64,000 nucleotides of DNA, taken from NCBI GenBank assembly GCA_005400705.1, contig GCA_005400705.1_4079.1; one strand, 5' to 3'. Source of the DNA: Escherichia coli (GTDB taxonomy: Bacteria > Pseudomonadota > Gammaproteobacteria > Enterobacterales > Enterobacteriaceae). Position numbers and translations under genes: made by a program. Numbering within the stretch: position 1 is the first letter of the stretch; each line of letters starts with the position of its first letter. Shown piece by piece: positions 1-64,000 of the stretch. The notes under the pieces are model-generated. The model had not been told where the DNA came from, did no database searches, and saw only the letters and a list, made by a program, of their open reading frames with translations.

Positions 1-440
1 TTGTTTTCAGTAAAAATGGCAACATAATATGCGTGGTTAATAACTTGCTTCATCCCAGCATCAATAACTTCCTGTGGAATATGATCAGTAACATCCAACC
101 AATCAAGGTTAGATGATGCAATATCTGGAGTACTGAATTTGTCAAATCTAGTTGAGCCACAAACTAGCACTCTATCATCATTTGTCAAAGCCACTGTGCT
201 AGTCTGCATATTAGAACTGAATGATTTAACATTACTAATGTTAGACTTGTACCAACCCTTATCAGCAGCACCCACCGTGAATCCGGTTCCCATTGATCCA
301 CTTGTACTTGTACCATAAGCCCACATCTCACCACTATATGTTAGTGCCATACAGTGGCTTCCATTTGCTTGGAAATCCTTTATACCAGTGGGAGCAACCA
401 CTGTATTCCCATAATCAAACATTCTAACAAAAGGTAACAT
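1..440 (-). CDS. RCC1-like repeat protein paralog (partial, C-terminus beyond left edge)
   Basis: ATG at 438-440 on minus strand encodes MLPFVRMFDYGN, identical to the four paralogs to the right; frame open to position 1. Confidence 0.6.
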   Translation of the reverse strand, partial: MLPFVRMFDYGNTVVAPTGIKDFQANGSHCMALTYSGEMWAYGTSTSGSMGTGFTVGAADKGWYKSNISNVKSFSSNMQTSTVALTNDDRVLVCGSTRFDKFSTPDIASSNLDWLDVTDHIPQEVIDAGMKQVINHAYYVAIFTEN

Positions 441-473
441 AACTAAAATCTCCATATAATAATTATAATGTAT

Positions 474-511
474 TTACAAAAAAATACCAGTACATATTTC
501 AGTACTGGTAT
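474..511 (-). terminator. Rho-independent terminator downstream of CDS 516-1688
   Basis: Inverted repeat ataccagtac/gtactggtat (484-511) followed on minus strand by a T-run (plus A-run 475-483). Confidence 0.5.
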
Positions 512-515
512 AATG

Positions 516-1688
516 TTATGGTAAAATAATAGCTTGTAACGAACTCATACCCAATGTTGGGACACTCGCCTGTGGTGCTGGTGCATTCACTTTTGGTGAT
601 GAAACCGCATAAGTCATTCCTGTACCCAAATCTGGATCAAAAACTACAGAACAATAATCCCCATTGTATATAAGTCCATTAGTATATCCTTGTGCACTTT
701 GAATGCATTTCGTGAACGTACCAATGTCAGTAGTGGCATTTATTAAGTTCCTCCCACGGTAGCCACAGGTGTATATGAAATTATCAACACCTATGTACAT
801 ACTCGCAGAACCAGAAGAACTACATAGATAAGACATATAAGCACGCATGTTTTTAGGAGCAACTGACAATGTACCAGCATAGAATTTATTATTCATACTC
901 GAAATATCACCATCACCCAAAGCACCAAAACTCCCCCAACCAGTACCATAATATCTCTTATCACTCAAGAATATAATACAGTTGTTATTACACATCTTGA
1001 CTTGATATATCAATGAAGGATCAACCCCAGGGAATGATTCAGTGTATGTTAGAACAGCCAGATCAGTACTAGCATTACATTGATGATATGTATTAGTACC
1101 AGCGGACAATATTGTACCATCAACTAATAGAATCCTCGAAGTGCCAGTACCAGCAATACAAGCAACAGCATTACCTGTATATATTTGTCTGAAAGTAAAG
1201 AAACCAACAGTCTTACTCCCCTGTCCACTCCAACCAGTATTATCAACACCACATGCCCATACTGAACCATCTTGCATGATCATCATTACACCATAGCGTT
1301 CTATCGAAATATAGACAATCTTCGTAGTATCAACTGCACTAAATCTAGAAGTTATATCAGTCCAAACCTTTACACTCACCGCCGTCGCACCGAAAGTAGG
1401 ATCTTCCCCTGCTATCATTATCCTACCATTGTTAGTCAGATACATTGTCTGACTATAACCAGTACTACAAAACTTAACACTATCAGTCTCTGGAACTTTT
1501 AACCACTCGTTGTAACGTGTTACGTTAGTGTTATTACCTAACTGATAATAGTTATTCATCCCAGATACATATAACACACCATCCTTTATTAAACTATAAG
1601 TCGCACTATAGTCACTACAGGTATAACGTGTACCCACAGGTCGCTCAACGACGTTCCCATAATCAAACATTCTAACAAAAGGTAACAT
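516..1688 (-). CDS. RCC1-like repeat (beta-propeller) protein paralog
   Basis: 390 aa ORF; N-terminus MLPFVRMFDYGN; repeated G-x-N-x-x-G-x-LG-x-G-like motifs (YVSGMNNYYQLGNN, YYGTGWGSFGALGDGD); SD upstream. Confidence 0.7.
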   Translation of the reverse strand: MLPFVRMFDYGNVVERPVGTRYTCSDYSATYSLIKDGVLYVSGMNNYYQLGNNTNVTRYNEWLKVPETDSVKFCSTGYSQTMYLTNNGRIMIAGEDPTFGATAVSVKVWTDITSRFSAVDTTKIVYISIERYGVMMIMQDGSVWACGVDNTGWSGQGSKTVGFFTFRQIYTGNAVACIAGTGTSRILLVDGTILSAGTNTYHQCNASTDLAVLTYTESFPGVDPSLIYQVKMCNNNCIIFLSDKRYYGTGWGSFGALGDGDISSMNNKFYAGTLSVAPKNMRAYMSYLCSSSGSASMYIGVDNFIYTCGYRGRNLINATTDIGTFTKCIQSAQGYTNGLIYNGDYCSVVFDPDLGTGMTYAVSSPKVNAPAPQASVPTLGMSSLQAIILP

Positions 1689-1724
1689 AATTAAATCTCC
1701 AAAATTAAAATAATTAGATAGTAT

Positions 1725-1761
1725 TTACAAAAAATACCAGTACATATTTCAGTACTGGTAT
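1725..1761 (-). terminator. Rho-independent terminator downstream of CDS 1769-2911
   Basis: Inverted repeat ataccagtac/gtactggtat with 8 nt loop, T-run on minus strand. Confidence 0.5.
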
Positions 1762-1768
1762 CGTAGCG

Positions 1769-2911
1769 TTAAAATGGCATCTTAACCTCTTTATATACTA
1801 ATATATCACCGGATAAACCAGGAAACGCAGAACCATTACCACATGCATATATAGTACTATCATTCCACACTGCTTGATGGTAATTGCCTATAGTACATTT
1901 ATAATTCGATAAATCAGTCACACCAGGTGTTAGTACATAATATACTGGTCCACTAGGTAAATTAAAATCAAATCTACCAAAGTAGTTCAAACCAGATGAA
2001 TAGGACTTGTCATTAGCAAATATTACAGTACCATCTTCTGTAAAAGAACTGTGAGAAATGTCTTTGAGATTGTTCACAACACCAGACGGTATTGATGTAT
2101 TCAACGTAAAGGACGTCAATGGTGCTGCACTTGGTGTGTTGTTCGCCGTGTAACCATAATATGCATAACCAGCTACATATACACTCGAATCTGAACAAAA
2201 TAAAAATGCACTCCTATAACCCAACCTAATACTCTCTATAGTCTTACTAAAAGTAACTTTAGTAAAGGTAGGAACTAAACCACTATATCCTACCCCACAT
2301 GTACCAAAATCATTCTTCCCAGTACTGTACAATTCGTTATTATTTGTAAGGTAAAATGACGCAGCAGCACCGCTATCTAAAGTACTGTAAACGTCTTTTA
2401 CATTACTCGCAATCAATTTAAATGCACTCAATACGGTAGCCGAACCATTGTTAGACAGCGTTGTTGAATCCGTGCCTTGTCCTATTGTATATAAATCTCC
2501 AGTACTAGTCAAAACAAATATACCATTAGTCGCCATAACAATTCTGTCATTCTTTAAATTAAATGAACTAAAAAGTGTACTTATATCAGTAAAGGTAGTA
2601 TAACGCCCACTCTGCCCTATACTCGATAAATTCCCACTCAAATAAACCTTATTATCATTACCAACAGCTACATAACAACCCCACCCAGCATATATCTGAT
2701 CAATGCCTTGTATCGGTATTTGTAACCATTCACTACCAGTTACCGAAGCAGTACTTCCAGTTCCAAGTTCACCAGAGTTATTAGCTCCGAATACATATAA
2801 ATTCCCACTATCCGATAAAACAACTGTATTACCAACTCCAGTTTTTATATCCTTGATACCATTCTTAGGAGCAACATTCCCATAATCAAACATTCTAACA
2901 AAAGGTAACAT
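1769..2911 (-). CDS. RCC1-like repeat protein paralog
   Basis: 380 aa ORF; N-terminus MLPFVRMFDYGN; motifs YVFGANNSGELGTGS, YLSGNLSSIGQSG; conserved 5' UTR tataatgaataaaggagg upstream. Confidence 0.7.
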   Translation of the reverse strand: MLPFVRMFDYGNVAPKNGIKDIKTGVGNTVVLSDSGNLYVFGANNSGELGTGSTASVTGSEWLQIPIQGIDQIYAGWGCYVAVGNDNKVYLSGNLSSIGQSGRYTTFTDISTLFSSFNLKNDRIVMATNGIFVLTSTGDLYTIGQGTDSTTLSNNGSATVLSAFKLIASNVKDVYSTLDSGAAASFYLTNNNELYSTGKNDFGTCGVGYSGLVPTFTKVTFSKTIESIRLGYRSAFLFCSDSSVYVAGYAYYGYTANNTPSAAPLTSFTLNTSIPSGVVNNLKDISHSSFTEDGTVIFANDKSYSSGLNYFGRFDFNLPSGPVYYVLTPGVTDLSNYKCTIGNYHQAVWNDSTIYACGNGSAFPGLSGDILVYKEVKMPF

Positions 2912-2944
2912 ATTTCCCTCCTTTATTCATTATACTATATTTAA

Positions 2945-2976
2945 TCAAAAAGAAAAGCCAGTACTTGAGTACTGGC
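2945..2976 (-). terminator. Rho-independent terminator downstream of CDS 2984-4111
   Basis: Hairpin gccagtact-tga-gtactggc (2957-2976) followed on minus strand by T-rich run. Confidence 0.5.
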
Positions 2977-2983
2977 ATAGTTT

Positions 2984-4111
2984 TCAAAAAGGTAAATCAA
3001 TTTGCTTAGTAATAATAGTATCTAACGGTATTGAACACAATGAGAAATTCTTTCCACCCGTATTTTCAGGATTATATCCATTCATCCATACATTATTACC
3101 TTCGTAAAATGTATTCCAGTATAAAGCCCCACTATATCGTGTATTCGAATTGAACGATGGAAAGTTGAATTCTTGGAATGATGTAAAATATGGAATGGAA
3201 CTTGAACTACTTCCCGTAAATGGGGTATACCCAGTTGCTATTAGTTTGTTTGTATCTGCATTAATTAAAAATACAACACTAGTCGAATAGTCCAACGAAT
3301 CAGGATGATATATATTACTCATATCACCTATAGTAAAACCAACATCAAAAACTTTACTATGTGCACCACTACCAGCAAAAGTAGTTCCAGTTGCATATAT
3401 TTTATTATCAGATGTTATCATTACAAAACCAGCACCAGAAACAAAACTGCATTTTATATCATAAGATATATCATCAAACAACGGAACAAATGTGGTTGCA
3501 TCACCCGATGTTGCTTTAACTTGAAAGCTGTTATTTGAACCTGAACCATATACAGTTCCATCGTTTTTAATCTTAAACAATGTATCGCCAAGGTAACCGC
3601 CAAATATATTATCCACATTAGTGTCAAGTACAGTCCACGCTGAAACATAATTTTTATGTCCTAAACCTAATGCACCACTTCGATTCCATCCTCTTCCATA
3701 AAGTGTTCCGTCTTTCATTAATATAAATGCTGTATAACCACATAACATTTTTTTAATTTGGGTAACATCTATACCAGTGAAATACACACCCCAGTCAGTA
3801 TATCCTTGTTGGAAAGTATCAGAATTCGTGAATGCATATGTTGAACCTGAACCATATATTTTATCACCTTTAATAACAACGGAAAACAATCCTAACCATA
3901 AGTCATCAACTTCAGTTGTGATTTGTTGAACTGCTCCTAACGATACAAACTGTGTACTTAAACCCGCATTATAGTTTGAATCTTCACCGTGTGCATATAC
4001 AGTGCCATCTTGCATTAGAAACATTTCAAGAGTGTAACTAACAACACTTTTCTTTATATTATTAACTTCGATTATATTCCCATAATCAAACATTCTAACA
4101 AAAGGTAACAT
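2984..4111 (-). CDS. RCC1-like repeat protein paralog
   Basis: 375 aa ORF; N-terminus MLPFVRMFDYGN; motifs YGRGWNRSGALGLGHK, YGSGSNNSFQ. Confidence 0.7.
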   Translation of the reverse strand: MLPFVRMFDYGNIIEVNNIKKSVVSYTLEMFLMQDGTVYAHGEDSNYNAGLSTQFVSLGAVQQITTEVDDLWLGLFSVVIKGDKIYGSGSTYAFTNSDTFQQGYTDWGVYFTGIDVTQIKKMLCGYTAFILMKDGTLYGRGWNRSGALGLGHKNYVSAWTVLDTNVDNIFGGYLGDTLFKIKNDGTVYGSGSNNSFQVKATSGDATTFVPLFDDISYDIKCSFVSGAGFVMITSDNKIYATGTTFAGSGAHSKVFDVGFTIGDMSNIYHPDSLDYSTSVVFLINADTNKLIATGYTPFTGSSSSSIPYFTSFQEFNFPSFNSNTRYSGALYWNTFYEGNNVWMNGYNPENTGGKNFSLCSIPLDTIITKQIDLPF

Positions 4112-4149
4112 AATTCCCTCCTTTATTCATTATACTTTATTTAATACAA

Positions 4150-4177
4150 ATAAGAATTCCTGTATCGAGTACTGGCA
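4150..4177 (-). terminator. Possible weak terminator hairpin downstream of CDS 4184-5332
   Basis: Imperfect inverted repeat gaattcc/ggcattc around AGTACT; less convincing than the other three. Confidence 0.25.
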
Positions 4178-4183
4178 TTCAAT

Positions 4184-5332
4184 TTATTGTAAAAAGGACA
4201 TATCTACTTCTGTATAACTAAGAATGTTTTGACCAGCAATTCCACCCATTACTACTATTGCATACCCACAATAATATAATTTCCCAGTGTCCGTAAGTAT
4301 AAGTGAACCAGAAGGTGTTCTTACCAAATTACACGAACTATTAAAAGAAGTATACGAAGGAGTATAGGAGTACTGATCAATATTATTACCAACACCTAAT
4401 TGACCACCCCTATTCGAACCAGATGCATAAAGTACTTCATCTGCTTTGACAATATGTGATGCCATGTTACCAACACATGCATATACACCATATACCCCTG
4501 TACTCAATAATGTAGGAGTCTTGTATTGAATATCAGTACTAGTAGATGTTCCACCTGTGCCAAATTCATTACCATATTGTGCTCCGTACTGCTTCCCACA
4601 TGCGTACAAATTATTATCGGACTTAATAAAAAATGTACTCTGATAACTTACATCAAAATCTATAACATCCGAAGAAATCATCGTTACCCCAGTAATCGAA
4701 GTTTGATTACCAGTACCCAACTGGTAGTAATAGTTAAAACCACAACCCCATAAAGTATTATCTTCTCGCAAATAAATGTTACCAACAGCCTTTTTAACAG
4801 ATGTTATAGTACTGACCTTCTTGAAGGTATTAAATGAATCAATGTTAGTACCATCTCCAAAGGAGGATATGTTCGATGCGTTATTAGCACCACAACAATA
4901 TAATGTCCCATCCTTCAGTACTAAATTTACCTTCATATCATTAAAACTGCTCATATACTCAATATCAGATACACTAATACCACCTGATGTTATCCACGTA
5001 GTACAGTCCGTCCATAACGTCTTCCTATCAGTTACCCCAGTAAATGCCTCCGTGTTACCAGTGATAAACACTTTACCAGTACCCTTTTCTTCATACAATT
5101 GACAATCACTACTGTTATCTTCCAATAAAACCCTCTGTACATTCTCTGCACAAAGAATAAATTTACTCGATGCTACACCTGTTCCAGTACCCCAATTCGT
5201 CGCAGAAGATGCATACAACTTATGTGTTAGTGTATCATGCAAATACATAGAACCACTAGAATATATTTTAAAACGCCCAGAGTTGGTAGGTGCTTCATTC
5301 CCATAATCAAACATTCTAACAAAAGGTAACAT
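4184..5332 (-). CDS. RCC1-like repeat protein paralog
   Basis: 382 aa ORF; N-terminus MLPFVRMFDYGN; motifs YASGSNRGGQLGVGNN, YACGKQYGAQYGNEFGTG. Confidence 0.7.
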   Translation of the reverse strand: MLPFVRMFDYGNEAPTNSGRFKIYSSGSMYLHDTLTHKLYASSATNWGTGTGVASSKFILCAENVQRVLLEDNSSDCQLYEEKGTGKVFITGNTEAFTGVTDRKTLWTDCTTWITSGGISVSDIEYMSSFNDMKVNLVLKDGTLYCCGANNASNISSFGDGTNIDSFNTFKKVSTITSVKKAVGNIYLREDNTLWGCGFNYYYQLGTGNQTSITGVTMISSDVIDFDVSYQSTFFIKSDNNLYACGKQYGAQYGNEFGTGGTSTSTDIQYKTPTLLSTGVYGVYACVGNMASHIVKADEVLYASGSNRGGQLGVGNNIDQYSYTPSYTSFNSSCNLVRTPSGSLILTDTGKLYYCGYAIVVMGGIAGQNILSYTEVDMSFLQ

Positions 5333-5370
5333 AATTCCCTCCTTTATTCATTATATCATATTTACCCCAT
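5333..5370 (-). promoter_or_regulatory. Conserved 5' UTR/promoter of the RCC1-like gene (tataat plus SD aaggaggg)
   Basis: Minus-strand tataatgaataaaggaggg immediately upstream of ATG; same block precedes the genes ending at 2911 and 4111. Confidence 0.4.
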
Positions 5371-5375
5371 AACCC

Positions 5376-5404
5376 TTGACATCCTTTCAGTACTGGTGTA
5401 CTAT
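5376..5404 (+). promoter_or_regulatory. Sigma70-like promoter for the plus-strand small-gene array
   Basis: TTGACA (5376-5381), 17 nt spacer containing AGTACT, TACTAT (5399-5404); ATG at 5430. Confidence 0.45.
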
Positions 5405-5429
5405 AGAAGGAATATAAGGAGAACTACAC

Positions 5430-5657
5430 ATGACAGCTACACTTAAGTACTACATTAATACTCTAAATGAACTAGAGTACGCGAAGTTTCTCGCGGATTG
5501 TTCGTGGCTAATAGAGCTAAAAACACATAACAGTACTGGATGTAACCTTATGCTGAACAGTGCACTTGATACCCTTGTAGTGAGTATTTTACACAGCAAC
5601 ATCTGCGTGGATAGCAATAAACAATTATCAAAAATCTTAGTACTGGTAGCTATATGA
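5430..5657 (+). CDS. Family A small protein
   Basis: 75 aa; KYYIN near N-terminus, hydrophobic tail ILVLVAI. Confidence 0.55.
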   Translation: MTATLKYYINTLNELEYAKFLADCSWLIELKTHNSTGCNLMLNSALDTLVVSILHSNICVDSNKQLSKILVLVAI

Positions 5658-5866
5658 ACACTATGAACATTAAACAGTACTACATCGATGCACTACCAAC
5701 AAAAGGTCTACGAGAAAGCCTACTGTATACACAAAATAATTTTATACACTACAAACGTTATCCTAAACTCCTGAACTCGTACAGGAATAATAACATAAGA
5801 AATGCTTTACAAGGGGTAGAAAGTATGCAATACTATTACATCCTTACCCTTTTAATCGAGTACTAA
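5654..5866 (+). CDS. Family A small protein
   Basis: 70 aa; IKQYYIDALP, tail ILTLLIEY; start overlaps previous stop. Confidence 0.6.
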   Translation: MNTMNIKQYYIDALPTKGLRESLLYTQNNFIHYKRYPKLLNSYRNNNIRNALQGVESMQYYYILTLLIEY

Positions 5867-5867
5867 T

Positions 5868-6053
5868 ATGTATAAAGAATTCTACTGTAGTAAGCTGCAC
5901 AAACAATACAGAGATTCATTTCCCAATGAACCTATGGACATGAATAGTCCCTTTTATAATTTTGACTTCAGACTGGAGACACGTTATGCAATAGAACATC
6001 AATTTCCTGAAACTAAGTACTTAGCTATCATGAACCTCATCTTTAAGTTCTAA
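5868..6053 (+). CDS. Family A small protein
   Basis: 61 aa; MYKEFY, tail IMNLIFKF. Confidence 0.6.
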   Translation: MYKEFYCSKLHKQYRDSFPNEPMDMNSPFYNFDFRLETRYAIEHQFPETKYLAIMNLIFKF

Positions 6054-6065
6054 AAGAGTACTATA

Positions 6066-6277
6066 TGAAAACTATGAACATTCATCAGTACTACTTAGAT
6101 ATTCTCCCTAAAGATGTGCAGAACATCCTTAAACAAGAATTCAGTACTTTAAAAAAACCTTAAAAGATCCGCACCGAATGTACTCATCCTGCACCAAATA
6201 AATGTAGTTGATAATATTCTACAAGGTGTACCAGGAACCGAGTACTTTAATATAGTAAGGCTAATTACATTACAATG
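6066..6277 (+). pseudogene. Family A member disrupted by stop/frameshift
   Basis: ATG 6066 gives MKTMNIHQYYLDILP then stop after about 32 aa; family-like C-terminus (YFNIVRLITLQ) continues in another frame to about 6277. Confidence 0.4.
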
Positions 6278-6460
6278 AATCATATAAGCTACTATTACCA
6301 AAAACTATCCGACCGAGACAAGTACAGCCACAACTCCCATGTATGGTACTACAAACGCGGTAGTATAAGGGACAAACAACATTACTTCTGTACTGCTATA
6401 AAAGAAACACTAACAACTAAGTACACGTACAGAGCAGTACTGAAACTTATTGATATGTAA
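6275..6460 (+). CDS. Family A small protein
   Basis: 61 aa; YYYQKL, tail VLKLIDM. Confidence 0.6.
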   Translation: MNHISYYYQKLSDRDKYSHNSHVWYYKRGSIRDKQHYFCTAIKETLTTKYTYRAVLKLIDM

Positions 6461-6470
6461 AGAGAATACT

Positions 6471-6656
6471 ATGAATACATTTGAGTACTATACAAATAAA
6501 CTATCTATGCCAGAAAGATCTCATCTCTATGTGTGGAGAAATGCGTATAAAAGCGGCAATAAACTTATACAAAGAAATTCCCTTACAGTGTGTACAAATT
6601 TAATTAAAGCAGAGTACCGCACATATATTGAAGTACTGAAACTAATCTCTATCTAA
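6471..6656 (+). CDS. Family A small protein
   Basis: Track ORF 6450-6656 trimmed to ATG 6471 (MNTFEYY); tail VLKLISI. Confidence 0.6.
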   Translation: MNTFEYYTNKLSMPERSHLYVWRNAYKSGNKLIQRNSLTVCTNLIKAEYRTYIEVLKLISI

Positions 6657-6664
6657 GGTACTCT

Positions 6665-6844
6665 ATGCAAGAATTCTATATCTATAAACTTCAGCACAAA
6701 GATAGATACAACTATAATAAATTCCAAAGGTACTACACAGTCGGGAACAAAAGAGATAAAAAACGATACTTTCTATCATGTACAGTAGAAGCACAAAACG
6801 AAAAGTACACGTACAGAGAAGTACTGAAACTCATCTCAATCTAA
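6665..6844 (+). CDS. Family A small protein
   Basis: 59 aa, hand-translated (below track cutoff): MQEFYIYKL...REVLKLISI. Confidence 0.55.
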   Translation: MQEFYIYKLQHKDRYNYNKFQRYYTVGNKRDKKRYFLSCTVEAQNEKYTYREVLKLISI

Positions 6845-6852
6845 GGAATAAT

Positions 6853-7032
6853 ATGCAAGAATACTATATAGAACACATAAGCATTAAAGACCGTTTCATG
6901 TACGACACCTTCGTGAAGTACTACAACCTGGCAACTAACAGTACTAAAAATATTAATCTCAATAGCTGCATTCATCACGCACTAACAAAAGATAATCCCT
7001 TCAGGGAAATCCTCGCACTAGCATCTGTATAA
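6853..7032 (+). CDS. Family A small protein
   Basis: Track ORF 6778-7032 trimmed to ATG 6853 (MQEYYIEH); tail ILALASV. Confidence 0.6.
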   Translation: MQEYYIEHISIKDRFMYDTFVKYYNLATNSTKNINLNSCIHHALTKDNPFREILALASV

Positions 7033-7042
7033 AGGAAACCAA

Positions 7043-7702
7043 ATGAAACTTAATGCACACAGCAAACAATACCTTAAGCACTTTAAGTACCTCAACAGTA
7101 TTCAAGCAGAATCTATTACATCTGCATATACGTATCACCCTAATGTACTAAAGAAACGAAATAAAAAGAAAAAATCCAGAAATGTTCTCGTATCTAAGAA
7201 CCTCAAATCGTACTTGAAGAAAAATAATATAGCTCTTGCTTTTATTAATATCTATAATACTGATTTAAAAGTATTGAGTACTAATACCAGCACAAAAGCA
7301 CTAAAGAATGCATCTATCTATATACACATGGATAATATCCCGTGCACTATAATTCTATCTTTCGGGAATGTATACTTCTTCGGGAATTGTAATAGCACCC
7401 ATGATATCAGTACTGCACAATTCCAAATCGGCGATATGTACTGCATGGGTTCAGAAAAAATACACGATAACATGCACTTCTTCCAAAAGCAACGTACTAA
7501 CGAAACTGATACAGTACTGCAATTCCTCAAAGAATTACAAAACAAAGAATTATCCGAGGAAGAAGAATTCATGTACAGTACTGTAATCGATAATCCAGAA
7601 CTCTATAAAAACGCGTACAATCTAACAAAACATGTACAGGAACTTATCAGTACTGATAAGAAATTTCATCACCTCATTACGTATATTTCAAACTATGTAT
7701 AA
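7043..7702 (+). CDS. Hypothetical protein with family C-like motif (EEEFMYSTVID)
   Basis: 219 aa ORF inside the family A array; lysine-rich N-terminal half; C-terminal half has a variant of the family C core. Confidence 0.55.
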   Translation: MKLNAHSKQYLKHFKYLNSIQAESITSAYTYHPNVLKKRNKKKKSRNVLVSKNLKSYLKKNNIALAFINIYNTDLKVLSTNTSTKALKNASIYIHMDNIPCTIILSFGNVYFFGNCNSTHDISTAQFQIGDMYCMGSEKIHDNMHFFQKQRTNETDTVLQFLKELQNKELSEEEEFMYSTVIDNPELYKNAYNLTKHVQELISTDKKFHHLITYISNYV

Positions 7703-7877
7703 AGAATACTACAAAGATAAAATCCCAATGCATCTACAACACCATATACCAAACGTTGCATTGGGTATCAAAGATCACGCAAAGATAATGTTCCAACAAT
7801 GTACTAAGTACACGCTCATATACGATGATAATCCATATATGCTGTACTACGTAGTAATGCTAACATTCAGGTACTAA
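7695..7877 (+). CDS. Family A small protein
   Basis: Track ORF trimmed to ATG 7695 (MYKEYY); tail VVMLTFRY. Confidence 0.6.
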   Translation: MYKEYYKDKIPMHLQHHIPNVALGIKDHAKIMFQQCTKYTLIYDDNPYMLYYVVMLTFRY

Positions 7878-7878
7878 T

Positions 7879-8058
7879 ATGAATACTTATAAAGAATTCT
7901 ACCTCTCGTACCTTAATTCCGATATAGTAACATCCAATACATTCAGTACTAAAATTATCTATAATGAATTAATGAAAGAATGTATTAAAGGTGCTATTAA
8001 CCCTAAAGATACGTATGACTTGTACTATGCAGTACTAACCCTTGTTTTCACGAAATAA
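7879..8058 (+). CDS. Family A small protein
   Basis: 59 aa hand-translated: MNTYKEFYLSYL...YAVLTLVFTK. Confidence 0.55.
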   Translation: MNTYKEFYLSYLNSDIVTSNTFSTKIIYNELMKECIKGAINPKDTYDLYYAVLTLVFTK

Positions 8059-8066
8059 CACATAAT

Positions 8067-8258
8067 ATGAATAACCACAAAGAATACTACATAGAGAAAC
8101 TCCCAATGTATCTCCAACACCTTGTACCAACAGAACCATTGGGTATAGAAAAAAACTACGAAAAAGACTACTTCATTCAGTGCACTAAATCCTCGATATA
8201 TATTGAAGACTATAATCGAGTACTGTATCACATCCTTTTACTAATATATAGGTACTAA
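8067..8258 (+). CDS. Family A small protein
   Basis: 63 aa; MNNHKEYYIEKLP, tail ILLLIYRY. Confidence 0.65.
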   Translation: MNNHKEYYIEKLPMYLQHLVPTEPLGIEKNYEKDYFIQCTKSSIYIEDYNRVLYHILLLIYRY

Positions 8259-8259
8259 T

Positions 8260-8442
8260 ATGCACAAAGAATACTACACACAATTTCTCCCCAGCATTTT
8301 TGAACACTACGCCAGATACAAAGTCCCTATGGATAACGATTTGGCAGTACTGGGATTCAATAACTGCATAGAACGAAGTATAGAAAATAGTAGTAGTTAT
8401 GACCAGCTATATAACACTATCCTACTTATATTCAGGTACTAA
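8260..8442 (+). CDS. Family A small protein
   Basis: 60 aa; MHKEYYTQFLP, tail ILLIFRY. Confidence 0.65.
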   Translation: MHKEYYTQFLPSIFEHYARYKVPMDNDLAVLGFNNCIERSIENSSSYDQLYNTILLIFRY

Positions 8443-8443
8443 T

Positions 8444-8629
8444 ATGCATAAAGAATACTACACACAATTTGTTAAAGGGAACTACAAACATGCCGTACCC
8501 AGAACCCCTTTAAATTCTCATGACCCAAGTACTATATTCTTGTTTAATGACGCAATACGTACAGTACTCAATACTAAAGATGAAGATGTGCAGTACGTAT
8601 TCTTACTATTACTTATATACAGACACTAA
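8444..8629 (+). CDS. Family A small protein
   Basis: Track ORF trimmed to ATG 8444 (MHKEYYTQF); tail LLLLIYRH. Confidence 0.65.
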   Translation: MHKEYYTQFVKGNYKHAVPRTPLNSHDPSTIFLFNDAIRTVLNTKDEDVQYVFLLLLIYRH

Positions 8630-8634
8630 CTAAT

Positions 8635-8844
8635 ATGAATAAAGAACATAAAGAATTCTACTCCAAATACATAAGCCCCTCAGAACAAATGTTTCTAAGG
8701 ACTACTCCACCTTTAAGTACTAATACATTTTTCGGCAGAGTATGCTACAATAATTGTATTCAAATGACTTTAAACGCAAACGAAGATGGTAACAGTACTA
8801 ACCTGTACTCAGGTATCATAGGTATACTATTCCTGTATGAATAA
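8635..8844 (+). CDS. Family A small protein
   Basis: 69 aa; MNKEHKEFY, tail IGILFLYE. Confidence 0.6.
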   Translation: MNKEHKEFYSKYISPSEQMFLRTTPPLSTNTFFGRVCYNNCIQMTLNANEDGNSTNLYSGIIGILFLYE

Positions 8845-9025
8845 TTACAAAGACTTCTATTTGAATACACTACCTACTGTACTTTCTCTAAGTGCTCAAT
8901 GTAAAATCCCGCTGGATAATGCTTACGCCAGATATAGCTATTCCATAACTGTTAATCGATGTATAGAGAATCATTGCAGTACTAACCAGTACTATAACAT
9001 AATCCTACTTATATTCAGGTACTAA
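8837..9025 (+). CDS. Family A small protein
   Basis: 62 aa; MNNYKDFY, tail IILLIFRY. Confidence 0.65.
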   Translation: MNNYKDFYLNTLPTVLSLSAQCKIPLDNAYARYSYSITVNRCIENHCSTNQYYNIILLIFRY

Positions 9026-9026
9026 T

Positions 9027-9209
9027 ATGAATAAAGAACATAAAGAATTCTATATACGAAAACTAACATTCGTCCCCGTAAGAATATATAAAGAATGCGA
9101 CCCAAGATTATACCTATGGCACTTCAATGAGTGCATAAAAGATTCTATATACCATAAGAACTATAAAGAACAATTGTGCTCAGTACTAACACTAGTACTA
9201 TCATATTAA
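9027..9209 (+). CDS. Family A small protein
   Basis: 60 aa; MNKEHKEFY, tail LTLVLSY. Confidence 0.6.
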   Translation: MNKEHKEFYIRKLTFVPVRIYKECDPRLYLWHFNECIKDSIYHKNYKEQLCSVLTLVLSY

Positions 9210-9224
9210 TTAATAGAGAATACT

Positions 9225-9416
9225 ATGTATAAAAACTTCTATATAAGTAAACTAAAAGAAAATGAACAAGTATGGATTAGATCTATAATTCCACTGGCAT
9301 TTAATAGATATGCATTTAACAGATGTACCGAGATTGCTATAGACCCTTATAATATTAAAGAGAATGTACAGTATAATCAGTACTACTATATCTTAATGCT
9401 TATATATAGAAAGTAA
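9225..9416 (+). CDS. Family A small protein
   Basis: 63 aa; MYKNFYISKL, tail ILMLIYRK. Confidence 0.6.
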   Translation: MYKNFYISKLKENEQVWIRSIIPLAFNRYAFNRCTEIAIDPYNIKENVQYNQYYYILMLIYRK

Positions 9417-9693
9417 TTAAACACAAGTAGACAGGGGAAGCTCCTAGTGAACAACCTTTATGTACAGGCGAATTGTTAAAATTCAGCCTGGACAAATGCG
9501 ATCACTAGGATTCTCCCCAGGCTAAACCCCGTAATCATAGGTAGTCATAAGTAATCATATATAAACATTTATATGAGCACCGTAGAATCACAGAATGATT
9601 ATATATGATTCAGTACTGATTAGTATAGACAAGATTGCTCAAGAATGCACGGAAATGTGTGTGAATGATTCAGTACTGATATCCCACTAAGTA

Positions 9694-9720
9694 GGCAGAG
9701 GAAGTCTGCCGTACTTTTTA
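9694..9720 (+). terminator. Terminator-like hairpin
   Basis: ggcag-aggaagt-ctgcc followed by gtacttttt. Confidence 0.4.
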
Positions 9721-9826
9721 GTTTCCAAGCTCCTTTTCCATTTTTCAAATTACATCAAATGTAATCAAAAGTAATCACGCAATGATTAGTACTGAATTAT
9801 TACTTTCACCTTAATTACAATTACCC

Positions 9827-9846
9827 TTTTACCCTTCGGGGTAAAA
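9827..9846 (+). other. Perfect 8 bp stem with UUCG tetraloop
   Basis: ttttaccc-ttcg-gggtaaaa; no T-run after it. Confidence 0.5.
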
Positions 9847-10054
9847 TTCCATTACCCCTTGAGGCTCCAGCAAAAAGTTGGTTAGTACTCCATCCTAAAT
9901 CTCGATCCTAAAAATTTTGGAGTACCTATGAAATAAAAGTTGGATCTTCGAAAGTTGAAATTTACGTTGGGACGTTTATGATTTGTGGGATATAATGATG
10001 TTTGTAGTCGGGTAGTTCTCAAGAATATCAGTACTGAATGATGAAAGAAAGCTA

Positions 10055-10082
10055 TTGACTTTATGATTCAGTACTGTATAAT
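10055..10082 (+). promoter_or_regulatory. Sigma70-like promoter with no ORF downstream
   Basis: TTGACT (10055-10060), 16 nt spacer containing CAGTACTG, TATAAT (10077-10082), then gttttacat; following 150 bp non-coding and ends in a T-run near 10190. Confidence 0.45.
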
Positions 10083-10420
10083 GTTTTACATAGAGAGATG
10101 AGTTGCCGCAAACAATTCATTCACTCTACTTCCTGTCGTGAGACAGTACAGAAAGATAGTTCCTCCTATGGGTGGTACATCTTTTAGAACCTCTTTTTTC
10201 GTAATATGAACAGTACTGATATTAACAGAATGGTGTCAGTACTGATTTTAATTTAATGCATTATGCCACCAGCACAAGCTGGTGGATTCCCTCTAACAGT
10301 ATTCAGTACTACATGATGGTCTTCATCCTCCTAGGGTAACATAGTGAGGGCTATGATGGCAGTACTGAATACTCCCTTTCAAAAGATAGATCTATGGTAT
10401 AGTACTGACGGATTTTGGGC

Positions 10421-10600
10421 GTAGTTACCCTGGATGGATTTTGGACGTAGATATGTCTAGCCCTCCAGAAGTCTGGAAGTAAAGATGGCTATCCATCTAG
10501 ACGGCTAAACGGCTAGATTTCTGGATGGCTGGATGGCTAGACGTTTGGACGGCTAAACGGCTAGATGGTTACACGTCTGGAAGTATAGACGGCTAAATCA
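10421..10600. repeat. Iteron-like cluster of short direct repeats
   Basis: gacggctaaacggctagat x2, gtctggaagta x2, ggattttggRcgtag x2, ctggatgg x3, ggctag x4 within 180 bp. Confidence 0.6.
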
Positions 10601-11220
10601 AAATTTTATTTTGTTTTTTCCAATAGTTCCCCTACCGCGTGGGGATAGTTTCCCCGCAGTATCTGGAGTTAGATTTTTCTGAATCTGGAATCATTATCTT
10701 ATAAACTGGGGGCAATGTCAACCGCCTGGACGGATATTTTTAAAAATTTTTTCAGTACTGAATTTTGGGCGTAACTATGCACCCGGTGGGCTTGAGTCTT
10801 TCTCGACTTGATGGAACTATTATACAGTACTGGAAAAATAAAGCAATACCCTGGAAGCAAAAAAGTTTTAATTAATTTGCTTGCTATCCTGGGCCGGACT
10901 ATGGTACTATATTTCAGTACTGAGAAAGTGCGTTTACCTGCTAGGGTGCGGGAGTGTATCCTTTTTTTATATCTTGAATTTTGGGCGTAATTCCGCACCC
11001 TCTGGGGTTTCCGCTTTCTCGCGTCTATGTAGTAATTATACGCTTTTTCAGGATCAAGTCAATACCTAAAAACAAAATAATTGAAAATAATTTAACGCGT
11101 TTAAACGGCCCGTAAAGCCCTGGAATGATTGGAATGGTGCAAATGTATAGCTTAGGTGTATTAATGCGTTAGAATGCGTCTGAGGCCGTTTTACGGGGTA
11201 TAGGGATGATTTGGTGGATT

Positions 11221-11310
11221 GATTCAGTACTGAATGATAGTACTACTATATAGAAAGATAGTTCCCCTGAATGGTTGCAGTACTGAATGATAGTTCCCCT
11301 ATATAGAAAG
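11221..11310. repeat. Two direct repeats of about 45 bp (cagtactgaatgatag...tatatagaaag)
   Basis: Near-identical tandem copies immediately upstream of the first PeSL-type promoter. Confidence 0.5.
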
Positions 11311-11340
11311 AAAACTATTTTAAAAGTATTTGTAGAAAGT

Positions 11341-11402
11341 ACTTGCAAACTAAGTTTAACGGCGTATAATGTTTTACATCGAGAGCGGGAACACTTCCCG
11401 CT
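11341..11402 (+). promoter_or_regulatory. PeSL-type cassette: sigma70-like promoter plus 5' stem-loop
   Basis: aAGTACTTGCAaact, TATAAT at 11365-11370, gttttacatc, hairpin agcgggaa-cac-ttcccgct (11384-11402). Confidence 0.6.
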
Positions 11403-11425
11403 ACATATTACGAGAGATTAAAACG

Positions 11426-11788
11426 ATGGCGACTCAAATCACTAAAATTATTGCTAACCTGGTTAACTTTCGCGACGAGATGAAAGATCTTCCGGCAGAA
11501 ACGGTAAAAATTCACATTTCAGCTTATCGGGAACTTATTGCAATGTTACCGCTTAAGCGTGAACAATACGCCGCGACCGTGATGCTTGATGCGATGATCC
11601 ATAAGATGATCGCCAGTGATTTAACGATGGTTTATCAGTATATGGGCGAAAATTTCGCGGTGTATAGTAAACCAGTACCAGGAATGGAAAGTACAGAAGT
11701 ATTACACGGTTTAAATTTAAAACAAGATGCATGGGATAATATGCCTCGTTTCCTGGTATGGGCTGACAGTGGCAAGATTTACGAATAA
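11426..11788 (+). CDS. Hypothetical protein
   Basis: Track ORF 11369-11788 trimmed to first ATG after the hairpin (11426, MATQITK); 120 aa. Confidence 0.65.
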   Translation: MATQITKIIANLVNFRDEMKDLPAETVKIHISAYRELIAMLPLKREQYAATVMLDAMIHKMIASDLTMVYQYMGENFAVYSKPVPGMESTEVLHGLNLKQDAWDNMPRFLVWADSGKIYE

Positions 11789-11799
11789 GTTTTAGAAAG

Positions 11800-11861
11800 T
11801 ACTTGCAAACTAAGTTTAAAAGCGTATAATGTTTTACATCAGGTGGGGAATAGTTCCCCAC
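11800..11861 (+). promoter_or_regulatory. PeSL-type cassette
   Basis: agtacTTGCAAact, TATAAT 11825-11830, hairpin gtggggaa-tag-ttccccac. Confidence 0.6.
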
Positions 11862-11881
11862 TATATAAGAGGATTAAAAAA

Positions 11882-12121
11882 ATGGCTAAATCAAAAATGT
11901 TCTTAGGTCACAAAAACAAAACTCATTGGAATGTAAGCCTTTGGATTAATAACGATGAGTCATTGTACCGGTTGGCCCAGGACTTTATTAACGATAGCAC
12001 TAATCGCAATGATGCGGCCCGTCATATGATGTTATTTTTAGAACAGACTGGACAAGATAAAACACCGGACGGATTCAAATATAGCACTACTGCGATCCGT
12101 GCGGCGATGGTTGGAATGTAA
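11882..12121 (+). CDS. Hypothetical protein
   Basis: ATG 11882 (MAKSKMF) after SD aagagga; 79 aa. Confidence 0.65.
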   Translation: MAKSKMFLGHKNKTHWNVSLWINNDESLYRLAQDFINDSTNRNDAARHMMLFLEQTGQDKTPDGFKYSTTAIRAAMVGM

Positions 12122-12134
12122 TAGAATATATTTA

Positions 12135-12170
12135 AAGTACTATCGCAAAAAATGATAGTACTTTATAATA
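12135..12170 (+). promoter_or_regulatory. Promoter variant with AGTACT in spacer (degenerate -35)
   Basis: aaagtactatcgcaaaaaatgatAGTACTttataatag; homologous to the promoter at 23762-23796, which has a TTGACA -35. Confidence 0.4.
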
Positions 12171-12206
12171 GTGTTTTATTCATACACAAACGATAAGGGC
12201 AACAGC

Positions 12207-12473
12207 ATGAATATTAAGTATTTTGCGACGCGTGAACAAGCTCGGATCGCCGCACGCCAGGACGGGGCAACGTTTAAAGATATGGGCGTACAATCGGAAC
12301 GTGGTAAACGTTGGGCCATTATAAAGCGTAGTACCGCCAGATCATTACAGTACTGGTTAGCGGCGTTAAAAAGTCCTGATAGTGTATCGCGTCGAGTGGT
12401 AGAAATAAAGCTCGACCGAAAGGGCAACCGCGTGACCGTGTACCGTACTAAAAAGATAGCAGTACTTGAATAA
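12207..12473 (+). CDS. Hypothetical protein; paralog of 23839-24234
   Basis: ATG 12207 (MNIKYFATREQARIAARQDGATFKDMG...DRKGNRVTVYRTKK) matches KFYATREAARIVAREEGAAFKDMG...DRKGNSVTVFSKRR. Confidence 0.65.
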   Translation: MNIKYFATREQARIAARQDGATFKDMGVQSERGKRWAIIKRSTARSLQYWLAALKSPDSVSRRVVEIKLDRKGNRVTVYRTKKIAVLE

Positions 12474-12540
12474 AAGTACTTGCATACTATGTTTAAAGGC
12501 GTATAATGTTTTACATCGAGAGCGGGAACACTTCCCGCCT
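12472..12540 (+). promoter_or_regulatory. PeSL-type cassette
   Basis: aaagtacTTGCATact, TATAAT 12502-12507, hairpin gcgggaa-cac-ttcccgc. Confidence 0.6.
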
Positions 12541-12559
12541 ATAACCTGGAGTAATAAAA

Positions 12560-12790
12560 ATGACTAATATGTATATGACTGAAGTTAAAACTGTAAAAGA
12601 TACTACCACGAATAAAACTACTTACTTACAGCGGATCTGTGGTGTCTGGCAACGTATCAGCAAAATAAAGTACTATAAATTGACATCACATGCTAACCGT
12701 TCGGATTCATTCAGTACTGAAATAAAAGGTAATAAAGTACACCAATACGGCACTTATTATTATTATAGCCTGGATGCGATTGCAGTATAA
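12560..12790 (+). CDS. Hypothetical Thr/Tyr-rich protein
   Basis: 76 aa ORF after PeSL and SD ggag. Confidence 0.6.
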   Translation: MTNMYMTEVKTVKDTTTNKTTYLQRICGVWQRISKIKYYKLTSHANRSDSFSTEIKGNKVHQYGTYYYYSLDAIAV

Positions 12791-13034
12791 GCAGTTTACA
12801 AATCTTTACAATTGCCGGTATTGACTTATTTTGTCAGTACTGGCATAATGTATTCATTGGCAGATAAGCCGTAGCCCATAGGGTGCGGGAGTGTATCTAT
12901 AGAAAAAGTAGTTTATTACAGTTACAATTGTGCACCCGGTGGGTTAGCTGTTGTCATGGGGTATATTATACCAGTACTGGATAGTGCTGTCAATACCTTT
13001 TTACTATTCAGTACTGAAAACTATTTTTAAAAAG

Positions 13035-13066
13035 TACTTGCAAACTATGTTTAAAGGCGTATAATG
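13035..13066 (+). promoter_or_regulatory. PeSL-type promoter driving a structured leader
   Basis: aaagtacTTGCAAact, TATAAT 13060-13065. Confidence 0.55.
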
Positions 13067-13070
13067 TTTT

Positions 13071-13150
13071 ACATCAGGACGGGGAACGAAATAAGTAACT
13101 TCCCGTTAAGTAGCCCAGGAGTAAGGCACACGAAAAACTCCCCTGATAAA
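13071..13150 (+). ncRNA. Conserved structured RNA element, copy 1 (candidate cis-regulatory leader or small RNA)
   Basis: caggacggggaacgaaataagtaacttcccgttaagtagcccaggagtaaggcacacgaaaaactcccctg; identical copy at 22916-22990, diverged copy about 16030-16110; two predicted stem-loops. Confidence 0.35.
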
Positions 13151-13155
13151 ATAGT

Positions 13156-13183
13156 TTGACAAATGTTTTTAAAAGCGTATAAT
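13156..13183 (+). promoter_or_regulatory. Second sigma70-like promoter after the structured element
   Basis: TTGACA 13156-13161, 16 nt, TATAAT 13178-13183. Confidence 0.5.
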
Positions 13184-13215
13184 ACTTACATCAACTACTG
13201 AATGAGGGTTACAAA

Positions 13216-13827
13216 ATGAAAACTATCACTACTACTACTTTCGTTATGGCTTTTTCTGAATTGAACGCAGAACAACAAACGTCAGCTATCGAACTGGTTC
13301 GGGATCGGGAACGTTCAAGCGGTGATGATTTCTTTTCTGAGTCAGTGATCGAGTACTATAAAGAAACAGTACTACCAGAATATGGAATTGATGACGCTGA
13401 TTTGCAATTCAGTGGTTTTTGGTCGCAGGGTGACGGTGCATCAATCAGTACTGACCACGTTGACGCTGTGAAGTTTTTACGCAAGATTAAAGCATTAACT
13501 AAGTATCGTTCTATCCGTCACCTGCTGAATGAAGATGATTTGGCGATGAGTGTAAAGCGTTCTCACTCCCACTACTCGCATGAAAACACTGTAAGCGGGT
13601 ACATTGAATCGGGGTACACTGATTTAACCGCAAAACAAGAAACGTTAGTTAATGAGCTTGAGGAACTACTCACTGAAACTATTCGTGAATTATCCCGCAA
13701 GTTGTACCGTGATTTAGAGAATGCATATGAGGATCAATTCACTACTGAAAACATTACGGCACTGATTGAGGGTAACGAATATCAATTCAATGTTATTGAT
13801 GGCGTAGTAGAATCTATCGAATATTAA
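13216..13827 (+). CDS. Hypothetical acidic protein
   Basis: 203 aa ORF; SGFWSQGDGASIS motif; family not recognised. Confidence 0.7.
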   Translation: MKTITTTTFVMAFSELNAEQQTSAIELVRDRERSSGDDFFSESVIEYYKETVLPEYGIDDADLQFSGFWSQGDGASISTDHVDAVKFLRKIKALTKYRSIRHLLNEDDLAMSVKRSHSHYSHENTVSGYIESGYTDLTAKQETLVNELEELLTETIRELSRKLYRDLENAYEDQFTTENITALIEGNEYQFNVIDGVVESIEY

Positions 13828-13844
13828 TTCAGTACTGAATCAAT

Positions 13845-13863
13845 GGCGGGAGTGGTTCCCGCC
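13845..13863 (+). promoter_or_regulatory. 5' stem-loop without adjacent promoter
   Basis: ggcggga-gtgg-ttcccgcc then SD aggag and ATG 13884. Confidence 0.45.
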
Positions 13864-13883
13864 TATAACCAGGAGTAAGCATC

Positions 13884-14117
13884 ATGATCGAACAAATTCA
13901 AACGACCACAAGCCGGAGCGGAACGAAAGTACATTACATCGCTGATACTGATAAAGGTGTACCCTATTGTGCTGTACACGTAAATACTGACGGTGACTAT
14001 TGGTTAACTGTATACGGGCGTTACTCGTTTGCTTTTAGTGCACATTGTAAGATCCTGGAAGTAGTGAAGCCTACCGGTAAGAATATCACGCCGGGAAAAT
14101 GTTTTACTAAGCACTAA
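13884..14117 (+). CDS. Hypothetical protein; paralog of 15039-15275
   Basis: 77 aa; shared GVPYCAVHVNT(D/E)G(D/N)YW(L/F)TVYG...PTGKNIT. Confidence 0.7.
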   Translation: MIEQIQTTTSRSGTKVHYIADTDKGVPYCAVHVNTDGDYWLTVYGRYSFAFSAHCKILEVVKPTGKNITPGKCFTKH

Positions 14118-14118
14118 A

Positions 14119-14185
14119 AAGTACTTGCATACTAAGTTTAAAAGCGTATAATACTTTATATCGAGGCGGGGGAATGGTTCCCGCC
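14119..14185 (+). promoter_or_regulatory. PeSL-type cassette
   Basis: aaagtacTTGCATact, TATAAT 14147-14152, hairpin ggcggggga-atgg-ttcccgcc. Confidence 0.6.
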
Positions 14186-14203
14186 TTTACTGAGGATTAT
14201 CTA

Positions 14204-14491
14204 ATGAGCAAAGTAATTAACTATACAGTACTAAGCAAGTCATTATCTATTAGCCAGTGCACCGATGGTTTTTGGCTGTACGATGAAACGCGTGGCATGA
14301 ATTTAGCTATGCGGGAGAAAACTGCTGAGGCGGCGTATTTACAAGCCCTGGAATACTACCAGGAACGTTTAAAGGAAGTAGAAAACAATTATCAAAATTT
14401 AAAAGAGAAAGTAGATAATTTCGTTTGTCAATTCGTTGACGATGACGAGGAAGACGGGCACTACTGCAACCGTTGCGGATCTTACAATTAA
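14204..14491 (+). CDS. Hypothetical protein with C-terminal Cys pair (HYCNRCGSYN)
   Basis: Track ORF 14174-14491 trimmed to ATG 14204 (MSKVINYTV); 95 aa. Confidence 0.6.
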   Translation: MSKVINYTVLSKSLSISQCTDGFWLYDETRGMNLAMREKTAEAAYLQALEYYQERLKEVENNYQNLKEKVDNFVCQFVDDDEEDGHYCNRCGSYN

Positions 14492-14554
14492 GTACTTGCA
14501 ATTAGTTTTCAGTACTGTATAATGGTTTACATCAAAGGGAGAAATGGTTCTCCC
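14490..14554 (+). promoter_or_regulatory. PeSL-type cassette
   Basis: agtacTTGCAAttagttttcAGTACTgTATAAT, hairpin gggagaa-atgg-ttctccc. Confidence 0.6.
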
Positions 14555-14573
14555 TGGTAATGAGGAAAATAAA

Positions 14574-14795
14574 ATGGCTAATATCACTACTCTTTCCCAA
14601 CTGGAAGCACTGGTTAAATCTATGCGGGAACATGCCGACAAAATCGGCGTACAAGATCCAGCCGTTTGCTTCTGCGACGAATTGAATGATGATACCCTGG
14701 TAATAGCAGAAGTCCAGGACGTTTCTAACTATTCCTCGCGTTACACTGGCGGCGTAGCAAATAAAGGTGACTTCTGTTTATACCTTACAAAATAA
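14574..14795 (+). CDS. Hypothetical protein
   Basis: ATG 14574 (MANITTLSQ) after SD gaggaaa; 73 aa. Confidence 0.65.
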   Translation: MANITTLSQLEALVKSMREHADKIGVQDPAVCFCDELNDDTLVIAEVQDVSNYSSRYTGGVANKGDFCLYLTK

Positions 14796-14796
14796 C

Positions 14797-14830
14797 AACG
14801 CGGGGAGATAATAACTCCCCGTTACTTTTT
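14797..14830 (+). terminator. Rho-independent terminator
   Basis: cggggag-ataataa-ctccccg followed by ttacttttt. Confidence 0.55.
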
Positions 14831-14959
14831 CAGTACTGAATCATTTAATAGACGGATCTCGGCACCCGGTGGGTTAGTGACTGTTTCGTCTTGATGTAGT
14901 AATTATGCCAGTACTGGATGCACTTGTCAACAATTATTTTTCAAATACTTTTTATTAAA

Positions 14960-15018
14960 ATACTTGCAATTAGTTTTTAAACGCGTATAATGTTTTGCAT
15001 AGGGGGAGCGGTTCCCCT
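14960..15018 (+). promoter_or_regulatory. PeSL-type cassette
   Basis: aatacTTGCAAttag, TATAAT 14986-14991, hairpin ggggagcggttcccc. Confidence 0.55.
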
Positions 15019-15038
15019 GGTAACTAAGGAATAATAAA

Positions 15039-15275
15039 ATGCTTGAACAAATCAAATCAACGTCTTCGAATGTAACGGGAACGGTAGCACACTTTACTAG
15101 TGATGAATCGCGGGGCGTTCCCTATTGTGCTGTACATGTAAACACTGAGGGTAACTACTGGTTTACGGTTTACGGTTCATATTCATTTGGACGGCCAGGG
15201 CATCAAAAAATTCTGGATAAAGTACAGCCAACGGGTAAAAATATCACTGCTGAAATGTTTTATAAAAAATCATAA
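15039..15275 (+). CDS. Hypothetical protein; paralog of 13884-14117
   Basis: 78 aa ORF. Confidence 0.7.
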   Translation: MLEQIKSTSSNVTGTVAHFTSDESRGVPYCAVHVNTEGNYWFTVYGSYSFGRPGHQKILDKVQPTGKNITAEMFYKKS

Positions 15276-15340
15276 AGTACTTGCAATTAGTTTTTAGTAC
15301 TGTATAATATTTTACATCGCAAGGGGGAGCGGTTCCCCCT
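15276..15340 (+). promoter_or_regulatory. PeSL-type cassette
   Basis: aagtacTTGCAAttagtttttAGTACTgTATAAT, hairpin gggggagcggttccccc. Confidence 0.6.
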
Positions 15341-15359
15341 GGTAACTAAGGATAATCAA

Positions 15360-15659
15360 ATGAAAATTGCAATCATCGCCCTGGCTTTATCTGTTTCCTC
15401 TTTCGCTGTTAATGCGTCATTAGATGTAAGTAGTGAAAAATTCATTCAGTGCACTGTTGCAATGACCGATGAAAGTACTGGCGAGATTGTTTTAAAGGAT
15501 TTAGAGATCCAGCCCGAAGCATTTAAAAACGGGCCGTTCCATGAAGAAGACGAAAAAGGTAGCACGACAATTTATTACGATGCAAGTACTAAACGCGGTT
15601 CGGTCACTGTTATGGATACTGAGAAAGTAACTCATACTGGCGTTATTAATTGCCGTTGA
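15360..15659 (+). CDS. Small secreted or periplasmic protein (predicted signal peptide)
   Basis: 99 aa; N-terminus MKIAIIALALSVSSFAVNA is signal-peptide-like. Confidence 0.65.
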   Translation: MKIAIIALALSVSSFAVNASLDVSSEKFIQCTVAMTDESTGEIVLKDLEIQPEAFKNGPFHEEDEKGSTTIYYDASTKRGSVTVMDTEKVTHTGVINCR

Positions 15660-15680
15660 TAGATACTACGGGGTAACATC

Positions 15681-15911
15681 ATGACTAAGCGAATTGTTTT
15701 ACTTAACGAAAGCAGTACTACACAACTACTTAACGCCGTGCATTATGATATTGAAACGAGCGTTAATCTTATCAGTACTGTAGTACTGTTGGACACTGGA
15801 AAGGTCGCCAATGATAAAGCGATTGCAGGTATACTAACGGATCTTGAGCCTGGTAGCAGTGCACCAATAACGTTAAATGGTAAAGTGTTTAATATTTTAC
15901 TCACTGATTAA
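15681..15911 (+). CDS. Hypothetical protein
   Basis: 76 aa ORF after short gap, followed by a terminator. Confidence 0.6.
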   Translation: MTKRIVLLNESSTTQLLNAVHYDIETSVNLISTVVLLDTGKVANDKAIAGILTDLEPGSSAPITLNGKVFNILLTD

Positions 15912-15916
15912 GTACA

Positions 15917-15945
15917 TAGCCCACCTGGTGGGCTTTTTTGTTTTT
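15917..15945 (+). terminator. Rho-independent terminator
   Basis: agcccacc-t-ggtgggct then ttttttgtttttg. Confidence 0.6.
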
Positions 15946-15992
15946 GTAGTATCGTAGTACTGAGATACTTTGAAAATAGTTTTAAAAAATAG

Positions 15993-16020
15993 TTGACATT
16001 ACCGCAGAAAAGCGTAGAAT
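15993..16020 (+). promoter_or_regulatory. Sigma70-like promoter
   Basis: TTGACA 15993-15998, 16 nt, TAGAAT 16015-16020. Confidence 0.5.
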
Positions 16021-16029
16021 GTATTACAT

Positions 16030-16110
16030 CAAGACGGGGAGCACTAAGTAGACCGCCAGTAAGTCGAACGAAAAACTGGACACGTCGAGAAAACTTTGAT
16101 ACACTAATAA
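16030..16110 (+). ncRNA. Diverged third copy of the structured leader element
   Basis: agacggggagcactaagtagaccgccagtaagtcgaacgaaaaactggacacg shares gacgggga, agtaag and acgaaaaact with the element at 13071-13150. Confidence 0.25.
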
Positions 16111-16143
16111 ACGTAAACTAAACTTTAATTGAGGATTTATAAA

Positions 16144-16626
16144 ATGGCTAATGTAAAATCATTCATCAAAGCACTGGTAGCAAATGAAACTAACGTCGCG
16201 GCAGAGATCCTGGCTGATCTGGATAACGATACCATGAAAGCGGTACGCAATAATTTTAACATCGCTTATAGTACTGCGAAAGAACTACAAGCAAATAAAG
16301 CGGCAGAAATTGAAGCGGCAAAGGCGGCCCGTGAAGCAGAACTACAAGCAACAATTGAAAGTATCCAGGCGGCAGTAGTTGGATTGGATCTGGAAGTAGT
16401 TACAGAGATGGCACAAAAAGCCCTGGCGGTTAAGTATGGGGAAGATAAGCCGGAATCTAAGCCTAAAAAATGGATTCAAAAACGTGTAGCGGTAGTACTG
16501 GACAACGGGGAAGAATATCTGATTCCGGTGCGTGGTAACTGCATTGCGGTAGTACTGGATGCGATTAACTCCAGTGGTATGACTCGCGAGGAATGGATCG
16601 AAGCTCATCGCAAAGTTGAAGCATAA
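16144..16626 (+). CDS. Hypothetical protein with N-terminal coiled-coil
   Basis: Track ORF trimmed to ATG 16144 (MANVKSF); Ala/Glu-rich heptad-like stretch AAEIEAAKAAREAELQATIESIQAA; C-terminal internal repeat VAVVLDN/IAVVLDA. Confidence 0.65.
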   Translation: MANVKSFIKALVANETNVAAEILADLDNDTMKAVRNNFNIAYSTAKELQANKAAEIEAAKAAREAELQATIESIQAAVVGLDLEVVTEMAQKALAVKYGEDKPESKPKKWIQKRVAVVLDNGEEYLIPVRGNCIAVVLDAINSSGMTREEWIEAHRKVEA

Positions 16627-16645
16627 CAATTAAAGTACTGAATCA

Positions 16646-16678
16646 CTAGCCCACCTTAAACGGTGGGCTTTTTTGTGT
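16646..16678 (+). terminator. Rho-independent terminator
   Basis: agcccacc-ttaaac-ggtgggct then ttttttgtgttt. Confidence 0.65.
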
Positions 16679-16824
16679 TTATCGTTTACCAGGCCACCAG
16701 CACCGCCTAGAAACGATTCTAACGCATTAAACTGATTATCTGATGCATTGCCCTAGCTGGTGGCGTTAAGGCTGTAAGAACGCGATTGAGAGCGTTTAAA
16801 GTATTTTGCAAAAAGTAATAAAAA

Positions 16825-16885
16825 GTACTTGCACGATTAAGAGATTAGCGTATAATGTTTTACATCGAGAGGGGGAAACGGTTCT
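16825..16885 (+). promoter_or_regulatory. PeSL-type cassette (imperfect hairpin)
   Basis: aaaagtacTTGCACgat, TATAAT 16851-16856, GC-rich gggggaaacggttctcc. Confidence 0.5.
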
Positions 16886-16911
16886 CCTTCCAAATCAAAG
16901 GAATTAAAACA

Positions 16912-17139
16912 ATGGCTATCGTAATCACTCGCGTAACTGGTACTACTGGCAATTCTTCTACTGTTGCTGTAATTACTAATAAGAAAGGTGCGGAATTGCA
17001 TTTTGCAATGGATAAATGGGCCGTTAATGAGTTCGGTCAGTGGGCAAGTGTAGCATACATTGAAACCTATCAAGTGCCGTCGATTAGTTTAACTGATTTG
17101 GGCGTTGAGCGTATCCTTTGCCTGGATGAATTAAATTAA
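16912..17139 (+). CDS. Hypothetical protein
   Basis: Track ORF 16855-17139 trimmed to ATG 16912 (MAIVITRV); 75 aa. Confidence 0.65.
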   Translation: MAIVITRVTGTTGNSSTVAVITNKKGAELHFAMDKWAVNEFGQWASVAYIETYQVPSISLTDLGVERILCLDELN

Positions 17140-17142
17140 AAA

Positions 17143-17206
17143 AGTACTTGCAAAGTAAATCAGATAAAGTATAATACATTACATCAAGGGGAGAAATGGT
17201 TCTCCC
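17143..17206 (+). promoter_or_regulatory. PeSL-type cassette
   Basis: aaagtacTTGCAAagt, TATAAT 17170-17175, hairpin gggagaa-atgg-ttctccc. Confidence 0.6.
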
Positions 17207-17225
17207 TGATAATGAGGAAACTAAT

Positions 17226-17369
17226 ATGAAAACTTGTCAATGTGGTAAAAAATCTATTACTGGTTTAAAGCGGGGCGTTGCACTTTGCCAGTACCATTAT
17301 AATTTACAAGTATGGGGTAAAGAATGGGCCGACCAGGTGGAAGCAGCAAAGAAAGCAAAAAGTAAGTAA
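17226..17369 (+). CDS. Small Cys-rich protein (possible zinc ribbon)
   Basis: 47 aa hand-translated (below track cutoff): MKTCQCGKKSITGLKRGVALCQYHYNLQVWGKEWADQVEAAKKAKSK; PeSL and SD upstream. Confidence 0.5.
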   Translation: MKTCQCGKKSITGLKRGVALCQYHYNLQVWGKEWADQVEAAKKAKSK

Positions 17370-17384
17370 AAATATTATCACAGT

Positions 17385-17420
17385 ACTATTGACATAGTTT
17401 GATAGTACTGGCATAATAGA
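17385..17420 (+). promoter_or_regulatory. Sigma70-like promoter with AGTACT flanking -35 and in spacer
   Basis: cAGTACTatTGACAtagtttgatAGTACTggCATAAT (TTGACA 17389-17394, CATAAT 17412-17417). Confidence 0.5.
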
Positions 17421-17450
17421 TTTTATCAAGACAACTAAGAGGAAATTAAA

Positions 17451-17795
17451 ATGGCTAATATCAACACTATCGCAAAACAAAATATCAACCTGTCTTCTGT
17501 TGAAGTTGTACATATTGCCGCTCGGCGTTGGTTCCAGGCTTCATATGGTAACACTTATTTCTCTTTAAGTGTAGACGTAGAAATTGATGGTAATTTTATT
17601 GAAGTAGTAAACGTGCCGTTCCAATATGGATACGGGGATCACTTTGACACTGTAGCAATGGAAGAATTTAGCAAGGTTATTAATATGGAAGATAAGGAGT
17701 TTACACGCGGATCGTACCTTTCACGTTTTTGCCGTGATAATAATATCACTGTTTACAGTTCGGTAACTGATGTTAAACGCAAAAAAGATCTTTAA
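17451..17795 (+). CDS. Hypothetical protein; paralog of 23420-23743
   Basis: 114 aa; shared C-terminus (VTDVKRKKDL vs YYDVKRKKDM) and internal GYG motifs. Confidence 0.7.
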   Translation: MANINTIAKQNINLSSVEVVHIAARRWFQASYGNTYFSLSVDVEIDGNFIEVVNVPFQYGYGDHFDTVAMEEFSKVINMEDKEFTRGSYLSRFCRDNNITVYSSVTDVKRKKDL

Positions 17796-17875
17796 TTCGC
17801 TTTACTTTATGCAGATACTTTGATATAGTGTCTGCATAGGGGAAAGAAATTAAATTAACTTAAGAGGAACGTATA

Positions 17876-18145
17876 ATGAAAAATATCAGTACTTTAATCG
17901 ATGCAGGTACACATGTTCGGCGGTCAATGGTTGCAACCAGTACTACAAAACAAGTAGCGAGCGGTTATCTTGTATTTGTGCACGATGGTAAACTCCTGGA
18001 ACGTTCAATCAATTTTGATGTTAAAAACAATTGCCGTTTTATTATCTTTCGCCGTGAACAATATAAGATCGACATTCCAGCGAAGCCCATTAGCGGTGCG
18101 TACAACGTGCAATCATTGTTTGAGCGTCAACCATACACCTATTAA
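17876..18145 (+). CDS. Hypothetical protein
   Basis: 89 aa ORF after SD aagagga. Confidence 0.6.
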   Translation: MKNISTLIDAGTHVRRSMVATSTTKQVASGYLVFVHDGKLLERSINFDVKNNCRFIIFRREQYKIDIPAKPISGAYNVQSLFERQPYTY

Positions 18146-18196
18146 TCAAAACATCGTTAGCGGTTGATTTAGGCCGCTTATATTGAGGATTATACC

Positions 18197-18469
18197 ATGA
18201 ACGTTAATCAAGTACTGAATGAGATCGAAAGCATCATTAAACCGATGAAGCGTACTGATGCTATGTTAACACCGGAAGAATGCCGCCTATATGAGCGTTA
18301 TAGCGTCGAACAAGTCCAGGCAATGGCTATGGCTACCACAGCCGTTAAACCGCCTGAGAATGCGTTACAGGACGTTACAGGGGATTATATCATCAATCCA
18401 GTACTAGGGAAGATGGCTGCAATCACCGAAGATCAACAAGACTACTTAAGCCAGTACTTAAAAGGTTAA
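18197..18469 (+). CDS. Hypothetical protein
   Basis: 90 aa ORF after SD tgagga. Confidence 0.6.
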   Translation: MNVNQVLNEIESIIKPMKRTDAMLTPEECRLYERYSVEQVQAMAMATTAVKPPENALQDVTGDYIINPVLGKMAAITEDQQDYLSQYLKG

Positions 18470-18474
18470 TTAAT

Positions 18475-18684
18475 ATGCTTACTGTACAGGATAAGATCGA
18501 CATCTTAAAGGTTAATATGTATGTGATTGATGCCGTACCTGGTAAAGTATTTGCATACGATGATAGTACTGTAAGCGATTTCTACTATAGCCAGGACGTG
18601 GGGGATCTTTCTGTACAGTCGGTTATTGAAAACGTAGTTAATGCAGCGTATGAGCATTTACTTTCAAATAGTACTTGCAATTAG
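18475..18684 (+). CDS. Hypothetical protein
   Basis: 69 aa ORF. Confidence 0.55.
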   Translation: MLTVQDKIDILKVNMYVIDAVPGKVFAYDDSTVSDFYYSQDVGDLSVQSVIENVVNAAYEHLLSNSTCN

Positions 18685-18733
18685 TTTTTAAACGCGTATA
18701 ATGTTTTACATGAAGGGGAGAAATGATTCTCCC
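18670..18733 (+). promoter_or_regulatory. PeSL-type cassette
   Basis: agtacTTGCAAttag, TATAAT 18697-18702, hairpin ggggagaa-atga-ttctcccc. Confidence 0.6.
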
Positions 18734-18753
18734 CACTAATTAAGGAATATGAA

Positions 18754-18900
18754 ATGAAAGCATCAAAAAAGAGTAATACCAAGAAAGCATGTTCACCTTT
18801 CGCTGGGGTATTCCCTTTACGTTTCGTTGATGAAGTGGTTTCCTACCCGCCGGGCCTTACTCCTGAGATGGTAGAAAGTTTGCGTAAATCTAAAAAATAG
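18754..18900 (+). CDS. Small basic protein
   Basis: 48 aa hand-translated: MKASKKSNTKKACSPFAGVFPLRFVDEVVSYPPGLTPEMVESLRKSKK; PeSL and SD aaggaa upstream. Confidence 0.5.
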   Translation: MKASKKSNTKKACSPFAGVFPLRFVDEVVSYPPGLTPEMVESLRKSKK

Positions 18901-18963
18901 TACTTGCAATTAGTTTTCAGTACTGTATAATGTTTTACATGAAGGGGAGAAATGATTCTCCCC
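18899..18963 (+). promoter_or_regulatory. PeSL-type cassette
   Basis: tacTTGCAAttagttttcAGTACTgTATAAT, hairpin ggggagaa-atga-ttctcccc. Confidence 0.6.
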
Positions 18964-18981
18964 AATAACAGGAGAAACAAA

Positions 18982-19134
18982 ATGAAACAATACAACGCTC
19001 GGTTTGATGTTACTATCGGTAACGGCAAAGGTCAATTCTCTTTCAGTACTCGCAAAAGTTATACAGAAAACTTCCTGCGTAATTGTGCACTGACCGCCGC
19101 TCAAATTAAACATTACTTTCAGGCTAAAAAATGA
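18982..19134 (+). CDS. Small protein
   Basis: ATG 18982 (MKQYNARFD) after SD caggag; 50 aa. Confidence 0.55.
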   Translation: MKQYNARFDVTIGNGKGQFSFSTRKSYTENFLRNCALTAAQIKHYFQAKK

Positions 19135-19220
19135 AATCATTAGCTTACTATAGTTCGGCCCTGGTCGGTACATTGATCGCGGCATTGTTAGTAACCTATC
19201 TATTCTTTATGGTGATTTAA
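19131..19220 (+). CDS. Small hydrophobic (single transmembrane) peptide
   Basis: 29 aa MKSLAYYSSALVGTLIAALLVTYLFFMVI; ATG overlaps previous stop (ATGA). Confidence 0.4.
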   Translation: MKSLAYYSSALVGTLIAALLVTYLFFMVI

Positions 19221-19364
19221 ATGAATCCAACAGGTTTAAATTATAAAAGTTGTTCGGCGTTTACGAAAGCAAATAAAGCGAATGCACGTAAAGCGAAAGT
19301 ACAGGAATACATCAAGCAAGGCATGACGCGAAAGGCGGCGATTCTAAAAGCTAAAAATAAATGA
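19221..19364 (+). CDS. Small basic peptide
   Basis: 47 aa MNPTGLNYKSCSAFTKANKANARKAKVQEYIKQGMTRKAAILKAKNK; ATG adjacent to previous stop. Confidence 0.4.
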   Translation: MNPTGLNYKSCSAFTKANKANARKAKVQEYIKQGMTRKAAILKAKNK

Positions 19365-19373
19365 AAAAAGTGG

Positions 19374-19401
19374 TTGACTCCGGTCAGCCATTTTGCTATT
19401 A
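19374..19401 (+). promoter_or_regulatory. Promoter inside the repeated 100 bp element (copy 1)
   Basis: TTGACT 19374-19379, 16 nt, TATTAT 19396-19401; followed by agcccacagggtgcataagtgtatc. Confidence 0.45.
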
Positions 19402-19489
19402 TATATTCATTGAGAGATAGCTCACTAGCCCACAGGGTGCATAAGTGTATCTATTATATAAGTATTGAGTACTGAAAACTATTTTTAAA

Positions 19490-19554
19490 AAGTACTTGCA
19501 AACTATCTCAATTGGCGTATAATGTTTTACATCGCAAGGGGAAACGGTTTCCCC
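19490..19554 (+). promoter_or_regulatory. PeSL-type cassette
   Basis: aaagtacTTGCAAact, TATAAT 19518-19523, hairpin ggggaaac-g-gtttcccc. Confidence 0.6.
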
Positions 19555-19574
19555 TGGTAATAAGGAAACGAATC

Positions 19575-19916
19575 ATGACTATCTCAATTGCTCAATCTAA
19601 CTTTGAAAACGAAATCATCGCCCAGGCACTGCGTTTAAATGATGGTCGGGCCGAAATTAATTACGGTTTCAATTCAGGCGGTTGCGAAAAATATCAGTAC
19701 TTTGTAACGGCTGATGGCGGTGTCCTGGGGATCAATACAGTTATTGTAAACATTCAGAAAATTAATTTCAATGATCCAGAAGATAGCCAGTTTTACATCA
19801 CGGGCGTGAACGTGAACTATGAGGATGATTATCTAACTGATGATCACACTGGCGAGAAGTTAGAAAGTGCATACGGTGAAGATGATTATCAGTCCGGTCC
19901 AGAAGATTTTGAATAA
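19575..19916 (+). CDS. Hypothetical protein
   Basis: Track ORF 19512-19916 trimmed to ATG 19575 (MTISIAQ); 113 aa. Confidence 0.65.
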   Translation: MTISIAQSNFENEIIAQALRLNDGRAEINYGFNSGGCEKYQYFVTADGGVLGINTVIVNIQKINFNDPEDSQFYITGVNVNYEDDYLTDDHTGEKLESAYGEDDYQSGPEDFE

Positions 19917-19927
19917 TATTAAAAAAT

Positions 19928-19990
19928 AGTTTGACAATAGATTATAGTACTGTATAATAAGTTACATCAAGGGGAGAAATGATTCTCCCC
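19928..19990 (+). promoter_or_regulatory. PeSL-type cassette with TTGACA -35
   Basis: tagTTTGACAatagattatAGTACTgTATAAT, hairpin ggggagaa-atga-ttctcccc. Confidence 0.6.
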
Positions 19991-20010
19991 ACTAACAAAG
20001 AGAAAACAAA

Positions 20011-20223
20011 ATGGCTAATATCTGCACTGTACTGAAAAATGCAAAACAAGTTTTATTTTCTGATCATGAAAATTTCAACAAGGATATTACGGGCGTTCGG
20101 AATATCAAAGATGTAAAAAGTGTTATGGGTATCTATTGCAATATGAAACGTGTTGGTACGTTCGGCGACAAAGTACTATACCAGGCAGGGGATTATAACT
20201 TTACATTAACCATTATCAATTAA
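20011..20223 (+). CDS. Hypothetical protein
   Basis: 70 aa ORF (MANICTVLKN). Confidence 0.65.
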   Translation: MANICTVLKNAKQVLFSDHENFNKDITGVRNIKDVKSVMGIYCNMKRVGTFGDKVLYQAGDYNFTLTIIN

Positions 20224-20237
20224 AATATATTACCAGT

Positions 20238-20272
20238 ACTATTAACAATGATTGATAGTACTGGCATAATAA
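20238..20272 (+). promoter_or_regulatory. Promoter variant
   Basis: ccAGTACTaTTAACAatgattgatAGTACTggCATAAT. Confidence 0.4.
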
Positions 20273-20314
20273 CTTTTATCAACAGTAGTTAACTTAACAA
20301 AAGAGAGAAACAAA

Positions 20315-20458
20315 ATGATCGCACTAGATTCATTCATCGACGCAGTACTGGCAAAAACTGGCGAGGATCTGACCGCAGAACAATACGCGATGATCGAACA
20401 ATGTCAGCAAAACGGTAAATCGGTGAAAGATACTGTTAAGATTATCCGCAAGATGTAA
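20315..20458 (+). CDS. Small acidic protein
   Basis: 47 aa hand-translated MIALDSFIDAVLAKTGEDLTAEQYAMIEQCQQNGKSVKDTVKIIRKM; SD aagagag. Confidence 0.45.
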   Translation: MIALDSFIDAVLAKTGEDLTAEQYAMIEQCQQNGKSVKDTVKIIRKM

Positions 20459-20461
20459 GAT

Positions 20462-20494
20462 TATAGCCCACTGGTTAACGCTGGTGGGCTATAA
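20462..20494 (+). other. Long hairpin (10 bp stem) without a T-run
   Basis: tatagcccac-tggttaacgctg-gtgggctata; contains GCTGGTGG. Confidence 0.4.
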
Positions 20495-20563
20495 TTCATT
20501 ACCCTATACAATGCCAGTACTCAACCGTTTATCTCGTTAGAATGCGTTACAGGACGTTTACCA

Positions 20564-20761
20564 ATGATTAGCATGAAATCAGTACAAAAACAAATAGAAA
20601 CATTATCAAAAATTAAACGTAAACAGTACTCGTTAGAATATACAATCAATGGTAACTATCATCTAATGAAAGAGAATAATTTTATCGTCATTGATGAATC
20701 ATTGCAAGTTATTAGTATAGTACTGAAAGCATTAATCAATGACAGAAAAAAATTAAAATAA
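20564..20761 (+). CDS. Hypothetical protein
   Basis: 65 aa ORF. Confidence 0.5.
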   Translation: MISMKSVQKQIETLSKIKRKQYSLEYTINGNYHLMKENNFIVIDESLQVISIVLKALINDRKKLK

Positions 20762-20763
20762 TC

Positions 20764-20796
20764 TATTGACAATATCCTCCAGTACTGGCATAATAC
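20764..20796 (+). promoter_or_regulatory. Sigma70-like promoter
   Basis: TTGACA 20766-20771, 17 nt spacer with ccAGTACTgg, CATAAT 20789-20794; followed by about 290 bp of ORF-free leader. Confidence 0.5.
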
Positions 20797-20859
20797 TTAC
20801 ATCAAGACGAGAACGTCACCAACCCATAGGGTGCACAAATGTAACTATATAATATCGAT

Positions 20860-20950
20860 CAATAAATGATCAAAAAAGTACTGGATCAATTTAGCATAAG
20901 GCGTATAATTCTGATCAATTCTTGATCAAAGGCAATATACGCAGTTGAAT
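20860..20950. repeat. GATC / tGATCAa cluster
   Basis: Five GATC sites within about 85 bp (cgatcaataaatgatcaa...ggatcaat...ctgatcaattcttgatcaa). Confidence 0.55.
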
Positions 20951-21090
20951 TTATATAGACAGTACAAAGGCGTTACTATCCGTGGTAATGCTGGTGGATA
21001 TGTAGTATCATATGGTTTGAATAAGATAAACACTAGTAGTATTATTGTAGCATTACAGTACTATAGTATTTTTATAATGAGGTTAAAATA

Positions 21091-21348
21091 ATGGCAGTAG
21101 GATACGCGAAAGACGGGGCCGAACAAGACGAGATTCATGCAGTGATTCAGGCCGCCGTTAACCACGCTAGAAAGCAAATTAACGCACAAAGAGAATCACT
21201 GGTACATTGCCTCGACTGCGGCGATAAAATTCCTGAGAATCGACGCCAGGCCGTTATAGGGTGCATGTATTGTATTACTTGCCAGGAGGATCATGATAGT
21301 ACTTTTAAAAGAGATCCGCGTAATTGTTGGCATAGATCTATGAGATAA
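21091..21348 (+). CDS. TraR/DksA-family C4 zinc-finger protein
   Basis: 85 aa; CLDCGDKIPENRRQAVIGCMYCITC fits CxxCG-x2-IP-x2-R...CxxC of the TraR/DksA zinc finger. Confidence 0.65.
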   Translation: MAVGYAKDGAEQDEIHAVIQAAVNHARKQINAQRESLVHCLDCGDKIPENRRQAVIGCMYCITCQEDHDSTFKRDPRNCWHRSMR

Positions 21349-21352
21349 AAAG

Positions 21353-21386
21353 TAATTGACAGTACTGAAAGATAGTGTATAATGTT
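21353..21386 (+). promoter_or_regulatory. Sigma70-like promoter
   Basis: aaTTGACAgtactgaaagatagtgTATAATgttttatatc. Confidence 0.5.
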
Positions 21387-21412
21387 TTATATCTTAACTG
21401 AGGATAGAAATC

Positions 21413-21769
21413 ATGGGAATACAACATATCACGCGTACTACTGACAATGGCGAGATCACTGGTTATCAAGTACAGGGCAAAGTAGCACAATTGCAGTACT
21501 GGTTTGTTAAACGTGGAATCATTGCACCGGATCTTGATTATGACCGTGTAGCGTTTATTGATTCTCTTTATGTTGATCCTGATAGTCGGGGCAATGGTGA
21601 AGGTAACGAATTAATGAATGCCTTTATCGATGCCGCCGATGATTCAGATTGTATCATCTTAGAATGCGATACGGGAGAAGATAACGCCTTTAATCTTAAA
21701 GAATGGTACGAAGGTTTCGGATTCGAGGTATTGATAGATAGTGAATATCCTATCATGATTTTATCATAG
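21413..21769 (+). CDS. Small GNAT-like acetyltransferase (putative)
   Basis: 118 aa; LYVDPDSRGNGEGNELMNAF resembles GNAT motif A (V-x-P-x2-RG-x-G-x-G). Confidence 0.45.
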   Translation: MGIQHITRTTDNGEITGYQVQGKVAQLQYWFVKRGIIAPDLDYDRVAFIDSLYVDPDSRGNGEGNELMNAFIDAADDSDCIILECDTGEDNAFNLKEWYEGFGFEVLIDSEYPIMILS

Positions 21770-21830
21770 TACTTGCATTTAGTTTTCAGTACTGTTATAG
21801 TACTTGCATCAAGGGGAAACATCTTCCCCT
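21768..21830 (+). promoter_or_regulatory. PeSL-type cassette with weak -10
   Basis: tagtacTTGCATttagttttcAGTACTgttatag, hairpin ggggaaac-atc-ttcccc. Confidence 0.45.
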
Positions 21831-21847
21831 ACTAAGAGGAAATAAAA

Positions 21848-22036
21848 ATGGAAAACTTATCAAGTATTTTAGTACAAGATGATTTCGGTAATCCTGGAAG
21901 TGCTATCATTGTTCGGGGTAATAAAGCAACGTTTGTTATTGCTGGTGGACCCGTACAGCGTAGCATTAAAAATAATGCTGTTACCATTAATAATGTACGC
22001 TATCGCTTAGATAAAGAATTGATTCATAAACTGTAA
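21848..22036 (+). CDS. Hypothetical protein
   Basis: 62 aa ORF after SD agagga. Confidence 0.6.
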   Translation: MENLSSILVQDDFGNPGSAIIVRGNKATFVIAGGPVQRSIKNNAVTINNVRYRLDKELIHKL

Positions 22037-22039
22037 AAA

Positions 22040-22104
22040 AGTACTGGACAATAGATTATAGTACTGTATAATAAGTTACATGAAGGGGAGAAATGATTCT
22101 CCCC
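22040..22104 (+). promoter_or_regulatory. PeSL-type cassette
   Basis: agtacTGGACAatagattatAGTACTgTATAAT, hairpin ggggagaa-atga-ttctcccc. Confidence 0.55.
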
Positions 22105-22122
22105 AGTACTGAGGAAAGAAAA

Positions 22123-22335
22123 ATGCAAGGTCAACTAATCGTTCGTAAATGGTCTGATACTAACGCTAAACCGTGGGATGTACAATACATCGGCCCCAAT
22201 GGTGAATCCAGATATCAACCAGGTGTAACGCATAGTACTGAGCAATTCGCCGCCGCTCATCGTGAACGTCTGTTACAATCAATGCAGCAAGGTTCCGGTG
22301 AAAAATTCATTCAGGATCATTGGCTGAAAGATTAA
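22123..22335 (+). CDS. Hypothetical protein
   Basis: ATG 22123 (MQGQLIVRK) after SD gaggaaag; 70 aa. Confidence 0.65.
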   Translation: MQGQLIVRKWSDTNAKPWDVQYIGPNGESRYQPGVTHSTEQFAAAHRERLLQSMQQGSGEKFIQDHWLKD

Positions 22336-22337
22336 AA

Positions 22338-22401
22338 AGTACTTGCACAGTACTGAATAAAGTGTATAATGTTTTATATCGAGAGGGGAATAGTTCCCCT
22401 C
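22338..22401 (+). promoter_or_regulatory. PeSL-type cassette
   Basis: aagtacTTGCACAGTACTGaataaagtgTATAAT, hairpin gaggggaa-tag-ttcccctc. Confidence 0.6.
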
Positions 22402-22421
22402 CTAACAAAAAGGAAAGTATA

Positions 22422-22595
22422 ATGATCCAAGTAGAATTATCAGTACTGAAAGATCTATTTTATCGGTTAGGTACTAATGGCGAGTATCCTAAAAGTGATA
22501 CCGCAAAACTTTTTGTATCACTCGACTTATGGCAACGCGAACAATTAGTAATGTCGTGGCGTAAAGGTAAAGCAGATCGCGAGGTGAAAGCATGA
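22422..22595 (+). CDS. Small protein
   Basis: ATG 22422 (MIQVELSVL) after SD aaggaa; 57 aa. Confidence 0.55.
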   Translation: MIQVELSVLKDLFYRLGTNGEYPKSDTAKLFVSLDLWQREQLVMSWRKGKADREVKA

Positions 22596-22741
22596 AAGAA
22601 TTCTTATTTGAAGTAGTGTTTCAAGGTGTCGGTAATAACCAACTGATTCGATCAAGTGGTTATAATGTTAACCAGGCATGGAATAACATTAAACAAATGT
22701 ACCCTAACGCTATCACCTATCGCAACCCGAAAGAAGTTTAA
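22592..22741 (+). CDS. Small protein
   Basis: 49 aa hand-translated MKEFLFEVVFQGVGNNQLIRSSGYNVNQAWNNIKQMYPNAITYRNPKEV; ATGA overlap with previous stop. Confidence 0.45.
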   Translation: MKEFLFEVVFQGVGNNQLIRSSGYNVNQAWNNIKQMYPNAITYRNPKEV

Positions 22742-22758
22742 AAATAATTGAAAAAGGG

Positions 22759-22787
22759 ATTGACTCCGGTCAGTCCCTTTGCTATTA
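22759..22787 (+). promoter_or_regulatory. Promoter inside the repeated 100 bp element (copy 2)
   Basis: gggaTTGACTccggtcagtccctttgcTATTAT; -35 sits in near-palindrome gggattgac/gtcagtccc. Confidence 0.5.
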
Positions 22788-22874
22788 TATACGCATAGAA
22801 ACAAATCAGCCCACCGGGTGCATAAATGTATCTATTGTTTGCTGGTGGCTAGTACTGAAAACTATTTTTAAAAA

Positions 22875-22906
22875 GTACTTGCATTGTACTTAGAATCAAG
22901 TATAAT
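22875..22906 (+). promoter_or_regulatory. PeSL-type promoter driving structured leader (copy 2)
   Basis: aaagtacTTGCATtgtacttagaatcaagTATAAT. Confidence 0.55.
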
Positions 22907-22915
22907 GTTTTACAT

Positions 22916-22990
22916 CAGGACGGGGAACGAAATAAGTAACTTCCCGTTAAGTAGCCCAGGAGTAAGGCACACGAAAAACTCCCCTGATAA
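22916..22990 (+). ncRNA. Conserved structured RNA element, copy 2
   Basis: Identical over about 90 bp to 13071-13160. Confidence 0.35.
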
Positions 22991-22996
22991 AATAGT

Positions 22997-23024
22997 TTGA
23001 CAATAGAAAGTAAACGAGTATAAT
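22997..23024 (+). promoter_or_regulatory. Second promoter after the structured element
   Basis: TTGACA 22997-23002, 16 nt, TATAAT 23019-23024. Confidence 0.5.
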
Positions 23025-23057
23025 ACTTACATCAACCACTGATAAGGAAACATTAAA

Positions 23058-23333
23058 ATGCGGATTCTACTGACAGCTAACGAAATCGAACAAGTACTGA
23101 CTACTAACCTGGAACAATGGAAACGTGATGCAGATATCCAGGCGGTTCAATGGCTTAACGATAAGTTAACGCCGGATGACTTAAGCAAGATTGTAGATCC
23201 TCAATTCTACGAAGATATCCACGACACCGCGTTAAGCGTCGAGGATGTACTTGATAAGCACTACATTGATACTGATTTACAGGTTTACGGTCGTAAAAAC
23301 TTTATCACTATCCACGACATTTACAATAATTAA
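23058..23333 (+). CDS. Hypothetical acidic protein
   Basis: 91 aa ORF after SD aaggaaa. Confidence 0.65.
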   Translation: MRILLTANEIEQVLTTNLEQWKRDADIQAVQWLNDKLTPDDLSKIVDPQFYEDIHDTALSVEDVLDKHYIDTDLQVYGRKNFITIHDIYNN

Positions 23334-23398
23334 GTATTGACAAAGTATCTTAGTACTGTATAATAGTTTACATCAAGTGAGGGGAAACGGTTCCCCTC
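23334..23398 (+). promoter_or_regulatory. PeSL-type cassette (tattgacaaagta class)
   Basis: gTATTGACAAAGTAtcttAGTACTgTATAAT, hairpin gaggggaaac-g-gttcccctc. Confidence 0.6.
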
Positions 23399-23419
23399 CT
23401 AACAAAGAGAGAAATAAAA

Positions 23420-23743
23420 ATGGCTATGATCCTTACCCAGAAAGTAGAACTGAAAATTGTAACCTCCTTTGACATTAAAGTTAATCGCTGGACTGATCGG
23501 AACGGCAATACTTACCACTCTTGCTACGTGTCTGCATTGATTGGTGATCGTTGGGAAGACCTGGGACACGAAACTTTTACATACGGTTACGGTACGCAAG
23601 GCGAATACACGGGCTTGGAGATCATTAAAGAAACCGTTATAGGTTTCAACCCGAAAGAAAAAGTTATTCACCGCATCGAAAAAGAGATTAACAAAGAAAT
23701 AACAGTTCGCTACTACGATGTAAAACGTAAGAAAGACATGTAA
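23420..23743 (+). CDS. Hypothetical protein; paralog of 17451-17795
   Basis: 107 aa ORF. Confidence 0.7.
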   Translation: MAMILTQKVELKIVTSFDIKVNRWTDRNGNTYHSCYVSALIGDRWEDLGHETFTYGYGTQGEYTGLEIIKETVIGFNPKEKVIHRIEKEINKEITVRYYDVKRKKDM

Positions 23744-23761
23744 TAGAATCCATTTAAAGTA

Positions 23762-23796
23762 CTATTTGACATTACACAGATAGTACTTTATAATAG
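23762..23796 (+). promoter_or_regulatory. Sigma70-like promoter (homolog of 12135-12170)
   Basis: aaAGTACTaTTTGACAttacacagatAGTACTtTATAAT. Confidence 0.55.
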
Positions 23797-23838
23797 ACTC
23801 TAGCTTGTAGTACTAACTTAACTAATAGGATGTATACC

Positions 23839-24234
23839 ATGATTACTAAATTCTACGCTACCCGTGAAGCTGCCCGTATTGTTGCACGCGAGGAAGGAGC
23901 AGCATTTAAAGACATGGGCAAAGATGCACCGAAAGGCCAACGCTGGGCCGTACAGTTCAAAGAGATCTCTGATATTGTGAATTCACCGGAGCCAGTACTG
24001 ACAGCAGCAGAACAGAAGAAAGCTGATGAACTGTCAGCAGTTCTTAACGCTCAAGATGACTTTATCGCGGGTTCTGATATTAAAGTTTCCGTAAATTCGA
24101 ATGCATGGACTCACGCGGATCATCTGGCTAACTTGAAGCGTCCAAGTGTACTGATTCGCAACCAACGAGAGATCCGCCACGACCGCAAGGGAAACAGTGT
24201 TACTGTATTCAGTAAACGCCGCCAGGTTATCTAA
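23839..24234 (+). CDS. Hypothetical protein; paralog of 12207-12473 with central insertion
   Basis: ATG 23839 (MITKFYATREAARIV...); 131 aa. Confidence 0.65.
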   Translation: MITKFYATREAARIVAREEGAAFKDMGKDAPKGQRWAVQFKEISDIVNSPEPVLTAAEQKKADELSAVLNAQDDFIAGSDIKVSVNSNAWTHADHLANLKRPSVLIRNQREIRHDRKGNSVTVFSKRRQVI

Positions 24235-24256
24235 TAACTTGCAGTACTAACAACAC

Positions 24257-24284
24257 GGCGGGTTCAGTTCCCGCCTTTTTTTTA
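24257..24284 (+). terminator. Rho-independent terminator
   Basis: ggcggg-ttcagtt-cccgcc then tttttttt. Confidence 0.7.
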
Positions 24285-24298
24285 TAGGATAAACTAAA

Positions 24299-24553
24299 AT
24301 GATGAAGGTACAACTATCTAAAGATAATATCTTGCGGGTACACTATAAAGCACCACAGAGAATCATCACAAAGGCCGTACAGCTTGCTAATGAGTTTATT
24401 AATGGTAGTCTATTACCCAGGAAGTTAAGCAACGGGAAACTACGTGTTATCGATGTAGACACTAACAATAGAATAGTAATTGAGAGTACTGGAAAAATTA
24501 ATCTATATGAACACCAACAATACAATAAAAAAATAAAACTAATATCACGTTGA
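24299..24553 (+). CDS. Hypothetical protein
   Basis: 84 aa ORF. Confidence 0.5.
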   Translation: MMKVQLSKDNILRVHYKAPQRIITKAVQLANEFINGSLLPRKLSNGKLRVIDVDTNNRIVIESTGKINLYEHQQYNKKIKLISR

Positions 24554-24580
24554 CAGTACTCAATTGTTTTAGTATTATGT
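24548..24580 (+). promoter_or_regulatory. Sigma70-like promoter (duplicate module A)
   Basis: TTGACAgtactcaattgttttagTATTAT; near-identical to 24824-24856. Confidence 0.5.
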
Positions 24581-24606
24581 ACACATACCAACACGGGAGA
24601 AACAAA

Positions 24607-24825
24607 ATGAAATTATCTAAAATCGAAAAGAAAACTATTGATGAAGCAGTTAAGCACGGTTATACCTTTCGTAATGATTCACATTTTACCAATTTTCAAC
24701 AAGGGTATCGTACTATTAAAAAACTAATTGACAAAGGTTTATTAGTTGAAGTCAATAACGGCAATGGCATTGAGTATCAACCAACACAGGACGCATTTTA
24801 TTTTAAGAAATATAATATTATCTAA
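24607..24825 (+). CDS. Hypothetical protein
   Basis: Track ORF 24550-24825 trimmed to ATG 24607 (MKLSKIEKK); 72 aa. Confidence 0.6.
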   Translation: MKLSKIEKKTIDEAVKHGYTFRNDSHFTNFQQGYRTIKKLIDKGLLVEVNNGNGIEYQPTQDAFYFKKYNII

Positions 24826-24856
24826 TTGACAGTACTCAAATGTTTTAGTACTATAT
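24824..24856 (+). promoter_or_regulatory. Sigma70-like promoter (duplicate module B)
   Basis: TTGACAgtactcaaatgttttagTACTAT; same leader accaacacggg(g/a)a(a/g)aaacaaaATG as at 24580-24606. Confidence 0.5.
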
Positions 24857-24883
24857 GTACATACCAACACGGGGAAAAACAAA

Positions 24884-25126
24884 ATGATTACTTTAGAAAA
24901 ACGTATCAAAGAAACTACATCGCTGGTGGAACTGTTAACAGTACTGAAATGTAAAACAACACCATTCAGCACGCCGGACTTTATTAATATGGTTGATGTT
25001 AATGGTCGCTATCGCATCACGGTCGAACAAGGAGCGGCGAAAGTATTCAGTACTAAAAACACCAAGGAAGTGATCCACGCCGTTAATGTTAAAAAAGTAG
25101 TTGCCATTGATAGTAAAGTACTGTAA
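24884..25126 (+). CDS. Hypothetical protein
   Basis: 80 aa ORF. Confidence 0.6.
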   Translation: MITLEKRIKETTSLVELLTVLKCKTTPFSTPDFINMVDVNGRYRITVEQGAAKVFSTKNTKEVIHAVNVKKVVAIDSKVL

Positions 25127-25157
25127 TATAGTTTCATTAACTCAAGGAGAACATGCA

Positions 25158-25742
25158 ATGCGTAATTATACTAAATTCATCCGTACACTGTCAGAAATGG
25201 AAACCAACAAAGAGATCCTTTCAGCTTGTCGGTTAGCTGGCCTGGAGATCATCGGTGCTGGTTCTTCCCGTATAGTATTCGCTTTAAATGATCGGTTAGT
25301 GATTAAGGTCGCGAATTGTGATGCGGGTGTAGAACAAAATGAAACTGAATGTAAGGTATGGAATTTTTTAGACTATGACCGCCCTCAGTTGAAACAGTAC
25401 TTTGCAAAGGTGCATATGCATTTATGCGATCCTGATAATATGTTTATCGTTATGGATCGGTTGAGTACTGCAAGCAAAGGCAGTGTGAAGCACGTTAACG
25501 CGTGCAATGAATTAAAGTACAATATTAAACGTAATGCCATTGAACGCCAGCACCGCTTTGCTGATGCACTACAACACGTTGATGATACCTTATCAACACT
25601 AACTATAAGAGATATCAGAAAACAGAATATCGGCCAGGATCGCAACGGCTTGATTAAAGTACTTGATTACGGTTTAACCCGCAATATCTGGAATCAGTAC
25701 TATAAAAAGCGTGATGTAAAAGCCGTAACTATAACACGATAA
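25158..25742 (+). CDS. Putative minimal protein-kinase-like protein
   Basis: Track ORF trimmed to ATG 25158 after SD aaggaga; 194 aa with kinase-like motifs in canonical order: IGAGSSRIVF, VIKV, FIVMDRL, RDIRKQN, VLDYG. Confidence 0.45.
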   Translation: MRNYTKFIRTLSEMETNKEILSACRLAGLEIIGAGSSRIVFALNDRLVIKVANCDAGVEQNETECKVWNFLDYDRPQLKQYFAKVHMHLCDPDNMFIVMDRLSTASKGSVKHVNACNELKYNIKRNAIERQHRFADALQHVDDTLSTLTIRDIRKQNIGQDRNGLIKVLDYGLTRNIWNQYYKKRDVKAVTITR

Positions 25743-25760
25743 AAAAGATTAAAAAAGGGA

Positions 25761-25789
25761 TTGACTCCGGTCAGTCCCTTTGCTATTAT
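25761..25789 (+). promoter_or_regulatory. Promoter inside the repeated 100 bp element (copy 3)
   Basis: gggaTTGACTccggtcagtccctttgcTATTAT. Confidence 0.5.
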
Positions 25790-25872
25790 ATATGCATGAA
25801 AACAATCTAACCCACCGGGTGCATAAATGTATCTATTATATAAGTATTCAGTACTGAAAACTATTTTTAAAA

Positions 25873-25937
25873 AGTACTTGCATACTATCTCAATTCGCGT
25901 ATAATGTTTTATATCGAGAGGGGGAAATGGTTCTCCC
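25873..25937 (+). promoter_or_regulatory. PeSL-type cassette
   Basis: aaagtacTTGCATact, TATAAT 25900-25905, GC-rich hairpin agggggaa-atgg-ttctccct. Confidence 0.6.
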
Positions 25938-25959
25938 TGGTACATTAAGGAATAAAATC

Positions 25960-26367
25960 ATGACTACTACCAATCAAGCTCGGAACATCACCAACGATAA
26001 AAATCATGCTGCAATGGTCGCTGGATACATTGAAGCTATGCAATTCAGTACTGTATACAATGAGAACGGCGATTACCTGGAAGATTATGAATTATCAGAG
26101 CAAGCCCATCAAGCGGCAGTGATTGCATGTTCACGTTTCCTTGCTGTACATGGTGAAGATATGGAAACAGTACAAAAACACCATAATCCTGATTATACTT
26201 ATAATCATGCAGGTCATGATCTCTTTCTTACTCGCGAAGGTCACGGCACTGGCTTTTGGGATCGTGATATCGGTCACTATGACGATGTATTCACTAAGTA
26301 CTGCGAAGAAATCAACGTTTGCGATCCCTATGTAGGCGATGATAATCTAATCTATATGGGCGAATAA
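25960..26367 (+). CDS. Hypothetical protein (His/Asp-rich)
   Basis: Track ORF 25927-26367 trimmed to ATG 25960 (MTTTNQARN); 135 aa. Confidence 0.65.
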   Translation: MTTTNQARNITNDKNHAAMVAGYIEAMQFSTVYNENGDYLEDYELSEQAHQAAVIACSRFLAVHGEDMETVQKHHNPDYTYNHAGHDLFLTREGHGTGFWDRDIGHYDDVFTKYCEEINVCDPYVGDDNLIYMGE

Positions 26368-26369
26368 AA

Positions 26370-26432
26370 GTATTTGACAAAGTATATCAGTACTGTATAA
26401 TAGTTTACATCAAGGGGAGAATAGTTCTCCCC
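26370..26432 (+). promoter_or_regulatory. PeSL-type cassette (tattgacaaagta class)
   Basis: TATTTGACAAAGTAtatcAGTACTgTATAAT, hairpin ggggagaa-tag-ttctcccc. Confidence 0.6.
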
Positions 26433-26456
26433 ACACCAATAAAAGGAAACAAAATT

Positions 26457-26729
26457 ATGTCCAGCTACTCCGCTACTATGATCATTAAAGATATGAACGG
26501 TAATCCTACTTCTGCTGGTGGATCATTTGGAAATATTAACTTAGATGGGCGGTTATCCATGCAATCAGCCATTGATGCAGCGAAAGAAGTTTTTAAGAAT
26601 GAATGTACTGTAAGTAAGCTGGATTATATGGGATTCGCTATCGAGAAAACTAATCGTTTTGTGAACTACAAAAATCCACTGATGATCGATACTAACCTGA
26701 AAGCAAACGAAGTGGAATACTTATTATGA
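26457..26729 (+). CDS. Hypothetical protein
   Basis: 90 aa ORF after SD aaaggaaa. Confidence 0.65.
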   Translation: MSSYSATMIIKDMNGNPTSAGGSFGNINLDGRLSMQSAIDAAKEVFKNECTVSKLDYMGFAIEKTNRFVNYKNPLMIDTNLKANEVEYLL

Positions 26730-26917
26730 CAGTTGAAGAAGTTAAAAAAGTACTGGCAGTACTACGCTATCATAATCATTGTAAGGTGAAGAATGATCCT
26801 GATTATGTTGATTCATCCCTGGAGGAAGACACCTTAAACGCGATAAGCCATATGCAAACATTAGCAAAGCGTATGACCGAAAAGAATAGGCCGGACTATA
26901 TCGGAAATAAAATTTAA
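26726..26917 (+). CDS. Hypothetical protein
   Basis: 63 aa ORF; ATGA overlap with previous stop. Confidence 0.55.
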   Translation: MTVEEVKKVLAVLRYHNHCKVKNDPDYVDSSLEEDTLNAISHMQTLAKRMTEKNRPDYIGNKI

Positions 26918-26918
26918 A

Positions 26919-26986
26919 AAGTACTTGCATTGTAGTTAGATTAACGTATAATGTTTTATATCGAGAGGGGGAAATGGTTTCCCCTC
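26919..26986 (+). promoter_or_regulatory. PeSL-type cassette
   Basis: aaagtacTTGCATtgtag, TATAAT 26947-26952, hairpin gagggggaaa-tg-gtttcccctc. Confidence 0.6.
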
Positions 26987-27004
26987 AAGTCCAGGAGATA
27001 CACC

Positions 27005-27268
27005 ATGAACGCTATTGAAATCACTATCAATGCACACGTATACGACAACGTAGTACTGCAAACTACTATGACCGCTAACGATACCAGTACTTTGCGGAAT
27101 ACTGTTATTAGTGCTGTATGTGCCGCTATCGGTGATGTCGCCCTGGAAAATGCAAAACACGTAAACGATGGTTTCACTATGTGCAAACGTGATAACGCAA
27201 AACATATCATCGTAGAAGGTTACGGCGGTGTAGAATATAATGTTTATATGAAAAAAGTACTTGCATAG
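27005..27268 (+). CDS. Hypothetical protein
   Basis: Track ORF 26951-27268 trimmed to ATG 27005 (MNAIEITINA); 87 aa; 3' end overlaps next promoter. Confidence 0.65.
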   Translation: MNAIEITINAHVYDNVVLQTTMTANDTSTLRNTVISAVCAAIGDVALENAKHVNDGFTMCKRDNAKHIIVEGYGGVEYNVYMKKVLA

Positions 27269-27317
27269 TACTGAATAAAGCGTATAATGTTTTGCATAGG
27301 GGGAGATATCCTCCCCC
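27255..27317 (+). promoter_or_regulatory. PeSL-type cassette
   Basis: aaagtacTTGCATAGTACTGaataaagcgTATAAT, hairpin gggggag-atatc-ctccccc. Confidence 0.6.
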
Positions 27318-27335
27318 ACTAAAAGGAGTATTAAA

Positions 27336-27560
27336 ATGGCTAACTTTGATGAACTGATGCGGGAAGTAGCTAACCTGGCAGAAGAGAAGAAATCATTCGA
27401 TTCTATCTATAACACCGCTCACCGTGATTCAGTACTGGCATGTAACCAGGATCAAAAAGATGAACTAATCGCCACATATCATGAAGCATGGAAGTACTAC
27501 CGACAATGGGAGAAAGAAGAAAGCGAGTCTACCATCGAAGGTATCAATAATCTAATCTAA
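27336..27560 (+). CDS. Hypothetical acidic protein
   Basis: 74 aa ORF after SD aaaggag. Confidence 0.65.
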   Translation: MANFDELMREVANLAEEKKSFDSIYNTAHRDSVLACNQDQKDELIATYHEAWKYYRQWEKEESESTIEGINNLI

Positions 27561-27577
27561 AAGTTTTATTTCAGTAC

Positions 27578-27612
27578 TATTGACATAGCTTGATAGTACT
27601 GATATGATAACT
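27578..27612 (+). promoter_or_regulatory. Sigma70-like promoter (same class as 17385-17420)
   Basis: cAGTACTaTTGACAtagcttgatAGTACTgaTATGAT. Confidence 0.5.
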
Positions 27613-27635
27613 TTACTAACTAAAGGGGAAACATA

Positions 27636-27893
27636 ATGGAACAGTTCACACAATATCGGGTAAATCCAATTGCTACAGCCTACGTAGAAGACCATAAAAC
27701 GTTACCAGTACTGCAACCAGTTAAAGGCCGTATCTATCGTGGCCTTGCCTGGGATACGGCCCAGGATGGATATAAAACCGTCGCCGTGGGGATGTATTGC
27801 GGGAATGGTGAATGGTTTGATCCTAACAATCCGATTGCACTTGACAGTACTGAAAAAATGAAATGGTCCGACTACATCGAAGATATTTCATAA
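27636..27893 (+). CDS. Hypothetical protein
   Basis: 85 aa ORF after SD aagggga. Confidence 0.65.
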   Translation: MEQFTQYRVNPIATAYVEDHKTLPVLQPVKGRIYRGLAWDTAQDGYKTVAVGMYCGNGEWFDPNNPIALDSTEKMKWSDYIEDIS

Positions 27894-27897
27894 AAAC

Positions 27898-27962
27898 TAT
27901 TTGACAGTACTAACCAGTAATGTATAATGTTTTACATAGAGCGGGGGAATAGTTCTCCCGCC
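27898..27962 (+). promoter_or_regulatory. PeSL-type cassette
   Basis: TTGACAgtactaaccagtaatgTATAAT, hairpin gcggggga-atag-ttctcccgc. Confidence 0.6.
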
Positions 27963-27983
27963 AATAGTTTGGAGTAAAACATT

Positions 27984-28184
27984 ATGTCTATCGCTATCGC
28001 CCTGGTTGAAGTACTGAAAGAAGCTAAAGCCAACCTTATCGATGTACAGATTAAGGAATTGCAAAACGGCTTAATCGGCTGTACTTGTACCGCTGGTGGA
28101 GCGGCAGACTATCGAGAACACGAATCACTCGAATCACTGGTTCGGTATCTTACCATGATCGTTGATGATTGGAGAATCATCTAA
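27984..28184 (+). CDS. Hypothetical protein
   Basis: 66 aa ORF after SD ggag. Confidence 0.6.
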   Translation: MSIAIALVEVLKEAKANLIDVQIKELQNGLIGCTCTAGGAADYREHESLESLVRYLTMIVDDWRII

Positions 28185-28205
28185 CAAAAAAGAATAAAAA
28201 AGGGA

Positions 28206-28234
28206 TTGACTCAGGTCAGTCCCTTTGCTATTAT
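28206..28234 (+). promoter_or_regulatory. Promoter inside the repeated 100 bp element (copy 4)
   Basis: gggaTTGACTcaggtcagtccctttgcTATTAT. Confidence 0.5.
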
Positions 28235-28343
28235 ATACGCATAGACAAAAACTAGCCCACAGGGTGCATAAGTGTATCCAAAATATATAGTTAATAACGG
28301 TGAGTAACTATCTGCTGGTGGAGTGAAAACTATTAATAAAAAA

Positions 28344-28378
28344 AGTATTGACAAAGTATATCAGTACTGCGATAATGT
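28344..28378 (+). promoter_or_regulatory. Sigma70-like promoter (tattgacaaagta class)
   Basis: gTATTGACAAAGTAtatcAGTACTgcGATAAT. Confidence 0.5.
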
Positions 28379-28429
28379 ATCTCGTAGGGCGGCAATGGTG
28401 CGACGGCCCACAAAGTTAGGAGATTCAAA

Positions 28430-28762
28430 ATGACTACTTCAATCGCTATCGTTAAAGCTTTCATCCGTACTAATGTTTCCTCTGTATTCATCGACGGCCT
28501 CGACCGTAACGTAGAATACTCAATCATTATCGCACAAACGGCAAACGGTTCTCGGTACATCCTGAATGATAGTGAAGCAAATCACTACTACTTCACTAAA
28601 GCCACTGGCTTTAAACGCATCGATGCTGATGTAGTATACGCTAAGATGAATAAGCTGGTAGACAAGATTAACGCGAAAGGTACTATCGATTTACAGTACT
28701 GGACCGAAACCGATCCAGAATATGGATCACACCGCTACCTGAATCCAGGTATCAAAATGTAA
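28430..28762 (+). CDS. Hypothetical protein
   Basis: 110 aa ORF after SD aggag. Confidence 0.65.
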   Translation: MTTSIAIVKAFIRTNVSSVFIDGLDRNVEYSIIIAQTANGSRYILNDSEANHYYFTKATGFKRIDADVVYAKMNKLVDKINAKGTIDLQYWTETDPEYGSHRYLNPGIKM

Positions 28763-28763
28763 A

Positions 28764-28831
28764 AAGTACTTGCATAGTACTTAGATTCATGTATAATGTT
28801 TTACATAGAGAGGGGGAAATGGTTCTCCCTC
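28764..28831 (+). promoter_or_regulatory. PeSL-type cassette
   Basis: aaaagtacTTGCATAGTACTtagattcatgTATAAT, hairpin gagggggaa-atgg-ttctccctc. Confidence 0.6.
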
Positions 28832-28851
28832 CTAAATTAAGGAGTTTTATC

Positions 28852-29253
28852 ATGACCTTCTCAATCACTTCCTTCGCTGACGTTTTAGTACTGGCTCGGA
28901 CTTTTGGTAAAGATGCACTGGAGTACGCTGTAAGTAATGGCACTATCCAACCGGAACAGTGCCGCATCATTGGAAACTGCAAACGTTGGGCGGTATCCAA
29001 TACTATTGCACTGGAAAACTTCAACGATGGCAACAATGAATATTCTGTTGATGCAGTATTCGAAGCCGTAGACCTGGGCGGTATCTATAACACTAACCTG
29101 AATGATGTGCGTATCGTTCGCACTGGCTTCGGTGCTTATGATGTATCTATCCGTGAAGCTATGGACAAGGGATACATTAGCAAGGACCAGTTAGCTTACA
29201 TCATGCAGCAAACTAAGGAGCGTAACGAAGCCCGTACTATCTTAGGGTTGTAA
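28852..29253 (+). CDS. Hypothetical protein
   Basis: Track ORF 28789-29253 trimmed to ATG 28852 (MTFSITSF); 133 aa. Confidence 0.65.
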   Translation: MTFSITSFADVLVLARTFGKDALEYAVSNGTIQPEQCRIIGNCKRWAVSNTIALENFNDGNNEYSVDAVFEAVDLGGIYNTNLNDVRIVRTGFGAYDVSIREAMDKGYISKDQLAYIMQQTKERNEARTILGL

Positions 29254-29277
29254 GCGTTACACATCACCAAACATCAT

Positions 29278-29297
29278 AGGCCGCCTTGTAGCGGCCT
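29278..29297 (+). terminator. Hairpin, possible weak terminator
   Basis: aggccgc-cttgta-gcggcct; no clear T-run. Confidence 0.3.
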
Positions 29298-29321
29298 TAA
29301 CTATATCAGGAGTACATACAC

Positions 29322-29531
29322 ATGATCTATACAGTATATAGCGTTCTAGGTACTATTGCAGGCGTACACGATAACGTCGATAGTGCTATGCGTACAGTAC
29401 TGCAACAGGTTCCACTAAAGCCTAAGACCATTAAGCAGATGACAGCACGACTAACCAGGGCGACGGCTGGCGTGGAAGTATGGCAGGACTATGGGGATAC
29501 ACAGATAATCGTAAGCGTAACGAAGGATTAA
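29322..29531 (+). CDS. Hypothetical protein
   Basis: 69 aa ORF after SD caggag. Confidence 0.6.
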   Translation: MIYTVYSVLGTIAGVHDNVDSAMRTVLQQVPLKPKTIKQMTARLTRATAGVEVWQDYGDTQIIVSVTKD

Positions 29532-29566
29532 TGCGTAAAAGGATTTAGTACTGATTCAGAAAAAAG

Positions 29567-29628
29567 TCAAGGCGTTTTTAAAATTATGCGTTAAAAAAAT
29601 GCATAGGTAATCCCTTGACTTTTTTGAA
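29567..29628. other. 14 bp inverted repeat flanking a 30 nt loop
   Basis: gaaaaaagtcaagg ... ccttgacttttttg. Confidence 0.4.
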
Positions 29629-29722
29629 ATAAAAGGGATTGGACTATGGCAAAATGCGTAGGGGGGCTAAAGTGCGGGTAACTTAGCGACTTCGATAAAA
29701 GGGTATTACGAATAAAATGTTA

Positions 29723-29750
29723 TTGACTTTTTATATAAATCGTATAAAAT
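29723..29750 (+). promoter_or_regulatory. Candidate promoter at head of family B array
   Basis: TTGACT 29723-29728 then tataaaat; spacer 14-16 nt depending on which -10 hexamer is used. Confidence 0.35.
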
Positions 29751-29780
29751 ATGATTGATAATAATTTTAAGGGAGTCCCT

Positions 29781-29978
29781 GTGCGTATTTTAACTCAAGC
29801 AGAACACCACGAAAGACTTATCAATAACATGGCTATGATAATGTATAAGTCCCATGAACGTGGTATTGCCTATAAGCGTGAATTAGTACTGGAACTATTC
29901 ATTGGAACTAACTTTCAGGAAAGGTATGTCAACGATTGGATTTGGTATTTAATTGAAGATATAACGAGTAAACTATGA
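29781..29978 (+). CDS. Family B small protein
   Basis: Track ORF 29751-29978; start moved to GTG 29781 after SD aagggag because ATG 29751 abuts the -10; core IGTNFQERYV. Confidence 0.5.
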   Translation: MRILTQAEHHERLINNMAMIMYKSHERGIAYKRELVLELFIGTNFQERYVNDWIWYLIEDITSKL

Positions 29979-30169
29979 TAATTTTAACTAAAAAAGAATA
30001 TCAAGAACTGTTACGTAAAAACTACGTAAAGATTTACAATACAGACACACACGTAGAACGAATGGAGTTATACCTTTTGATTACATTGGGAACTAACTAT
30101 CAGGAAAGATGGGTGATTCAATATATGGATACATTGAAAAATAAAATATTGTCCACGAGGAAACAATGA
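29975..30169 (+). CDS. Family B small protein
   Basis: 64 aa; core LGTNYQERWV. Confidence 0.65.
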   Translation: MIILTKKEYQELLRKNYVKIYNTDTHVERMELYLLITLGTNYQERWVIQYMDTLKNKILSTRKQ

Positions 30170-30375
30170 AAATCATAACACACAGACAAGCATTGGGTCG
30201 TATGGTGAAGTATCTTGAATTGATGGTGTCTATACCAAAGAGCTTACCAAAAACTGAAAGAGCGATACATTCAGCAGAGTATCGTCTGTTAGCAGTACTG
30301 AATACTAACTACCAAGATGAATATGTTGACGATTGGATTCTATCATTAATAGAAGATATAAAGAGTAAACTATGA
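30166..30375 (+). CDS. Family B small protein
   Basis: 69 aa; core LNTNYQDEYV. Confidence 0.65.
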   Translation: MKIITHRQALGRMVKYLELMVSIPKSLPKTERAIHSAEYRLLAVLNTNYQDEYVDDWILSLIEDIKSKL

Positions 30376-30584
30376 TTTTTTTAACACCAGAAGAATATAA
30401 GATACGTTTTGTTTCTGTCCAGAATAAAATCTTAATTATATACAATTCAAATGCAGACCTTAACTTATCAAGGGTATTAGAAAAAGATTTACTTATGGGT
30501 GCATTTTTGGATACAGACTTTCAGGAGTATTATGTAGGGGAATACTTAATTGCACTCAAGAATTATATTAAGAGTAAACTATGA
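30372..30584 (+). CDS. Family B small protein
   Basis: 70 aa; core LDTDFQEYYV. Confidence 0.65.
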   Translation: MIFLTPEEYKIRFVSVQNKILIIYNSNADLNLSRVLEKDLLMGAFLDTDFQEYYVGEYLIALKNYIKSKL

Positions 30585-30796
30585 ATATCATTGCAAACTC
30601 AAATCAATATACCGAACGCGTCGCTGCAAGACAACTTGAAATTCTCATAGTATACGAAGAGACTTCTGATTTAAACTTAGCCGAGGTATTGGAAAATGAT
30701 ATACTATTGGGTGCATTCCTCGGCACAGACTATCAGGAGCACTTCTTGAATGAGTATATAATTGCACTCCAGAAATACATTAAGAGCAAACTATGA
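30581..30796 (+). CDS. Family B small protein
   Basis: 71 aa; core LGTDYQEHFL. Confidence 0.65.
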   Translation: MNIIANSNQYTERVAARQLEILIVYEETSDLNLAEVLENDILLGAFLGTDYQEHFLNEYIIALQKYIKSKL

Positions 30797-31029
30797 AACA
30801 TTTAAGTAATTCCGAGAAGAATAAAATTATCGTTGCTGCAATAAACAAATATTTTACACTTCCTCACACAGAAGGTTTATGTGTAAGAGAACACAGGATA
30901 AACACCACCGATATACGCATGATGGCTGTACTGGGGACTAACTTTCAGAAGGAGTATGTTGATGCACACATTACCGCACTGATGAACTTTATAATGGGAA
31001 AGGTAAATGAAACACTTAACACTAGATGA
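30793..31029 (+). CDS. Family B small protein
   Basis: 78 aa; core LGTNFQKEYV. Confidence 0.65.
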   Translation: MKHLSNSEKNKIIVAAINKYFTLPHTEGLCVREHRINTTDIRMMAVLGTNFQKEYVDAHITALMNFIMGKVNETLNTR

Positions 31030-31264
31030 ATATGAAACTATAGTCCGTAAACTAACCCCTATAGCAAGGATAGTCTACGATGACCCCAGCCTTACATGGA
31101 ACCAAATGCGAGCTAAAGTTAATGAGCTATGGTTGCTGTACTTTATGGGAACGCAATATCAAGATAAGTTTTGCACAGAATATGTCGAACAATTAATGAA
31201 TGTTATACAGGATAAACTAGATGATTATTGGCTCGCAAAACATGAAGACTTTATCAGGAGTTGA
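31007..31264 (+). CDS. Family B small protein
   Basis: 85 aa; core MGTQYQDKFC. Confidence 0.6.
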   Translation: MKHLTLDEYETIVRKLTPIARIVYDDPSLTWNQMRAKVNELWLLYFMGTQYQDKFCTEYVEQLMNVIQDKLDDYWLAKHEDFIRS

Positions 31265-31493
31265 GTATCAAACTGCCCTATTCTCTTTAATCCATACCCT
31301 TAGAAAAAACAATGCCTTACATGGTGCACCTGAAGTGGATGTTATCAACGGTGAACTTTATCTGATGAAATTCATTGGAACAAACTATCAAGATCTGTTC
31401 ATTCAACGATACCTATCAGCATTAAGAAACCAAATCCAATATAAAACCATCAAGGCCAAAAAAGAATGGAATAAACAATGCGACACAGACTAA
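31221..31493 (+). CDS. Family B small protein (start uncertain, 31221 or 31242)
   Basis: core IGTNYQDLFI. Confidence 0.55.
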   Translation: MIIGSQNMKTLSGVEYQTALFSLIHTLRKNNALHGAPEVDVINGELYLMKFIGTNYQDLFIQRYLSALRNQIQYKTIKAKKEWNKQCDTD

Positions 31494-31729
31494 ATCACAA
31501 AATGTATTGTAAACTATTGCAGACACTGGCACAGAAACACTATGACACGGTATCTGAAATATTACCCTATGATATCATGCGTTTACTTCACTGTGAGGCC
31601 GAGATGCTTGTACTGATGACAGGCACAGATAAAAAAGCAATTGCCAAATCAATAGATATGTTCATCGAAGCACAATGTCAACACATTAGAACCGAGATAT
31701 GGAGGCGAGAGAATGATAACCCTAAATGA
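31478..31729 (+). CDS. Family B-like small protein (degenerate core)
   Basis: 83 aa; core TGTDKKAIAK. Confidence 0.5.
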   Translation: MRHRLNHKMYCKLLQTLAQKHYDTVSEILPYDIMRLLHCEAEMLVLMTGTDKKAIAKSIDMFIEAQCQHIRTEIWRRENDNPK

Positions 31730-31928
31730 GTATCAGTATCATTGGAGGTTACAAGCTATAAGAAGGAAAGTTGTTAGTATTTCTTTAGACAAGTCTATTG
31801 CACAAGAGGACAAATGTGTTATAATAGCTGAAATGAAGTTGGGTGTTTTCGTAGGGACAAACTATCAAAACATCTACACTGACGTATTGTTAAGTGTCTT
31901 ACGTAACAAGGTGATATCAAAAGAATGA
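31713..31928 (+). CDS. Family B small protein
   Basis: 71 aa; core VGTNYQNIYT. Confidence 0.65.
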   Translation: MITLNEYQYHWRLQAIRRKVVSISLDKSIAQEDKCVIIAEMKLGVFVGTNYQNIYTDVLLSVLRNKVISKE

Positions 31929-32143
31929 GAAAATTACAAGGCTTTGAATACATCAGGCTCCTGAAAACATGTGGCAGCAGAAGGAGAATGATATCAAGCG
32001 ATAAGAGCATCTCTATTGACCTGAAGCACGCAATGAAAGCTGAACTCTATGTAGGAGCACTATTGGGGACAAACTATCAACAAATGTATGTAGACCTATG
32101 GATTGATGCATTAGTCAAGGAGGTCCAAAGTAAATGCAAATGA
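31925..32143 (+). CDS. Family B small protein
   Basis: 72 aa; core LGTNYQQMYV. Confidence 0.65.
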   Translation: MRKLQGFEYIRLLKTCGSRRRMISSDKSISIDLKHAMKAELYVGALLGTNYQQMYVDLWIDALVKEVQSKCK

Positions 32144-32352
32144 TTAATTTAAGTAAAGATGAATTTTATGTTCTACTGGCGAAAACTTATTCATTACGCA
32201 AGGCCGTTTATGATAGTCACATTATTGAACCAACAAAGAAGTTGATTTTAGTATCTGAGATAAAGATGCTTTCAGTCTTAGGAACAAACTACCAAGAGAA
32301 TGCTGTACTGTTGTTAATTGATGCCCTCAAGAGAGAGATACAAAGTAAATGA
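32134..32352 (+). CDS. Family B small protein
   Basis: 72 aa; core LGTNYQENAV. Confidence 0.65.
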   Translation: MQMINLSKDEFYVLLAKTYSLRKAVYDSHIIEPTKKLILVSEIKMLSVLGTNYQENAVLLLIDALKREIQSK

Positions 32353-32588
32353 TTCATTTATCTTACCATGATTATCAAAAACGTTTAAATGCATCAAGGG
32401 ATATAAGAATTCAAATCTTCAATAACAAAAAATTGAAACCTGACACCAGAAGAATCAAAATAATCGAAGCAGAGTTATGCAACTTCCTGGGGACGAACTA
32501 TCAGGCAGGTAAGGTAAAAAACTATCTTAGAGAACTCATGAATTGTATCGAAAATAAATGCGATGCTTTGGAGGATAAAAATGATTAA
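32349..32588 (+). CDS. Family B small protein
   Basis: 79 aa; core LGTNYQAGKV. Confidence 0.65.
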   Translation: MIHLSYHDYQKRLNASRDIRIQIFNNKKLKPDTRRIKIIEAELCNFLGTNYQAGKVKNYLRELMNCIENKCDALEDKND

Positions 32589-32838
32589 TTTAAATTCTGA
32601 TGAATATCATGAACGCATGGCTAAAATCTCAACTAAACGAAATGAAATCTATCACAACCCAGAAATTCAACACAGTAAGAAAATGATTATGATGCGTGAG
32701 TTAAAGTTGGGTGTATTCTTAGGAACAAACTATCAAGAACCAGAGGTCCAACGCGTATTAAATGAATTACTAATGGAAATCAGAGGTAAGCTTTACTTTC
32801 ATCAAATGACCCAACCACTGAGGTGTACTGTGAAATGA
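32581..32838 (+). CDS. Family B small protein
   Basis: Track ORF trimmed to ATG 32581 after SD ggagga; core LGTNYQEPEV. Confidence 0.65.
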   Translation: MINLNSDEYHERMAKISTKRNEIYHNPEIQHSKKMIMMRELKLGVFLGTNYQEPEVQRVLNELLMEIRGKLYFHQMTQPLRCTVK

Positions 32839-33050
32839 TCAACATCACATTACAAGAAAGATTCATCCGAATCAACTATGCAATTTCCAAATTAGATGCT
32901 ACAATAGGATTTCAAAGTCTACCGTTCAAAACCAGAATGATATTAGAGTGCGAAGCCAGGTTAGGTGTACTGTTAGGGACGCAACACCAACAACGATATG
33001 TGGAAATCTGGATTGATCTTTTAACCCAAAATGCACATGAGAGAATGTAA
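32835..33050 (+). CDS. Family B small protein
   Basis: Track start 32823 is GTG; ATG 32835 overlaps previous stop; core LGTQHQQRYV. Confidence 0.6.
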   Translation: MINITLQERFIRINYAISKLDATIGFQSLPFKTRMILECEARLGVLLGTQHQQRYVEIWIDLLTQNAHERM

Positions 33051-33281
33051 ATGCAAAATGAAATGATATACTTAACACATGATGAATTTCAAGAGAAGAT
33101 GTTAAAAGCCAATAACATTACTCTTAAGTTCGTTCCAAATCAATCAATATATGAAATGTCTGCGAATGTATTGTTTGAGAAGCTACCATACGTTCTTGGA
33201 ACTGATAAACAAGAATTTATGGTTCAAAATATGATTGAGCATCTTGCAATGAGTATTATGGAAAAAGTAAATGCAAAATGA
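33051..33281 (+). CDS. Family B small protein
   Basis: 76 aa; core LGTDKQEFMV. Confidence 0.6.
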   Translation: MQNEMIYLTHDEFQEKMLKANNITLKFVPNQSIYEMSANVLFEKLPYVLGTDKQEFMVQNMIEHLAMSIMEKVNAK

Positions 33282-33531
33282 AATGAAATACTTAACATAT
33301 AATGAATACGTCGAGAGATTAGTTAGTGCCAAGAGATATGCCAATCAACTTCCTAATGATCCAAACCAAACCCCAGAGGAAAAGAATGCGGAAGCTCTAT
33401 TCCAAGCACTACCATACCTTCTTGGAACTGATAGGCAGGAGTATCACGTTGAACGTATAATTAAATCTCTTAAAATCACTATTAAGGAAAAAGTAAATGC
33501 AAAAGGAAATGATATACTTAACAGACGATGA
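33271..33531 (+). CDS. Family B small protein
   Basis: 86 aa; core LGTDRQEYHV. Confidence 0.6.
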   Translation: MQNEMKYLTYNEYVERLVSAKRYANQLPNDPNQTPEEKNAEALFQALPYLLGTDRQEYHVERIIKSLKITIKEKVNAKGNDILNRR

Positions 33532-33754
33532 GTTAAAAGAACGATTAATTAAATCCAGAAAACTTACAAATCAACTTCCAAACGACACAAACAAGTCACC
33601 TGCCGAAAGGAGTGCAGAAGTTTTATACATTCAACTCATGTACTTTCTTGGAACTGACAGACAAGAGTATTACATTGAAAGTATGCTTCGATATCTTAAA
33701 TTCTCTATAAAGGAAAAGATACATGCTCAAGAATTTAAAAATCCTAACAGCTAA
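33497..33754 (+). CDS. Family B small protein
   Basis: 85 aa; core LGTDRQEYYI. Confidence 0.6.
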   Translation: MQKEMIYLTDDELKERLIKSRKLTNQLPNDTNKSPAERSAEVLYIQLMYFLGTDRQEYYIESMLRYLKFSIKEKIHAQEFKNPNS

Positions 33755-33980
33755 TGAATATCATAAGATTGTAATGGAAACTAATAGTGCTTACGCTAAA
33801 AAATCAAACCCAAAGTATATACTGGAACACACATTTGAAGAACGTCAATTAGCTCTAGTTGAAGCAAAACTTCTTGCACTATTAGGAACAAACTATCAGG
33901 AAGAATACAATAGAAAACTAATATACCTTTTAACTAAACACATCAGGAAAAGAAAAAAGCATGAAACACTTGACAGATGA
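33723..33980 (+). CDS. Family B small protein
   Basis: 85 aa; core LGTNYQEEYN. Confidence 0.6.
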   Translation: MLKNLKILTANEYHKIVMETNSAYAKKSNPKYILEHTFEERQLALVEAKLLALLGTNYQEEYNRKLIYLLTKHIRKRKKHETLDR

Positions 33981-34191
33981 TGAACATGGGCTTATAGTAA
34001 TGGATGTAATCAACATCGAATTCAAAAAGTTGATACGCTACCGTTGTTATGAAGATAAGCAACTCGTTCTAGCAGAACAGAAGTTGTTTCGACTCTTAAA
34101 CACAAACTACCAAGCACAATACGAAGAATCGTATATGTACCTTTTGGCGAGGAAAGCAAAAAGAGATTATGAAAATTTTAAGCCACGATAA
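33961..34191 (+). CDS. Family B small protein
   Basis: 76 aa; core LNTNYQAQYE. Confidence 0.6.
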   Translation: MKHLTDDEHGLIVMDVINIEFKKLIRYRCYEDKQLVLAEQKLFRLLNTNYQAQYEESYMYLLARKAKRDYENFKPR

Positions 34192-34384
34192 ACAAACAGA
34201 ATTGTTAATCTTTAATACAAGTAAATTCTTAAACATAACATTGTCTGATATAGATGAGGATGAAAAAGAGTTACTTAGAGCAGATTTAAGAGTTCTTTTA
34301 TATATTGGAACTAACTTCCAAGAGCAATTCGTTGAGGACTACATCGATGAACTTAAAGAATCTGTACTGAGAACATGCAAATGA
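34169..34384 (+). CDS. Family B small protein
   Basis: 71 aa; core IGTNFQEQFV. Confidence 0.65.
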   Translation: MKILSHDKQTELLIFNTSKFLNITLSDIDEDEKELLRADLRVLLYIGTNFQEQFVEDYIDELKESVLRTCK

Positions 34385-34626
34385 AAATCCTTTCACCAAG
34401 TGAATACCACGAACTATTAAGTAGTTTAATTCTAAAATTGTATATAGCAAAGACCACAGATTTACCAGATGAAGAAAAAAATATTCTAATGAGTGAAATC
34501 TATGTTAATTCTACCCTAGGGACTAACTATCAAGAATGTAATATTAATGATTACATCAAAGAACTAAAAAGGTTTATCCAATGCAAATGCGAATCATTAC
34601 CGGAGAAGAATACCGAACAATCATAA
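34375..34626 (+). CDS. Family B small protein
   Basis: 83 aa; core LGTNYQECNI. Confidence 0.65.
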   Translation: MQMKILSPSEYHELLSSLILKLYIAKTTDLPDEEKNILMSEIYVNSTLGTNYQECNINDYIKELKRFIQCKCESLPEKNTEQS

Positions 34627-34823
34627 ATGGACTGTTTTTGAAGTTATTTGCCATTAACACATCAAAACTACCAGATACGGATAAAATTATTAAGTTAAAT
34701 GAAATCTACGTTCAAGCAACTCTAGGAACTAACTATCAAGAAGCCAATGTTTATAATTACATTAATACACTTAAAAGGGTAATACAATTAAAATGCACAG
34801 ACAGCACATACACAAACCCCTAG
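34581..34823 (+). CDS. Family B small protein
   Basis: 80 aa; core LGTNYQEANV. Confidence 0.65.
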   Translation: MQMRIITGEEYRTIINGLFLKLFAINTSKLPDTDKIIKLNEIYVQATLGTNYQEANVYNYINTLKRVIQLKCTDSTYTNP

Positions 34824-35023
34824 GAACAGCAGAATACATTGAACTAATGGCAGCAAACTTCTCATCCTTTCAGAAACTGATGCAAGAATCAAATAATGAT
34901 TTAGAATATCATATCAAAAGTTCAGATTTAAGATTGTTACTCACTCTAGGAACAGACAGTCAGTACAAATTCGTACAGGAGCATATTAGAGCACTTTTAA
35001 ATGGCATCAGGAATAAACTATGA
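34793..35023 (+). CDS. Family B small protein
   Basis: 76 aa; core LGTDSQYKFV. Confidence 0.6.
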   Translation: MHRQHIHKPLGTAEYIELMAANFSSFQKLMQESNNDLEYHIKSSDLRLLLTLGTDSQYKFVQEHIRALLNGIRNKL

Positions 35024-35235
35024 AGGTAATATCAAACCAAGAGTACTTGGCACTATTCAGAAAAAATAGTCAAGAATTTCTGAATCTTGATACAAGAACT
35101 GATATAAGTGAACTTGAAAAAAATCTTTTGCGTTCAGAGATGATAGTACTGACACTCTTAGGAACACAGCACCAAGAGAGAACTGTTAATTCACACATAG
35201 GGATTCTTATACAGATAGTACAGGAAAAGATATGA
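35020..35235 (+). CDS. Family B small protein
   Basis: 71 aa; core LGTQHQERTV. Confidence 0.65.
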   Translation: MKVISNQEYLALFRKNSQEFLNLDTRTDISELEKNLLRSEMIVLTLLGTQHQERTVNSHIGILIQIVQEKI

Positions 35236-35453
35236 GAATCATAACACAACAAGATATTCTTAAGTTCACAAGGGTTCATGCATCTGAATTTGATGCTATA
35301 TTATCAAAAAGTTACAACAACCCTTATACAGAAGATGTACACTACAGTGAATTATGGGTGTATATACTTTTAGGTACAGATCATCAAGAGCAAGCAGTAC
35401 AGAAGTATTTGTTAGCGTTAAGTACTGCTACTGCTAATGGAGTATGTGTTTAA
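35232..35453 (+). CDS. Family B small protein
   Basis: 73 aa; core LGTDHQEQAV. Confidence 0.65.
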   Translation: MRIITQQDILKFTRVHASEFDAILSKSYNNPYTEDVHYSELWVYILLGTDHQEQAVQKYLLALSTATANGVCV

Positions 35454-35697
35454 TATGAAAGTACTGACAGAATTAGAAATGTATCATAGATTTAATAAGT
35501 ACTATCATTTACTTAAACCTATACAGAGGATTAAGTGTCCCTTTGTAGTGAAACAGGTATTAATTTATGAGCATAAGTTATTTGTATCATTAGGTACGAA
35601 TGAACAAGAGTATTATTTGAAGTTGTACTTAATTACTTTAATTGAATTGATTAATTACAAAACTCAGAAAGCGAAGAAATCTAAAAATGAAAACTAA
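35437..35697 (+). CDS. Family B small protein
   Basis: 86 aa; core LGTNEQEYYL. Confidence 0.6.
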   Translation: MEYVFNMKVLTELEMYHRFNKYYHLLKPIQRIKCPFVVKQVLIYEHKLFVSLGTNEQEYYLKLYLITLIELINYKTQKAKKSKNEN

Positions 35698-36028
35698 AAT
35701 TCAACTCAGGGTATACATATCGTATGAAAATATATACGTTAAAAGTAGTCTATGTAAAGATGTAATGGACTACAAAGGTAAACCATTCACAGTTACTTAC
35801 AGTTTAACAGGAGGTTTATATATCTCTTTTGCTAATTACGAAAATAATATGTACGAACACATTGACATTGAAGATTTAAGTACTTTATCACCAGAGGAAT
35901 ACTTCCAGGAATCATTAGTATGGGATTTAGAGTTCCCTATGCCATTAGTACATAAGATGATAGTACTAATGAAAGAATCTAAACAGGAGCCTAATAGTGC
36001 TTATGAAGAACACATTATTGAGTATTAA
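35687..36028 (+). CDS. Family C protein (embedded in family B array)
   Basis: 113 aa; core EEYFQESLVWD. Confidence 0.65.
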   Translation: MKTKIQLRVYISYENIYVKSSLCKDVMDYKGKPFTVTYSLTGGLYISFANYENNMYEHIDIEDLSTLSPEEYFQESLVWDLEFPMPLVHKMIVLMKESKQEPNSAYEEHIIEY

Positions 36029-36040
36029 GAGTACTGATAT

Positions 36041-36256
36041 ATGAAAAGATTATCATACAAAGATTACAGTAAACTTATCAGTACTTTACAACCAGAAATT
36101 AGAAGAATTAATTATCTTCCTATATCTAACGAAGAACGTGTAGTACTGAAAAATGAGTTAATCTTAAAACGCACAGTAGGTACTAACTATCAAGATAATA
36201 GTGTTCGCGATTTAATTAGAGGGTTAATGATCACAATAAAGGCCAAGTGCTATTGA
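36041..36256 (+). CDS. Family B small protein
   Basis: 71 aa; core VGTNYQDNSV. Confidence 0.65.
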   Translation: MKRLSYKDYSKLISTLQPEIRRINYLPISNEERVVLKNELILKRTVGTNYQDNSVRDLIRGLMITIKAKCY

Positions 36257-36262
36257 CAGTAC

Positions 36263-36291
36263 TTGACGGAGCTTTTCATTACTGATATAGT
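36263..36291 (+). promoter_or_regulatory. Internal sigma70-like promoter
   Basis: TTGACG 36263-36268, 17 nt, TATAGT 36286-36291. Confidence 0.4.
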
Positions 36292-36320
36292 GCATCAACG
36301 TTAATCATAGGGTACAGATT

Positions 36321-36566
36321 ATGTTAAAATTTTTAAATTTCCTTATCGTCTTGTGTATTGTTCTTGGAATTGCACCGTTTGTATTAGCGTATCTGGATTC
36401 AGATGAAATGCAGAAGATGAATTGCACAAAGACAGGACAGAGTAGAGAAGAGACGGTTATGATGCCTGTAACGGTTATTGTGAATAACATACCAATTACG
36501 AACATGATTCCTACCCTAACGACAACGTACCAGTACTCTTGTGCTGACGGAGAGAGGTGGAGATGA
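36321..36566 (+). CDS. Small membrane protein
   Basis: 81 aa; hydrophobic N-terminus MLKFLNFLIVLCIVLGIAPFVLAYL. Confidence 0.55.
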   Translation: MLKFLNFLIVLCIVLGIAPFVLAYLDSDEMQKMNCTKTGQSREETVMMPVTVIVNNIPITNMIPTLTTTYQYSCADGERWR

Positions 36567-36874
36567 AATTTAATATAGCAAAAACATCGAGTATATGTAT
36601 TTTTGGTTATTCCTATGAATTGGGTGATATTGACATTCTATTGTACAAAACGAATGGTGTTATGCATTTCAAGTACCAGGATGAAGAGGCAGACAATTAT
36701 CTTTTACCTAATTTAGTACAAATGCAGGAAGAGGAATTATTCCAGTACAGCTTAATATACGACATTGATATTTGCACGATGCCAGTATTAATTAGTATTC
36801 AAAAAGTGATGCTCGATATGTATGATAAGCTAATACAAGGTATGTCAGGGAGGATCATTGAAATCGATATATAA
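36557..36874 (+). CDS. Family C protein
   Basis: 105 aa; core EELFQYSLIYD. Confidence 0.65.
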   Translation: MEMKFNIAKTSSICIFGYSYELGDIDILLYKTNGVMHFKYQDEEADNYLLPNLVQMQEEELFQYSLIYDIDICTMPVLISIQKVMLDMYDKLIQGMSGRIIEIDI

Positions 36875-37070
36875 GAATTTACCTAATGAATATTTGTTGA
36901 AGTACAAAGAGTTTATTAAAGATGTATATGTAGATCCTTTTAATATCAAATTTGCAGAGTTCGAAGTATCATTTTATCTAGGGACAATAGTACAGGACCA
37001 ATACGTTGATAATCTAATAAGGTGTTTGAAAAAGGAGATACAATGCAGACCCAAATGTACAAAAAAATAA
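36858..37070 (+). CDS. Family B small protein
   Basis: 70 aa; core LGTIVQDQYV. Confidence 0.6.
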   Translation: MKSIYKNLPNEYLLKYKEFIKDVYVDPFNIKFAEFEVSFYLGTIVQDQYVDNLIRCLKKEIQCRPKCTKK

Positions 37071-37306
37071 ACTGTTATTTGTATGCATCAAAGTACAGGG
37101 ATTTTTGTTTACGAGGGGGAGAGGAAGATTTTGCTCTGAGATTATCGGAATTTAATATGTTATTTTATCTTGGTACATCAGTACAAGAAGAAATGGTACA
37201 GAAATTTATCAATCACCTTGTACAAAAAATTAATATGCAAATTTTGATGCTTGAGTTACAGAATGAGATAAACAAATATGAACCCAACAATAGTACAGGA
37301 TCTTAA
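37043..37306 (+). CDS. Family B small protein
   Basis: Track ORF trimmed to ATG 37043 after SD aaaggag; core LGTSVQEEMV. Confidence 0.6.
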   Translation: MQTQMYKKINCYLYASKYRDFCLRGGEEDFALRLSEFNMLFYLGTSVQEEMVQKFINHLVQKINMQILMLELQNEINKYEPNNSTGS

Positions 37307-37667
37307 ACAAGTAATATTCCTTTTGAATACAAGAAGTGAAATGTATACAGAGTTTAAAGAGATTAATGCATTTTATCAGAATTTTGTAATTCAAGAGTTC
37401 AGTGATTTAATTACAGATGCATTATTTGAATTATCGGAAAAATACAAAGGAACAGAGTTCAGTGTTAAAAATGTATTACGTTCTTTATCAACGCGTATAA
37501 TAAAATTAGATCATTTCAAATTTGAAAATAAAGATTTATTCAGTCACAATCCAAGTACAGCTTTATATTTTATTCCTGATTCAGACAAAAATCATCCTAT
37601 TCATTACGGATGGATTTTGTCGTACATAGTACAAGGAAAGGAGTATCCTATTAAATGGAACGATTAG
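37278..37667 (+). CDS. Hypothetical protein
   Basis: 129 aa ORF, no family motif. Confidence 0.5.
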   Translation: MNPTIVQDLKQVIFLLNTRSEMYTEFKEINAFYQNFVIQEFSDLITDALFELSEKYKGTEFSVKNVLRSLSTRIIKLDHFKFENKDLFSHNPSTALYFIPDSDKNHPIHYGWILSYIVQGKEYPIKWND

Positions 37668-37815
37668 GGCGATTAGATTATTACACAATTAATACAAATT
37701 ATTTGTTGCGTAATATAAAATCCGATTACAAAATATGGATAAAGAACAGAGATAGTATGTGTTATGAATTTTATTTAGATTATGCCATCAAACGCTTTTT
37801 AAGAGAAGAACATTA

Positions 37816-38007
37816 ATGCACACACCGCACAAAGAGCACAAAAATACAAAAACGATAAATGTTTTAAATGATTCTTTATTGGTGAGTATAAATTTATATT
37901 ATAAAATTCATTTAAATGGTGGTATTGAAAATTTTAGTTATTATTTGAGTGCAATATCGCAAGAGCATTTAATATACCAAGATCATTTATTGCACCCGAA
38001 TCCATAA
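37816..38007 (+). CDS. Hypothetical small protein
   Basis: 63 aa ORF, low complexity. Confidence 0.3.
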   Translation: MHTPHKEHKNTKTINVLNDSLLVSINLYYKIHLNGGIENFSYYLSAISQEHLIYQDHLLHPNP

Positions 38008-38015
38008 GGCGAATT

Positions 38016-38561
38016 ATGAATGAGATAGAATTATTAGCACACAAGATTAGTACAATAATGCTTATCCTAAATAACAACCATCCTATATCGCAGATAGATG
38101 GAATCCTGAGTCAGAGGACAGGTGGTAGTTTATATTTGACATTAACAGAGGTTATCGCAAGGAATTACATTGATATTGAAATCGAGAACAGTGATGCATC
38201 AGGAAAGGTTGATGTAGGTGCATTAATCAGTTCAAATCCAGTATCAGCATCCCCATTGACCAAAGGTGTTAGTACAGGATTCGAAGGGTATTTGTGGTAC
38301 AATACCAATGATGATTATTTTATATATCAGCATTCCAATACAAATTATGATGAAGACAAATTTCAGTTCATAGACCCTTATGATGAAGCTGAAGTATTTC
38401 AAAAATCATTAATCACAAAACCGCATGAGATGATGTATCTAATGTTATTCAGTACAATGCATTTGAATCCATTAATTAAAGGTTTAAAATTTTATATTCA
38501 ATTAAATTTAGTCCATGTAGTTTATGATTTATTAATGCAAGGATATAGTTATGAAGTATAA
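38016..38561 (+). CDS. Family C protein
   Basis: 181 aa; core EAEVFQKSLITK. Confidence 0.65.
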   Translation: MNEIELLAHKISTIMLILNNNHPISQIDGILSQRTGGSLYLTLTEVIARNYIDIEIENSDASGKVDVGALISSNPVSASPLTKGVSTGFEGYLWYNTNDDYFIYQHSNTNYDEDKFQFIDPYDEAEVFQKSLITKPHEMMYLMLFSTMHLNPLIKGLKFYIQLNLVHVVYDLLMQGYSYEV

Positions 38562-38862
38562 AATGATGTATACCCCAGATATGATTTATGTTGAATTAGA
38601 AGATGATGACGATGGGTGGAATTTGATTTATTCAAGAAGTTCAGGTTGGTACATGGCACATTTAAATGATTCGATAGTTACAGATTATTTTGTAGATTTC
38701 AATACATTATCCGATGAAGAATTGTTCCAACAGCAATTAGTGATTGACACGGGTGGTTATGATGTCTTATTATTAAAAAAGATACAAAAAGCTGTTATTG
38801 ATTTTAAGCCCATGATATGGCAAAGGAAATATTATGACCTCGAAGTACCATACCAGCAATGA
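38551..38862 (+). CDS. Family C protein
   Basis: 103 aa; core EELFQQQLVID. Confidence 0.65.
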   Translation: MKYKMMYTPDMIYVELEDDDDGWNLIYSRSSGWYMAHLNDSIVTDYFVDFNTLSDEELFQQQLVIDTGGYDVLLLKKIQKAVIDFKPMIWQRKYYDLEVPYQQ

Positions 38863-39400
38863 AATTCAGTACACCTACGCTAATGCAATCCTTATGGGAC
38901 AAAAGTTAGCTTGTATTGTTGCAGCCTTATATAATGCCCAGAAATATCACAAGCGTCATTTCCACAAATGTATTGGTATTATTCCATCGAAGTACAATAC
39001 ATATATTGCGTGCACGAGTCATTTTGATAAACGATTCAATACACCTGATACCCCAAATGCCAGTAGTGTTATTGGTCTTTTGGATTTCGCACCTGGTGCT
39101 GTTATTGGAAAGAATGATTTAGAGTACACATGGTATAATAAAAATGCCCCGTTAGTAATGGGAAAATATGATACAGAAACGAATAAAACAATAGAGTACA
39201 ATACATATAAATCAGAGGAAGAATTTTTCCAAGGTTCATTGCTTGTACCAGTGCGTTTGTTGTTTTATAATGTCCTTATTAGTACAGTACACAATAGTCC
39301 ATTACACAAGAATCACAAAATTAATTTCAATTTTTGTGCTTATGCGATTGATGGTGTGTATGAGTGTTTAATGGAGGTATTGAGCTATGAAGCTGAATAA
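38834..39400 (+). CDS. Family C protein
   Basis: 188 aa; core EEFFQGSLLVP. Confidence 0.65.
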   Translation: MTSKYHTSNEIQYTYANAILMGQKLACIVAALYNAQKYHKRHFHKCIGIIPSKYNTYIACTSHFDKRFNTPDTPNASSVIGLLDFAPGAVIGKNDLEYTWYNKNAPLVMGKYDTETNKTIEYNTYKSEEEFFQGSLLVPVRLLFYNVLISTVHNSPLHKNHKINFNFCAYAIDGVYECLMEVLSYEAE

Positions 39401-39728
39401 TACATTTGATATTAATAAGTTAAGAGAATGGTTTTATAGTATTGAAATTGAAGCCATCCCGTATCATAGATATGAACAATATAATTTAACCAGTATTGAT
39501 ATCCGTGAGTTGTACGCGTATTATCAAAGTGCATTAGAGATGCATAAGTTATTTTTGAGTACAGATTTTGTTATAAATTACAATTTTGAGGAATTTAATA
39601 ATTATAATTTAGTACAGAAATATGTAGTAGCAAAGTACATGTACCTTCAAGGAATTACAAGTAATTTGGAATTCAATACAGTCCTGGCTTTAGTTGAGGT
39701 AATTTTATGCAGTACATGTATGATTTAG
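39387..39728 (+). CDS. Hypothetical protein
   Basis: 113 aa ORF; no clear family core. Confidence 0.5.
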   Translation: MKLNNTFDINKLREWFYSIEIEAIPYHRYEQYNLTSIDIRELYAYYQSALEMHKLFLSTDFVINYNFEEFNNYNLVQKYVVAKYMYLQGITSNLEFNTVLALVEVILCSTCMI

Positions 39729-40213
39729 AGTTTAGTTTAGATGCTGCCTTTAAATTTGTTCACAAGATAGAAACAATATACAGTACATTATGTGCAATAC
39801 AATCAGTATCATCTGAGTTTGATGTTGGTGAAAAATATCAGGTATGGAATAATACATTTCTAAACAAAGAACGTTGCTCTACGGGGTTTAATATTTTAAC
39901 ATTTAACCCCAGCAATTGTTACCCAGAGAAGCATGAACGTTATCCGAATGACGACATGTGGTTTGATTACACAAAAGATGGTGATATGTCATCCCTTGTA
40001 GTTCCTGATGATTTTAATGCCGAAGATTTAACGAAAGAGTGGTGGTTTCAACAGAATTTAGTACACGATGATATTGATTTATTTTTTTATGTAGTATTTA
40101 AAATGCTTTACCACAACAATATATTAAAAGATAGTGTGTTTTTTTCATGTCTATATATTGATGATTTGTACAATGAAATCCAAATCAACATGCCCAGAAC
40201 GCCTGTATCGTAA
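39707..40213 (+). CDS. Family C protein
   Basis: 168 aa; core KEWWFQQNLVHDD. Confidence 0.65.
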   Translation: MQYMYDLEFSLDAAFKFVHKIETIYSTLCAIQSVSSEFDVGEKYQVWNNTFLNKERCSTGFNILTFNPSNCYPEKHERYPNDDMWFDYTKDGDMSSLVVPDDFNAEDLTKEWWFQQNLVHDDIDLFFYVVFKMLYHNNILKDSVFFSCLYIDDLYNEIQINMPRTPVS

Positions 40214-40239
40214 GATATGGGCTTTTTTCGTTTTGGTAT

Positions 40240-40268
40240 TGACAAAGAAGTGCAAAGCTGTTATCATG
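40240..40268 (+). promoter_or_regulatory. Internal sigma70-like promoter (tattgacaaag class)
   Basis: gTATTGACAAAGaagtgcaaagctgtTATCAT; preceded by gggcttttttcg. Confidence 0.5.
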
Positions 40269-40295
40269 TGTAATCATTTTAAAGGAGAACATATA

Positions 40296-40817
40296 GTGAG
40301 TTTCATAATCCCAAGTACATACGAAGATGCATCAAGTGCAGTGTATAAGGTTCATTATATTTTTAATTTAATTATTAGTGCATCAAAAAATAAAATGTAT
40401 GCACCTCTTGTGAAATATGATAAAAATGAGGAAATTTTTGTTAGCACAGAACAAACGATTTTTCCATATTTCAAAGAAGATAGATTGTGGTTCATGCATT
40501 CAGTCGCATTACAAAGATATAATATAACAAGGTCCAATGAGCATGATTATTTGGATATACAATTAGATCAACCCGATATTGGAGAGGATGAATATTTTCA
40601 GTACAGCACAGTACACCACCATGAAGATATCTTTGCTGCTATGCTTATTGCTAAATTGAACACCGTTGATTTGGAGCAGCACAAATACAATAATAAATCA
40701 TGTAAGATCATAATCCCTGCATTCATTGCTCTTTATGATTACATTGTGCATAACAAAAAAGATGATACATATGCTTTCAATGAAGAGTATTTGAATTTTT
40801 TTAAGGAGAACATATGA
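40296..40817 (+). CDS. Family C protein (probable GTG start)
   Basis: Track ORF 40134-40817; ATG 40266 lies in the -10; in-frame GTG 40296 follows SD aaaggag; core DEYFQYSTVHHHE. Confidence 0.5.
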   Translation: MSFIIPSTYEDASSAVYKVHYIFNLIISASKNKMYAPLVKYDKNEEIFVSTEQTIFPYFKEDRLWFMHSVALQRYNITRSNEHDYLDIQLDQPDIGEDEYFQYSTVHHHEDIFAAMLIAKLNTVDLEQHKYNNKSCKIIIPAFIALYDYIVHNKKDDTYAFNEEYLNFFKENI

Positions 40818-41341
40818 GCAGTGAAGTGCTGAAATCAATGACATTCAATGAAATTGGTGCATTTAAAGATAAGATCATTGATTGCATTGAATACATGATT
40901 TGTAGTAATATCGAAAGTATTGAGATATTTAACAAGACAAATCGCTCTTACCATATGATGTACATTGCAAACAATAATGGTATCATTCCATTTATTTCGG
41001 ATAGTACAATATGGTACGCATGTGATACGAAAAAAACCACAATAGGTTTACATTCATTTGAGACACATTATGATCTAATTATTCCTGAACATTGTATGCA
41101 AGAAGAAGAATATTTTCAAATGCAATGTATACATTCACCATTAGTGTTGTTTAGTTTATATATTATACCTTATATCACCAAATGTGTTCATGAGAATAAA
41201 GCTCCGTGGAATCATGAATTTGTATCGTTGAAGTTATTGTATAATGTATTAGTAGAATATTATGATTACAGGCACAATGGTACAATCAGTGATGTATGGG
41301 ATTTTGAATCGCTAAGGGTGAAAACATACACAGGTGAATGA
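40814..41341 (+). CDS. Family C protein
   Basis: 175 aa; core EEEYFQMQCIHS. Confidence 0.65.
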   Translation: MSSEVLKSMTFNEIGAFKDKIIDCIEYMICSNIESIEIFNKTNRSYHMMYIANNNGIIPFISDSTIWYACDTKKTTIGLHSFETHYDLIIPEHCMQEEEYFQMQCIHSPLVLFSLYIIPYITKCVHENKAPWNHEFVSLKLLYNVLVEYYDYRHNGTISDVWDFESLRVKTYTGE

Positions 41342-41957
41342 TATGACCAGAATTAAAATGTATGATTTGATGCAGTACAGTAAAATTGCCATTCCAGTGC
41401 TTAATAAAGTGCTGGATGCATTCATTGCCAAATACCCTGAGAATTCAGTGTTATGTATTCCATTTAGTGTTCCAGATAAAGATGATATATTCCAAGTGAA
41501 TGTCAGTACACGTGGTATTACATTGCAGCAGAAATACATGGATACGGAATATTATGGAATAAAGTTGGATTCAGTACAGGGTTCAAAATCAGCCTATGAT
41601 TTTTTTGTTCCTAATAATATAGAGTCATGGGAAACAAACATTTCAAAGAAAGATGAAAATGATGTTCCTATTAGTGGTGTGTTCAACAATAAAGTTTTTT
41701 ATTATTACGAAACCGACAAATTCCCTGAAGAGTTATATTACAATTCAGAAATGAATGAAGATGTAGATGCATTCATGTTTCAATTATCGTTAGTACATGA
41801 TATCATTGATGTTCAAGAGTTAAGAGCAGAAATCAATTTAGCTAAAGAGTTATCGGACATGCTGCCACCGTTTAGTATGCTTTTTTGTGAAGGAGGTTAT
41901 TTTTCAAAAGAAGTGTTTGAACATTTCGTAGATGTTGTAAAAGGGTTGGATATATAG
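41334..41957 (+). CDS. Family C protein
   Basis: 207 aa; core DAFMFQLSLVHD. Confidence 0.65.
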   Translation: MNDMTRIKMYDLMQYSKIAIPVLNKVLDAFIAKYPENSVLCIPFSVPDKDDIFQVNVSTRGITLQQKYMDTEYYGIKLDSVQGSKSAYDFFVPNNIESWETNISKKDENDVPISGVFNNKVFYYYETDKFPEELYYNSEMNEDVDAFMFQLSLVHDIIDVQELRAEINLAKELSDMLPPFSMLFCEGGYFSKEVFEHFVDVVKGLDI

Positions 41958-41958
41958 T

Positions 41959-42153
41959 ATGCTTACAGTTGATGTTAAACAAAAATACCGTAAGTTTGAT
42001 TGGTTCACCGACAGTTTCCAGCTTGAATTATTACATTTGAATATCTGTGAAACATTATGTGCAGAAACACAAGATGAATTTGATGATAGAGTGCTTCACA
42101 TCGTAGTTCTTTCTTGCTTTAAACATTTTGGTTATTTTTTCGGACAGAATTGA
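41959..42153 (+). CDS. Hypothetical small protein (possible truncated family C)
   Basis: 64 aa; DSFQLELLHLN. Confidence 0.4.
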   Translation: MLTVDVKQKYRKFDWFTDSFQLELLHLNICETLCAETQDEFDDRVLHIVVLSCFKHFGYFFGQN

Positions 42154-42161
42154 GGTAAAAA

Positions 42162-42680
42162 ATGCATCAACACAAGCATCATTCATATGATTTTGCAATT
42201 AACATTATGAAGTTCATTCGAGCGTTGGAGGATGGGAAGCTTAGTCATAAGTACACCAAAGTGGGTGACAATTGGTTCAGAAATGATGATGATGAGTTCA
42301 GAAGTCATAAGATTGTTTACAGCAATAATTACAGTGCCAATTACCTACAAGATGTAGTGATGTGTTTTGAATACGTGTTACAGTTCAGGGGTTCCATCAG
42401 TCCTGAGCTAAGAGAACACATGTACATTCGATACCTACCAATGCTTAAGGATGAGAAATCAATATTCAATTCAGTACACCACAGAGTACGAGAGAGAACA
42501 TTCAGAGATATTTTGGAAGATGAAGCTGCCTATTTTCAGCAATCATTGATTGATGCTCCTGATGTGTTACAGATGCAGAATTTGTATAATGTATTAGATG
42601 CGAACATCGATACGGATATCTTTTTTTCCTTAAGTGATTATGAAACATTTTTGGAAGATTTAAAGGAAATAGGATTATGA
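42162..42680 (+). CDS. Family C protein
   Basis: 172 aa; core EAAYFQQSLIDA. Confidence 0.65.
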   Translation: MHQHKHHSYDFAINIMKFIRALEDGKLSHKYTKVGDNWFRNDDDEFRSHKIVYSNNYSANYLQDVVMCFEYVLQFRGSISPELREHMYIRYLPMLKDEKSIFNSVHHRVRERTFRDILEDEAAYFQQSLIDAPDVLQMQNLYNVLDANIDTDIFFSLSDYETFLEDLKEIGL

Positions 42681-43021
42681 GTAGATTTTCAGTTTATATA
42701 GTAAACGTCAGTAAAGATGGTAGTTTAATTGAATTTGATGTAGTTGATAACAATGATAATTCATATGGTATTAAGGTACAGGACAATGATGTACAGTTCA
42801 GTACAAGGACAAATTTTGAGAATCCAGTCCAAGTTCCGAATTTCATAGAAGATGAAGCTGCACGATTCCAATACGAAACGGCCTTTGATAATTTAGCGAT
42901 GCATATTATTATGCAAGAAAGTTTAGTTCAATTGCTTCAGGTATTCAGACAAAATATATATGTACATGAAGTGTCGATTAATGGCATTCAAAGTTCCGTT
43001 TTGTTCGGTACAAATATGTAA
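42677..43021 (+). CDS. Family C protein
   Basis: 114 aa; core EAARFQYETAFD. Confidence 0.6.
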   Translation: MSRFSVYIVNVSKDGSLIEFDVVDNNDNSYGIKVQDNDVQFSTRTNFENPVQVPNFIEDEAARFQYETAFDNLAMHIIMQESLVQLLQVFRQNIYVHEVSINGIQSSVLFGTNM

Positions 43022-43031
43022 GGAAAGTACA

Positions 43032-43586
43032 ATGAGTTCAATGAGTTTATTAGATACATTAGAAAAAGACAGAAGTGCCATTAAGAGATTAAAAAATCTT
43101 GTCCAGAGCATTGCGAACAACGCTGAGAAGTTCAGTGACAATCTTAGTATAGGTGATATAACCAGTACAGGAATAAAATCCCTGAAGTCAGATTTATTAA
43201 TTCATAAGGAAGATAAATTATTATTTGTATTGAGTTCAGATTTAATGGTTGCAAGTAATGGTTTCAATTCGATATCAACACAAGATGGTAGCACAGGATT
43301 ATATCTATCACAGGGTGTCCAGACGAACGAACAGAAGTGTTTTAGTTCAGGAGTACAGAATCCCTTTAAGTTCAGTACAGAACAAGCTACAGAGCTTTTA
43401 GAGGCTTCAGAAGAGATGTTATTTCAGTACAAAACGGTTCATACAGATTTTGAATTACGATGCATGTACGCTGTTAAGCATTATGTTCAGGAGTTCGAGG
43501 ATTTAAGTTATCTTTTAGTTCGAACGAATACAAAGAACATTGGTGCATTAGAAGATTACATTTCAAAAGTTGTTAAAGGTTGTTAA
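43032..43586 (+). CDS. Family C protein
   Basis: Track ORF 42960-43586 trimmed to ATG 43032 after SD aaggaaag; core EEMLFQYKTVHTD. Confidence 0.6.
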   Translation: MSSMSLLDTLEKDRSAIKRLKNLVQSIANNAEKFSDNLSIGDITSTGIKSLKSDLLIHKEDKLLFVLSSDLMVASNGFNSISTQDGSTGLYLSQGVQTNEQKCFSSGVQNPFKFSTEQATELLEASEEMLFQYKTVHTDFELRCMYAVKHYVQEFEDLSYLLVRTNTKNIGALEDYISKVVKGC

Positions 43587-43749
43587 AGGGTGCTGATGAA
43601 AGAGTTATTTGAAGAACAGTTCGATACATATGTGGATAATATTCTTTATTCTAGCCGTGCTAGTCAACGAGGAAATCGTGCTTACAACATAGATTACCTA
43701 TTAACGGTGCTGAGTTCACAGTACACCTACGCTGTACAGAGGACATATT

Positions 43750-43953
43750 ATGAATAATTTTAGAGATGTTGCAAAGGAGAAGTTCAAGTGCAGTTTAGAT
43801 TACGGTTTAAATGATTTTCTTACATGCACAATGTACAGGAATGATGATTATGAGCAATCCGTAATTTCGTTGCACAGATATTTCGAAATAATTTACGCAA
43901 GATATCTTAGAAGGTTAGATGGGATAGGGGATTGGAATTATGATTACGTTTGA
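43750..43953 (+). CDS. Hypothetical small protein
   Basis: 67 aa ORF. Confidence 0.45.
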   Translation: MNNFRDVAKEKFKCSLDYGLNDFLTCTMYRNDDYEQSVISLHRYFEIIYARYLRRLDGIGDWNYDYV

Positions 43954-44164
43954 AGAGCCGGAAGTGGTATATTGCTTTAGTGTGAAAGGTTTTGAATACA
44001 TGATGGATTCGATTTTGAAGGATACATATTTGGTTCAGATTGCAGTTACAGATAATACAGATAATGCATTACAGCGTGTAATGAATATGTACGAGAAGAC
44101 AAGTCGAAGGCTTTGTGCAATGAAAAGGATTGAAGAAATCAAGGTTTCTAGGCTGAATAAATAG
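43940..44164 (+). CDS. Hypothetical small protein
   Basis: 74 aa ORF. Confidence 0.45.
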   Translation: MITFEEPEVVYCFSVKGFEYMMDSILKDTYLVQIAVTDNTDNALQRVMNMYEKTSRRLCAMKRIEEIKVSRLNK

Positions 44165-44364
44165 AGACGTTTCATTTTGACAGGCCGCAGGGGGGTCAAA
44201 AAAATTTCCGCTGAAAAACATGCTAAGGTATATGTTTAATATAAAGTTTTATATTGTGTTTTTCAGAGTACAGTTTATGTTTCCTGAAACAAAAAAAAAA
44301 TACCCCGCCACCGAACGTGCTCCTTATATTGGAGTTTACCTTATTAATTATAGTAGAGATTAAG

Positions 44365-44742
44365 ATGGAAATAAAATATAATGAATTTTGTGCAAGGACA
44401 TGGATGTACACTGGTGAGTTAGTTACGCACTCTAACTTATACAAGGGTGATTTAAACTACGCTAGGGACAAGATTTTAAAGTACTGGAATGCTGACTTTT
44501 ATTTGATGGATTTTAGTACTGGGTTTAGGGGTAAAGCAACCGAGATGTTGGACTATACAGTACTTGATGATGCTGCACTGTTTCAGGAGGCATTAGTATT
44601 TGATAAGAAGTACATCTGTACATTAGAAGAGATGATTGAATTACAGCGTAGAATTAAATGTATTCACAGGGAATGTATAGATATCTGGTGCAGTACTGGT
44701 GAAGTTGATTTTTGTAATCATTTCAATCTAGGGGAAGTGTGA
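44365..44742 (+). CDS. Family C protein
   Basis: Track ORF 44254-44742 trimmed to ATG 44365 (MEIKYNEF); core DAALFQEALVFDKKYICT. Confidence 0.6.
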   Translation: MEIKYNEFCARTWMYTGELVTHSNLYKGDLNYARDKILKYWNADFYLMDFSTGFRGKATEMLDYTVLDDAALFQEALVFDKKYICTLEEMIELQRRIKCIHRECIDIWCSTGEVDFCNHFNLGEV

Positions 44743-45098
44743 TGGAATTTGATTTTTTAATATCAGTACATTCTTTTAAGCACAGTTTTCAGTACTTTTG
44801 TAATTTAAACAAAGGTGATTTAATGCACAGTGCGAATGAGTATATTCATTTTACTGATGGTAAATTCTCATTTATTGATTACAGTTCATTAGATTTTCCA
44901 TACACTGATATGCCGGACTATACATTGATGGATGCTGGTGAACTATTTCAAGCTGCATTAGTATTTGACAAGAAGTACATCTGTACATTTGAAGAAGTAA
45001 TTACTATACAAAATGAAATGAAGGTGTATGCATCGTTGAATAAACCTAATGAATGTATTAATCAAGAATACAAATTCAATATAGGAATTCCAAAATGA
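44739..45098 (+). CDS. Family C protein
   Basis: 119 aa; core GELFQAALVFDKKYICT. Confidence 0.7.
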   Translation: MMEFDFLISVHSFKHSFQYFCNLNKGDLMHSANEYIHFTDGKFSFIDYSSLDFPYTDMPDYTLMDAGELFQAALVFDKKYICTFEEVITIQNEMKVYASLNKPNECINQEYKFNIGIPK

Positions 45099-45454
45099 CA
45101 TATGATTATTCTATGTACTATTATAAGTTACCTAAAGGATGGGACTTGTGCTGTAATCTTATTAAGGGAGACTCGGAACATGAGTTGAGTTTATATATGC
45201 ACTACAAAGATTCTTGTTTTAAATTTATTCATGTATTACATGATGGCTATGACTATGAATCTGAGAGTCTTATAGATTATACAGTACTGGACGATGGTGA
45301 ACTATTTCAGGAAGCATTAGTGTTTGATAAGAATAAGTACTCCTGTACATTTGAAGAAATGGTTTCTTTGCAAAATGAAATGAAGAGATTTGAAAAAGAA
45401 AACGTATTTAATCCATCCCCATCAAGAACGAATAATTATTATTTCAATATATGA
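45095..45454 (+). CDS. Family C protein
   Basis: 119 aa; core GELFQEALVFDKNKYSCT. Confidence 0.7.
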   Translation: MTYDYSMYYYKLPKGWDLCCNLIKGDSEHELSLYMHYKDSCFKFIHVLHDGYDYESESLIDYTVLDDGELFQEALVFDKNKYSCTFEEMVSLQNEMKRFEKENVFNPSPSRTNNYYFNI

Positions 45455-45463
45455 GATTATAAA

Positions 45464-45958
45464 ATGACATTACAGAGTTCATTGGAAAAAGCAAAGAAGA
45501 TTCATGAGTACATGAATATGGCAAAAGAAGGTTCAGTTTACGGTGTTTTCAAAGACACAAGTACTCAATATTATGTGCCGGATAACCTCCTTTATAATGA
45601 CTGCTCAGATACAGAAACGTGCGTACTGGATACAGAAACGTGCATACTAGATACCGACCCTAATGATTATGAATGTTTCATTGATATGCATAATGAGTAC
45701 ATGGTCTATATTAATGATGCAGATATTACCATATACAGTACTGACTGCGATTCCGATGACATTATAATTCCGAGTGAAGTACTAGAAGGTCAGTGGGATA
45801 GTGAAGAGTATTACTTCCAACAAAGTACTGTTTACGATGATGAAGTACTTGAAGTATTAGTTATTATGTGGTACTTTAAAAGTATTGGTTCTGGGAACTT
45901 CTATTTCGATTACAGATACGTAACGAAAACTGTAGATAACGGTATTAACAGGGGTTGA
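45464..45958 (+). CDS. Family C protein
   Basis: 164 aa; core EEYYFQQSTVYDDEVLEVLVIMWYFK. Confidence 0.7.
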   Translation: MTLQSSLEKAKKIHEYMNMAKEGSVYGVFKDTSTQYYVPDNLLYNDCSDTETCVLDTETCILDTDPNDYECFIDMHNEYMVYINDADITIYSTDCDSDDIIIPSEVLEGQWDSEEYYFQQSTVYDDEVLEVLVIMWYFKSIGSGNFYFDYRYVTKTVDNGINRG

Positions 45959-45959
45959 A

Positions 45960-46430
45960 ATGAGTTTAGAAAGAGCATTAGAGATTGCGAAGTTAATTGA
46001 TTTATGCAGCAAAGAAATTGTATCAAATTGTCTCAATGGATATCTATTCAAGGAAGGTAAATCATATTGTCGAATGATATACGATGACAGTAGTGAATAT
46101 ATCCATATGTATGAAGAAAACTTAGATGATTCTGACATAGTACTCACAGGATGTGATGTTAATTTGGAAGATAATTACATGTACTTCTGCCGTGATGCTG
46201 ATATTTTAATCCAAGATTCATTAATTCAAACAGGTGCACCAGAGGTATATCTTCCGTATTCAGTACTGGATAATAACTGGGGTAGTGAAGATTACTATTT
46301 CCAGCAGAGTACTATATATAATGAAGATATACTTGACAAACTTGTTATTTCTTGGTACTTTCATAACACGGATTATAGTAGCTTCTACATAGACTTGGAT
46401 CTACTAAGAGTACTTAAAGAGGATATATGA
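45960..46430 (+). CDS. Family C protein
   Basis: 156 aa; core EDYYFQQSTIYNEDILDKLVISWYF. Confidence 0.7.
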   Translation: MSLERALEIAKLIDLCSKEIVSNCLNGYLFKEGKSYCRMIYDDSSEYIHMYEENLDDSDIVLTGCDVNLEDNYMYFCRDADILIQDSLIQTGAPEVYLPYSVLDNNWGSEDYYFQQSTIYNEDILDKLVISWYFHNTDYSSFYIDLDLLRVLKEDI

Positions 46431-46867
46431 GTTTAGAAAAAGCACTAGAACTAGCCAACAAAATACATCAGTACCATGATAAAATAAAAAGTGGGTTCTA
46501 TGCTGATAAAGTACATGCATATGGGAATGAATATTACCTCACTGGAGTAAAGAGATACTCTAATGATATTTTACTTATGGGTCATGATAAAGACAATAAT
46601 ATACAGTACTCTTCATGTAGTCAATATACTAGTTTTATGGTATATATTCCTGGTACTAAGATTACTTTTGACACATCAAATACACCTGTTGACTTCGGAG
46701 TACTTGATGGCCCGTGGGGTACTGAAGAGTATTACTTCCAACAGAGTCTCATTTTTAACCAAGAAATGCTTGATTCCTTGGTTGTGTTGTGGTACTTTAA
46801 GGAATTGAATTTTGAACCATTCTTTCTTGACTGGGGATCATGTGAGTATTTAATTTCAGGGGAATAA
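46427..46867 (+). CDS. Family C protein
   Basis: 146 aa; core EEYYFQQSLIFNQEMLDSLVVLWYFK. Confidence 0.7.
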   Translation: MSLEKALELANKIHQYHDKIKSGFYADKVHAYGNEYYLTGVKRYSNDILLMGHDKDNNIQYSSCSQYTSFMVYIPGTKITFDTSNTPVDFGVLDGPWGTEEYYFQQSLIFNQEMLDSLVVLWYFKELNFEPFFLDWGSCEYLISGE

Positions 46868-46869
46868 TA

Positions 46870-47358
46870 ATGTCATTACAAAGTGCATTGAAAGAAGCAA
46901 AGAAAATTCATGAGTACATGATTATGGTACAGGAAGGTTCAGTACCAGGTGTATACAAAACATCAGATACGGAATTCTTCGTTAAGGATAGAGATGATTA
47001 TGACGAATCAGAGGTATGTGCAGAAACATTAGTACTGCACACTGATACTGGTGACAGTGATAACTGTGAATATCATATGTACAACCAGTACATTAGTTAT
47101 TGCCGTAATGAAGATATTACCATCTACAACACAGATAGTGATGCTGATGACACTATCATTCCTTATTCAGTACTGGAAGGTCAGTGGGATAGTGAAGAAT
47201 ATTACTTCCAGAATAGTACTATCTACAATGAAGAAGAACTGGATGTTATTGTGATTATGTGGTATTTCAAAAGTATTGACTCCAGTAGTTTCTATTTTGA
47301 TTATGAATATGTAGAGAATACAGTAGGAGAAGGTAATGTCATTACAAAGTGCTCTTGA
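46870..47358 (+). CDS. Family C protein
   Basis: 162 aa; core EEYYFQNSTIYNEEELDVIVIMWYFK. Confidence 0.7.
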   Translation: MSLQSALKEAKKIHEYMIMVQEGSVPGVYKTSDTEFFVKDRDDYDESEVCAETLVLHTDTGDSDNCEYHMYNQYISYCRNEDITIYNTDSDADDTIIPYSVLEGQWDSEEYYFQNSTIYNEEELDVIVIMWYFKSIDSSSFYFDYEYVENTVGEGNVITKCS

Positions 47359-47788
47359 AAAAGCAAAAGAACTACATGGATACTTTGAAGATATAAAGGC
47401 CGGAAAGTTCAAAGAAGTGTACAAAGCCGAGAACGGTAACTACTACAAAGATGAAATGTATAATAACTCCGTTAGTGTAAGGGTTATTCTTGGGTTGAAT
47501 TCCAATAGTCCTATATCGTTTTCTGAATACAATAGAGATGCAGAATTTATTAGTTATGTTGAAAATGGTAGCATTCGTTTTATTAATAGACAAAAACCAT
47601 TAATTTTGAATTATGAAGTACTGAATGGTCCGTGGAATAGTGAAGAGTATTACTTCCAAAACAGTACTGTATATGATGATGAAGTACTTGAAGCATTAGT
47701 TATTATGTGGTACTTCAAGAGTGTTAGCTGTCCTCGATTTTATTTGGATTTCGAAGATCTTCGTAAAGATCCAGAAGGTATAGAATGA
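47336..47788 (+). CDS. Family C protein
   Basis: 150 aa; core EEYYFQNSTVYDDEVLEALVIMWYFK. Confidence 0.7.
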   Translation: MSLQSALEKAKELHGYFEDIKAGKFKEVYKAENGNYYKDEMYNNSVSVRVILGLNSNSPISFSEYNRDAEFISYVENGSIRFINRQKPLILNYEVLNGPWNSEEYYFQNSTVYDDEVLEALVIMWYFKSVSCPRFYLDFEDLRKDPEGIE

Positions 47789-48099
47789 AAAACTTATTCA
47801 GTGTTCAGTACGTTCCTGGTGAAATTGGTTTATTGTATCTATTTGACCATGATAATTCATTATTACTAGTAGTGAAGAAATGCCAAGCTAGTTCGTTTGT
47901 TGAATACATTCACGATAGTGAATACATTCCTGATTTCCTAGAGTGTGATTATCACGATGAACATGAATCATTTATTTTTCAGGAATCACTCGTTTGGAAT
48001 AAGTCTATTAACTTCTTTACGTTAATTGAATTACAAAAGCAGGTGAAGTATCATTGGGATTACTTAATTACACAGGATTACATTGAGATAGAAATATAA
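47785..48099 (+). CDS. Family C protein
   Basis: 104 aa; core ESFIFQESLVWN. Confidence 0.65.
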   Translation: MKNLFSVQYVPGEIGLLYLFDHDNSLLLVVKKCQASSFVEYIHDSEYIPDFLECDYHDEHESFIFQESLVWNKSINFFTLIELQKQVKYHWDYLITQDYIEIEI

Positions 48100-48407
48100 T
48101 GACTAAAAATGAATTTGATTCACTTTGTACGGTTTATAATTCATTGACAGAAATACCTGACTTTATTAATTACATTTCAGCTTTAAATCAAATTATGCAT
48201 AGTTTTGAACAATCGTTTGAAGAGAAATATGCAGGTAGAAAAGTTCTATGTCATATGTCAATGTACTTGGGAGATGGTGAGCCTTACACTACCAGTACTA
48301 CATGTGAAATAAAAAAATATAATATATTATTGGGGACAATAGAATTCAAGGTATCCAATGGTGGTAGTTATATGTACTTTAGAGATGGAGTGGTTGAATT
48401 ATTATGA
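48099..48407 (+). CDS. Hypothetical protein
   Basis: 102 aa ORF without family core. Confidence 0.5.
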   Translation: MTKNEFDSLCTVYNSLTEIPDFINYISALNQIMHSFEQSFEEKYAGRKVLCHMSMYLGDGEPYTTSTTCEIKKYNILLGTIEFKVSNGGSYMYFRDGVVELL

Positions 48408-48853
48408 GTTACGAAAGTGCAATCAAGAAAGCAAATGATATTCTAAAAGTTGTTAAGTTCTTCAAAGAAAATCCTGAATACTTAGCTGATGAAAACCATG
48501 ATCACGATGAGAGATTGAGACGAAAAATTGTTTCTTTATTTGACACTAATGCAGATAATTATAGTCTAATTGAGTTAGCATACGATTATATTTCATTGAA
48601 CCGAAACGGAAATTTAGTTAATATAGAAAGACATGAGAGTGAAGAATCTTTTAAAATTTCAGACATTTTATCCCTGAGTACTGAAGAAGGGTACTTCCAG
48701 GGTAGTACTGTTTATGAACAAGGAACACTTGACAATCTATGCACATTCAGTGTAATATATCAGAAATCAGTACTGGATGTATTTTATCTTGACACTGCTG
48801 AACTGGATACACTAACCAATTTTGTTACTACTGAAGAGGCCACATTCGAGTGA
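48404..48853 (+). CDS. Family C protein
   Basis: 149 aa; core EEGYFQGSTVYE. Confidence 0.65.
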   Translation: MSYESAIKKANDILKVVKFFKENPEYLADENHDHDERLRRKIVSLFDTNADNYSLIELAYDYISLNRNGNLVNIERHESEESFKISDILSLSTEEGYFQGSTVYEQGTLDNLCTFSVIYQKSVLDVFYLDTAELDTLTNFVTTEEATFE

Positions 48854-49386
48854 TGAAAGTTAACATCAATGACTTTGATGCATTACAAGATTTATCAAAA
48901 AAGATTCGTATCATCGTACCAGTACTAAAAAAATGCAGTACTGGTTTAATTGATCCTAGTACTGTTGTTAATGAGAAGTACAATTTTCATCGTGTATTAC
49001 AGGGTACAGGTGCATTTCAGAAGTGTGATGTACGTGAGAAACACGTAATTGATACATCATTGTTTTCTATTGGTGCACCTGTGTCGAATAATTCTATTTT
49101 CTTGGATAACGCAGGAAATATTCAACAATTAACATTTAAGAAAAGGAAAAAGAACAATAACATTGGTGTGTACGCGATGAAGTGGGGGCAACCTGATTTG
49201 AAGCGTGAAATTCACATCCCTAAGTACAATTACAATGCATTTGACGAACAGTGTTTTCAACTATCGTGTACTGACCCTGACTATGCAATCATTCAGTTCT
49301 ATATGGAATTGCAGATAGCATTTAATAGTAATTTGTATATTAACTTATTGGCGATGAACATCGATGAAGTATTCAAAAACATTTAA
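48850..49386 (+). CDS. Family C-like protein
   Basis: 178 aa; core DEQCFQLSCTD. Confidence 0.55.
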   Translation: MMKVNINDFDALQDLSKKIRIIVPVLKKCSTGLIDPSTVVNEKYNFHRVLQGTGAFQKCDVREKHVIDTSLFSIGAPVSNNSIFLDNAGNIQQLTFKKRKKNNNIGVYAMKWGQPDLKREIHIPKYNYNAFDEQCFQLSCTDPDYAIIQFYMELQIAFNSNLYINLLAMNIDEVFKNI

Positions 49387-49582
49387 TCGAATTGAATACA
49401 TGAGAACTGTGAGTGCAGTGTGGGATATATGGTTCACTACTAAACCAAAAATGGATTACCATGACTTTAAGCTATTGTTCTTCATTGGCTCTAACAAACA
49501 GGATGTTGCAATGAAGGGTTATATTCAGCACTTACAGGAACTAATACAGAAGAGGGTTAATGAAAATAATAGACCAAGATGA
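49364..49582 (+). CDS. Family B small protein (embedded in family C array)
   Basis: 72 aa; core IGSNKQDVAM. Confidence 0.55.
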   Translation: MKYSKTFNRIEYMRTVSAVWDIWFTTKPKMDYHDFKLLFFIGSNKQDVAMKGYIQHLQELIQKRVNENNRPR

Positions 49583-49751
49583 TATTGCTAAACTATTCAA
49601 TATATATTCTACTAGAATGATGCAAACAGACTCATATAGTACTGAATTCAAAGAGTTGAAAGTACTGATGTACTTGGGAACCCAATATCAGGAACAAGTT
49701 ATTTTGGAATATATTAATTCGTTGAAGAAGGATATCCGTTATGTACGATGA
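49560..49751 (+). CDS. Family B small protein (embedded in family C array)
   Basis: 63 aa; core LGTQYQEQVI. Confidence 0.6.
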   Translation: MKIIDQDDIAKLFNIYSTRMMQTDSYSTEFKELKVLMYLGTQYQEQVILEYINSLKKDIRYVR

Positions 49752-50301
49752 TTTAGATCTTGCGTTTGAACGTATGGTAATTTTAATGCAATGTGCAGAA
49801 ATGCATGAAACAATCCGTCGCACCAAAGGGATTGAATATACAAGTAAACTATTCTCATACGAAAGTCGTCGAGGGATGGATCATTTTTACTGCACTGATT
49901 GTTCAAAGTTTTCAGTACTGAAATATTATCATCCTACTGTTTCCAATAATAGTTTAATATCCACATATGATGGTGATCTGTTTAGTGTAATGTATGACAC
50001 ATTACATCCATCAATTTCAATCTATAAAGATTGCGATAGTAGTTTATCGTATATAATTGAAGATTACTTATCTCCTAATACTGAAGAGAATATTTTTCAG
50101 AACAGTGTGTTGCATGATGAATTAAGTATAAAATGCATCTATATGTTCAATAAGTTAAAAGAGTACGCCGATAATAATTACTTCATTGATGATTTAGCGG
50201 TATTGTCTGTTTCCGTTTTTAATACAAATGATATTGATATGAAATACTATAATGAGATTTGTAAAGTACATCATATGTATAAGGAACTATTATGTCAATA
50301 A
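49741..50301 (+). CDS. Family C protein
   Basis: 186 aa; core EENIFQNSVLHD. Confidence 0.65.
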   Translation: MYDDLDLAFERMVILMQCAEMHETIRRTKGIEYTSKLFSYESRRGMDHFYCTDCSKFSVLKYYHPTVSNNSLISTYDGDLFSVMYDTLHPSISIYKDCDSSLSYIIEDYLSPNTEENIFQNSVLHDELSIKCIYMFNKLKEYADNNYFIDDLAVLSVSVFNTNDIDMKYYNEICKVHHMYKELLCQ

Positions 50302-50894
50302 ATGCAAATAAATGTTGTAGTGCAAATGTGCATTTGTTTTTTAAGAAATTAGCAAATGATATTATATATATGCAGGAAATGATTTATCACAAACGAGCGG
50401 ATTTAGAAAAAGCATTAGTACAGTTCTCATTTATGCTTGATGGTGATATATTTCTAGAGAGTGATGCATTGCGAATAGTATTAGACAAAAATGCTAAAAG
50501 ATTTTTATTTCATATAGATAATAAATTATGTTCCTCCGTATGTCGTACTTTTTATAATCGTGATTCGGACTTATATCAATTCCTTTATTCCAAAGGTGCA
50601 GTAGAAGCATCATATGGTGATGGTTATGCCCTAGGAAAGAGTATTCCATTTATGAAATCATTTAAAATAGAACACATCAGTACTGATGAAGATGCAATGT
50701 TCACAAATGATATAACTATGGGACGTGAAGATGCAATGCGATATATTACAAATTCTATGCATACATTCTTTCAACGAACAGAATTTGATAATGTATATAT
50801 ATCAAATGTAAATATTTTCAATGACCTGTGTCAGTACTTGAGAAGTGTTTGTGACTTCGATGAAAGTTATTGTAAGCTATACACTGAGGTATAA
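50292..50894 (+). CDS. Hypothetical protein (degenerate family C core)
   Basis: 200 aa; DEDAMFTNDITMG at the expected position. Confidence 0.5.
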   Translation: MSINANKCCSANVHLFFKKLANDIIYMQEMIYHKRADLEKALVQFSFMLDGDIFLESDALRIVLDKNAKRFLFHIDNKLCSSVCRTFYNRDSDLYQFLYSKGAVEASYGDGYALGKSIPFMKSFKIEHISTDEDAMFTNDITMGREDAMRYITNSMHTFFQRTEFDNVYISNVNIFNDLCQYLRSVCDFDESYCKLYTEV

Positions 50895-50899
50895 AACAA

Positions 50900-51262
50900 A
50901 TGAACACATTAAGTATTACATACTATACAACTAAAAAATTAGTTACTTGTTTAATATCTTTGAAGACAAACCATGATGATATGTTTGATATGGCTGCATA
51001 TGAATTAGAATTATCAGAAGATGGCTTCAAGAGCTATGAATTATATAGCTATGTCCGTGAAGATGTAATTGACACTACACTAATGCAAGAGGATGAGTTA
51101 TTCCAAGAAAGTTTAGTATGGGATAATAAGTACGATTGTAACTTTGATTTCTTATGTTTAATCCAGAAAGAAATGAAAAGAATCTTTGATAATTATCCAA
51201 TCAAACGTTTCAGTACTGCACCTGAGCAATATAAAAGGATTATATTCACCTATGAAGATTGA
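50900..51262 (+). CDS. Family C protein
   Basis: 120 aa; core DELFQESLVWDNKYDCNF. Confidence 0.65.
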   Translation: MNTLSITYYTTKKLVTCLISLKTNHDDMFDMAAYELELSEDGFKSYELYSYVREDVIDTTLMQEDELFQESLVWDNKYDCNFDFLCLIQKEMKRIFDNYPIKRFSTAPEQYKRIIFTYED

Positions 51263-51629
51263 ATTTGAAGTTATTACATATAGTATAGGTGATGGTATCC
51301 GTTGCTATGTACAAGCAAGGCATATGGTTCCTGATGATAAACTGTCACCCAAAAGCTTCTGTATCACACAAGATCTCTTAGATATCAACGGAGAGTACAA
51401 GTACATATATTATCTTACTAAGGGTTATTGTAGTACACGTGGTTTTAATATTGTAGCTGTTTCTAGAGATGAAATTGATGATTTAACTGAGTACGGGGAA
51501 GAAGAGATGTTCCAGTACAGTACTGTTTTTAATGAACTGGATGTGTTTCTGTTACGAAAAATACAACACATTATGCAAAAATGTTTGCATCATAAGAGAG
51601 GTATTGTATGCGACGTGAATCTGAATTAG
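51252..51629 (+). CDS. Family C protein
   Basis: Track ORF 51186-51629 trimmed to ATG 51252 (MKIEFEV); core EEMFQYSTVFNE. Confidence 0.6.
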   Translation: MKIEFEVITYSIGDGIRCYVQARHMVPDDKLSPKSFCITQDLLDINGEYKYIYYLTKGYCSTRGFNIVAVSRDEIDDLTEYGEEEMFQYSTVFNELDVFLLRKIQHIMQKCLHHKRGIVCDVNLN

Positions 51630-51949
51630 TTAAAGTAATGTACGCTACTCATATTAAACTACTACTTGTTAAATTTGATTATAATAAAAAACATAATGAT
51701 TTCTATACTTTAATTCGTGATGAAAATACATTCTCCTTGCGATGCAACAATATACCCTTGAAGATAAATGATTTTACTTCACTTGACGAGGGGGAATTAT
51801 TTCAAGAATCATTAGTTTTTAATAGTAATATAAAAATTGATATAGAAGTTATTAAAAAATACCAGATTCTATTGAACAAAATTATGAATTGTTATCCATG
51901 TGAAATAGGTGGTCATATGCAGTTCAAATCAAAAATGTATGAATTATGA
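51608..51949 (+). CDS. Family C protein
   Basis: 113 aa; core GELFQESLVFNS. Confidence 0.65.
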   Translation: MRRESELVKVMYATHIKLLLVKFDYNKKHNDFYTLIRDENTFSLRCNNIPLKINDFTSLDEGELFQESLVFNSNIKIDIEVIKKYQILLNKIMNCYPCEIGGHMQFKSKMYEL

Positions 51950-52493
51950 GGTTTATATGTTAGATAAAAAAATGAACTCTGGAACCCAATATAATCATCT
52001 TAAGTTGGATACATTCGAATCAGCTATCAGTACAGCACAAGATATAATTGATATTATCAAGTTCATTAAAGAAGATAAGTTCAAATGTTTGAAAATACTA
52101 AATCGTTCAATGTACCGTGATAAAAATATTCATGTATCAGTACGTAGACCGAAAGATCAAGAAAGTGGGAGAGATTTCTATAACAACAGTGAGCAGTTCG
52201 AATGTGAATATGATCCAGAATTTAGAGGTGGTTTCATGTGTTACTGTATGAAGGATACCTCACACATTGAGATACGTTCATCGAAAGGTGGCATACGTAC
52301 ATTAGAGTTTATTGATATAGTTTTAAATCAGGAATACTACTTTCAACTATCATTATTGTTTCCTGCATACGATTTAGGAGTTCTATTCATGTATAAGTAC
52401 TTTTATGAGCACTGGAATGAAGACTTCTATCTGGACTTAGAAGATTACCAATTAGTTTGGAAAGAAATGGTAAAACTTCGCAACCCATCTTGA
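51909..52493 (+). CDS. Family C protein
   Basis: 194 aa; core QEYYFQLSLLFP. Confidence 0.6.
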   Translation: MVICSSNQKCMNYEVYMLDKKMNSGTQYNHLKLDTFESAISTAQDIIDIIKFIKEDKFKCLKILNRSMYRDKNIHVSVRRPKDQESGRDFYNNSEQFECEYDPEFRGGFMCYCMKDTSHIEIRSSKGGIRTLEFIDIVLNQEYYFQLSLLFPAYDLGVLFMYKYFYEHWNEDFYLDLEDYQLVWKEMVKLRNPS

Positions 52494-52519
52494 CACCCTC
52501 CGATTCTTTGTGATATAAT
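52490..52519 (+). promoter_or_regulatory. Internal sigma70-like promoter within an inverted repeat
   Basis: TTGACA 52490-52495, 18 nt, TATAAT 52514-52519; tgtgatataa (52508-52517) pairs with ttatatcaca (52541-52550). Confidence 0.45.
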
Positions 52520-52552
52520 CTCTTTATATTAATTGTAAAGGGTTATATCACA

Positions 52553-53035
52553 ATGTCCAAAGACCTATCATTTAGCAATGCACAAAAAATCGCACAAAAT
52601 ATCATTAAACTTCATAAGTTCCTTTTAACAGTTAAAGAGAATATAATTCTCCCACGATGCACACTTTATGCGTACAAAAATTATTTGTCAATGAATAGCA
52701 ATTTGTTGCATACTACAGATGAGAATTTCTGTGGTATTCGTGTACTTGACGATGCACCAACAGGGGATTTTATCTCATATTGTTTCCATACATCTGATAG
52801 TTTTAAGTACTATCATCCTAGATTTAATGATGATGAATATGAATATGACACATTTAATGTTAGATCAGAAGAAGAATTCTTCCAGTACAGTACTTTGTAC
52901 AATGAGAGAATCGTGTTTAGTTCTACAATTTTTACAGTACTTAAAGATGAACTCAATGACGCAGATGATAGATTCTATATGGATTTAAACTTCGTAGATG
53001 AAATCATTGAGTACATGGAGAAAAATGGTCTATGA
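52553..53035 (+). CDS. Family C protein
   Basis: 160 aa; core EEEFFQYSTLYNE. Confidence 0.65.
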   Translation: MSKDLSFSNAQKIAQNIIKLHKFLLTVKENIILPRCTLYAYKNYLSMNSNLLHTTDENFCGIRVLDDAPTGDFISYCFHTSDSFKYYHPRFNDDEYEYDTFNVRSEEEFFQYSTLYNERIVFSSTIFTVLKDELNDADDRFYMDLNFVDEIIEYMEKNGL

Positions 53036-53514
53036 TTACAACAGAATATGATTACGATGGTGTTTTAGAATTTGCATCTAACATTCATCGCATTGCAAAG
53101 GAGTTCAGAAGTCCCCAACCTTTCGGTGGAATGCCTTTTGGTGGAATGTTCCAATATGACCAATTCAGTTCAACCAAAGGAAGACTTGCCTTTAAAAATA
53201 ATAAGGGCAATCAAGTATATGCTGAGTTCTTTGACGATAATGACTTTCACTACAGAGCTGAATATATTTCATATTGTCAAGGGTCTGATTTGAAGATTAA
53301 CATTGATACATTTAGAGATTCAGTGTTTATCCCTTATAGTGAGTTAGTTTTCATGACAGAAGAAATGTACTTCCAAGGGTCTTGTATTCATGATGCAAAA
53401 GTACTTAATGCTATATTACTTTATGGTGCACTACTTCATCATTACAAATACAAACAACGATTCTTTATAGATTTAGTTGTATACCATCAATGCGTGGATT
53501 ATTTGAATGCATAA
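53032..53514 (+). CDS. Family C protein
   Basis: 160 aa; core EEMYFQGSCIHD. Confidence 0.65.
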   Translation: MITTEYDYDGVLEFASNIHRIAKEFRSPQPFGGMPFGGMFQYDQFSSTKGRLAFKNNKGNQVYAEFFDDNDFHYRAEYISYCQGSDLKINIDTFRDSVFIPYSELVFMTEEMYFQGSCIHDAKVLNAILLYGALLHHYKYKQRFFIDLVVYHQCVDYLNA

Positions 53515-53869
53515 TACAACAACAATTCAGTACATGACGGATGGCAATGATTGCTTTGCTTCAAGATATGAATTCATCAAGAACCATTTCGTAACCTATA
53601 TCCCTGAATATAATCAGTTTTATCTACAGATTTACCAAAATGATTCATATATGAATGAGATATATTCTGAAATAAAAATCCCTGATTATAGTACTTTATC
53701 AGAAGAGGAATTGTTTCAGGAGAGCACTGTCAATACTGAAGATGTGTACGAACTAATGGAATACCAGAAGGTACTTAAATATTTCCATGAAGTTCAGGAT
53801 ATACAAATGGATAGTGTTAAAACGTGGAATTATAACACATACGAGGTAAATTATGTTCGAAATGATTAA
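53507..53869 (+). CDS. Family C protein
   Basis: 120 aa; core EELFQESTVNTE. Confidence 0.65.
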   Translation: MHNTTTIQYMTDGNDCFASRYEFIKNHFVTYIPEYNQFYLQIYQNDSYMNEIYSEIKIPDYSTLSEEELFQESTVNTEDVYELMEYQKVLKYFHEVQDIQMDSVKTWNYNTYEVNYVRND

Positions 53870-54266
53870 AATTATGCAACGATGCATTGTTGACCAACAT
53901 GGAATATATGGATATAGTTTAAGTGCAGCTATTGACAAAAACAAAACAACCTATGTAAGATATAATGCAGTACTTGGATTTGATATATTCATTGATGCTA
54001 ACAATAAAATCAAACAAGCTAAGGATGTGTCTATAATGACCCCTGACGAGTTATTTCAGTACAGCTTAGTTCTGCCCACCTGTATTGATTTACAACGCCT
54101 AGGAGCTATACAGAAGGTTTTACGCGAACATAAAGTACAACCAAATAAAATTACACACATCCCAGAAACATTCTACAAACCAATAGAAGTAGAAACACCT
54201 GATTATATGTTAAGTGATGATGAGTTCTACAAGAAACACTTCCCTGGTAAAGTTTGGAGAGAATAA
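53853..54266 (+). CDS. Family C protein
   Basis: 137 aa; core DELFQYSLVLP. Confidence 0.65.
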   Translation: MFEMIKIMQRCIVDQHGIYGYSLSAAIDKNKTTYVRYNAVLGFDIFIDANNKIKQAKDVSIMTPDELFQYSLVLPTCIDLQRLGAIQKVLREHKVQPNKITHIPETFYKPIEVETPDYMLSDDEFYKKHFPGKVWRE

Positions 54267-54748
54267 TGAACAGAAAGTACAGAGAAACTATGAAGTTCGC
54301 TAAGGAGTGTTTAGAGACAGTTGATTTCATTTTCGATAACAAAGACTCATTGGGTCGCCACTTCGTAATTACAAAGAAAGAAGATAAGAGATACAAATGT
54401 CAACGATTAGGATACAGTATTGAGTTCTCCTTAATGATTGACGGAATGATAAACTCCTTATATGAATGTGGTAAGACTGATTACATTTCATTTAGATCAT
54501 GGAGTGAAGGTATCATGTTCTTGAGAACAAATGGAGTTATATATCCTTTTATTGATGATTTATCAGAAGAAAGTTACTTTCAAAATACTTTAATTTACAC
54601 AGAAAAAGAACTCAAGATGCTATTCATTATGTCGTACTTTAAAAAGTACTGCAAATTTAAATCATTAGCTTTTGAGATTTCTGCAATGAAAGTATTCATT
54701 AAAAATGTAAAAGAATTAAAGAGGATTTACGATGTACATAGAAAATGA
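54254..54748 (+). CDS. Family C protein
   Basis: 164 aa; core EESYFQNTLIYTE. Confidence 0.65.
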   Translation: MERIMNRKYRETMKFAKECLETVDFIFDNKDSLGRHFVITKKEDKRYKCQRLGYSIEFSLMIDGMINSLYECGKTDYISFRSWSEGIMFLRTNGVIYPFIDDLSEESYFQNTLIYTEKELKMLFIMSYFKKYCKFKSLAFEISAMKVFIKNVKELKRIYDVHRK

Positions 54749-55274
54749 TAATGTAAAATGCATTACTGACATTTGTATAAAATTAATGAAAATTTTCATT
54801 AACCCAAAATACAAGACTCGTTCTTTACGTCATAACATTGATGATCATTGTGTAATTACTATTCTAGGTAGTATGCTTGATGTAAAATACGATGGTAAAT
54901 TGTTATTCGGTGTCCGAGAAGAGAAGATAGATGATGCATTCTTTTCCTGTAAAGATAAATTTGAACCTTCTGATTATAAAGTAATTATTCGTGATGATAG
55001 CATCTACATTAGTAGTGATTATTCAAATTACTTCGATAAAATATACACTGAAAACGTTGACTACCATTATGAAATGATAGATTTACCAGTAACAGACATT
55101 GATATGGAGAGAATCAAATTTTCATTATCAGATAATGAGTACTTAGGTATACAAACATATTATTCACTACAAGGAAAGATTCCACCTGCTATGTATATAA
55201 GGATTGAGATTGGTAATGTATTCAATGATAAGGTTATATCAATTGCTGATAAAATATTGAGGGTTGAATTATGA
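54732..55274 (+). CDS. Hypothetical protein (degenerate family C)
   Basis: 180 aa ORF in array, no FQ core. Confidence 0.5.
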   Translation: MYIENDNVKCITDICIKLMKIFINPKYKTRSLRHNIDDHCVITILGSMLDVKYDGKLLFGVREEKIDDAFFSCKDKFEPSDYKVIIRDDSIYISSDYSNYFDKIYTENVDYHYEMIDLPVTDIDMERIKFSLSDNEYLGIQTYYSLQGKIPPAMYIRIEIGNVFNDKVISIADKILRVEL

Positions 55275-55834
55275 ATATCAATGATTACCAATTTCATAGG
55301 CTTGAATTTCGTCATTGTGTTGCATTTGCAAAAACATTGATGTGCATCATTGACACTCTTTCATCCAAACAATTTCGTAAGGATAATGATTTATTTCTGA
55401 AAAAAGGTCGTGTAACATCAACTGATATCGGTATTGAACTATTTGTTGATATCAGTGTTGATACCGGAGACAGTACAAGGGTTGGTTGTATAGGTCATAT
55501 TGGTACACATTGCTTCACATGGAATCCAAATACAAGTCAAGTGCGAATTGATTATAGAAATTCACGTTGGGTTGATCTTAGTACTGAATCAGATTTAGAA
55601 TCAGCTATGTTCCAGCTAAGTTTAATTCATAATCCTAATGAACTTCTTTACATTATTACTTTCAGTTATCTGTTACAAAACTACGATAATCCATCAGGGT
55701 TTTTCATGGAATCGGATATAGAAGAAATTATGGCAGTGTTTCCTAGTTTAAAGGATATTCTGGAAGAAAAAGATTTCTATGAAGACTTCAGAGATTTATA
55801 CGACATGCACTTGGAGTTATTTAAGAATGGATAA
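55271..55834 (+). CDS. Family C protein
   Basis: 187 aa; core ESAMFQLSLIHN. Confidence 0.65.
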   Translation: MNINDYQFHRLEFRHCVAFAKTLMCIIDTLSSKQFRKDNDLFLKKGRVTSTDIGIELFVDISVDTGDSTRVGCIGHIGTHCFTWNPNTSQVRIDYRNSRWVDLSTESDLESAMFQLSLIHNPNELLYIITFSYLLQNYDNPSGFFMESDIEEIMAVFPSLKDILEEKDFYEDFRDLYDMHLELFKNG

Positions 55835-56345
55835 AGATGATATTCTAATTAGACTAATTAATAGTTTAATAAAGTTCTCAAATAATGATGTCGATACATA
55901 CAAAGTAGGGGATATTGAATTTAAATCATTTGGTATGTACGGTGAGGATAAAACATATTATGCGTCAATGAAATTTCAAGATTTTCACGAGATGTTAATA
56001 TCGTTATCATATGAAGATGTTGATCCAAGATGGAGTTCCAGTATTTCACTATCGAGAATGGTAATTCGTAGTAAGCATCGTTATATTTCGTCAAAGAATA
56101 CTCCTAACTTGATTAATATTGTGTTGAATGAAAATACAAATCCCCTATCTAAACATGATATCGTACCGTTAACCGATGAAGTTCTTTTTCAATTGAGTAC
56201 CATTTGTGATGAAGATGTGATATCATGTATGAAAATTTATGAGAAGGTTGGGAGTGATATTCCCATGAACTATTACCTAACTATAGATGGAACGTACCTT
56301 CGAGATGAGGTTCTAGCGTACATTGACAGTGTTTTACCAAAATAA
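55827..56345 (+). CDS. Family C protein
   Basis: Track ORF 55779-56345 trimmed to ATG 55827 (MDKDDILIRL); core DEVLFQLSTICDE. Confidence 0.6.
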   Translation: MDKDDILIRLINSLIKFSNNDVDTYKVGDIEFKSFGMYGEDKTYYASMKFQDFHEMLISLSYEDVDPRWSSSISLSRMVIRSKHRYISSKNTPNLINIVLNENTNPLSKHDIVPLTDEVLFQLSTICDEDVISCMKIYEKVGSDIPMNYYLTIDGTYLRDEVLAYIDSVLPK

Positions 56346-56368
56346 AGACCCGTATGGGTCTTTTTGTG
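56346..56368 (+). terminator. Rho-independent terminator inside the family C array
   Basis: agaccc-gtat-gggtct then ttttgtgttt. Confidence 0.6.
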
Positions 56369-56375
56369 TTTATGG

Positions 56376-56404
56376 CTTTACAAGAGCATTCAGGTGTGTT
56401 ATAC
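56376..56404 (+). promoter_or_regulatory. Internal sigma70-like promoter
   Basis: TTTACA 56376-56381, 17 nt, TATACT 56399-56404; SD ggagg before ATG 56433. Confidence 0.4.
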
Positions 56405-56432
56405 TTGATTTTAAATAGAGTTGGAGGAATCT

Positions 56433-56999
56433 ATGAGTACTGAATTAATTAAAGAAGTCACATTACTTCTGAAGCATTGTTTTAAGTTCATTCCTGATAC
56501 TGGTTCCCGCCAGTACATTAAAGTCAATGAGAAATATAACATCAATATCCTTGCATCCGAAACTGCAAGCAGTTATGCTAACATTGAGTTGGATTCTGAA
56601 GAAAAATATACAGTATTACAAATCATATCAGATGTACAACGTAAACAAGATTATCGTTCTTCATTTTACAACGATCATCTGTGTGTTTGCTCAAACTTCA
56701 GTGAGAATAAAATTGTGTATACGAATTTATACACACATGAAGTGATTGATACATATAATTATAAAATTTCATCTGATGAATACAATGTTCTAATGTTCAA
56801 CGCAAACCTTTTGTATGATGCCAGTACTGTACGCTGTTTAGAGTTAGCATATAAAATTCCAAAGATCATGGAAAGAAAAGATTTGATTCACTTTAAAACT
56901 ATTTTAAAATACAGTACAAAAGAATTAGAGGATTTAGTACAGGCTCTTAAGAATTTCATTAATGAACATGTACCTGTTAAATTCGAGGATGCACAATGA
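56433..56999 (+). CDS. Family C-like protein (degenerate core)
   Basis: Track ORF trimmed to ATG 56433 (MSTELIKE) after SD ggagg; DEYNVLMFNANLLYD. Confidence 0.55.
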   Translation: MSTELIKEVTLLLKHCFKFIPDTGSRQYIKVNEKYNINILASETASSYANIELDSEEKYTVLQIISDVQRKQDYRSSFYNDHLCVCSNFSENKIVYTNLYTHEVIDTYNYKISSDEYNVLMFNANLLYDASTVRCLELAYKIPKIMERKDLIHFKTILKYSTKELEDLVQALKNFINEHVPVKFEDAQ

Positions 57000-57580
57000 A
57001 CCATATCAGAACTAAAATTTTGAGACTCATGCATGACATTGCAGAACTTTCAGAGATTCATGACATTACGGAAATTGTTGAATTTGATAATTATCGACTG
57101 AAAATTGAAAACAAATCCAAACATCGTTTTGGTTCAGTTCAGTTGGATGTATATAAAACTTATGAATTTTCTAAAAAAATTAAAAGTTCATGGGATACGA
57201 TTACTATGTACATTCGCACATCCAGAAATCGTGAACGTATTGGTTCTATTTCTTATAATATGGTATTTGCGAATGCATTACATGAAAAAATGAATAAAAT
57301 TGTAGAATCTAATTTCAGTGAAGATGATGGTTTTATTGGTTTGGAAGTTCCACCAGAATTAGACCAAAGTGAAGATATTCGAGATGCATTCATTTTCCAG
57401 AAATCATTGTTGGACAATTACAAAGAATTCGAGTACTTAATGCTTTGTTACGATACTGCAAAAGTTCTTGATTGTGGTGAACTAGTTATGTACAATGATT
57501 TTATCAATTGCAAGACTGATGTTCTGAATACACTACTTCAAAATATAGAATCTGTTAAGGAAAAATATGAACGCTTATAG
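56996..57580 (+). CDS. Family C protein
   Basis: 194 aa; core RDAFIFQKSLLDN. Confidence 0.65.
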   Translation: MNHIRTKILRLMHDIAELSEIHDITEIVEFDNYRLKIENKSKHRFGSVQLDVYKTYEFSKKIKSSWDTITMYIRTSRNRERIGSISYNMVFANALHEKMNKIVESNFSEDDGFIGLEVPPELDQSEDIRDAFIFQKSLLDNYKEFEYLMLCYDTAKVLDCGELVMYNDFINCKTDVLNTLLQNIESVKEKYERL

Positions 57581-58145
57581 TTATATGACAGAACGCCATC
57601 AGTTATTATATGATATCAGTAAAAAAATGCTATCAATTGTTGGTAGTGCGAAAGAAATTGAAAAACAATCTCTCATCCGTGATGTAGCAATTTCATCTAA
57701 ATGTTGGTCAAATGAATATTACGACCACGGTATTCTTACTATTTCTGGGGCCAGAAATATTTGTATTGTAAAAAATAAAAGTAAAAGTAATGAAGAGTGT
57801 GAGATTAGAACCGATATACAAATTAAGGATGATGGAAGTTTTTCACATCACCCATTCCATATTAGTACTGTTGGTGTTTTATATAATATTAAAGTTCTAT
57901 TCGGTGATGAAGAGTATGTGTTAAAAGCTATCAATCCAGATTCAAGTACAGTTGAAGAAGAACTGTTCCAGATGAGCACTGTTATACCTGAAGAGGTTCT
58001 TAGTACTGTTATTTTTTGTAGTTTAATTTATCATGAATACAAAAAGAACCAGTTCGATTTCCACATGTTAGGAACGTACATCTTCAATAATTTGAATGTA
58101 GATCGTTTAAAAGCATTAAATTCAGCAATGGATAAGGTGCTATAA
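57567..58145 (+). CDS. Family C protein
   Basis: 192 aa; core EEELFQMSTVIPE. Confidence 0.65.
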   Translation: MNAYSYMTERHQLLYDISKKMLSIVGSAKEIEKQSLIRDVAISSKCWSNEYYDHGILTISGARNICIVKNKSKSNEECEIRTDIQIKDDGSFSHHPFHISTVGVLYNIKVLFGDEEYVLKAINPDSSTVEEELFQMSTVIPEEVLSTVIFCSLIYHEYKKNQFDFHMLGTYIFNNLNVDRLKALNSAMDKVL

Positions 58146-58573
58146 TGACAAGAGATGATTGTTTGTACATATGGGATATAATTGAAACTACACTTTCAAA
58201 TCCAGAAAATTATAAAACACAAAAAAGACAACGACACAAAACATGGATAGATTTGTTCGTTGAGGACATACACGCAGTGACTATTTGGGATTCACCGAGG
58301 ACATCAGCATCTACTCTGTTGGACAATGAATGCATTGATTGTATTAATTCCACTTTTCATCTCCACGGTACTACAATTTTTGGTACATTTCTGGATATTG
58401 AAAGTAAAGATGATATTGATTCACTTGCGTTACAATACCAAGTACTGTATAATACTAAATTAATTTACGATTTAGTACTAGCTTCTTATGTGTATAAATT
58501 AATGATGAAATATAATCATATTTCTGTTTCAGTTTATACTAAGGATATTCTTTCATTAAGAGACAAAACATGA
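58145..58573 (+). CDS. Family C-like protein (degenerate core)
   Basis: 142 aa; SLALQYQVLYN. Confidence 0.5.
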   Translation: MTRDDCLYIWDIIETTLSNPENYKTQKRQRHKTWIDLFVEDIHAVTIWDSPRTSASTLLDNECIDCINSTFHLHGTTIFGTFLDIESKDDIDSLALQYQVLYNTKLIYDLVLASYVYKLMMKYNHISVSVYTKDILSLRDKT

Positions 58574-59079
58574 GTTTATTAAATGCACGCGAATTGGTTG
58601 AGATGTATGAGATTTTGTCTTCATATAAAAATTCTCATGGAGATGTGATTCTCGACAAAAAGTTCCATGTCAGTGTTGAAAATATATCAAATATAGATAT
58701 GATTTCTTTGGTGGAAAGTAATAAGTCAGGTCTTGAACGCGATATCATGCGTTTGATTTATATTCCCAAACCATCATATACTAATGATAGTTCAATTAGT
58801 AATGAGACATTCATGTATAGTCCTGGTACGGATTCTACTATAGTATCGCTGTCCAATAAATCAATGGGTACTTTCCAATTCATCTATACCAGTACTGATA
58901 ACATTGAAGAAATTGAATTTCAAAACAATACATTAAGTCCATGTAGTAGTGTTATAACCTTTATGTCATATCTATGGTCAACTAAAACAAGTGCTGTTGT
59001 ATATAGTTCAAATTATACACAAGATAGTATTGTTGAATCATATAAAGTTCTAAAGGAATACTATGAAAATAACAAATGA
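58570..59079 (+). CDS. Family C protein
   Basis: 169 aa; core EEIEFQNNTLSP. Confidence 0.6.
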   Translation: MSLLNARELVEMYEILSSYKNSHGDVILDKKFHVSVENISNIDMISLVESNKSGLERDIMRLIYIPKPSYTNDSSISNETFMYSPGTDSTIVSLSNKSMGTFQFIYTSTDNIEEIEFQNNTLSPCSSVITFMSYLWSTKTSAVVYSSNYTQDSIVESYKVLKEYYENNK

Positions 59080-59644
59080 TTTTATTAAAAGTGTAGTACA
59101 CCCTATGCTTAGTATTATGAAAAAAATACAGAATCTACCGGAAGATAACGATTACAAGTTTAATCGTTTTGATTCAGATGTGTTTTGTATTGAAATTGAA
59201 ATTAATAACAATCGCAATTTACATTTAAAATTCAAAGAATCGTCAAGTCCGTACTACAACTTTGATATGAATTTTAAAATAGATACTGACATTGAAGAAA
59301 ACGTAATATCAAATCATACTAGCAAAAATGGTTTTATGCATAGAACTACTATGTACAATAATAAAAATAGTATTATATCTAAATGGAATCATCAATTCAC
59401 TAAAATTTGTGAAATTGTATATAGTGATTTTGGTGAAGAGAATTACTTTCAGTTAAGTACAATTCATGAACTTCCACCGTATGATTATGTTAAAACATGG
59501 TTTGATATTCATAATATAATTGATGATGCAATCAAACTTCCATTTGGTGTGTCAATATCATATACTGCTCCTAAAACATTTGTTTTTACTGAAGATATGA
59601 TTATGAAAAAGATATGGGCAATTATCCCACTTATGATGGATTAA
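59063..59644 (+). CDS. Family C protein
   Basis: 193 aa; core EENYFQLSTIHE. Confidence 0.65.
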   Translation: MKITNDFIKSVVHPMLSIMKKIQNLPEDNDYKFNRFDSDVFCIEIEINNNRNLHLKFKESSSPYYNFDMNFKIDTDIEENVISNHTSKNGFMHRTTMYNNKNSIISKWNHQFTKICEIVYSDFGEENYFQLSTIHELPPYDYVKTWFDIHNIIDDAIKLPFGVSISYTAPKTFVFTEDMIMKKIWAIIPLMMD

Positions 59645-59658
59645 ATTCGTACCAGGGG

Positions 59659-59687
59659 TTGACTCTGGTATTTTTGTATGATACATT
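59659..59687 (+). promoter_or_regulatory. Candidate internal promoter
   Basis: TTGACT 59659-59664, 17 nt, TACATT 59682-59687; overlapping inverted repeat accag/ctggt. Confidence 0.3.
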
Positions 59688-59705
59688 GTCCTAAAGGAGA
59701 ATTTT

Positions 59706-60257
59706 ATGAACTACAATCATGATCTTTTTACATTATGTGCATCCAAATGTGTTGATGGATGGACAGATAAAATCAATACCATAATTCATCGATATCTGGT
59801 CTTTAGTTCTCGTGCACGAAGTGAGGGGGCTATGGATTTCAAATATACACTATCTATTGATGGTGTAACTATCCATGCAGACGAAGAACGTCTGAGCATT
59901 AATTTGTATGATTCCTGTGTATTTGCTATTCACCAAAAGATGGGGAAAGGATGGGGTTGTAATAACATTAACTCAAAAGCTATCTTTTGGGTTGGTCACC
60001 ACCAGACAGTACTTGATCCTTCAATCAAATCTAATCTTTTATCCGATAATATGGTTTATGATTTATTGTACTCCGAAGAACAACATTTTCAGTTAAGTAC
60101 ATTACATGATCTGGCACAGTACGAGGATTGTTACAAAACATTAGAACTATGCCATTCCCTTGAACTTAAAGATAAATTGATACAAGTTTACCCTTCATTC
60201 TTTCATGAAGAAGTACAAAGTACACTAGATCATATTTTATATGGATACGATAAATGA
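59706..60257 (+). CDS. Family C protein
   Basis: 183 aa; core EEQHFQLSTLHD. Confidence 0.65.
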   Translation: MNYNHDLFTLCASKCVDGWTDKINTIIHRYLVFSSRARSEGAMDFKYTLSIDGVTIHADEERLSINLYDSCVFAIHQKMGKGWGCNNINSKAIFWVGHHQTVLDPSIKSNLLSDNMVYDLLYSEEQHFQLSTLHDLAQYEDCYKTLELCHSLELKDKLIQVYPSFFHEEVQSTLDHILYGYDK

Positions 60258-60856
60258 GAAAAAGTTATCAAGAAGCTATTGACTTAATTCGTGAAGTTAT
60301 CAAGGTGGCTCCTGCTGCTATTGAGTTCAAGAAGTCCATATACAAGAAGTATGGTTCAATGTCGAGTATGTGCTTTCAAAAGAAACGTAGAGCATTCACT
60401 ACCCAGTACTGGAATGATTCTATCATCCTGAGCAATGAGACTCAGCGTATTTTAACACTAGAATCTGAACCTAATGAGTACGGGGAAGGGAACATTTGTG
60501 TACCTGATTATGATGAAATTAACTTCAACTGCGGTGATTTTGAAACAACATTATTACTTCATGAGGGTTATCCAGAAGGTGATGTATTAGCTGAGTACAA
60601 TCCAAAAACTAAAATTCTCAAAAGAGGAATCCAGTTCACTATTAATAACAAAGATGATGTTCAAGCAGCACTGATGCAACTGAGTACAAGTGAACCTATC
60701 ACTATTAGTGTAGAAGAGTTATGGGGAATTATTTCAGTACTCAATGAGTGCTATAAAGTAAAATCATTGCGTAAACACAGCATTATATTACATACCAATA
60801 TGGCAAATATAAAATGTAAGCACATTCAAGAAATGGTGGTTCCAGATGGACTTTAA
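60254..60856 (+). CDS. Family C-like protein
   Basis: 200 aa; core QAALMQLSTSEP. Confidence 0.55.
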   Translation: MRKSYQEAIDLIREVIKVAPAAIEFKKSIYKKYGSMSSMCFQKKRRAFTTQYWNDSIILSNETQRILTLESEPNEYGEGNICVPDYDEINFNCGDFETTLLLHEGYPEGDVLAEYNPKTKILKRGIQFTINNKDDVQAALMQLSTSEPITISVEELWGIISVLNECYKVKSLRKHSIILHTNMANIKCKHIQEMVVPDGL

Positions 60857-61430
60857 AGAAATTGAAAGTAAATTAAAGTACTTCAAAGATATCAAACTTC
60901 TTTGGGAAAAGTATAAAGTTGATTACAATTTCAGTGATGATGACACTGTAAAAACAATTGAGATTAATATCAAAATCAAGTTCAAGAATAATAATTATGG
61001 TGAAGTAACCTTAAATCATACTGGTATATCACTCAAGGACTATGATGGTTCAACACTCGCATATTTTGACTTCACACCAGAACCAGGTGAAACACTACTT
61101 AGTGAGATAAATTCCTATGACATGGAAGTGTTCGGCGGGAATCCGTTACTGTTCCGACTTTCTGAAGATTGGAGTGAAGAATACTACACTTACAAAGATG
61201 GTGTAGTACTTGACATTAATGGTGAAGTTGTGAATGACTTGGAAGAACGCTTGTTCCAAGAATTGTGTGTTTCAAATACTTCATATGCATACAATCATAT
61301 CCTTGACATGTTTGATTTATATAGTAAAATAGATGCTGAAATGAATGCACATGGTATTCATTATCTTACAATCAACGACTATGCTCAACTTGAAACTGTA
61401 GTGAAAGCATTGACTAAAGTACTGAAATAG
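60846..61430 (+). CDS. Family C protein
   Basis: 194 aa; core EERLFQELCVSN. Confidence 0.6.
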   Translation: MDFKEIESKLKYFKDIKLLWEKYKVDYNFSDDDTVKTIEINIKIKFKNNNYGEVTLNHTGISLKDYDGSTLAYFDFTPEPGETLLSEINSYDMEVFGGNPLLFRLSEDWSEEYYTYKDGVVLDINGEVVNDLEERLFQELCVSNTSYAYNHILDMFDLYSKIDAEMNAHGIHYLTINDYAQLETVVKALTKVLK

Positions 61431-61439
61431 GAATGAAAT

Positions 61440-61853
61440 ATGAAACTGTATCATGCGAGTACTGTAAAAATTGATAACTTTTATATCCCGTATGGTGGTC
61501 TTCATATGGGAGGTAAACACAGTGCTTTGGAAGCTGCATTACGCAAGCTCAGAAGTCCACTGAACGTAGTAGACGCATGTACAGTATACTTGCATACCTT
61601 AGAAGTTGATGTTGATAACGTGCTTCTGTGTGAAGATTTAGGCAGTGATGATGAGTGGCGTTCACTTATTGAGAATTGCACTGCTCAAGGTTATGATGCT
61701 GTTCAGTACAAAAATGATTACGAGCCAGACAATGTTCCTAGTTTTATGATTTGGGATGCATCTAAAGTTCGCATCATTGAAGTTGATGCTATGCATATGG
61801 ATGAAGCTGAAATGATTATCGAAGATTTTCTTGATGAATATGAAGGTGTATAA
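61440..61853 (+). CDS. Hypothetical protein
   Basis: 137 aa ORF without family core. Confidence 0.5.
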   Translation: MKLYHASTVKIDNFYIPYGGLHMGGKHSALEAALRKLRSPLNVVDACTVYLHTLEVDVDNVLLCEDLGSDDEWRSLIENCTAQGYDAVQYKNDYEPDNVPSFMIWDASKVRIIEVDAMHMDEAEMIIEDFLDEYEGV

Positions 61854-62371
61854 TGATTGAACCTATGACAGTACTAGCACGTACTAAATTATTATTGAGG
61901 ATTGGTGAGATATTCACTGATATTTTGTACAGTGGGATTGATATACTTGAATTAGGCATTAAGCAACCGTGGGAATTAACCAAGTTCTCTGCGTTCCATC
62001 GTTTATCCTATAAAGGGGAAACGGTTCTTGACTTGAACCCCAAAGCCAGATTCATGGACTATGCAGCTTTATATGGAACATGTGGAGGAATAACAAATGA
62101 TTTCAAAGAAATTAAAGTTCAAACAGCGTCACATGAATTTAATGATTTATTATATCCAGAATTTAAGTTAACAGAAGAATCATTCTTCCAGTACTCATTG
62201 ATTTTAAAAGATCTTAATGATTTAGAGTACTACAAAGAGTTAGTAGATATTTTTATTAATACACGACTTTCAAAAGATATTGTGATATTCTGGTATACAG
62301 AGCATGTTACGGAGGAATTGCTTACTGAATTTCTTCTAAATATGACAGCTATAAAGGAGAAGTTATGTTAG
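61853..62371 (+). CDS. Family C protein
   Basis: 172 aa; core EESFFQYSLILKD. Confidence 0.65.
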   Translation: MIEPMTVLARTKLLLRIGEIFTDILYSGIDILELGIKQPWELTKFSAFHRLSYKGETVLDLNPKARFMDYAALYGTCGGITNDFKEIKVQTASHEFNDLLYPEFKLTEESFFQYSLILKDLNDLEYYKELVDIFINTRLSKDIVIFWYTEHVTEELLTEFLLNMTAIKEKLC

Positions 62372-62838
62372 ATATTTTAGGAAACATCGACACTGCAAAT
62401 TATTTTATTCAAGATGCATTGTTTAATACAGTACAACAAGGTTTAGAAGTTCACCACAATGTTTATCAGGGTGATGGATATTTTGTTGATATTATCGAGA
62501 CACGTAAAAATACATTTAATGTTAACATTACGACGCTTGGAAGACAGAACATTGCACGAATTTTAGTAAGTAAAGATGAAATAGTACTGAGATACAGTGC
62601 TAAGTTTATGTTGACTTATAAGAAAAAAACTGATATGTTCAGTACTAATTTATTTGATGAGCCATTTGACCTTGAAGATATTGAAGCTACTTTCTTTACT
62701 CAAAGTACTATGGTAAAATACACTGATGTTCAATTTTCTGCTGATGTAATGTCAGAAACATTACAAATGATCAAGGTATTATTTTATGCATTTGAGCAAT
62801 TTAGAGAAGAAAGAAACAAGGTTAACAACCACAGATGA
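62365..62838 (+). CDS. Family C-like protein
   Basis: 157 aa; core EATFFTQSTMVKY. Confidence 0.55.
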   Translation: MLDILGNIDTANYFIQDALFNTVQQGLEVHHNVYQGDGYFVDIIETRKNTFNVNITTLGRQNIARILVSKDEIVLRYSAKFMLTYKKKTDMFSTNLFDEPFDLEDIEATFFTQSTMVKYTDVQFSADVMSETLQMIKVLFYAFEQFREERNKVNNHR

Positions 62839-63199
62839 ACTAATAGAGGCGATCACTAAGGAGTCAAAATACCATAAAGGTATTCGTCTATACTTTATAG
62901 ATACTGGTTCGATGGAAGGTACATACATTTATGGTTCACAATCGTTGTCTTATGATGCAATGCCAAATAAACATGTTAAAATCTTTTTAGGTTCAAGTAA
63001 TAAAACTTTCTTGACAATTAATGATAGCAGTGTTATTATGAATTCGTTGGGTCATGATAAGGTGGAAATTGATCTAAACACGCTGGAGGATATTGATTTT
63101 TTTCAATACGAGTGTTTAGGTGTTGACTTACATGGCATTAGTAGCGATATGATAAAATCATTAATCAAATATTTCGAAGGTGTTCATAAATGTATCTAA
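62786..63199 (+). CDS. Family C-like protein (start uncertain)
   Basis: 137 aa; core DIDFFQYECLGVD; 52 nt overlap with previous ORF. Confidence 0.5.
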   Translation: MHLSNLEKKETRLTTTDELIEAITKESKYHKGIRLYFIDTGSMEGTYIYGSQSLSYDAMPNKHVKIFLGSSNKTFLTINDSSVIMNSLGHDKVEIDLNTLEDIDFFQYECLGVDLHGISSDMIKSLIKYFEGVHKCI

Positions 63200-63687
63200 C
63201 TAAATCAATGAAAAATTCATTTGATAAAATCAAGAGTTGTCTTGATGGAGAAAATATTACAAGTGTTACACAAACTGCTGACCAAATTCAAAGCAGTTCA
63301 AGTGATTGCACTGTTATTTTTGGTTTACATAGTCTGCGTTTATCAATAGTAAATAATATTGACAACACTGCTATTGTAATCACACCATGCAATATTCAAA
63401 ATGAGAATGGTGTATATCTTCATCACATGGGAACAGTATTTCACATTTTCAATTCAAACGAAAACATTGTTAAGGAATACAATACTCTTAATATTGATTC
63501 AGGTGAATTATTTCAAATGAGTACTTTGTACTCATGTAATTTTACAGATACTTCATGTATTTTGCCATTTTTCTTGGAAATTATTAAGAAAATGGAAAAT
63601 TTAAAACGTGAATACAATAAAGAAATGGTTCCTGAAGCTATATTAAATATTACTAATGCTATAGAGAAGTATAATGCAGTGACTTAA
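63190..63687 (+). CDS. Family C protein
   Basis: 165 aa; core GELFQMSTLYS. Confidence 0.65.
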   Translation: MYLTKSMKNSFDKIKSCLDGENITSVTQTADQIQSSSSDCTVIFGLHSLRLSIVNNIDNTAIVITPCNIQNENGVYLHHMGTVFHIFNSNENIVKEYNTLNIDSGELFQMSTLYSCNFTDTSCILPFFLEIIKKMENLKREYNKEMVPEAILNITNAIEKYNAVT

Positions 63688-63729
63688 TAAAAACGCACAT
63701 GGAGTGCATTAGAAGATCAAGGATAGATC

Positions 63730-64000
63730 ATGGAGATTAAAACTGTTGAAAATGGGAAAATTGATGACATTTTAGAGTTGGACGCATTCAAAGTTCATGA
63801 TATAATGTTTAATGTGAAGGACATTATTCAATGTCTATTTTTGTGTAGCAAGACAATGCATGATTTTTTTCACAACCCAAATACTAACGTTTTTATACTA
63901 ACAATCAGTACTGAAAACTCGTTTATCATGGGTATGCCTATGAGTACAAATGAACAATATATTGATTGTGTTATTCGTAATAACGATAGTATTACGCCAC
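63730..64000 (+). CDS. Hypothetical protein (partial, continues beyond right edge)
   Basis: ATG 63730 (MEIKTVENGKIDD...) open to end of window, hand-translated with no stop. Confidence 0.5.
   Translation, partial: MEIKTVENGKIDDILELDAFKVHDIMFNVKDIIQCLFLCSKTMHDFFHNPNTNVFILTISTENSFIMGMPMSTNEQYIDCVIRNNDSITP

Follow-up and report, generated by a model that had tools for sequence, protein, structure and literature searches.

A repeated promoter and leader-hairpin cassette in DNA of an apparent Asteriusvirus-type jumbo coliphage

Known elements of the same general kind as the one reported here are the promoter-early stem-loop (PeSL) cassettes of T4-like phages. Their stem-loop is as a rule found upstream of the promoter, across its -35 and -10 boxes or in the spacer between them, and evidence or argument has been put forward that it terminates or attenuates transcription arriving from upstream (PMC2839356, PMC4122927). 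In our cassettes, every hairpin instead follows the predicted +1 and belongs to the 5' leader, an anatomy that matches only the rare 'downstream of -10' subclass of PeSLs.

Source and setting of the cassette block

Judged from its DNA matches, the window (the whole stretch of 64,000 nucleotides analyzed here) is part of the genome of a jumbo coliphage of Asteriusvirus type (Rak2-like). The best matches of the cassette block are Asteriusvirus genomes with 89-96% identity, covering at most 54% of the block; the phage is not of T4 type, the group with which a preliminary description of this DNA compared the cassettes, in the strict sense. The first base of fEgEco12, and likewise of ELP-22, aligns at window position 9690, and fEgEco12 carries an experimentally confirmed terminal repeat of 20,993 bp (PMC13070987). 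By comparison with the ~21-kb repeat of fEgEco12, the block probably lies within a long direct terminal repeat:

9690..30680, no strand: probable direct terminal repeat holding the block; left end aligned, right end inferred from the 20,993-bp repeat length of fEgEco12

Host RNA polymerase transcribes the terminal-repeat genes of the related phage PA5oct early and at high levels (PMC7318152). The genes behind the cassettes are small ORFans, and the region around them is highly mosaic.

Anatomy and number of the cassettes

Repeated promoter-hairpin-SD-ATG cassettes do precede small genes in this mosaic region, as first described, and the interval then given, 11341-28831, runs exactly from the first -35 to the last hairpin. 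The count was too high: instead of ~35 cassettes, a promoter scan combined with a hairpin search yielded 23 full ones. Beyond these we found two variants with a long loop and no clear ORF (-10 at 13060 and 22901) and one promoterless hairpin (13841-13867), for a total of ~25 including variants, in a single orientation. Of the ~47 ORFs in the block, roughly half, rather than most, follow a full cassette; these ORFs are crude calls with some wrong start codons.

11337..11428, + strand: cassette 1; -35 TTGCAA, -10 11365-11370, hairpin 11384-11402 (AGCGGGAA-cac-UUCCCGCU), ATG 11426
11797..11884, + strand: cassette 2; -10 11825, hairpin 11842-11862 (GGUGGGGAA-uag-UUCCCCACU), ATG 11882
12474..12562, + strand: cassette 3; -10 12502, hairpin 12522-12538 (GCGGGAA-cac-UUCCCGC), ATG 12560
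13032..13160, + strand: long-loop variant without clear ORF; -10 13060, ACGGGGAA-cgaaauaaguaa-CUUCCCGU, second promoter 13156-13183
13841..13886, + strand: promoterless hairpin with SD; GGCGGGAG-ugg-UUCCCGCC (13841-13867), ATG 13884
14119..14206, + strand: cassette 4; -10 14147, hairpin 14163-14187, ATG 14204
14490..14576, + strand: cassette 5; -10 14518, hairpin 14536-14555 (AGGGAGAA-augg-UUCUCCCU), ATG 14574
14958..15041, + strand: cassette 6; -10 14986, hairpin 15000-15019, 1-2 nt past predicted +1, ATG 15039
15275..15362, + strand: cassette 7; -10 15303, hairpin 15322-15340, ATG 15360
16823..16914, + strand: cassette 8; -10 16851, hairpin 16869-16890 with two G·U pairs, ATG 16912
17142..17228, + strand: cassette 9; -10 17170, hairpin 17188-17207, ATG 17226
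18669..18756, + strand: cassette 10; -10 18697, hairpin 18715-18734 (GGGGAGAA-auga-UUCUCCCC), ORF start codon 18754
18898..18984, + strand: cassette 11; -10 18926, hairpin 18944-18963, ATG 18982
19490..19577, + strand: cassette 12; -10 19518, hairpin 19537-19555 (AGGGGAAA-cgg-UUUCCCCU), ATG 19575
19925..20013, + strand: cassette 13; -35 TTGACA, -10 19953, hairpin 19971-19990, ATG 20011
21768..21850, + strand: cassette 14; -10 TATAGT 21796, hairpin 21812-21830 (AGGGGAA-acauc-UUCCCCU), ATG 21848
22039..22125, + strand: cassette 15; -35 TGGACA, -10 22067, hairpin 22085-22104, ATG 22123
22337..22424, + strand: cassette 16; -10 22365, hairpin 22383-22401 (GAGGGGAA-uag-UUCCCCUC), ATG 22422
22873..23000, + strand: second long-loop variant without clear ORF, near copy of the 13060 one; -10 22901, next promoter 22997-23024
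23331..23422, + strand: cassette 17; -35 TTGACA, -10 23359, hairpin 23379-23398, ATG 23420
25872..25962, + strand: cassette 18; -10 25900, hairpin 25919-25938, ATG 25960
26368..26459, + strand: cassette 19; -35 TTGACA, -10 26396, hairpin 26414-26432, ATG 26457
26919..27007, + strand: cassette 20; -10 26947, hairpin 26965-26986, ATG 27005
27255..27338, + strand: cassette 21; -10 27283, hairpin 27299-27317 (GGGGGAG-auauc-CUCCCCC) in a register unlike the others, ATG 27336
27895..27986, + strand: cassette 22; -35 TTGACA, -10 27923, hairpin 27941-27961, ATG 27984
28764..28854, + strand: cassette 23; -10 28792, hairpin 28810-28831, ATG 28852

Each cassette spans ~90 bp and includes the stop codon of the upstream gene inside an A-rich tract. 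The -35 and -10 boxes read AAGTAC-TTGCA(a/t) or TTGACA, a 16-nt spacer and TATAAT, followed by a CAT motif in which A14 and T15 are invariant; from this geometry, the conserved A of CAT, 8 nt past the -10, is the predicted +1. The hairpin starts 8-14 nt past TATAAT (median 12) and 1-7 nt (median 5) from the predicted mRNA 5' end. Its stem comprises 7-10 bp of the form GGGRA…UYCCC around a loop of 3-5 nt, and 14-24 nt (median 19), including the SD, separate stem and ATG. Three of the stems first quoted (gcgggaa/ttcccgc, ggggaa/ttcccc and gggagaa/ttctccc) are present; the fourth, ggggaaac/gtttcccc, is really GGGGAAA-cgg-UUUCCCC.

The 64-kb window contains exactly 21 copies of the sequence GTACTTGCA, which all fall within 11339-28774, 20 of them on the + strand; allowing at most one mismatch gives 67 matches vs 15 +/- 4 in shuffles. 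Tallied from promoter scans, the + strand of the block holds ~42 sigma70-like sites; the block promoters are near-consensus, and ~20 of them have short leaders and no hairpin.

Pairing and covariation of the leader hairpin

We searched both strands of the entire 64-kb window with a covariance model of the hairpin, filters off; on the + strand it matched the cassettes, the 13841 hairpin and, weakly, three other hairpins, and nothing else. When folded, each of 14 predicted leaders formed one hairpin (-10.6 to -16 kcal/mol, z -1.3 to -3.7) and left SD and ATG unpaired. These single-leader z-scores are modest, and the case for structure lies in recurrence and covariation.

In an alignment of 65 distinct hairpins from six genomes, pairing holds in 97.9% of cells, compared with 84.8% in shuffles and 56-71% with slid partners, and 74 cells, at six of eight pairs, are changed on both sides vs 21.5 in shuffles. 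This alignment leans towards structure, since the hairpin served as its anchor and a minimum of six contiguous pairs was required for entry. Many of the double changes are probably replacements of whole hairpins by recombination between paralogous cassettes, and by our own estimate from distinct stem types the independent compensatory events probably number ~6-10, not 74. With up to two non-Watson-Crick pairs allowed, the + strand carries 24 G·U or U·G pairs vs one C·A and no A·C. Orthologous hairpins show single substitutions by way of G·U while their loops change freely (cac, uag, augg, acgg, auga, aaac, cgg, acauc and auauc were seen), and one gene may bear a wholly different yet paired hairpin in another phage, as does the cassette 20 gene in phAPEC6 (CGGGGGAA-uag-UUCUCCCG). 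In RaK2, hairpins at the same position have other stems: GGGAAUGAA/UUCAUUCCC, GGGGCAA/UUGCCCC, GGGAGAGA/UCUCUCCC and GGGAAACA/UGUUUCCC.

On the sense strand, the base pairing of the hairpin is thus preserved, which bears out the earlier proposal, made from paired stem changes and loop drift, that structure is selected. The paired changes, the use of G·U but essentially never A·C, the drifting loops and the differing RaK2 stems together point to selection on the transcribed RNA. In addition, purines always predominate in the 5' arm and pyrimidines in the 3' arm, the inner GAA/UUC shows almost no variation and all 65 hairpins share one invariant G-C pair, which hints at a sequence-specific constraint on top of pairing.

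Possible roles in early expression and gene shuffling

In the explanation that we favor, and hold as a whole to have about an even chance of being right, the block would be an immediate-early region read by host RNA polymerase, and the cassette a modular early-expression unit whose leader hairpin stabilizes or insulates the mRNA. About half of the block's small ORFan genes would be single-gene expression modules, each running from a stop codon in an A-rich, UP-like tract through a near-consensus sigma70 promoter and a start at CAT A to a GC-clamped hairpin of 7-10 bp and an unstructured A-rich leader with SD and ATG. As a 5'-proximal structural element of the mRNA, the hairpin would slow 5'-end-dependent decay and fold the leader on itself, leaving the ribosome site open whatever ORF lies downstream; both effects would favor strong, context-independent early expression. 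A start at CAT A would leave ~5 unpaired 5' nt before most hairpins, which, in work on 5'-terminal stem-loops from the Belasco lab, is reportedly at the edge of mRNA protection. The ~20 hairpin-less early promoters of the block, together with most promoters of an Erwinia relative, which also lack the hairpin, indicate that it is not essential for early expression.

The sequence constraint on the stem could also mean that the hairpin is a shared recognition site for an RNA-binding protein or endoribonuclease, encoded by the phage or hijacked from the host, which would switch hairpin-bearing early messages off or on jointly at the early-to-middle transition, much as T4 RegB or RegA act on early mRNAs. 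The GGGR-rich and YCCC-rich arms with their near-fixed GAA/UUC and invariant G-C pair, the GGG…CCC base retained even in RaK2, the GGAG in many 5' arms and the restriction of hairpins to a subset of early promoters, as for a regulon, are in line with such an operator. We nonetheless consider it unlikely, since loops vary freely in length and sequence, the upper stems of RaK2 are completely different, about half of the stems lack GGAG, no candidate protein was identified and the purine/pyrimidine asymmetry could be mere shared ancestry.

Under a strict PeSL reading, the stem-loop would attenuate or terminate upstream read-through so that each gene is driven by its own promoter alone. A GGGG…CCCC stem-loop of comparable type from phi1/RB49 was as effective as rrnB T1 in lowering expression of a downstream lacZ (PMC2839356), the gene arrays holding the cassettes are tight and head-to-tail, and one orthologous hairpin of phage G17 was annotated as a terminator by ARNOLD. 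A hairpin downstream of its own promoter, however, would equally terminate its own transcript. The first 8 nt past the stem hold a mean of 1.8 T, with a longest run of 3, compared with 6-8 T in true terminators of the block, and a terminator scan of the block called none of the 23 cassette stem-loops; given the missing U-tract and the free SD, the cassette hairpins are not terminators. Canonical terminators with 6-8 U occur elsewhere in the block (15918, 16648, 24257), which also has dedicated composite terminator/promoter hairpins (AAAGGGATTGAC…GTCAGTCCCTTT-gcTATTAT at 19367, 22753, 25754 and 28199) with the archetypal PeSL geometry. A terminating role is improbable. Of the PeSL match first proposed, modular shuffling is supported, but the hairpin position differs from that of most PeSLs and the terminator role of PeSLs finds no support here.

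We give little credence to the hairpin being a functionless relic, carried in a cassette spread by duplication and homogenized by gene conversion. The cassettes do form sub-families with linked transcribed leader, stem and trailer, and paralogues often share identical hairpins (GGGGAGAA-auga-UUCUCCCC appears 16 times across six loci), but pairing is kept despite diverging loops and flanks, single substitutions give G·U-type pairs and essentially never A·C, and another genus has unrelated stems at the same position. Least credible is an inverted repeat that works at the DNA level, in the form of a cruciform or of a hairpin in single-stranded DNA, RNA being irrelevant, whether as a recombinase or resolvase target or as a replication or injection signal: some breakpoints do fall inside hairpins (14165, 15000, 18734, 18952) and G·T is the least destabilizing of DNA mismatches, but hairpin orientation and position are strictly tied to promoter and sense strand, the covariance-model search of the 64-kb window gave no copies outside 5' leaders, and the + strand bias towards G·U puts destabilizing A·C mismatches on the complementary strand, which is incompatible with a function as a symmetric duplex or cruciform.

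Our preferred reading, an early-expression module, also accommodates recombination. In comparison with five relatives, 22 of 45 breakpoint clusters fall in cassettes, which make up 13% of the block (p about 1e-8), as would be expected of PeSL-like shuffling, although BLAST breakpoints would also cluster at conserved repeats beside variable ORFs even without repeat-driven recombination. Both ends of a gene-sized indel relative to G17, fEgEco12 and 121Q fall within cassette 8, the breakpoints at 16866 and 16899 flanking its hairpin. The counterpart of the 13841 hairpin in G17 and phAPEC6 (GGCGGGGAG-ugg-UUCCCCGCU) has an intact promoter and a different downstream gene, and a 145-kb Vequintavirinae phage carries two cassettes and their genes in nearly identical form. 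The cassette is a modified form of mobile regulatory cassettes described in T4-like phages. As a ~90-bp unit repeated ~25 times in one orientation, it would, like PeSLs, also supply patches of homology at which genes could be inserted, deleted, swapped and moved between phage lineages.

Cassette repeat and its genomic setting

Across 11341-28831, the preliminary description had placed about 35 cassettes, units of about 90 bp that run from an upstream stop codon through an A-rich tract, a promoter and a leader hairpin to an SD and ATG. The repeat is real, but this number was too high: a promoter scan together with a hairpin search found 23 complete cassettes. Beside these, we observe two long-loop variants without a clear ORF (13060 and 22901) and one promoterless hairpin with an SD and ATG (13841). 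The sequence GTACTTGCA occurs in 21 exact copies in the 64 kb, all of them within 11.3-28.8 kb. By our tally, the + strand of the block carries about 42 sigma70-like sites; those that lack a hairpin have short leaders of 27-45 nt and are mostly of TTGACA-N17-(TGn)CATAAT types.

The cassette promoter, assigned from sequence only, reads TTGCA(a/t) or TTGACA, 16 nt, TATAAT, and is preceded by the A-rich tract and AAGTAC. All 23 hairpins begin 8-14 nt (median 12) past TATAAT and have a stem of 7-10 bp, a loop of 3-5 nt and a distance of 14-24 nt from the end of the stem to the ATG. The stop codon of the upstream gene often lies within the cassette and overlaps its start, as in TAA-GTACTTGCA and TAG-TACTTGCA, and the 3' end of the unit is formed by the SD and the start codon. 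A CAT is conserved at the expected transcription start; if +1 is the A of this CAT, as the promoter suggests, 1-7 nt (median 5) would be unpaired 5' of the hairpin. We rejected ATGs inside the loops (…GAGAA-ATG-GTTCTC…) as starts: they lie only 2 nt from an SD-like GGAG, and annotated relatives start at the downstream ATG. A simple ORF caller had chosen them because they are in frame.

The block matches Asteriusvirus (Rak2-like) jumbo coliphages, among them ELP-22, fEgEco12, phAPEC6, G17 and 121Q, at 89-96% identity and is strongly mosaic, since its coverage by any single database record is at most 54%. Base 1 of both fEgEco12 and ELP-22 falls on window position 9690 when aligned, and the gene at 11426 is the counterpart of g01, the first gene of fEgEco12. 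For fEgEco12, PhageTerm and restriction digests have confirmed both the termini and a direct terminal repeat of 20,993 bp (PMC13070987). Taken with the alignment, that repeat makes the block the left part of a probable terminal repeat, which, judged by its relatives, would span 9690 to about 30,680 in the window. The genes of the block are small and mostly without known function, as are eight of the ten proteins examined; a DksA/TraR-type zinc finger, a GNAT acetyltransferase and a weak kinase-like protein are found among these ten. The related phage PA5oct, which requires the RNA polymerase of its host, has 105 genes in its terminal repeat, many of them highly transcribed early, along with abundant non-coding RNAs (PMC7318152). 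Past the last cassette, at 29300-31000 and beyond, lies a tight array of overlapping ORFs of ~200 bp with ATGA-type overlaps and without individual promoters. The same array runs on in ELP-22, 121Q and phAPEC6 as about 25 successive genes of ~70 aa, and looks like a paralogous array.

Several other signals mark the same region. The window contains 12 copies of the E. coli Chi sequence GCTGGTGG where 0.5 would be expected; all are within the probable terminal repeat, the other ~46 kb have none, and an opposed pair of sites lies about 580 bp from the inferred left end. Chi sites are likewise clustered in the early regions of fEgEco12, ELP-22, 121Q, phAPEC6, RaK2 and the Erwinia phage, and the shorter G17 locus has one; the cluster looks like a putative protection of the DNA end against RecBCD. 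AGTACT, the commonest hexamer in the window, has 278 copies, where base composition predicts about 21. Its density is 6.9 per kb in the repeat region versus 2.5 per kb downstream and is highest over 9690-29300; copies fall in every reading frame as well as between genes, mostly as CAGTACTG, and the hexamer overlaps both the -35 box (AAGTACTTGCA) and the extended -10 (CAGTACTGTATAAT). The RaK2 and Erwinia phage loci show as strong an enrichment of the hexamer, the Vequintavirinae locus does not; as read from sequence, it is a DNA-level signal of some kind. At 10055-10130 lies the first strong promoter that the scan places past the inferred left genome end. Behind this TTGACT-N16-TATAAT promoter comes a different hairpin, GATGAGTTG-ccgcaaa-CAATTCATT, and no ORF. 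This element, kept at about nt 388 of fEgEco12 and ELP-22 and present in 121Q and phAPEC6, could be a leader or a non-coding transcript. Finally, a second repeat family has ten copies, each with its own sigma70-like promoter, ~20-30 variable nt, a near-invariant A(A/G)CCCAYMGGGTGC and then …TGTAWCT. We found no ORF and no convincing consensus fold in these ten copies, which have similar elements in the RaK2 and Erwinia relatives and could be small RNAs or protein-binding sites.

Chi sites and copies of the second repeat family (window position, strand, feature)
10266, -, Chi
10278, +, Chi
10779, -, second family
10995, -, second family
12875, +, second family
12932, -, second family
14862, -, second family
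16694, -, Chi
16756, +, Chi
19429, +, second family
20480, +, Chi
20823, +, second family
20990, +, Chi
21941, +, Chi
22810, +, second family
22841, +, Chi
24922, +, Chi
25811, +, second family
26514, +, Chi
28092, +, Chi
28256, +, second family
28314, +, Chi

Pairing and fold of the leader hairpin

The window and five Asteriusvirus loci together yielded 114 cassettes, which reduce to 45 distinct hairpins and 65 distinct hairpin-plus-flank sequences. Because triloops and tetraloops fell in different registers, plain MAFFT alignments were not countable on one structure line, and the counting alignment was rebuilt as a loop-anchored one with N padding. In this alignment, which is hairpin-anchored and pre-selected for pairing and so leans towards structure, standard pairs fill 97.9% of cells versus 84.8% in column shuffles, with none of 500 shuffles reaching the observed value. 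Pairing falls to 56-71% when the 3' partners are slid along the same loop-anchored alignment. Changes on both sides of a pair account for 74 cells versus 21.5 in shuffles and are seen in six of the eight pairs. These figures bear out the paired stem changes that had been read as covariation by eye. Many of the both-sided changes are probably swaps of whole hairpins, as the sequences comprise paralogues as well as orthologues, and we estimate from the distinct stem types that the independent compensatory events probably number about 6-10.

The substitutions are of an RNA type. The fourth pair from the loop varies among G-C, A-U and G·U, and the outer pairs among G-C, A-U, U-A and C-G; with up to two non-standard pairs allowed, G·U and U·G together number 24, as opposed to a single C·A and not one A·C. 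Between orthologues, single substitutions go via G·U and loops vary freely (cac/cuc, auga/aaac/uag), and three genes have a wholly different yet paired hairpin in another phage. Klebsiella phage RaK2 carries other stem sequences at the same position after AAGTACTTG…TATAAT, namely GGGAAUGAA/UUCAUUCCC, GGGGCAA/UUGCCCC, GGGAGAGA/UCUCUCCC and GGGAAACA/UGUUUCCC; most promoters of an Erwinia relative lack a hairpin. The pairing-preserving changes, the RaK2 stems and the strict sense-strand orientation together indicate that the hairpin structure is selected at the RNA level, in the transcript.

Pairing is accompanied by a marked asymmetry between the arms, with the 5' arm purine-rich, the 3' arm pyrimidine-rich, GAA/UUC near-fixed and one G-C pair invariant. 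These features reveal, in addition to pairing, either a constraint on sequence or common ancestry. Such an asymmetry would suit a common operator for a phage RNA-binding protein or RNase, a reading against which the variable loops and the differing RaK2 stems both speak and which we regard as unlikely.

In every one of the 14 predicted leaders examined, the minimum-energy fold is one hairpin (-10.6 to -16 kcal/mol) that leaves the SD and ATG unpaired, and the folds are individually modest (z -1.3 to -3.7). We searched both strands of the whole window, filters off, with a covariance model of 25 tetraloop hairpins; its + strand matches were only the cassettes, the promoterless copy and three weak ones on a different hairpin. 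A search of window 9000-31000 against Rfam 15 in a permissive E-value mode returned three chance-level matches (E 0.46-0.87), none at the cassettes, and a tRNA gene search found none. We also considered and rejected a switch fold between the pyrimidine-rich 3' arm and the true SD, which is strong only in the two cassettes whose -10 boxes start at 18926 and 28792. Such pairing is weak overall (mean z -0.9 versus shuffled trailers) and hence not a general feature, and no covariation between stem type and SD sequence was seen by eye.

Relation to PeSLs and plasticity of the block

The promoter-early stem-loops (PeSLs) of T4-type phages are composite promoter/terminator elements known from phi1/RB49, PST/T4 and nt-1/KVP40 (Arbiol et al. 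2010, PMC2839356; Comeau et al. 2014, PMC4122927). As a rule, their stem-loop either sits within the promoter, between or across the -35 and -10 boxes, or precedes it, and recombination between PeSLs gives indels and mini-circles (PMC2839356, PMC4122927). Much of the match to PeSLs proposed earlier holds. Both are repeated units of ~70-90 bp in which an AT-rich tract holding the stop codon of the preceding gene is joined to a near-consensus sigma70 early promoter and a G-run/C-run stem-loop, with an SD and ATG at the end; both stand ahead of ORFans in the most plastic part of the genome, with the indel and replacement breakpoints of close relatives inside them. The match fails in the position of the stem-loop, which follows the -10 in 23 of 23 cassettes. 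The cassette hairpin is always past the predicted +1 at a near-fixed distance, whereas PeSL geometry as published is mostly different, and only the minor 'downstream of the -10' class (PMC2839356) resembles the cassettes. The carriers differ as well, being Rak2-like jumbo phages with the cassettes in a ~21-kb terminal repeat in the one case and T4-type phages in the other.

A further difference concerns termination. A PeSL stem-loop cut downstream lacZ expression as much as rrnB T1 (PMC2839356). The 8 nt past the cassette stems contain 1-3 T with a longest run of 3; the true terminators in the block (15918, 16648 and 24257) have 6-8 T. A terminator scan called none of the 23 cassette stem-loops; judged by this result and the missing U-tract, the cassette hairpins are not intrinsic (Rho-independent) terminators. 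For all the shared architecture, we therefore consider a PeSL-type attenuator quite improbable. Unlike PeSLs, the cassettes combine this lack of terminator features with RNA-type covariation (G·U, essentially no A·C). Because of the leader position, the missing terminator features and the RNA-type substitutions, we class the cassettes as a variation on the PeSL theme and keep them apart from PeSLs proper.

Hairpins with classical PeSL geometry are also present in the block. At 19367-19402, 22753-22788, 25754-25789 and 28199-28234, we observe composite terminator/promoter hairpins of the form AAAGGGATTGAC-tccg-GTCAGTCCCTTT-gcTATTAT, in which the -35 lies within the 5' arm and loop and the T-rich tail enters the -10. 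Each drives one CCCAYMGGGTGC element of the second repeat family, and a leader-hairpin cassette follows about 90 nt on. Elements like these composite hairpins are present in RaK2 and the Erwinia phage.

The proposed link of the cassettes to gene shuffling is strengthened by the homology breakpoints against five relatives: taken as BLAST ends, and thus as a correlation and not a mechanism, 22 of 45 breakpoint clusters fall in cassettes, which make up 13% of the block (p about 1e-8). At cassette 8, whose -10 starts at 16851, a gene-sized indel has its breakpoints at 16866 and 16899, flanking the hairpin. Cassette-like sequences recur in Rak2-like phages that infect Escherichia, Salmonella, Klebsiella, Erwinia, Serratia and Yersinia, and a single cassette used as query matched ~70 phage records. 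In addition, Escherichia phage A7_1, a ~145-kb member of the Vequintavirinae, carries two cassettes near-identical to those of Asteriusvirus at 4028-4543 of locus L008 (GCGGGAA-tag-TTCCCGC and GGGGAGAA-atga-TTCTCCCC), which precede small genes of 228 and 144 bp; the same pair occurs in the phage records A73 and nepoznato. This suggests that modules of cassette plus gene have been transferred between the Asteriusvirus and Vequintavirinae lineages. Set beside the pairing-preserving changes, a functionless passenger is highly unlikely, and a DNA-level recombination or replication signal, for all the breakpoints that lie in cassettes, is the least likely reading of all.

Proposed role and comparison with known leader hairpins

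The reading that we favor is a modular early-expression unit with a 5' leader hairpin. Transcription would start at the A of the CAT, and the hairpin would form 1-7 nt from the 5' end of each early mRNA, where it may both slow 5'-end-dependent decay and stop the leader from pairing with whatever coding sequence comes next. The outcome would be strong early expression that is independent of context, and the ~25 co-oriented copies could serve as homology for module exchange.

One parallel is offered by 5'-terminal stabilizer stem-loops in E. coli mRNAs, such as that of the ompA 5' UTR, reportedly described by the Belasco laboratory in the early 1990s. Like these, the cassettes have a short stable hairpin upstream of the ribosome site and without overlapping it, which by the predicted +1 would lie very near the 5' end, and in both the stem sequence may vary if pairing stays, as is seen here in the covariation, the tolerance of G·U and the RaK2 stems. 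They differ in that the cassettes would mostly leave about 5 unpaired 5' nt, given the predicted +1, which is above the optimum for ompA-type protection, and in their strong purine/pyrimidine arm asymmetry, which is not a feature of the ompA-type class. The first-step-transfer (pre-early) region of T5 is an early gene block in a long terminal repeat, and to our knowledge no repeated leader hairpin has been reported there. This region, the PA5oct terminal repeat and the block share many small genes without known function and strong promoters for the host RNA polymerase; the PA5oct paper (PMC7318152) reports nothing like the repeated leader hairpin of the cassettes.

The boxB hairpin of the lambda nut site, which acts in N antitermination, is, like the cassette hairpin, a small GC-stem structure in a promoter-proximal transcript. 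Its 5-bp stem bears a conserved pentaloop rich in purines, and boxA lies nearby, whereas cassette loops are of 3-5 nt and unrelated in sequence, with no Rfam match; antitermination is also not needed in the block, since every gene has its own promoter. The RNase III hairpins of the T7 early region likewise place a structure ahead of each early gene that shapes mRNA ends and stability. Those sites are about 20 bp or longer, have internal loops and lie within one long transcript, in contrast to cassette stems of 7-10 bp that each follow their own promoter.

A fuller version of the operator reading, a little less likely than the general one, would make the GGGRA…UYCCC stem the RNA operator of a Rak2-like 'immediate-early regulon', through which a phage RNA-binding protein or endoribonuclease times a joint shut-off of all messages that bear the hairpin. 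As operator, promoter and ribosome site travel as a ~90-bp unit, an ORF captured between two cassettes would gain strong expression and temporal control; if so, ORFs exchanged with unrelated coliphages, such as the Vequintavirinae, would also acquire both.

Open-access papers about Asteriusvirus or Rak2-like phages gave us no account of the cassettes: RpoD-like promoters with UP-like elements, and no hairpins, are given in the CBB paper, and the RaK2 paper does not mention promoters. With the cassettes read as early-expression units, the idea of a mobile regulatory cassette would extend from classical T4-like phages to Rak2-like jumbo phages, where the cassettes organize the early region, which in relatives is the terminal repeat. 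It would also follow that in a cassette of this sort the stem-loop need not be a terminator and can belong to the transcribed leader, with selection acting on it as RNA. For biotechnology, the cassettes may offer compact, ready-made E. coli expression parts that are probably very strong and context-insulated. For the phages themselves, they would provide a simple explanation of how dozens of ORFan host-takeover genes can be gained, lost and swapped, even across phage families, with their expression unbroken.

Follow-up and report, generated by a model that had tools for sequence, protein, structure and literature searches.

Repeated promoter-leader modules and probable cassette shuffling in the early block of an Asteriusvirus jumbo phage

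The window, meaning the whole 64,000-nt stretch of DNA that was analysed, derives from an Asteriusvirus jumbo phage (PBECO4/121Q/phAPEC6 group) and is 91–96% identical, in mosaic fashion, to PBECO4-group phages. An early block at positions 9690–29680, on the plus strand like every feature described below, is the counterpart of the approximately 21-kb direct terminal repeat of Asteriusvirus. Position 1 of fEgEco12 aligns at 9690 and the end of the fEgEco12 repeat at about 29680. In fEgEco12 the direct repeat is 20,993 bp and the terminus has been verified by restriction digests (PMC13070987); repeat sizes of related phages are also available (PMC13070987, PMC11895373, PMC6563267). The block contains roughly 55 small ORFans and its genes mostly have no Pfam family, a variable and ORFan-rich setting of the kind occupied by PeSLs, elements described in T4-type phages. 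Scans of the whole window returned no Rfam family at threshold and no tRNA. An assembly artefact was rejected, since more than 50 independent genomes share the architecture and differ in cassette content. RNA-seq of the related jumbo phage PA5oct shows that genes of the long terminal repeat are highly transcribed early genes (Lood et al. 2020, PMC7318152), and we infer that the early block here is transcribed by host RNA polymerase from promoters active early in infection.

There are 48 predicted sigma70-type promoters on the plus strand of the block and few on the minus strand. They match the consensus at 10–12 of 12 positions (perfectly in eight cases), have 16–17-nt spacers and mostly follow TTTAAAAAGTAC, features in keeping with PeSL promoters. 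The module to which they belong spans 60–100 nt and consists, in order, of an A-rich tract, the near-consensus promoter, a conserved start region ACATCGAG, a GC-rich hairpin of 7–10 bp, a Shine-Dalgarno site and ATG. A representative full module lies at 25868–25964 and reads A-tract, AGTAC-TTGCAT, 16-nt spacer, TATAAT, TTTTATATCGAGA, hairpin GGGGGAAATGGTTCTCCC, AAGGAA, ATG. The original prediction described duplicated gene-plus-promoter modules scattered through this region; the duplication is correct and its extent was understated, the block holding 48 copies of the promoter-leader module. On the basis of sequence, nearly every small gene of the block is predicted to be an independent expression cassette headed by one module.

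The hairpin followed by a Shine-Dalgarno site is found after 24 of the 48 promoters. These leader hairpins are of the type GGGGAGAA..TTCTCCCC, as in the PeSL stem-loops, and comprise 21 distinct sequences with folding energies of −10.6 to −15.9 kcal/mol (mean −13.3) and a mean z of −4.1 against shuffles. The values come from folding sequence by sequence, which replaced an RNAalifold consensus on a MAFFT alignment of the leaders that was poor (−3.3 kcal/mol) because the hairpins were misaligned. Stem positions display compensating changes, for example GC in 13, AU in 7 and GU in 4 at one position. Folding of the sense strand, compared with that of the antisense strand as a guide to an RNA or a DNA role of the hairpin, was not significantly more stable (P = 0.06). 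In common with the RB49 PeSL hairpins the leader hairpins carry no T-run and a terminator role is therefore not evident from the sequence; they might protect the mRNA 5′ end or serve in attenuation. Attenuation by the stem-loop is reported by the PeSL authors, even though the RB49 hairpins lack a T-run (PMC2839356). A separate box, CCCAYNGGGTGCAnAARTGTATC, lies 3′ of seven promoters and is conserved, but as a candidate structure it was rejected, forming only a weak hairpin with no covariation.

Intrinsic-terminator-like sequences are restricted to four composite elements and four other hairpins. In the composite terminator-promoter at 22753–22788 the −35 hexamer lies within a 12-bp hairpin (AAAGGGATTGAC/GTCAGTCCCTTT), after which comes TATTAT; there are further copies at 19367–19402, 25754–25789 and 28199–28234. 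The other hairpins, likewise assigned from the sequence, are at 24257–24275, 14800–14822, 15918–15934 and 16648–16669, the first being 3′ of the gene at 23839. In addition, a 192-nt double-promoter leader (family D12) precedes the gene at 13216 (13010–13201) and, with 90% identity, the unrelated gene at 23058 (22851–23042), where phAPEC6 has an insertion.

Three paralog pairs had been proposed in this region and all are real. The BLASTP similarity covers whole proteins rather than short low-complexity segments, and the two members of a pair always share a PHROG family. The genes at 12207–12473 (88 aa) and 23839–24234 (131 aa) share 34% identity over both conserved ends, the longer copy having an insertion of about 45 aa (E 6e-17, PHROG 8127); both are present in all six relatives compared, at 97–99% and 85–89% identity, respectively. 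Those at 13884–14117 (77 aa) and 15039–15275 (78 aa) are 57% identical over their full length (E 6e-33, PHROG 9227). The former belongs to a cassette found only in the window's phage and is preceded by a hairpin and a Shine-Dalgarno site with no promoter; the latter is kept in all relatives. The third pair, 17451–17795 (114 aa) and 23420–23743 (107 aa), shows 30% identity over 109 aa (E 4e-10, PHROG 6246). Here too one member, 23420, is kept in all relatives and the other occupies a polymorphic slot, which in four of the six relatives holds an alternative, 35% identical member of the same family. A Pfam search with the six paralogs gave no family.

With amino-acid identities of only 30–57% the three pairs are judged to be old, and for that reason recent tandem duplication of promoter and gene was rejected as their origin. 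For the first pair the fixation of both copies in all six relatives further rules it out. All six genes belong to small ORFan families and occupy cassettes of this type. The second and third pairs each include a slot that is still being exchanged (the 13884 copy and the 17451 slot); none of the three is a recent promoter-plus-gene duplication.

Only the first pair has a common promoter, and only these two genes have it. It had been noted at 12135–12170 and 23762–23796, and pairwise comparison bears this out with a somewhat longer shared stretch (12119–12171 and 23741–23796). A first block of 25 nt (12119–12143 and 23741–23765), identical save for two free positions, begins at the last codon and stop codon of unrelated upstream genes and has no further copy in the window; a second (12154–12171 and 23779–23796) is identical at 18 of 18 positions. 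In shuffled versions of the window the expected number of matches is 0.00 for the first block and 0.29 for the second. In the 12207 promoter an inverted repeat, AGTACTAT...ATAGTACT, brackets the −35 region and spacer, and the 23839 promoter belongs to the same special subclass. Between the two copies the −35 core differs, as does the entire leader from −10 to ATG. We take promoter and gene of the first pair to have been duplicated together long ago, with a special promoter/operator retained.

Does the gene order of related phages bear the marks of exchange at the modules? Six Asteriusvirus genomes were compared with the window and insertion, deletion and replacement records were counted within the 20-kb block. 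One case involves the near-identical modules already pointed out at 24548 and 24824, which do not differ over some 50 nt reaching from TTGACAGTACTCAA to the Shine-Dalgarno site inclusive. These modules (24548–24606 and 24824–24883) bracket a gene of 72 aa (24607–24825) that is missing from SHEFM2K and PBECO4, and three-way alignment places a single hybrid module there in each. Similarly, two modules that are 89% identical (18664–18756 and 18893–18984) surround a small cassette at 18664–18984, and CRJP21 has one hybrid module and no cassette. The reverse situation is found at 23320–23426, where the window has a single hybrid module and its two parents flank an extra gene in CRJP21, Ecwhy_1, PBECO4 and fEgEco12. 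At 20221–20283 the window has one module and all six relatives have two copies around some 199 extra nt, which indicates a deletion in the window. PBECO4 has two copies around an extra gene in place of the single module at 11798–11877, and the module at 25868–25964 marks the point of crossover where Ecwhy_1 and fEgEco12 each have an extra gene. In the three-way alignments one flank of a hybrid module follows the left copy and the opposite flank the right copy, with the crossover within 14–60 nt of perfect identity. The crossover intervals are spread over the −35 region, the stretch from −10 to the hairpin and that from the Shine-Dalgarno site to ATG.

In some of these events the deleted sequence lay between short direct repeats separated by a few hundred bp. 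That is the classic product of slippage, and copy-choice or replication slippage might therefore operate in place of strand-exchange recombination. We regard this as unlikely. Slippage leaves unexplained the replacement of a cassette by unrelated sequence and the change of nearest relative between one cassette and the next, for which sequence must have passed between different genomes. One cassette, for example, is 100% identical to phAPEC6 as against 89% for the others; at the second cassette beyond it fEgEco12 is the closer, with 98% identity to the window as against 89–90% for phAPEC6 and SHEFM2K.

In total 22 insertion, deletion or replacement records were obtained. Of their 35 boundaries 23 are strictly inside module zones, which make up 26% of the block (binomial P about 9e-7), although some concentration between genes is expected from selection alone because gene-breaking indels are lost; five further boundaries are no more than 2 nt from a zone. 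That selective effect is the core of another explanation, functional convergence, in which modules are alike simply as strong sigma70 promoters with good leaders, illegitimate recombination strikes anywhere and selection keeps the events between genes. Consensus promoters would be expected to resemble one another, and nearly all the intergenic space is module so that position alone cannot separate "between genes" from "in module". Several junctions have little or no homology, namely 7 nt at AAGTACT (window 14490) and none at 22036 and 15652/15917, and the right boundary of the 17451 slot falls inside coding sequence. However, eight events have a flanking module repeat of 20–107 nt, all six of those aligned three-way show a hybrid module with its crossover inside perfect identity, and the resemblance of the copies goes well beyond the two promoter hexamers, taking in spacers, hairpin loops and leaders and reaching 89–100% identity. 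Convergence is thus distinctly improbable, and the proposal that cassettes are shuffled by way of repeated promoter elements is supported by the clustering of boundaries in modules, the flanking repeats and the hybrid junctions.

Repeats, paralogy, hybrid junctions and mosaicism are all observed in the block, which is probably an array of promoter-headed cassettes shuffled by crossover between repeated modules. Dozens of modules share long identical stretches, and crossover between non-allelic copies would therefore be possible, presumably at the hands of the phage recombination/replication machinery. The recombining copies could belong to one and the same genome, to concatemers or to relatives infecting the same cell. 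Whole genes would be deleted, inserted, replaced or duplicated in the process and every product would stay correctly expressed.

The closest known system is that of the PeSLs (RB49/phi1, T4/PST and KVP40/nt-1; Arbiol et al. 2010, PMC2839356; Comeau et al. 2014, PMC4122927). Both kinds of element combine an AT-rich tract, a strong sigma70-like promoter, a GGGG..CCCC stem-loop and a Shine-Dalgarno site, both are clustered in ORFan-rich variable regions, and both bound the indels and replacements that distinguish close relatives, with hybrid elements at the junctions. The RB49 element, AAAAAGTAGTTGACA...GGGGGTA..TACCCCCATCGAAACG...GGAG, resembles the modules at AAAAAGTAGTTGACA and CATCGAAA. There are differences. 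PeSLs belong to Straboviridae and the present array to a Rak2-like jumbo phage of about 350 kb, where, unlike PeSLs, it occupies the long direct terminal repeat and has AGTACT palindromes built into its modules. The hairpin here mostly follows the −10 box, in the presumed transcript, whereas in PeSLs it lies between or over the promoter hexamers; in the four composite elements it encloses the −35 hexamer. Adjacent PeSLs also recombine to give extrachromosomal mini-circles. PeSL-type exchange, already described for T4-type phages, is extended here to jumbo coliphages; a literature search for PeSLs in jumbo phages returned nothing relevant. PA5oct (PMC7318152) and CBB (PMC5259590) also have a long direct terminal repeat, short genes of unknown function and TTGAC/TATAAT-type promoters. 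The respective papers list promoters and paralogs but make no mention of repeated promoter-hairpin modules at which recombination takes place. Lambdoid morons are likewise single genes, with their own promoter and terminator, set between other genes, but they have no conserved flanking linkers and are thought to arrive by illegitimate recombination (PMC2839356).

Similar leaders extend to other coliphages. Those of rV5-like phages have the same promoter-hairpin-Shine-Dalgarno arrangement with one identical hairpin: in the Vequintavirinae phage UPEC06 the homologue of the 13884 gene has a promoter, hairpin GCGGGAACACTTCCCGC (identical to two hairpins of the window) and a Shine-Dalgarno site. 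RB49 PeSLs have the upstream A-tract/−35 and CATCGA motifs in common with the modules. This sharing suggests a common currency for gene exchange among unrelated coliphages.

In phage T5 the terminal repeat enters the cell first and strong host-type promoters drive small host-takeover genes. T5, which transfers its DNA in two steps, is unrelated to the window's phage, and the likeness concerns pre-early/early genes placed in a terminal repeat. By analogy with other terminally repetitious phages, the shuffling described here would affect DNA that probably enters the cell ahead of the rest and that in a relative is expressed earliest. Such shuffling accounts for the fact that Asteriusvirus genomes, 91–96% identical elsewhere, differ mainly in the early block. 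The approximately 55 small ORFans would form a stock of exchangeable genes, probably serving in host takeover or anti-defence. To the phage engineer the modules offer natural landing pads: early expression would be expected of a foreign gene inserted between two of them, with its neighbours undisturbed.

AGTACT, a palindrome with the consensus CAGTACTG, is conserved and about 14-fold over-represented. In most modules its position relative to the promoter hexamers is fixed: it adjoins the one at −35 in 25 of the 48 and the one at −10 in 17. It also recurs at a spacing of about 150 bp through the terminal repeat and neighbouring small-gene arrays. A literature search on AGTACT in phages returned nothing relevant. 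These properties, together with the junction exactly at AAGTACT, could point to a dedicated, integron-like system in which a recombinase or nuclease acts at the palindrome or at the GGGG..CCCC hairpin. The hairpin is the shared element where a promoter-bearing and a promoter-less leader have been swapped between the window and SHEFM2K, and Arbiol et al. (PMC2839356) raised the same idea for PeSL hairpins. Integrons, too, are arrays of small single-gene cassettes that can be exchanged, and a hairpin-forming element marks every boundary between them (PMC2839356), but here each cassette has its own promoter and crossover has no one fixed position, being spread over the whole module in a pattern unlike that of a site-specific enzyme. 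AGTACT is, moreover, equally common inside genes far from junctions, and no integrase or attC-type site is evident from the analyses described. We consider a dedicated system very improbable. Homologous crossover between modules remains the preferred reading, and beyond such passive homology the array may, as a rather doubtful extension, be organised by protein, AGTACT being the candidate target of a dedicated phage factor that either silences all early promoters simultaneously or initiates cassette exchange by nicking or binding DNA. The jumbo-phage terminal repeat would, if so, be a purpose-built and regulated gene-cassette exchanger.

A megablast search with nucleotides 12000-24500 matched 124 phage records, headed by Escherichia phages SHEFM2K, phAPEC6, CRJP21, Ecwhy_1, PBECO4 and other members of Asteriusvirus, a group of jumbo myoviruses with genomes of about 350 kb. 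The Asteriusvirus matches display 91-96% identity but a query coverage of only 43-84%, split in 5-14 pieces, and the region is therefore conserved in sequence and mosaic in content. Position 1 of the fEgEco12 genome aligns to window position 9690 and the end of its repeat to approximately 29680. This phage has linear ends and a 20,993-bp direct terminal repeat, verified by restriction digests (PMC13070987), and the literature gives repeat lengths of about 20-21 kb for Sharanji, vB_Ec-M-J and G17. By homology, what the original prediction called the early block is the terminal repeat. RNA-seq of PA5oct, a related jumbo phage, gave high transcript levels at the first time point for most genes in its long terminal repeat (PMC7318152), and by this analogy early expression of the window block is a reasonable inference.

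The duplicated promoters that drew attention to the block belong to a far larger family, with repeat finding giving families of 23-24 copies in 10-30 kb. A pattern scan predicts 48 promoters on the plus strand, and few on the minus strand, that combine TTGACA or TTGCAA, a 16-17-nt spacer and TATAAT; eight of the 48 match at all 12 consensus positions. The commonest arrangement of the module heading single small genes is TTTAAAAAGTAC-TTGCAA-N16-TATAAT-GTTTTACATCGAGA-hairpin-N8-15-AAGGAA-N6-8-ATG. A GC-rich hairpin of 7-10 bp is present in 24 leaders, with energies from -10.6 to -15.9 kcal/mol (mean -13.3) and a mean z of -4.1 against shuffles, starting 0-7 nt (mostly 4-7) past a transcription start assumed to lie 7 nt after the -10 box. 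The hairpins comprise 21 distinct sequences and their stem positions covary; one pair, for example, is GC in 13, AU in seven and GU in four cases, another GC in 21 and CG in three. None of the 24 hairpins is followed by a T-run. Four composite terminator-promoters, at 19367, 22753, 25754 and 28199, consist of a 12-bp hairpin enclosing the -35 hexamer and then TATTAT, and another four hairpins, of the ordinary terminator-like kind, subdivide the block. The near-identical modules noted at 24548 and 24824 were confirmed, the sequences upstream of genes 24607 and 24884 being identical over about 50 nt.

Two further features were observed in the block. Five modules carry an in-frame ATG inside the hairpin loop (14544, 17196, 18952, 22093 and 25927), 30-33 nt upstream of the gene start, giving ORF-finder artefacts that begin MVLPGNEENKM or MILPNNRRNKM; translation of these genes probably starts at the ATG further downstream, after the Shine-Dalgarno site. 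A nearly invariant box, CCCAYNGGGTGCAnAARTGTATC, is present in six to seven copies, each some 25-30 nt after a promoter of the form TTGACT/TTGACA...TATTAT/CATAAT, at 12800-12935, 19352-19487, 20745-20880, 22738-22873, 25739-25874, 28184-28319 and, less clearly, 10865-11000. No ORF follows the box and the next promoter is soon encountered. It forms a weak hairpin only, with no covariation and no Rfam match, and may represent a short non-coding transcript or a protein-binding site.

Is the repeated promoter the means by which cassettes, the genes together with their modules, have been shuffled? Homologous regions of six Asteriusvirus relatives were fetched and high-identity matches chained, and this comparison of gene order yields 22 event records, comprising extra sequence in the relative, extra sequence in the window, or replacement. 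The boundaries are concentrated in the module zones; 23 of 35 distinct boundaries fall strictly within these zones, which occupy 26% of the block (binomial P about 9e-7), and five more are no further than 2 nt away. Boundary position by itself is weak evidence for module-driven exchange because gene-breaking events would be lost anyway. Stronger evidence is that a repeated module of 20-107 nt flanks eight of the events. Together with hybrid modules identified in three-way alignments, these repeat-flanked events support the proposal of cassette shuffling via repeated promoters.

The hybrids locate the crossovers. The gene at 24607-24825, between the 24548 and 24824 modules, is absent in SHEFM2K and PBECO4, whose single module agrees with the left copy as far as TTGACAGTACTCAA and thereafter with the right one, placing the crossover in the -35 region. 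The cassette 18739-18895 is absent in CRJP21, with a crossover within 40 identical nt that extend from the -10 box through the hairpin. Elsewhere it is the window that has the single module. That at 23320-23426 is a hybrid, joined between the -35 and -10 regions, of the two modules on either side of an extra gene present in four relatives; that at 20221-20283 corresponds to two copies around 199 extra nt in all six relatives, with the crossover within the module. At 11798-11877 PBECO4 has an extra gene between two copies (crossover from the -35 region through the hairpin), and at 25899-25967 Ecwhy_1 and fEgEco12 have an extra gene, the crossover being in the Shine-Dalgarno-to-ATG stretch. Crossovers in such different parts of the module fit homology-dependent exchange, not a fixed site. 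Homology is short or lacking at some junctions, amounting to 7 nt (AAGTACT) at 14490 and to zero at 22036 and 15652/15917. In the region 13829-14206 a replaced gene is accompanied by a promoter-bearing leader and a promoter-less variant, the latter consisting of TTCAGTACTGnnnCAATGG, hairpin and Shine-Dalgarno site; in SHEFM2K (positions 7651-8050 of the region analysed) the two leaders occur in the opposite order, and the hairpin is the junction element common to the swapped leaders. The nearest relative also switches cassette by cassette. For 16901-17133 phAPEC6 is 100% identical and four others 89%, for 18976-19359 fEgEco12 is 98% and SHEFM2K and phAPEC6 89-90%, and for 22415-22745 SHEFM2K is 97% and phAPEC6 84.5% identical.

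The three proposed paralog pairs are real and, like the duplicated promoter and the near-identical modules, far beyond chance. The proteins of 12207 and 23839 share 34% identity with an insertion of about 45 residues in the longer one (E 6e-17), those of 13884 and 15039 share 57% over the full length (E 6e-33), and those of 17451 and 23420 share 30% over 109 residues (E 4e-10). Each pair belongs to one PHROG family (8127, 9227 and 6246, respectively), all of unknown function, and no Pfam family matched any member.

The first pair also bears out the claim of a duplicated upstream promoter. Two blocks are common to both copies, TAATAGAATnnATTTAAAGTACTAT at 12119-12143 and 23741-23765, and GATAGTACTTTATAATAG at 12154-12171 and 23779-23796. 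The first starts where two unrelated upstream genes end, at their last codon and stop codon, and has no further copy in the window (expected 0.00). The blocks form an inverted repeat, AGTACTAT...ATAGTACT, across the -35 hexamer and spacer. Both genes, each with this special promoter, are present in all six relatives, and the pair stems from an old duplication that comprised stop codon, promoter and gene. The leaders have diverged completely, yet the two promoter blocks are still identical, a pattern that points to constraint or conversion acting on a putative regulatory site rather than recent movement.

In the other pairs one copy is fixed and the other is not. The 23420 copy is constant among the relatives, four of which have a 35%-identical family member in the 17451 slot. 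The 15039 copy is likewise fixed; the 13884 slot of the relatives holds a different gene, itself paralogous to that at 11843, and a search of 50,697 phage records found no ortholog of the 13884 gene above 67% identity. Slots under exchange are therefore part of two of the three pairs.

The closest described system is the promoter-early stem-loop (PeSL) of T4-type phages, which combines a sigma70-like early promoter, preceded by an AT-rich tract, with a GGGG..CCCC stem-loop and a Shine-Dalgarno site. PeSLs lie between ORFans in hyperplastic regions, where insertion, deletion and replacement proceed through hybrid elements, and PeSL mini-circles have been detected by inverse PCR (PMC2839356; PMC4122927). 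All the sequence-level features that define PeSLs are found in the window modules. The RB49 PeSLs adjoining a homologue of a window gene read AAAAAGTAGTTGACA...GGGGGTAgtaataTACCCCCATCGAAACG...AAGGAG and share with the window modules an upstream AAAAAGTA-N-TTG motif and the CATCGA start region, but the RB49 hairpin overlaps the -10 box. Judged on sequence, the window would carry a cassette array of the PeSL type, in a phage lineage and a genomic setting (the long terminal repeat) that are both new for such arrays; we found no paper in the open-access literature linking PeSLs with Asteriusvirus or other jumbo phages. Asteriusvirus genomes contain 9-34 modules each, with fewer copies in Salmonella phage Munch, Klebsiella phage fENko-Kae01, where they lie inside the terminal repeat, Erwinia phage Hallingskeid and K64-1. 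In UPEC06 (Vequintavirinae) a homologue of the 13884 gene follows a promoter, an identical hairpin (GCGGGAACACTTCCCGC) and a Shine-Dalgarno site. This unrelated coliphage of about 143 kb has promoter, ACAT, GC hairpin and Shine-Dalgarno site before small genes (positions 930-1900 of the region analysed), and the hairpin at the 13884-gene homologue is identical to two window hairpins. The layout and the identical hairpin suggest a leader type common to several coliphage lineages.

Few cassette genes have recognisable domains. Those at 21091-21348, 21413-21769 and 25158-25742 encode a zinc finger of the DksA/TraR type, a GNAT acetyltransferase and a protein with a weak protein-kinase-like match, for all of which host-takeover functions are plausible. 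At 10435-10595 an 8-bp sequence, RGAYGGCT, recurs periodically in about 20 units (for example GGATGGCT AGACGGCT AAACGGCT). This tract precedes the first early genes, some 750-900 nt inward from the predicted left genome end, and may constitute a binding array or origin-like element. Just before that end, at 516-5332 on the minus strand, are four tandem paralogous genes of 375-390 aa with RCC1-like beta-propeller repeats; two copies were aligned and their N-termini are almost identical (MLPFVRMFDYGN). Dense arrays of genes of about 60-80 aa, in which the stop of one overlaps the start of the next and intervening promoters are lacking, occur at 5430-9416 and from about 29.8 kb, downstream of the repeat end. 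The SHEFM2K annotation places them repeatedly in PHROG 11711 and PHROG 4148, and these promoter-less arrays flanking the terminal repeat are a different kind of gene-family expansion.

The most surprising item is a side observation, an excess of the palindrome AGTACT (consensus CAGTACTG), with 278 occurrences in the window against 19.3 ± 4.6 expected; we found nothing in the literature to explain it. In 1-30 kb it is the most numerous over-represented hexamer (195 sites), ranking second by ratio just behind the overlapping GTACTG. The sites are dense at 4000-30300, absent at 30300-35000 and 38000-44000, and moderate in number at 44000-64000. They lie within ORFs in 183 of 278 cases, in all three frames, and are present in modules also; among the 48 modules, 25 have a site adjoining the -35 hexamer and 17 a site adjoining the -10 hexamer. 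The six relatives have the same density, which an rV5-like locus lacks, and orthologous AGTACT sites are 87-93% conserved as opposed to 73-79% for all hexamers.
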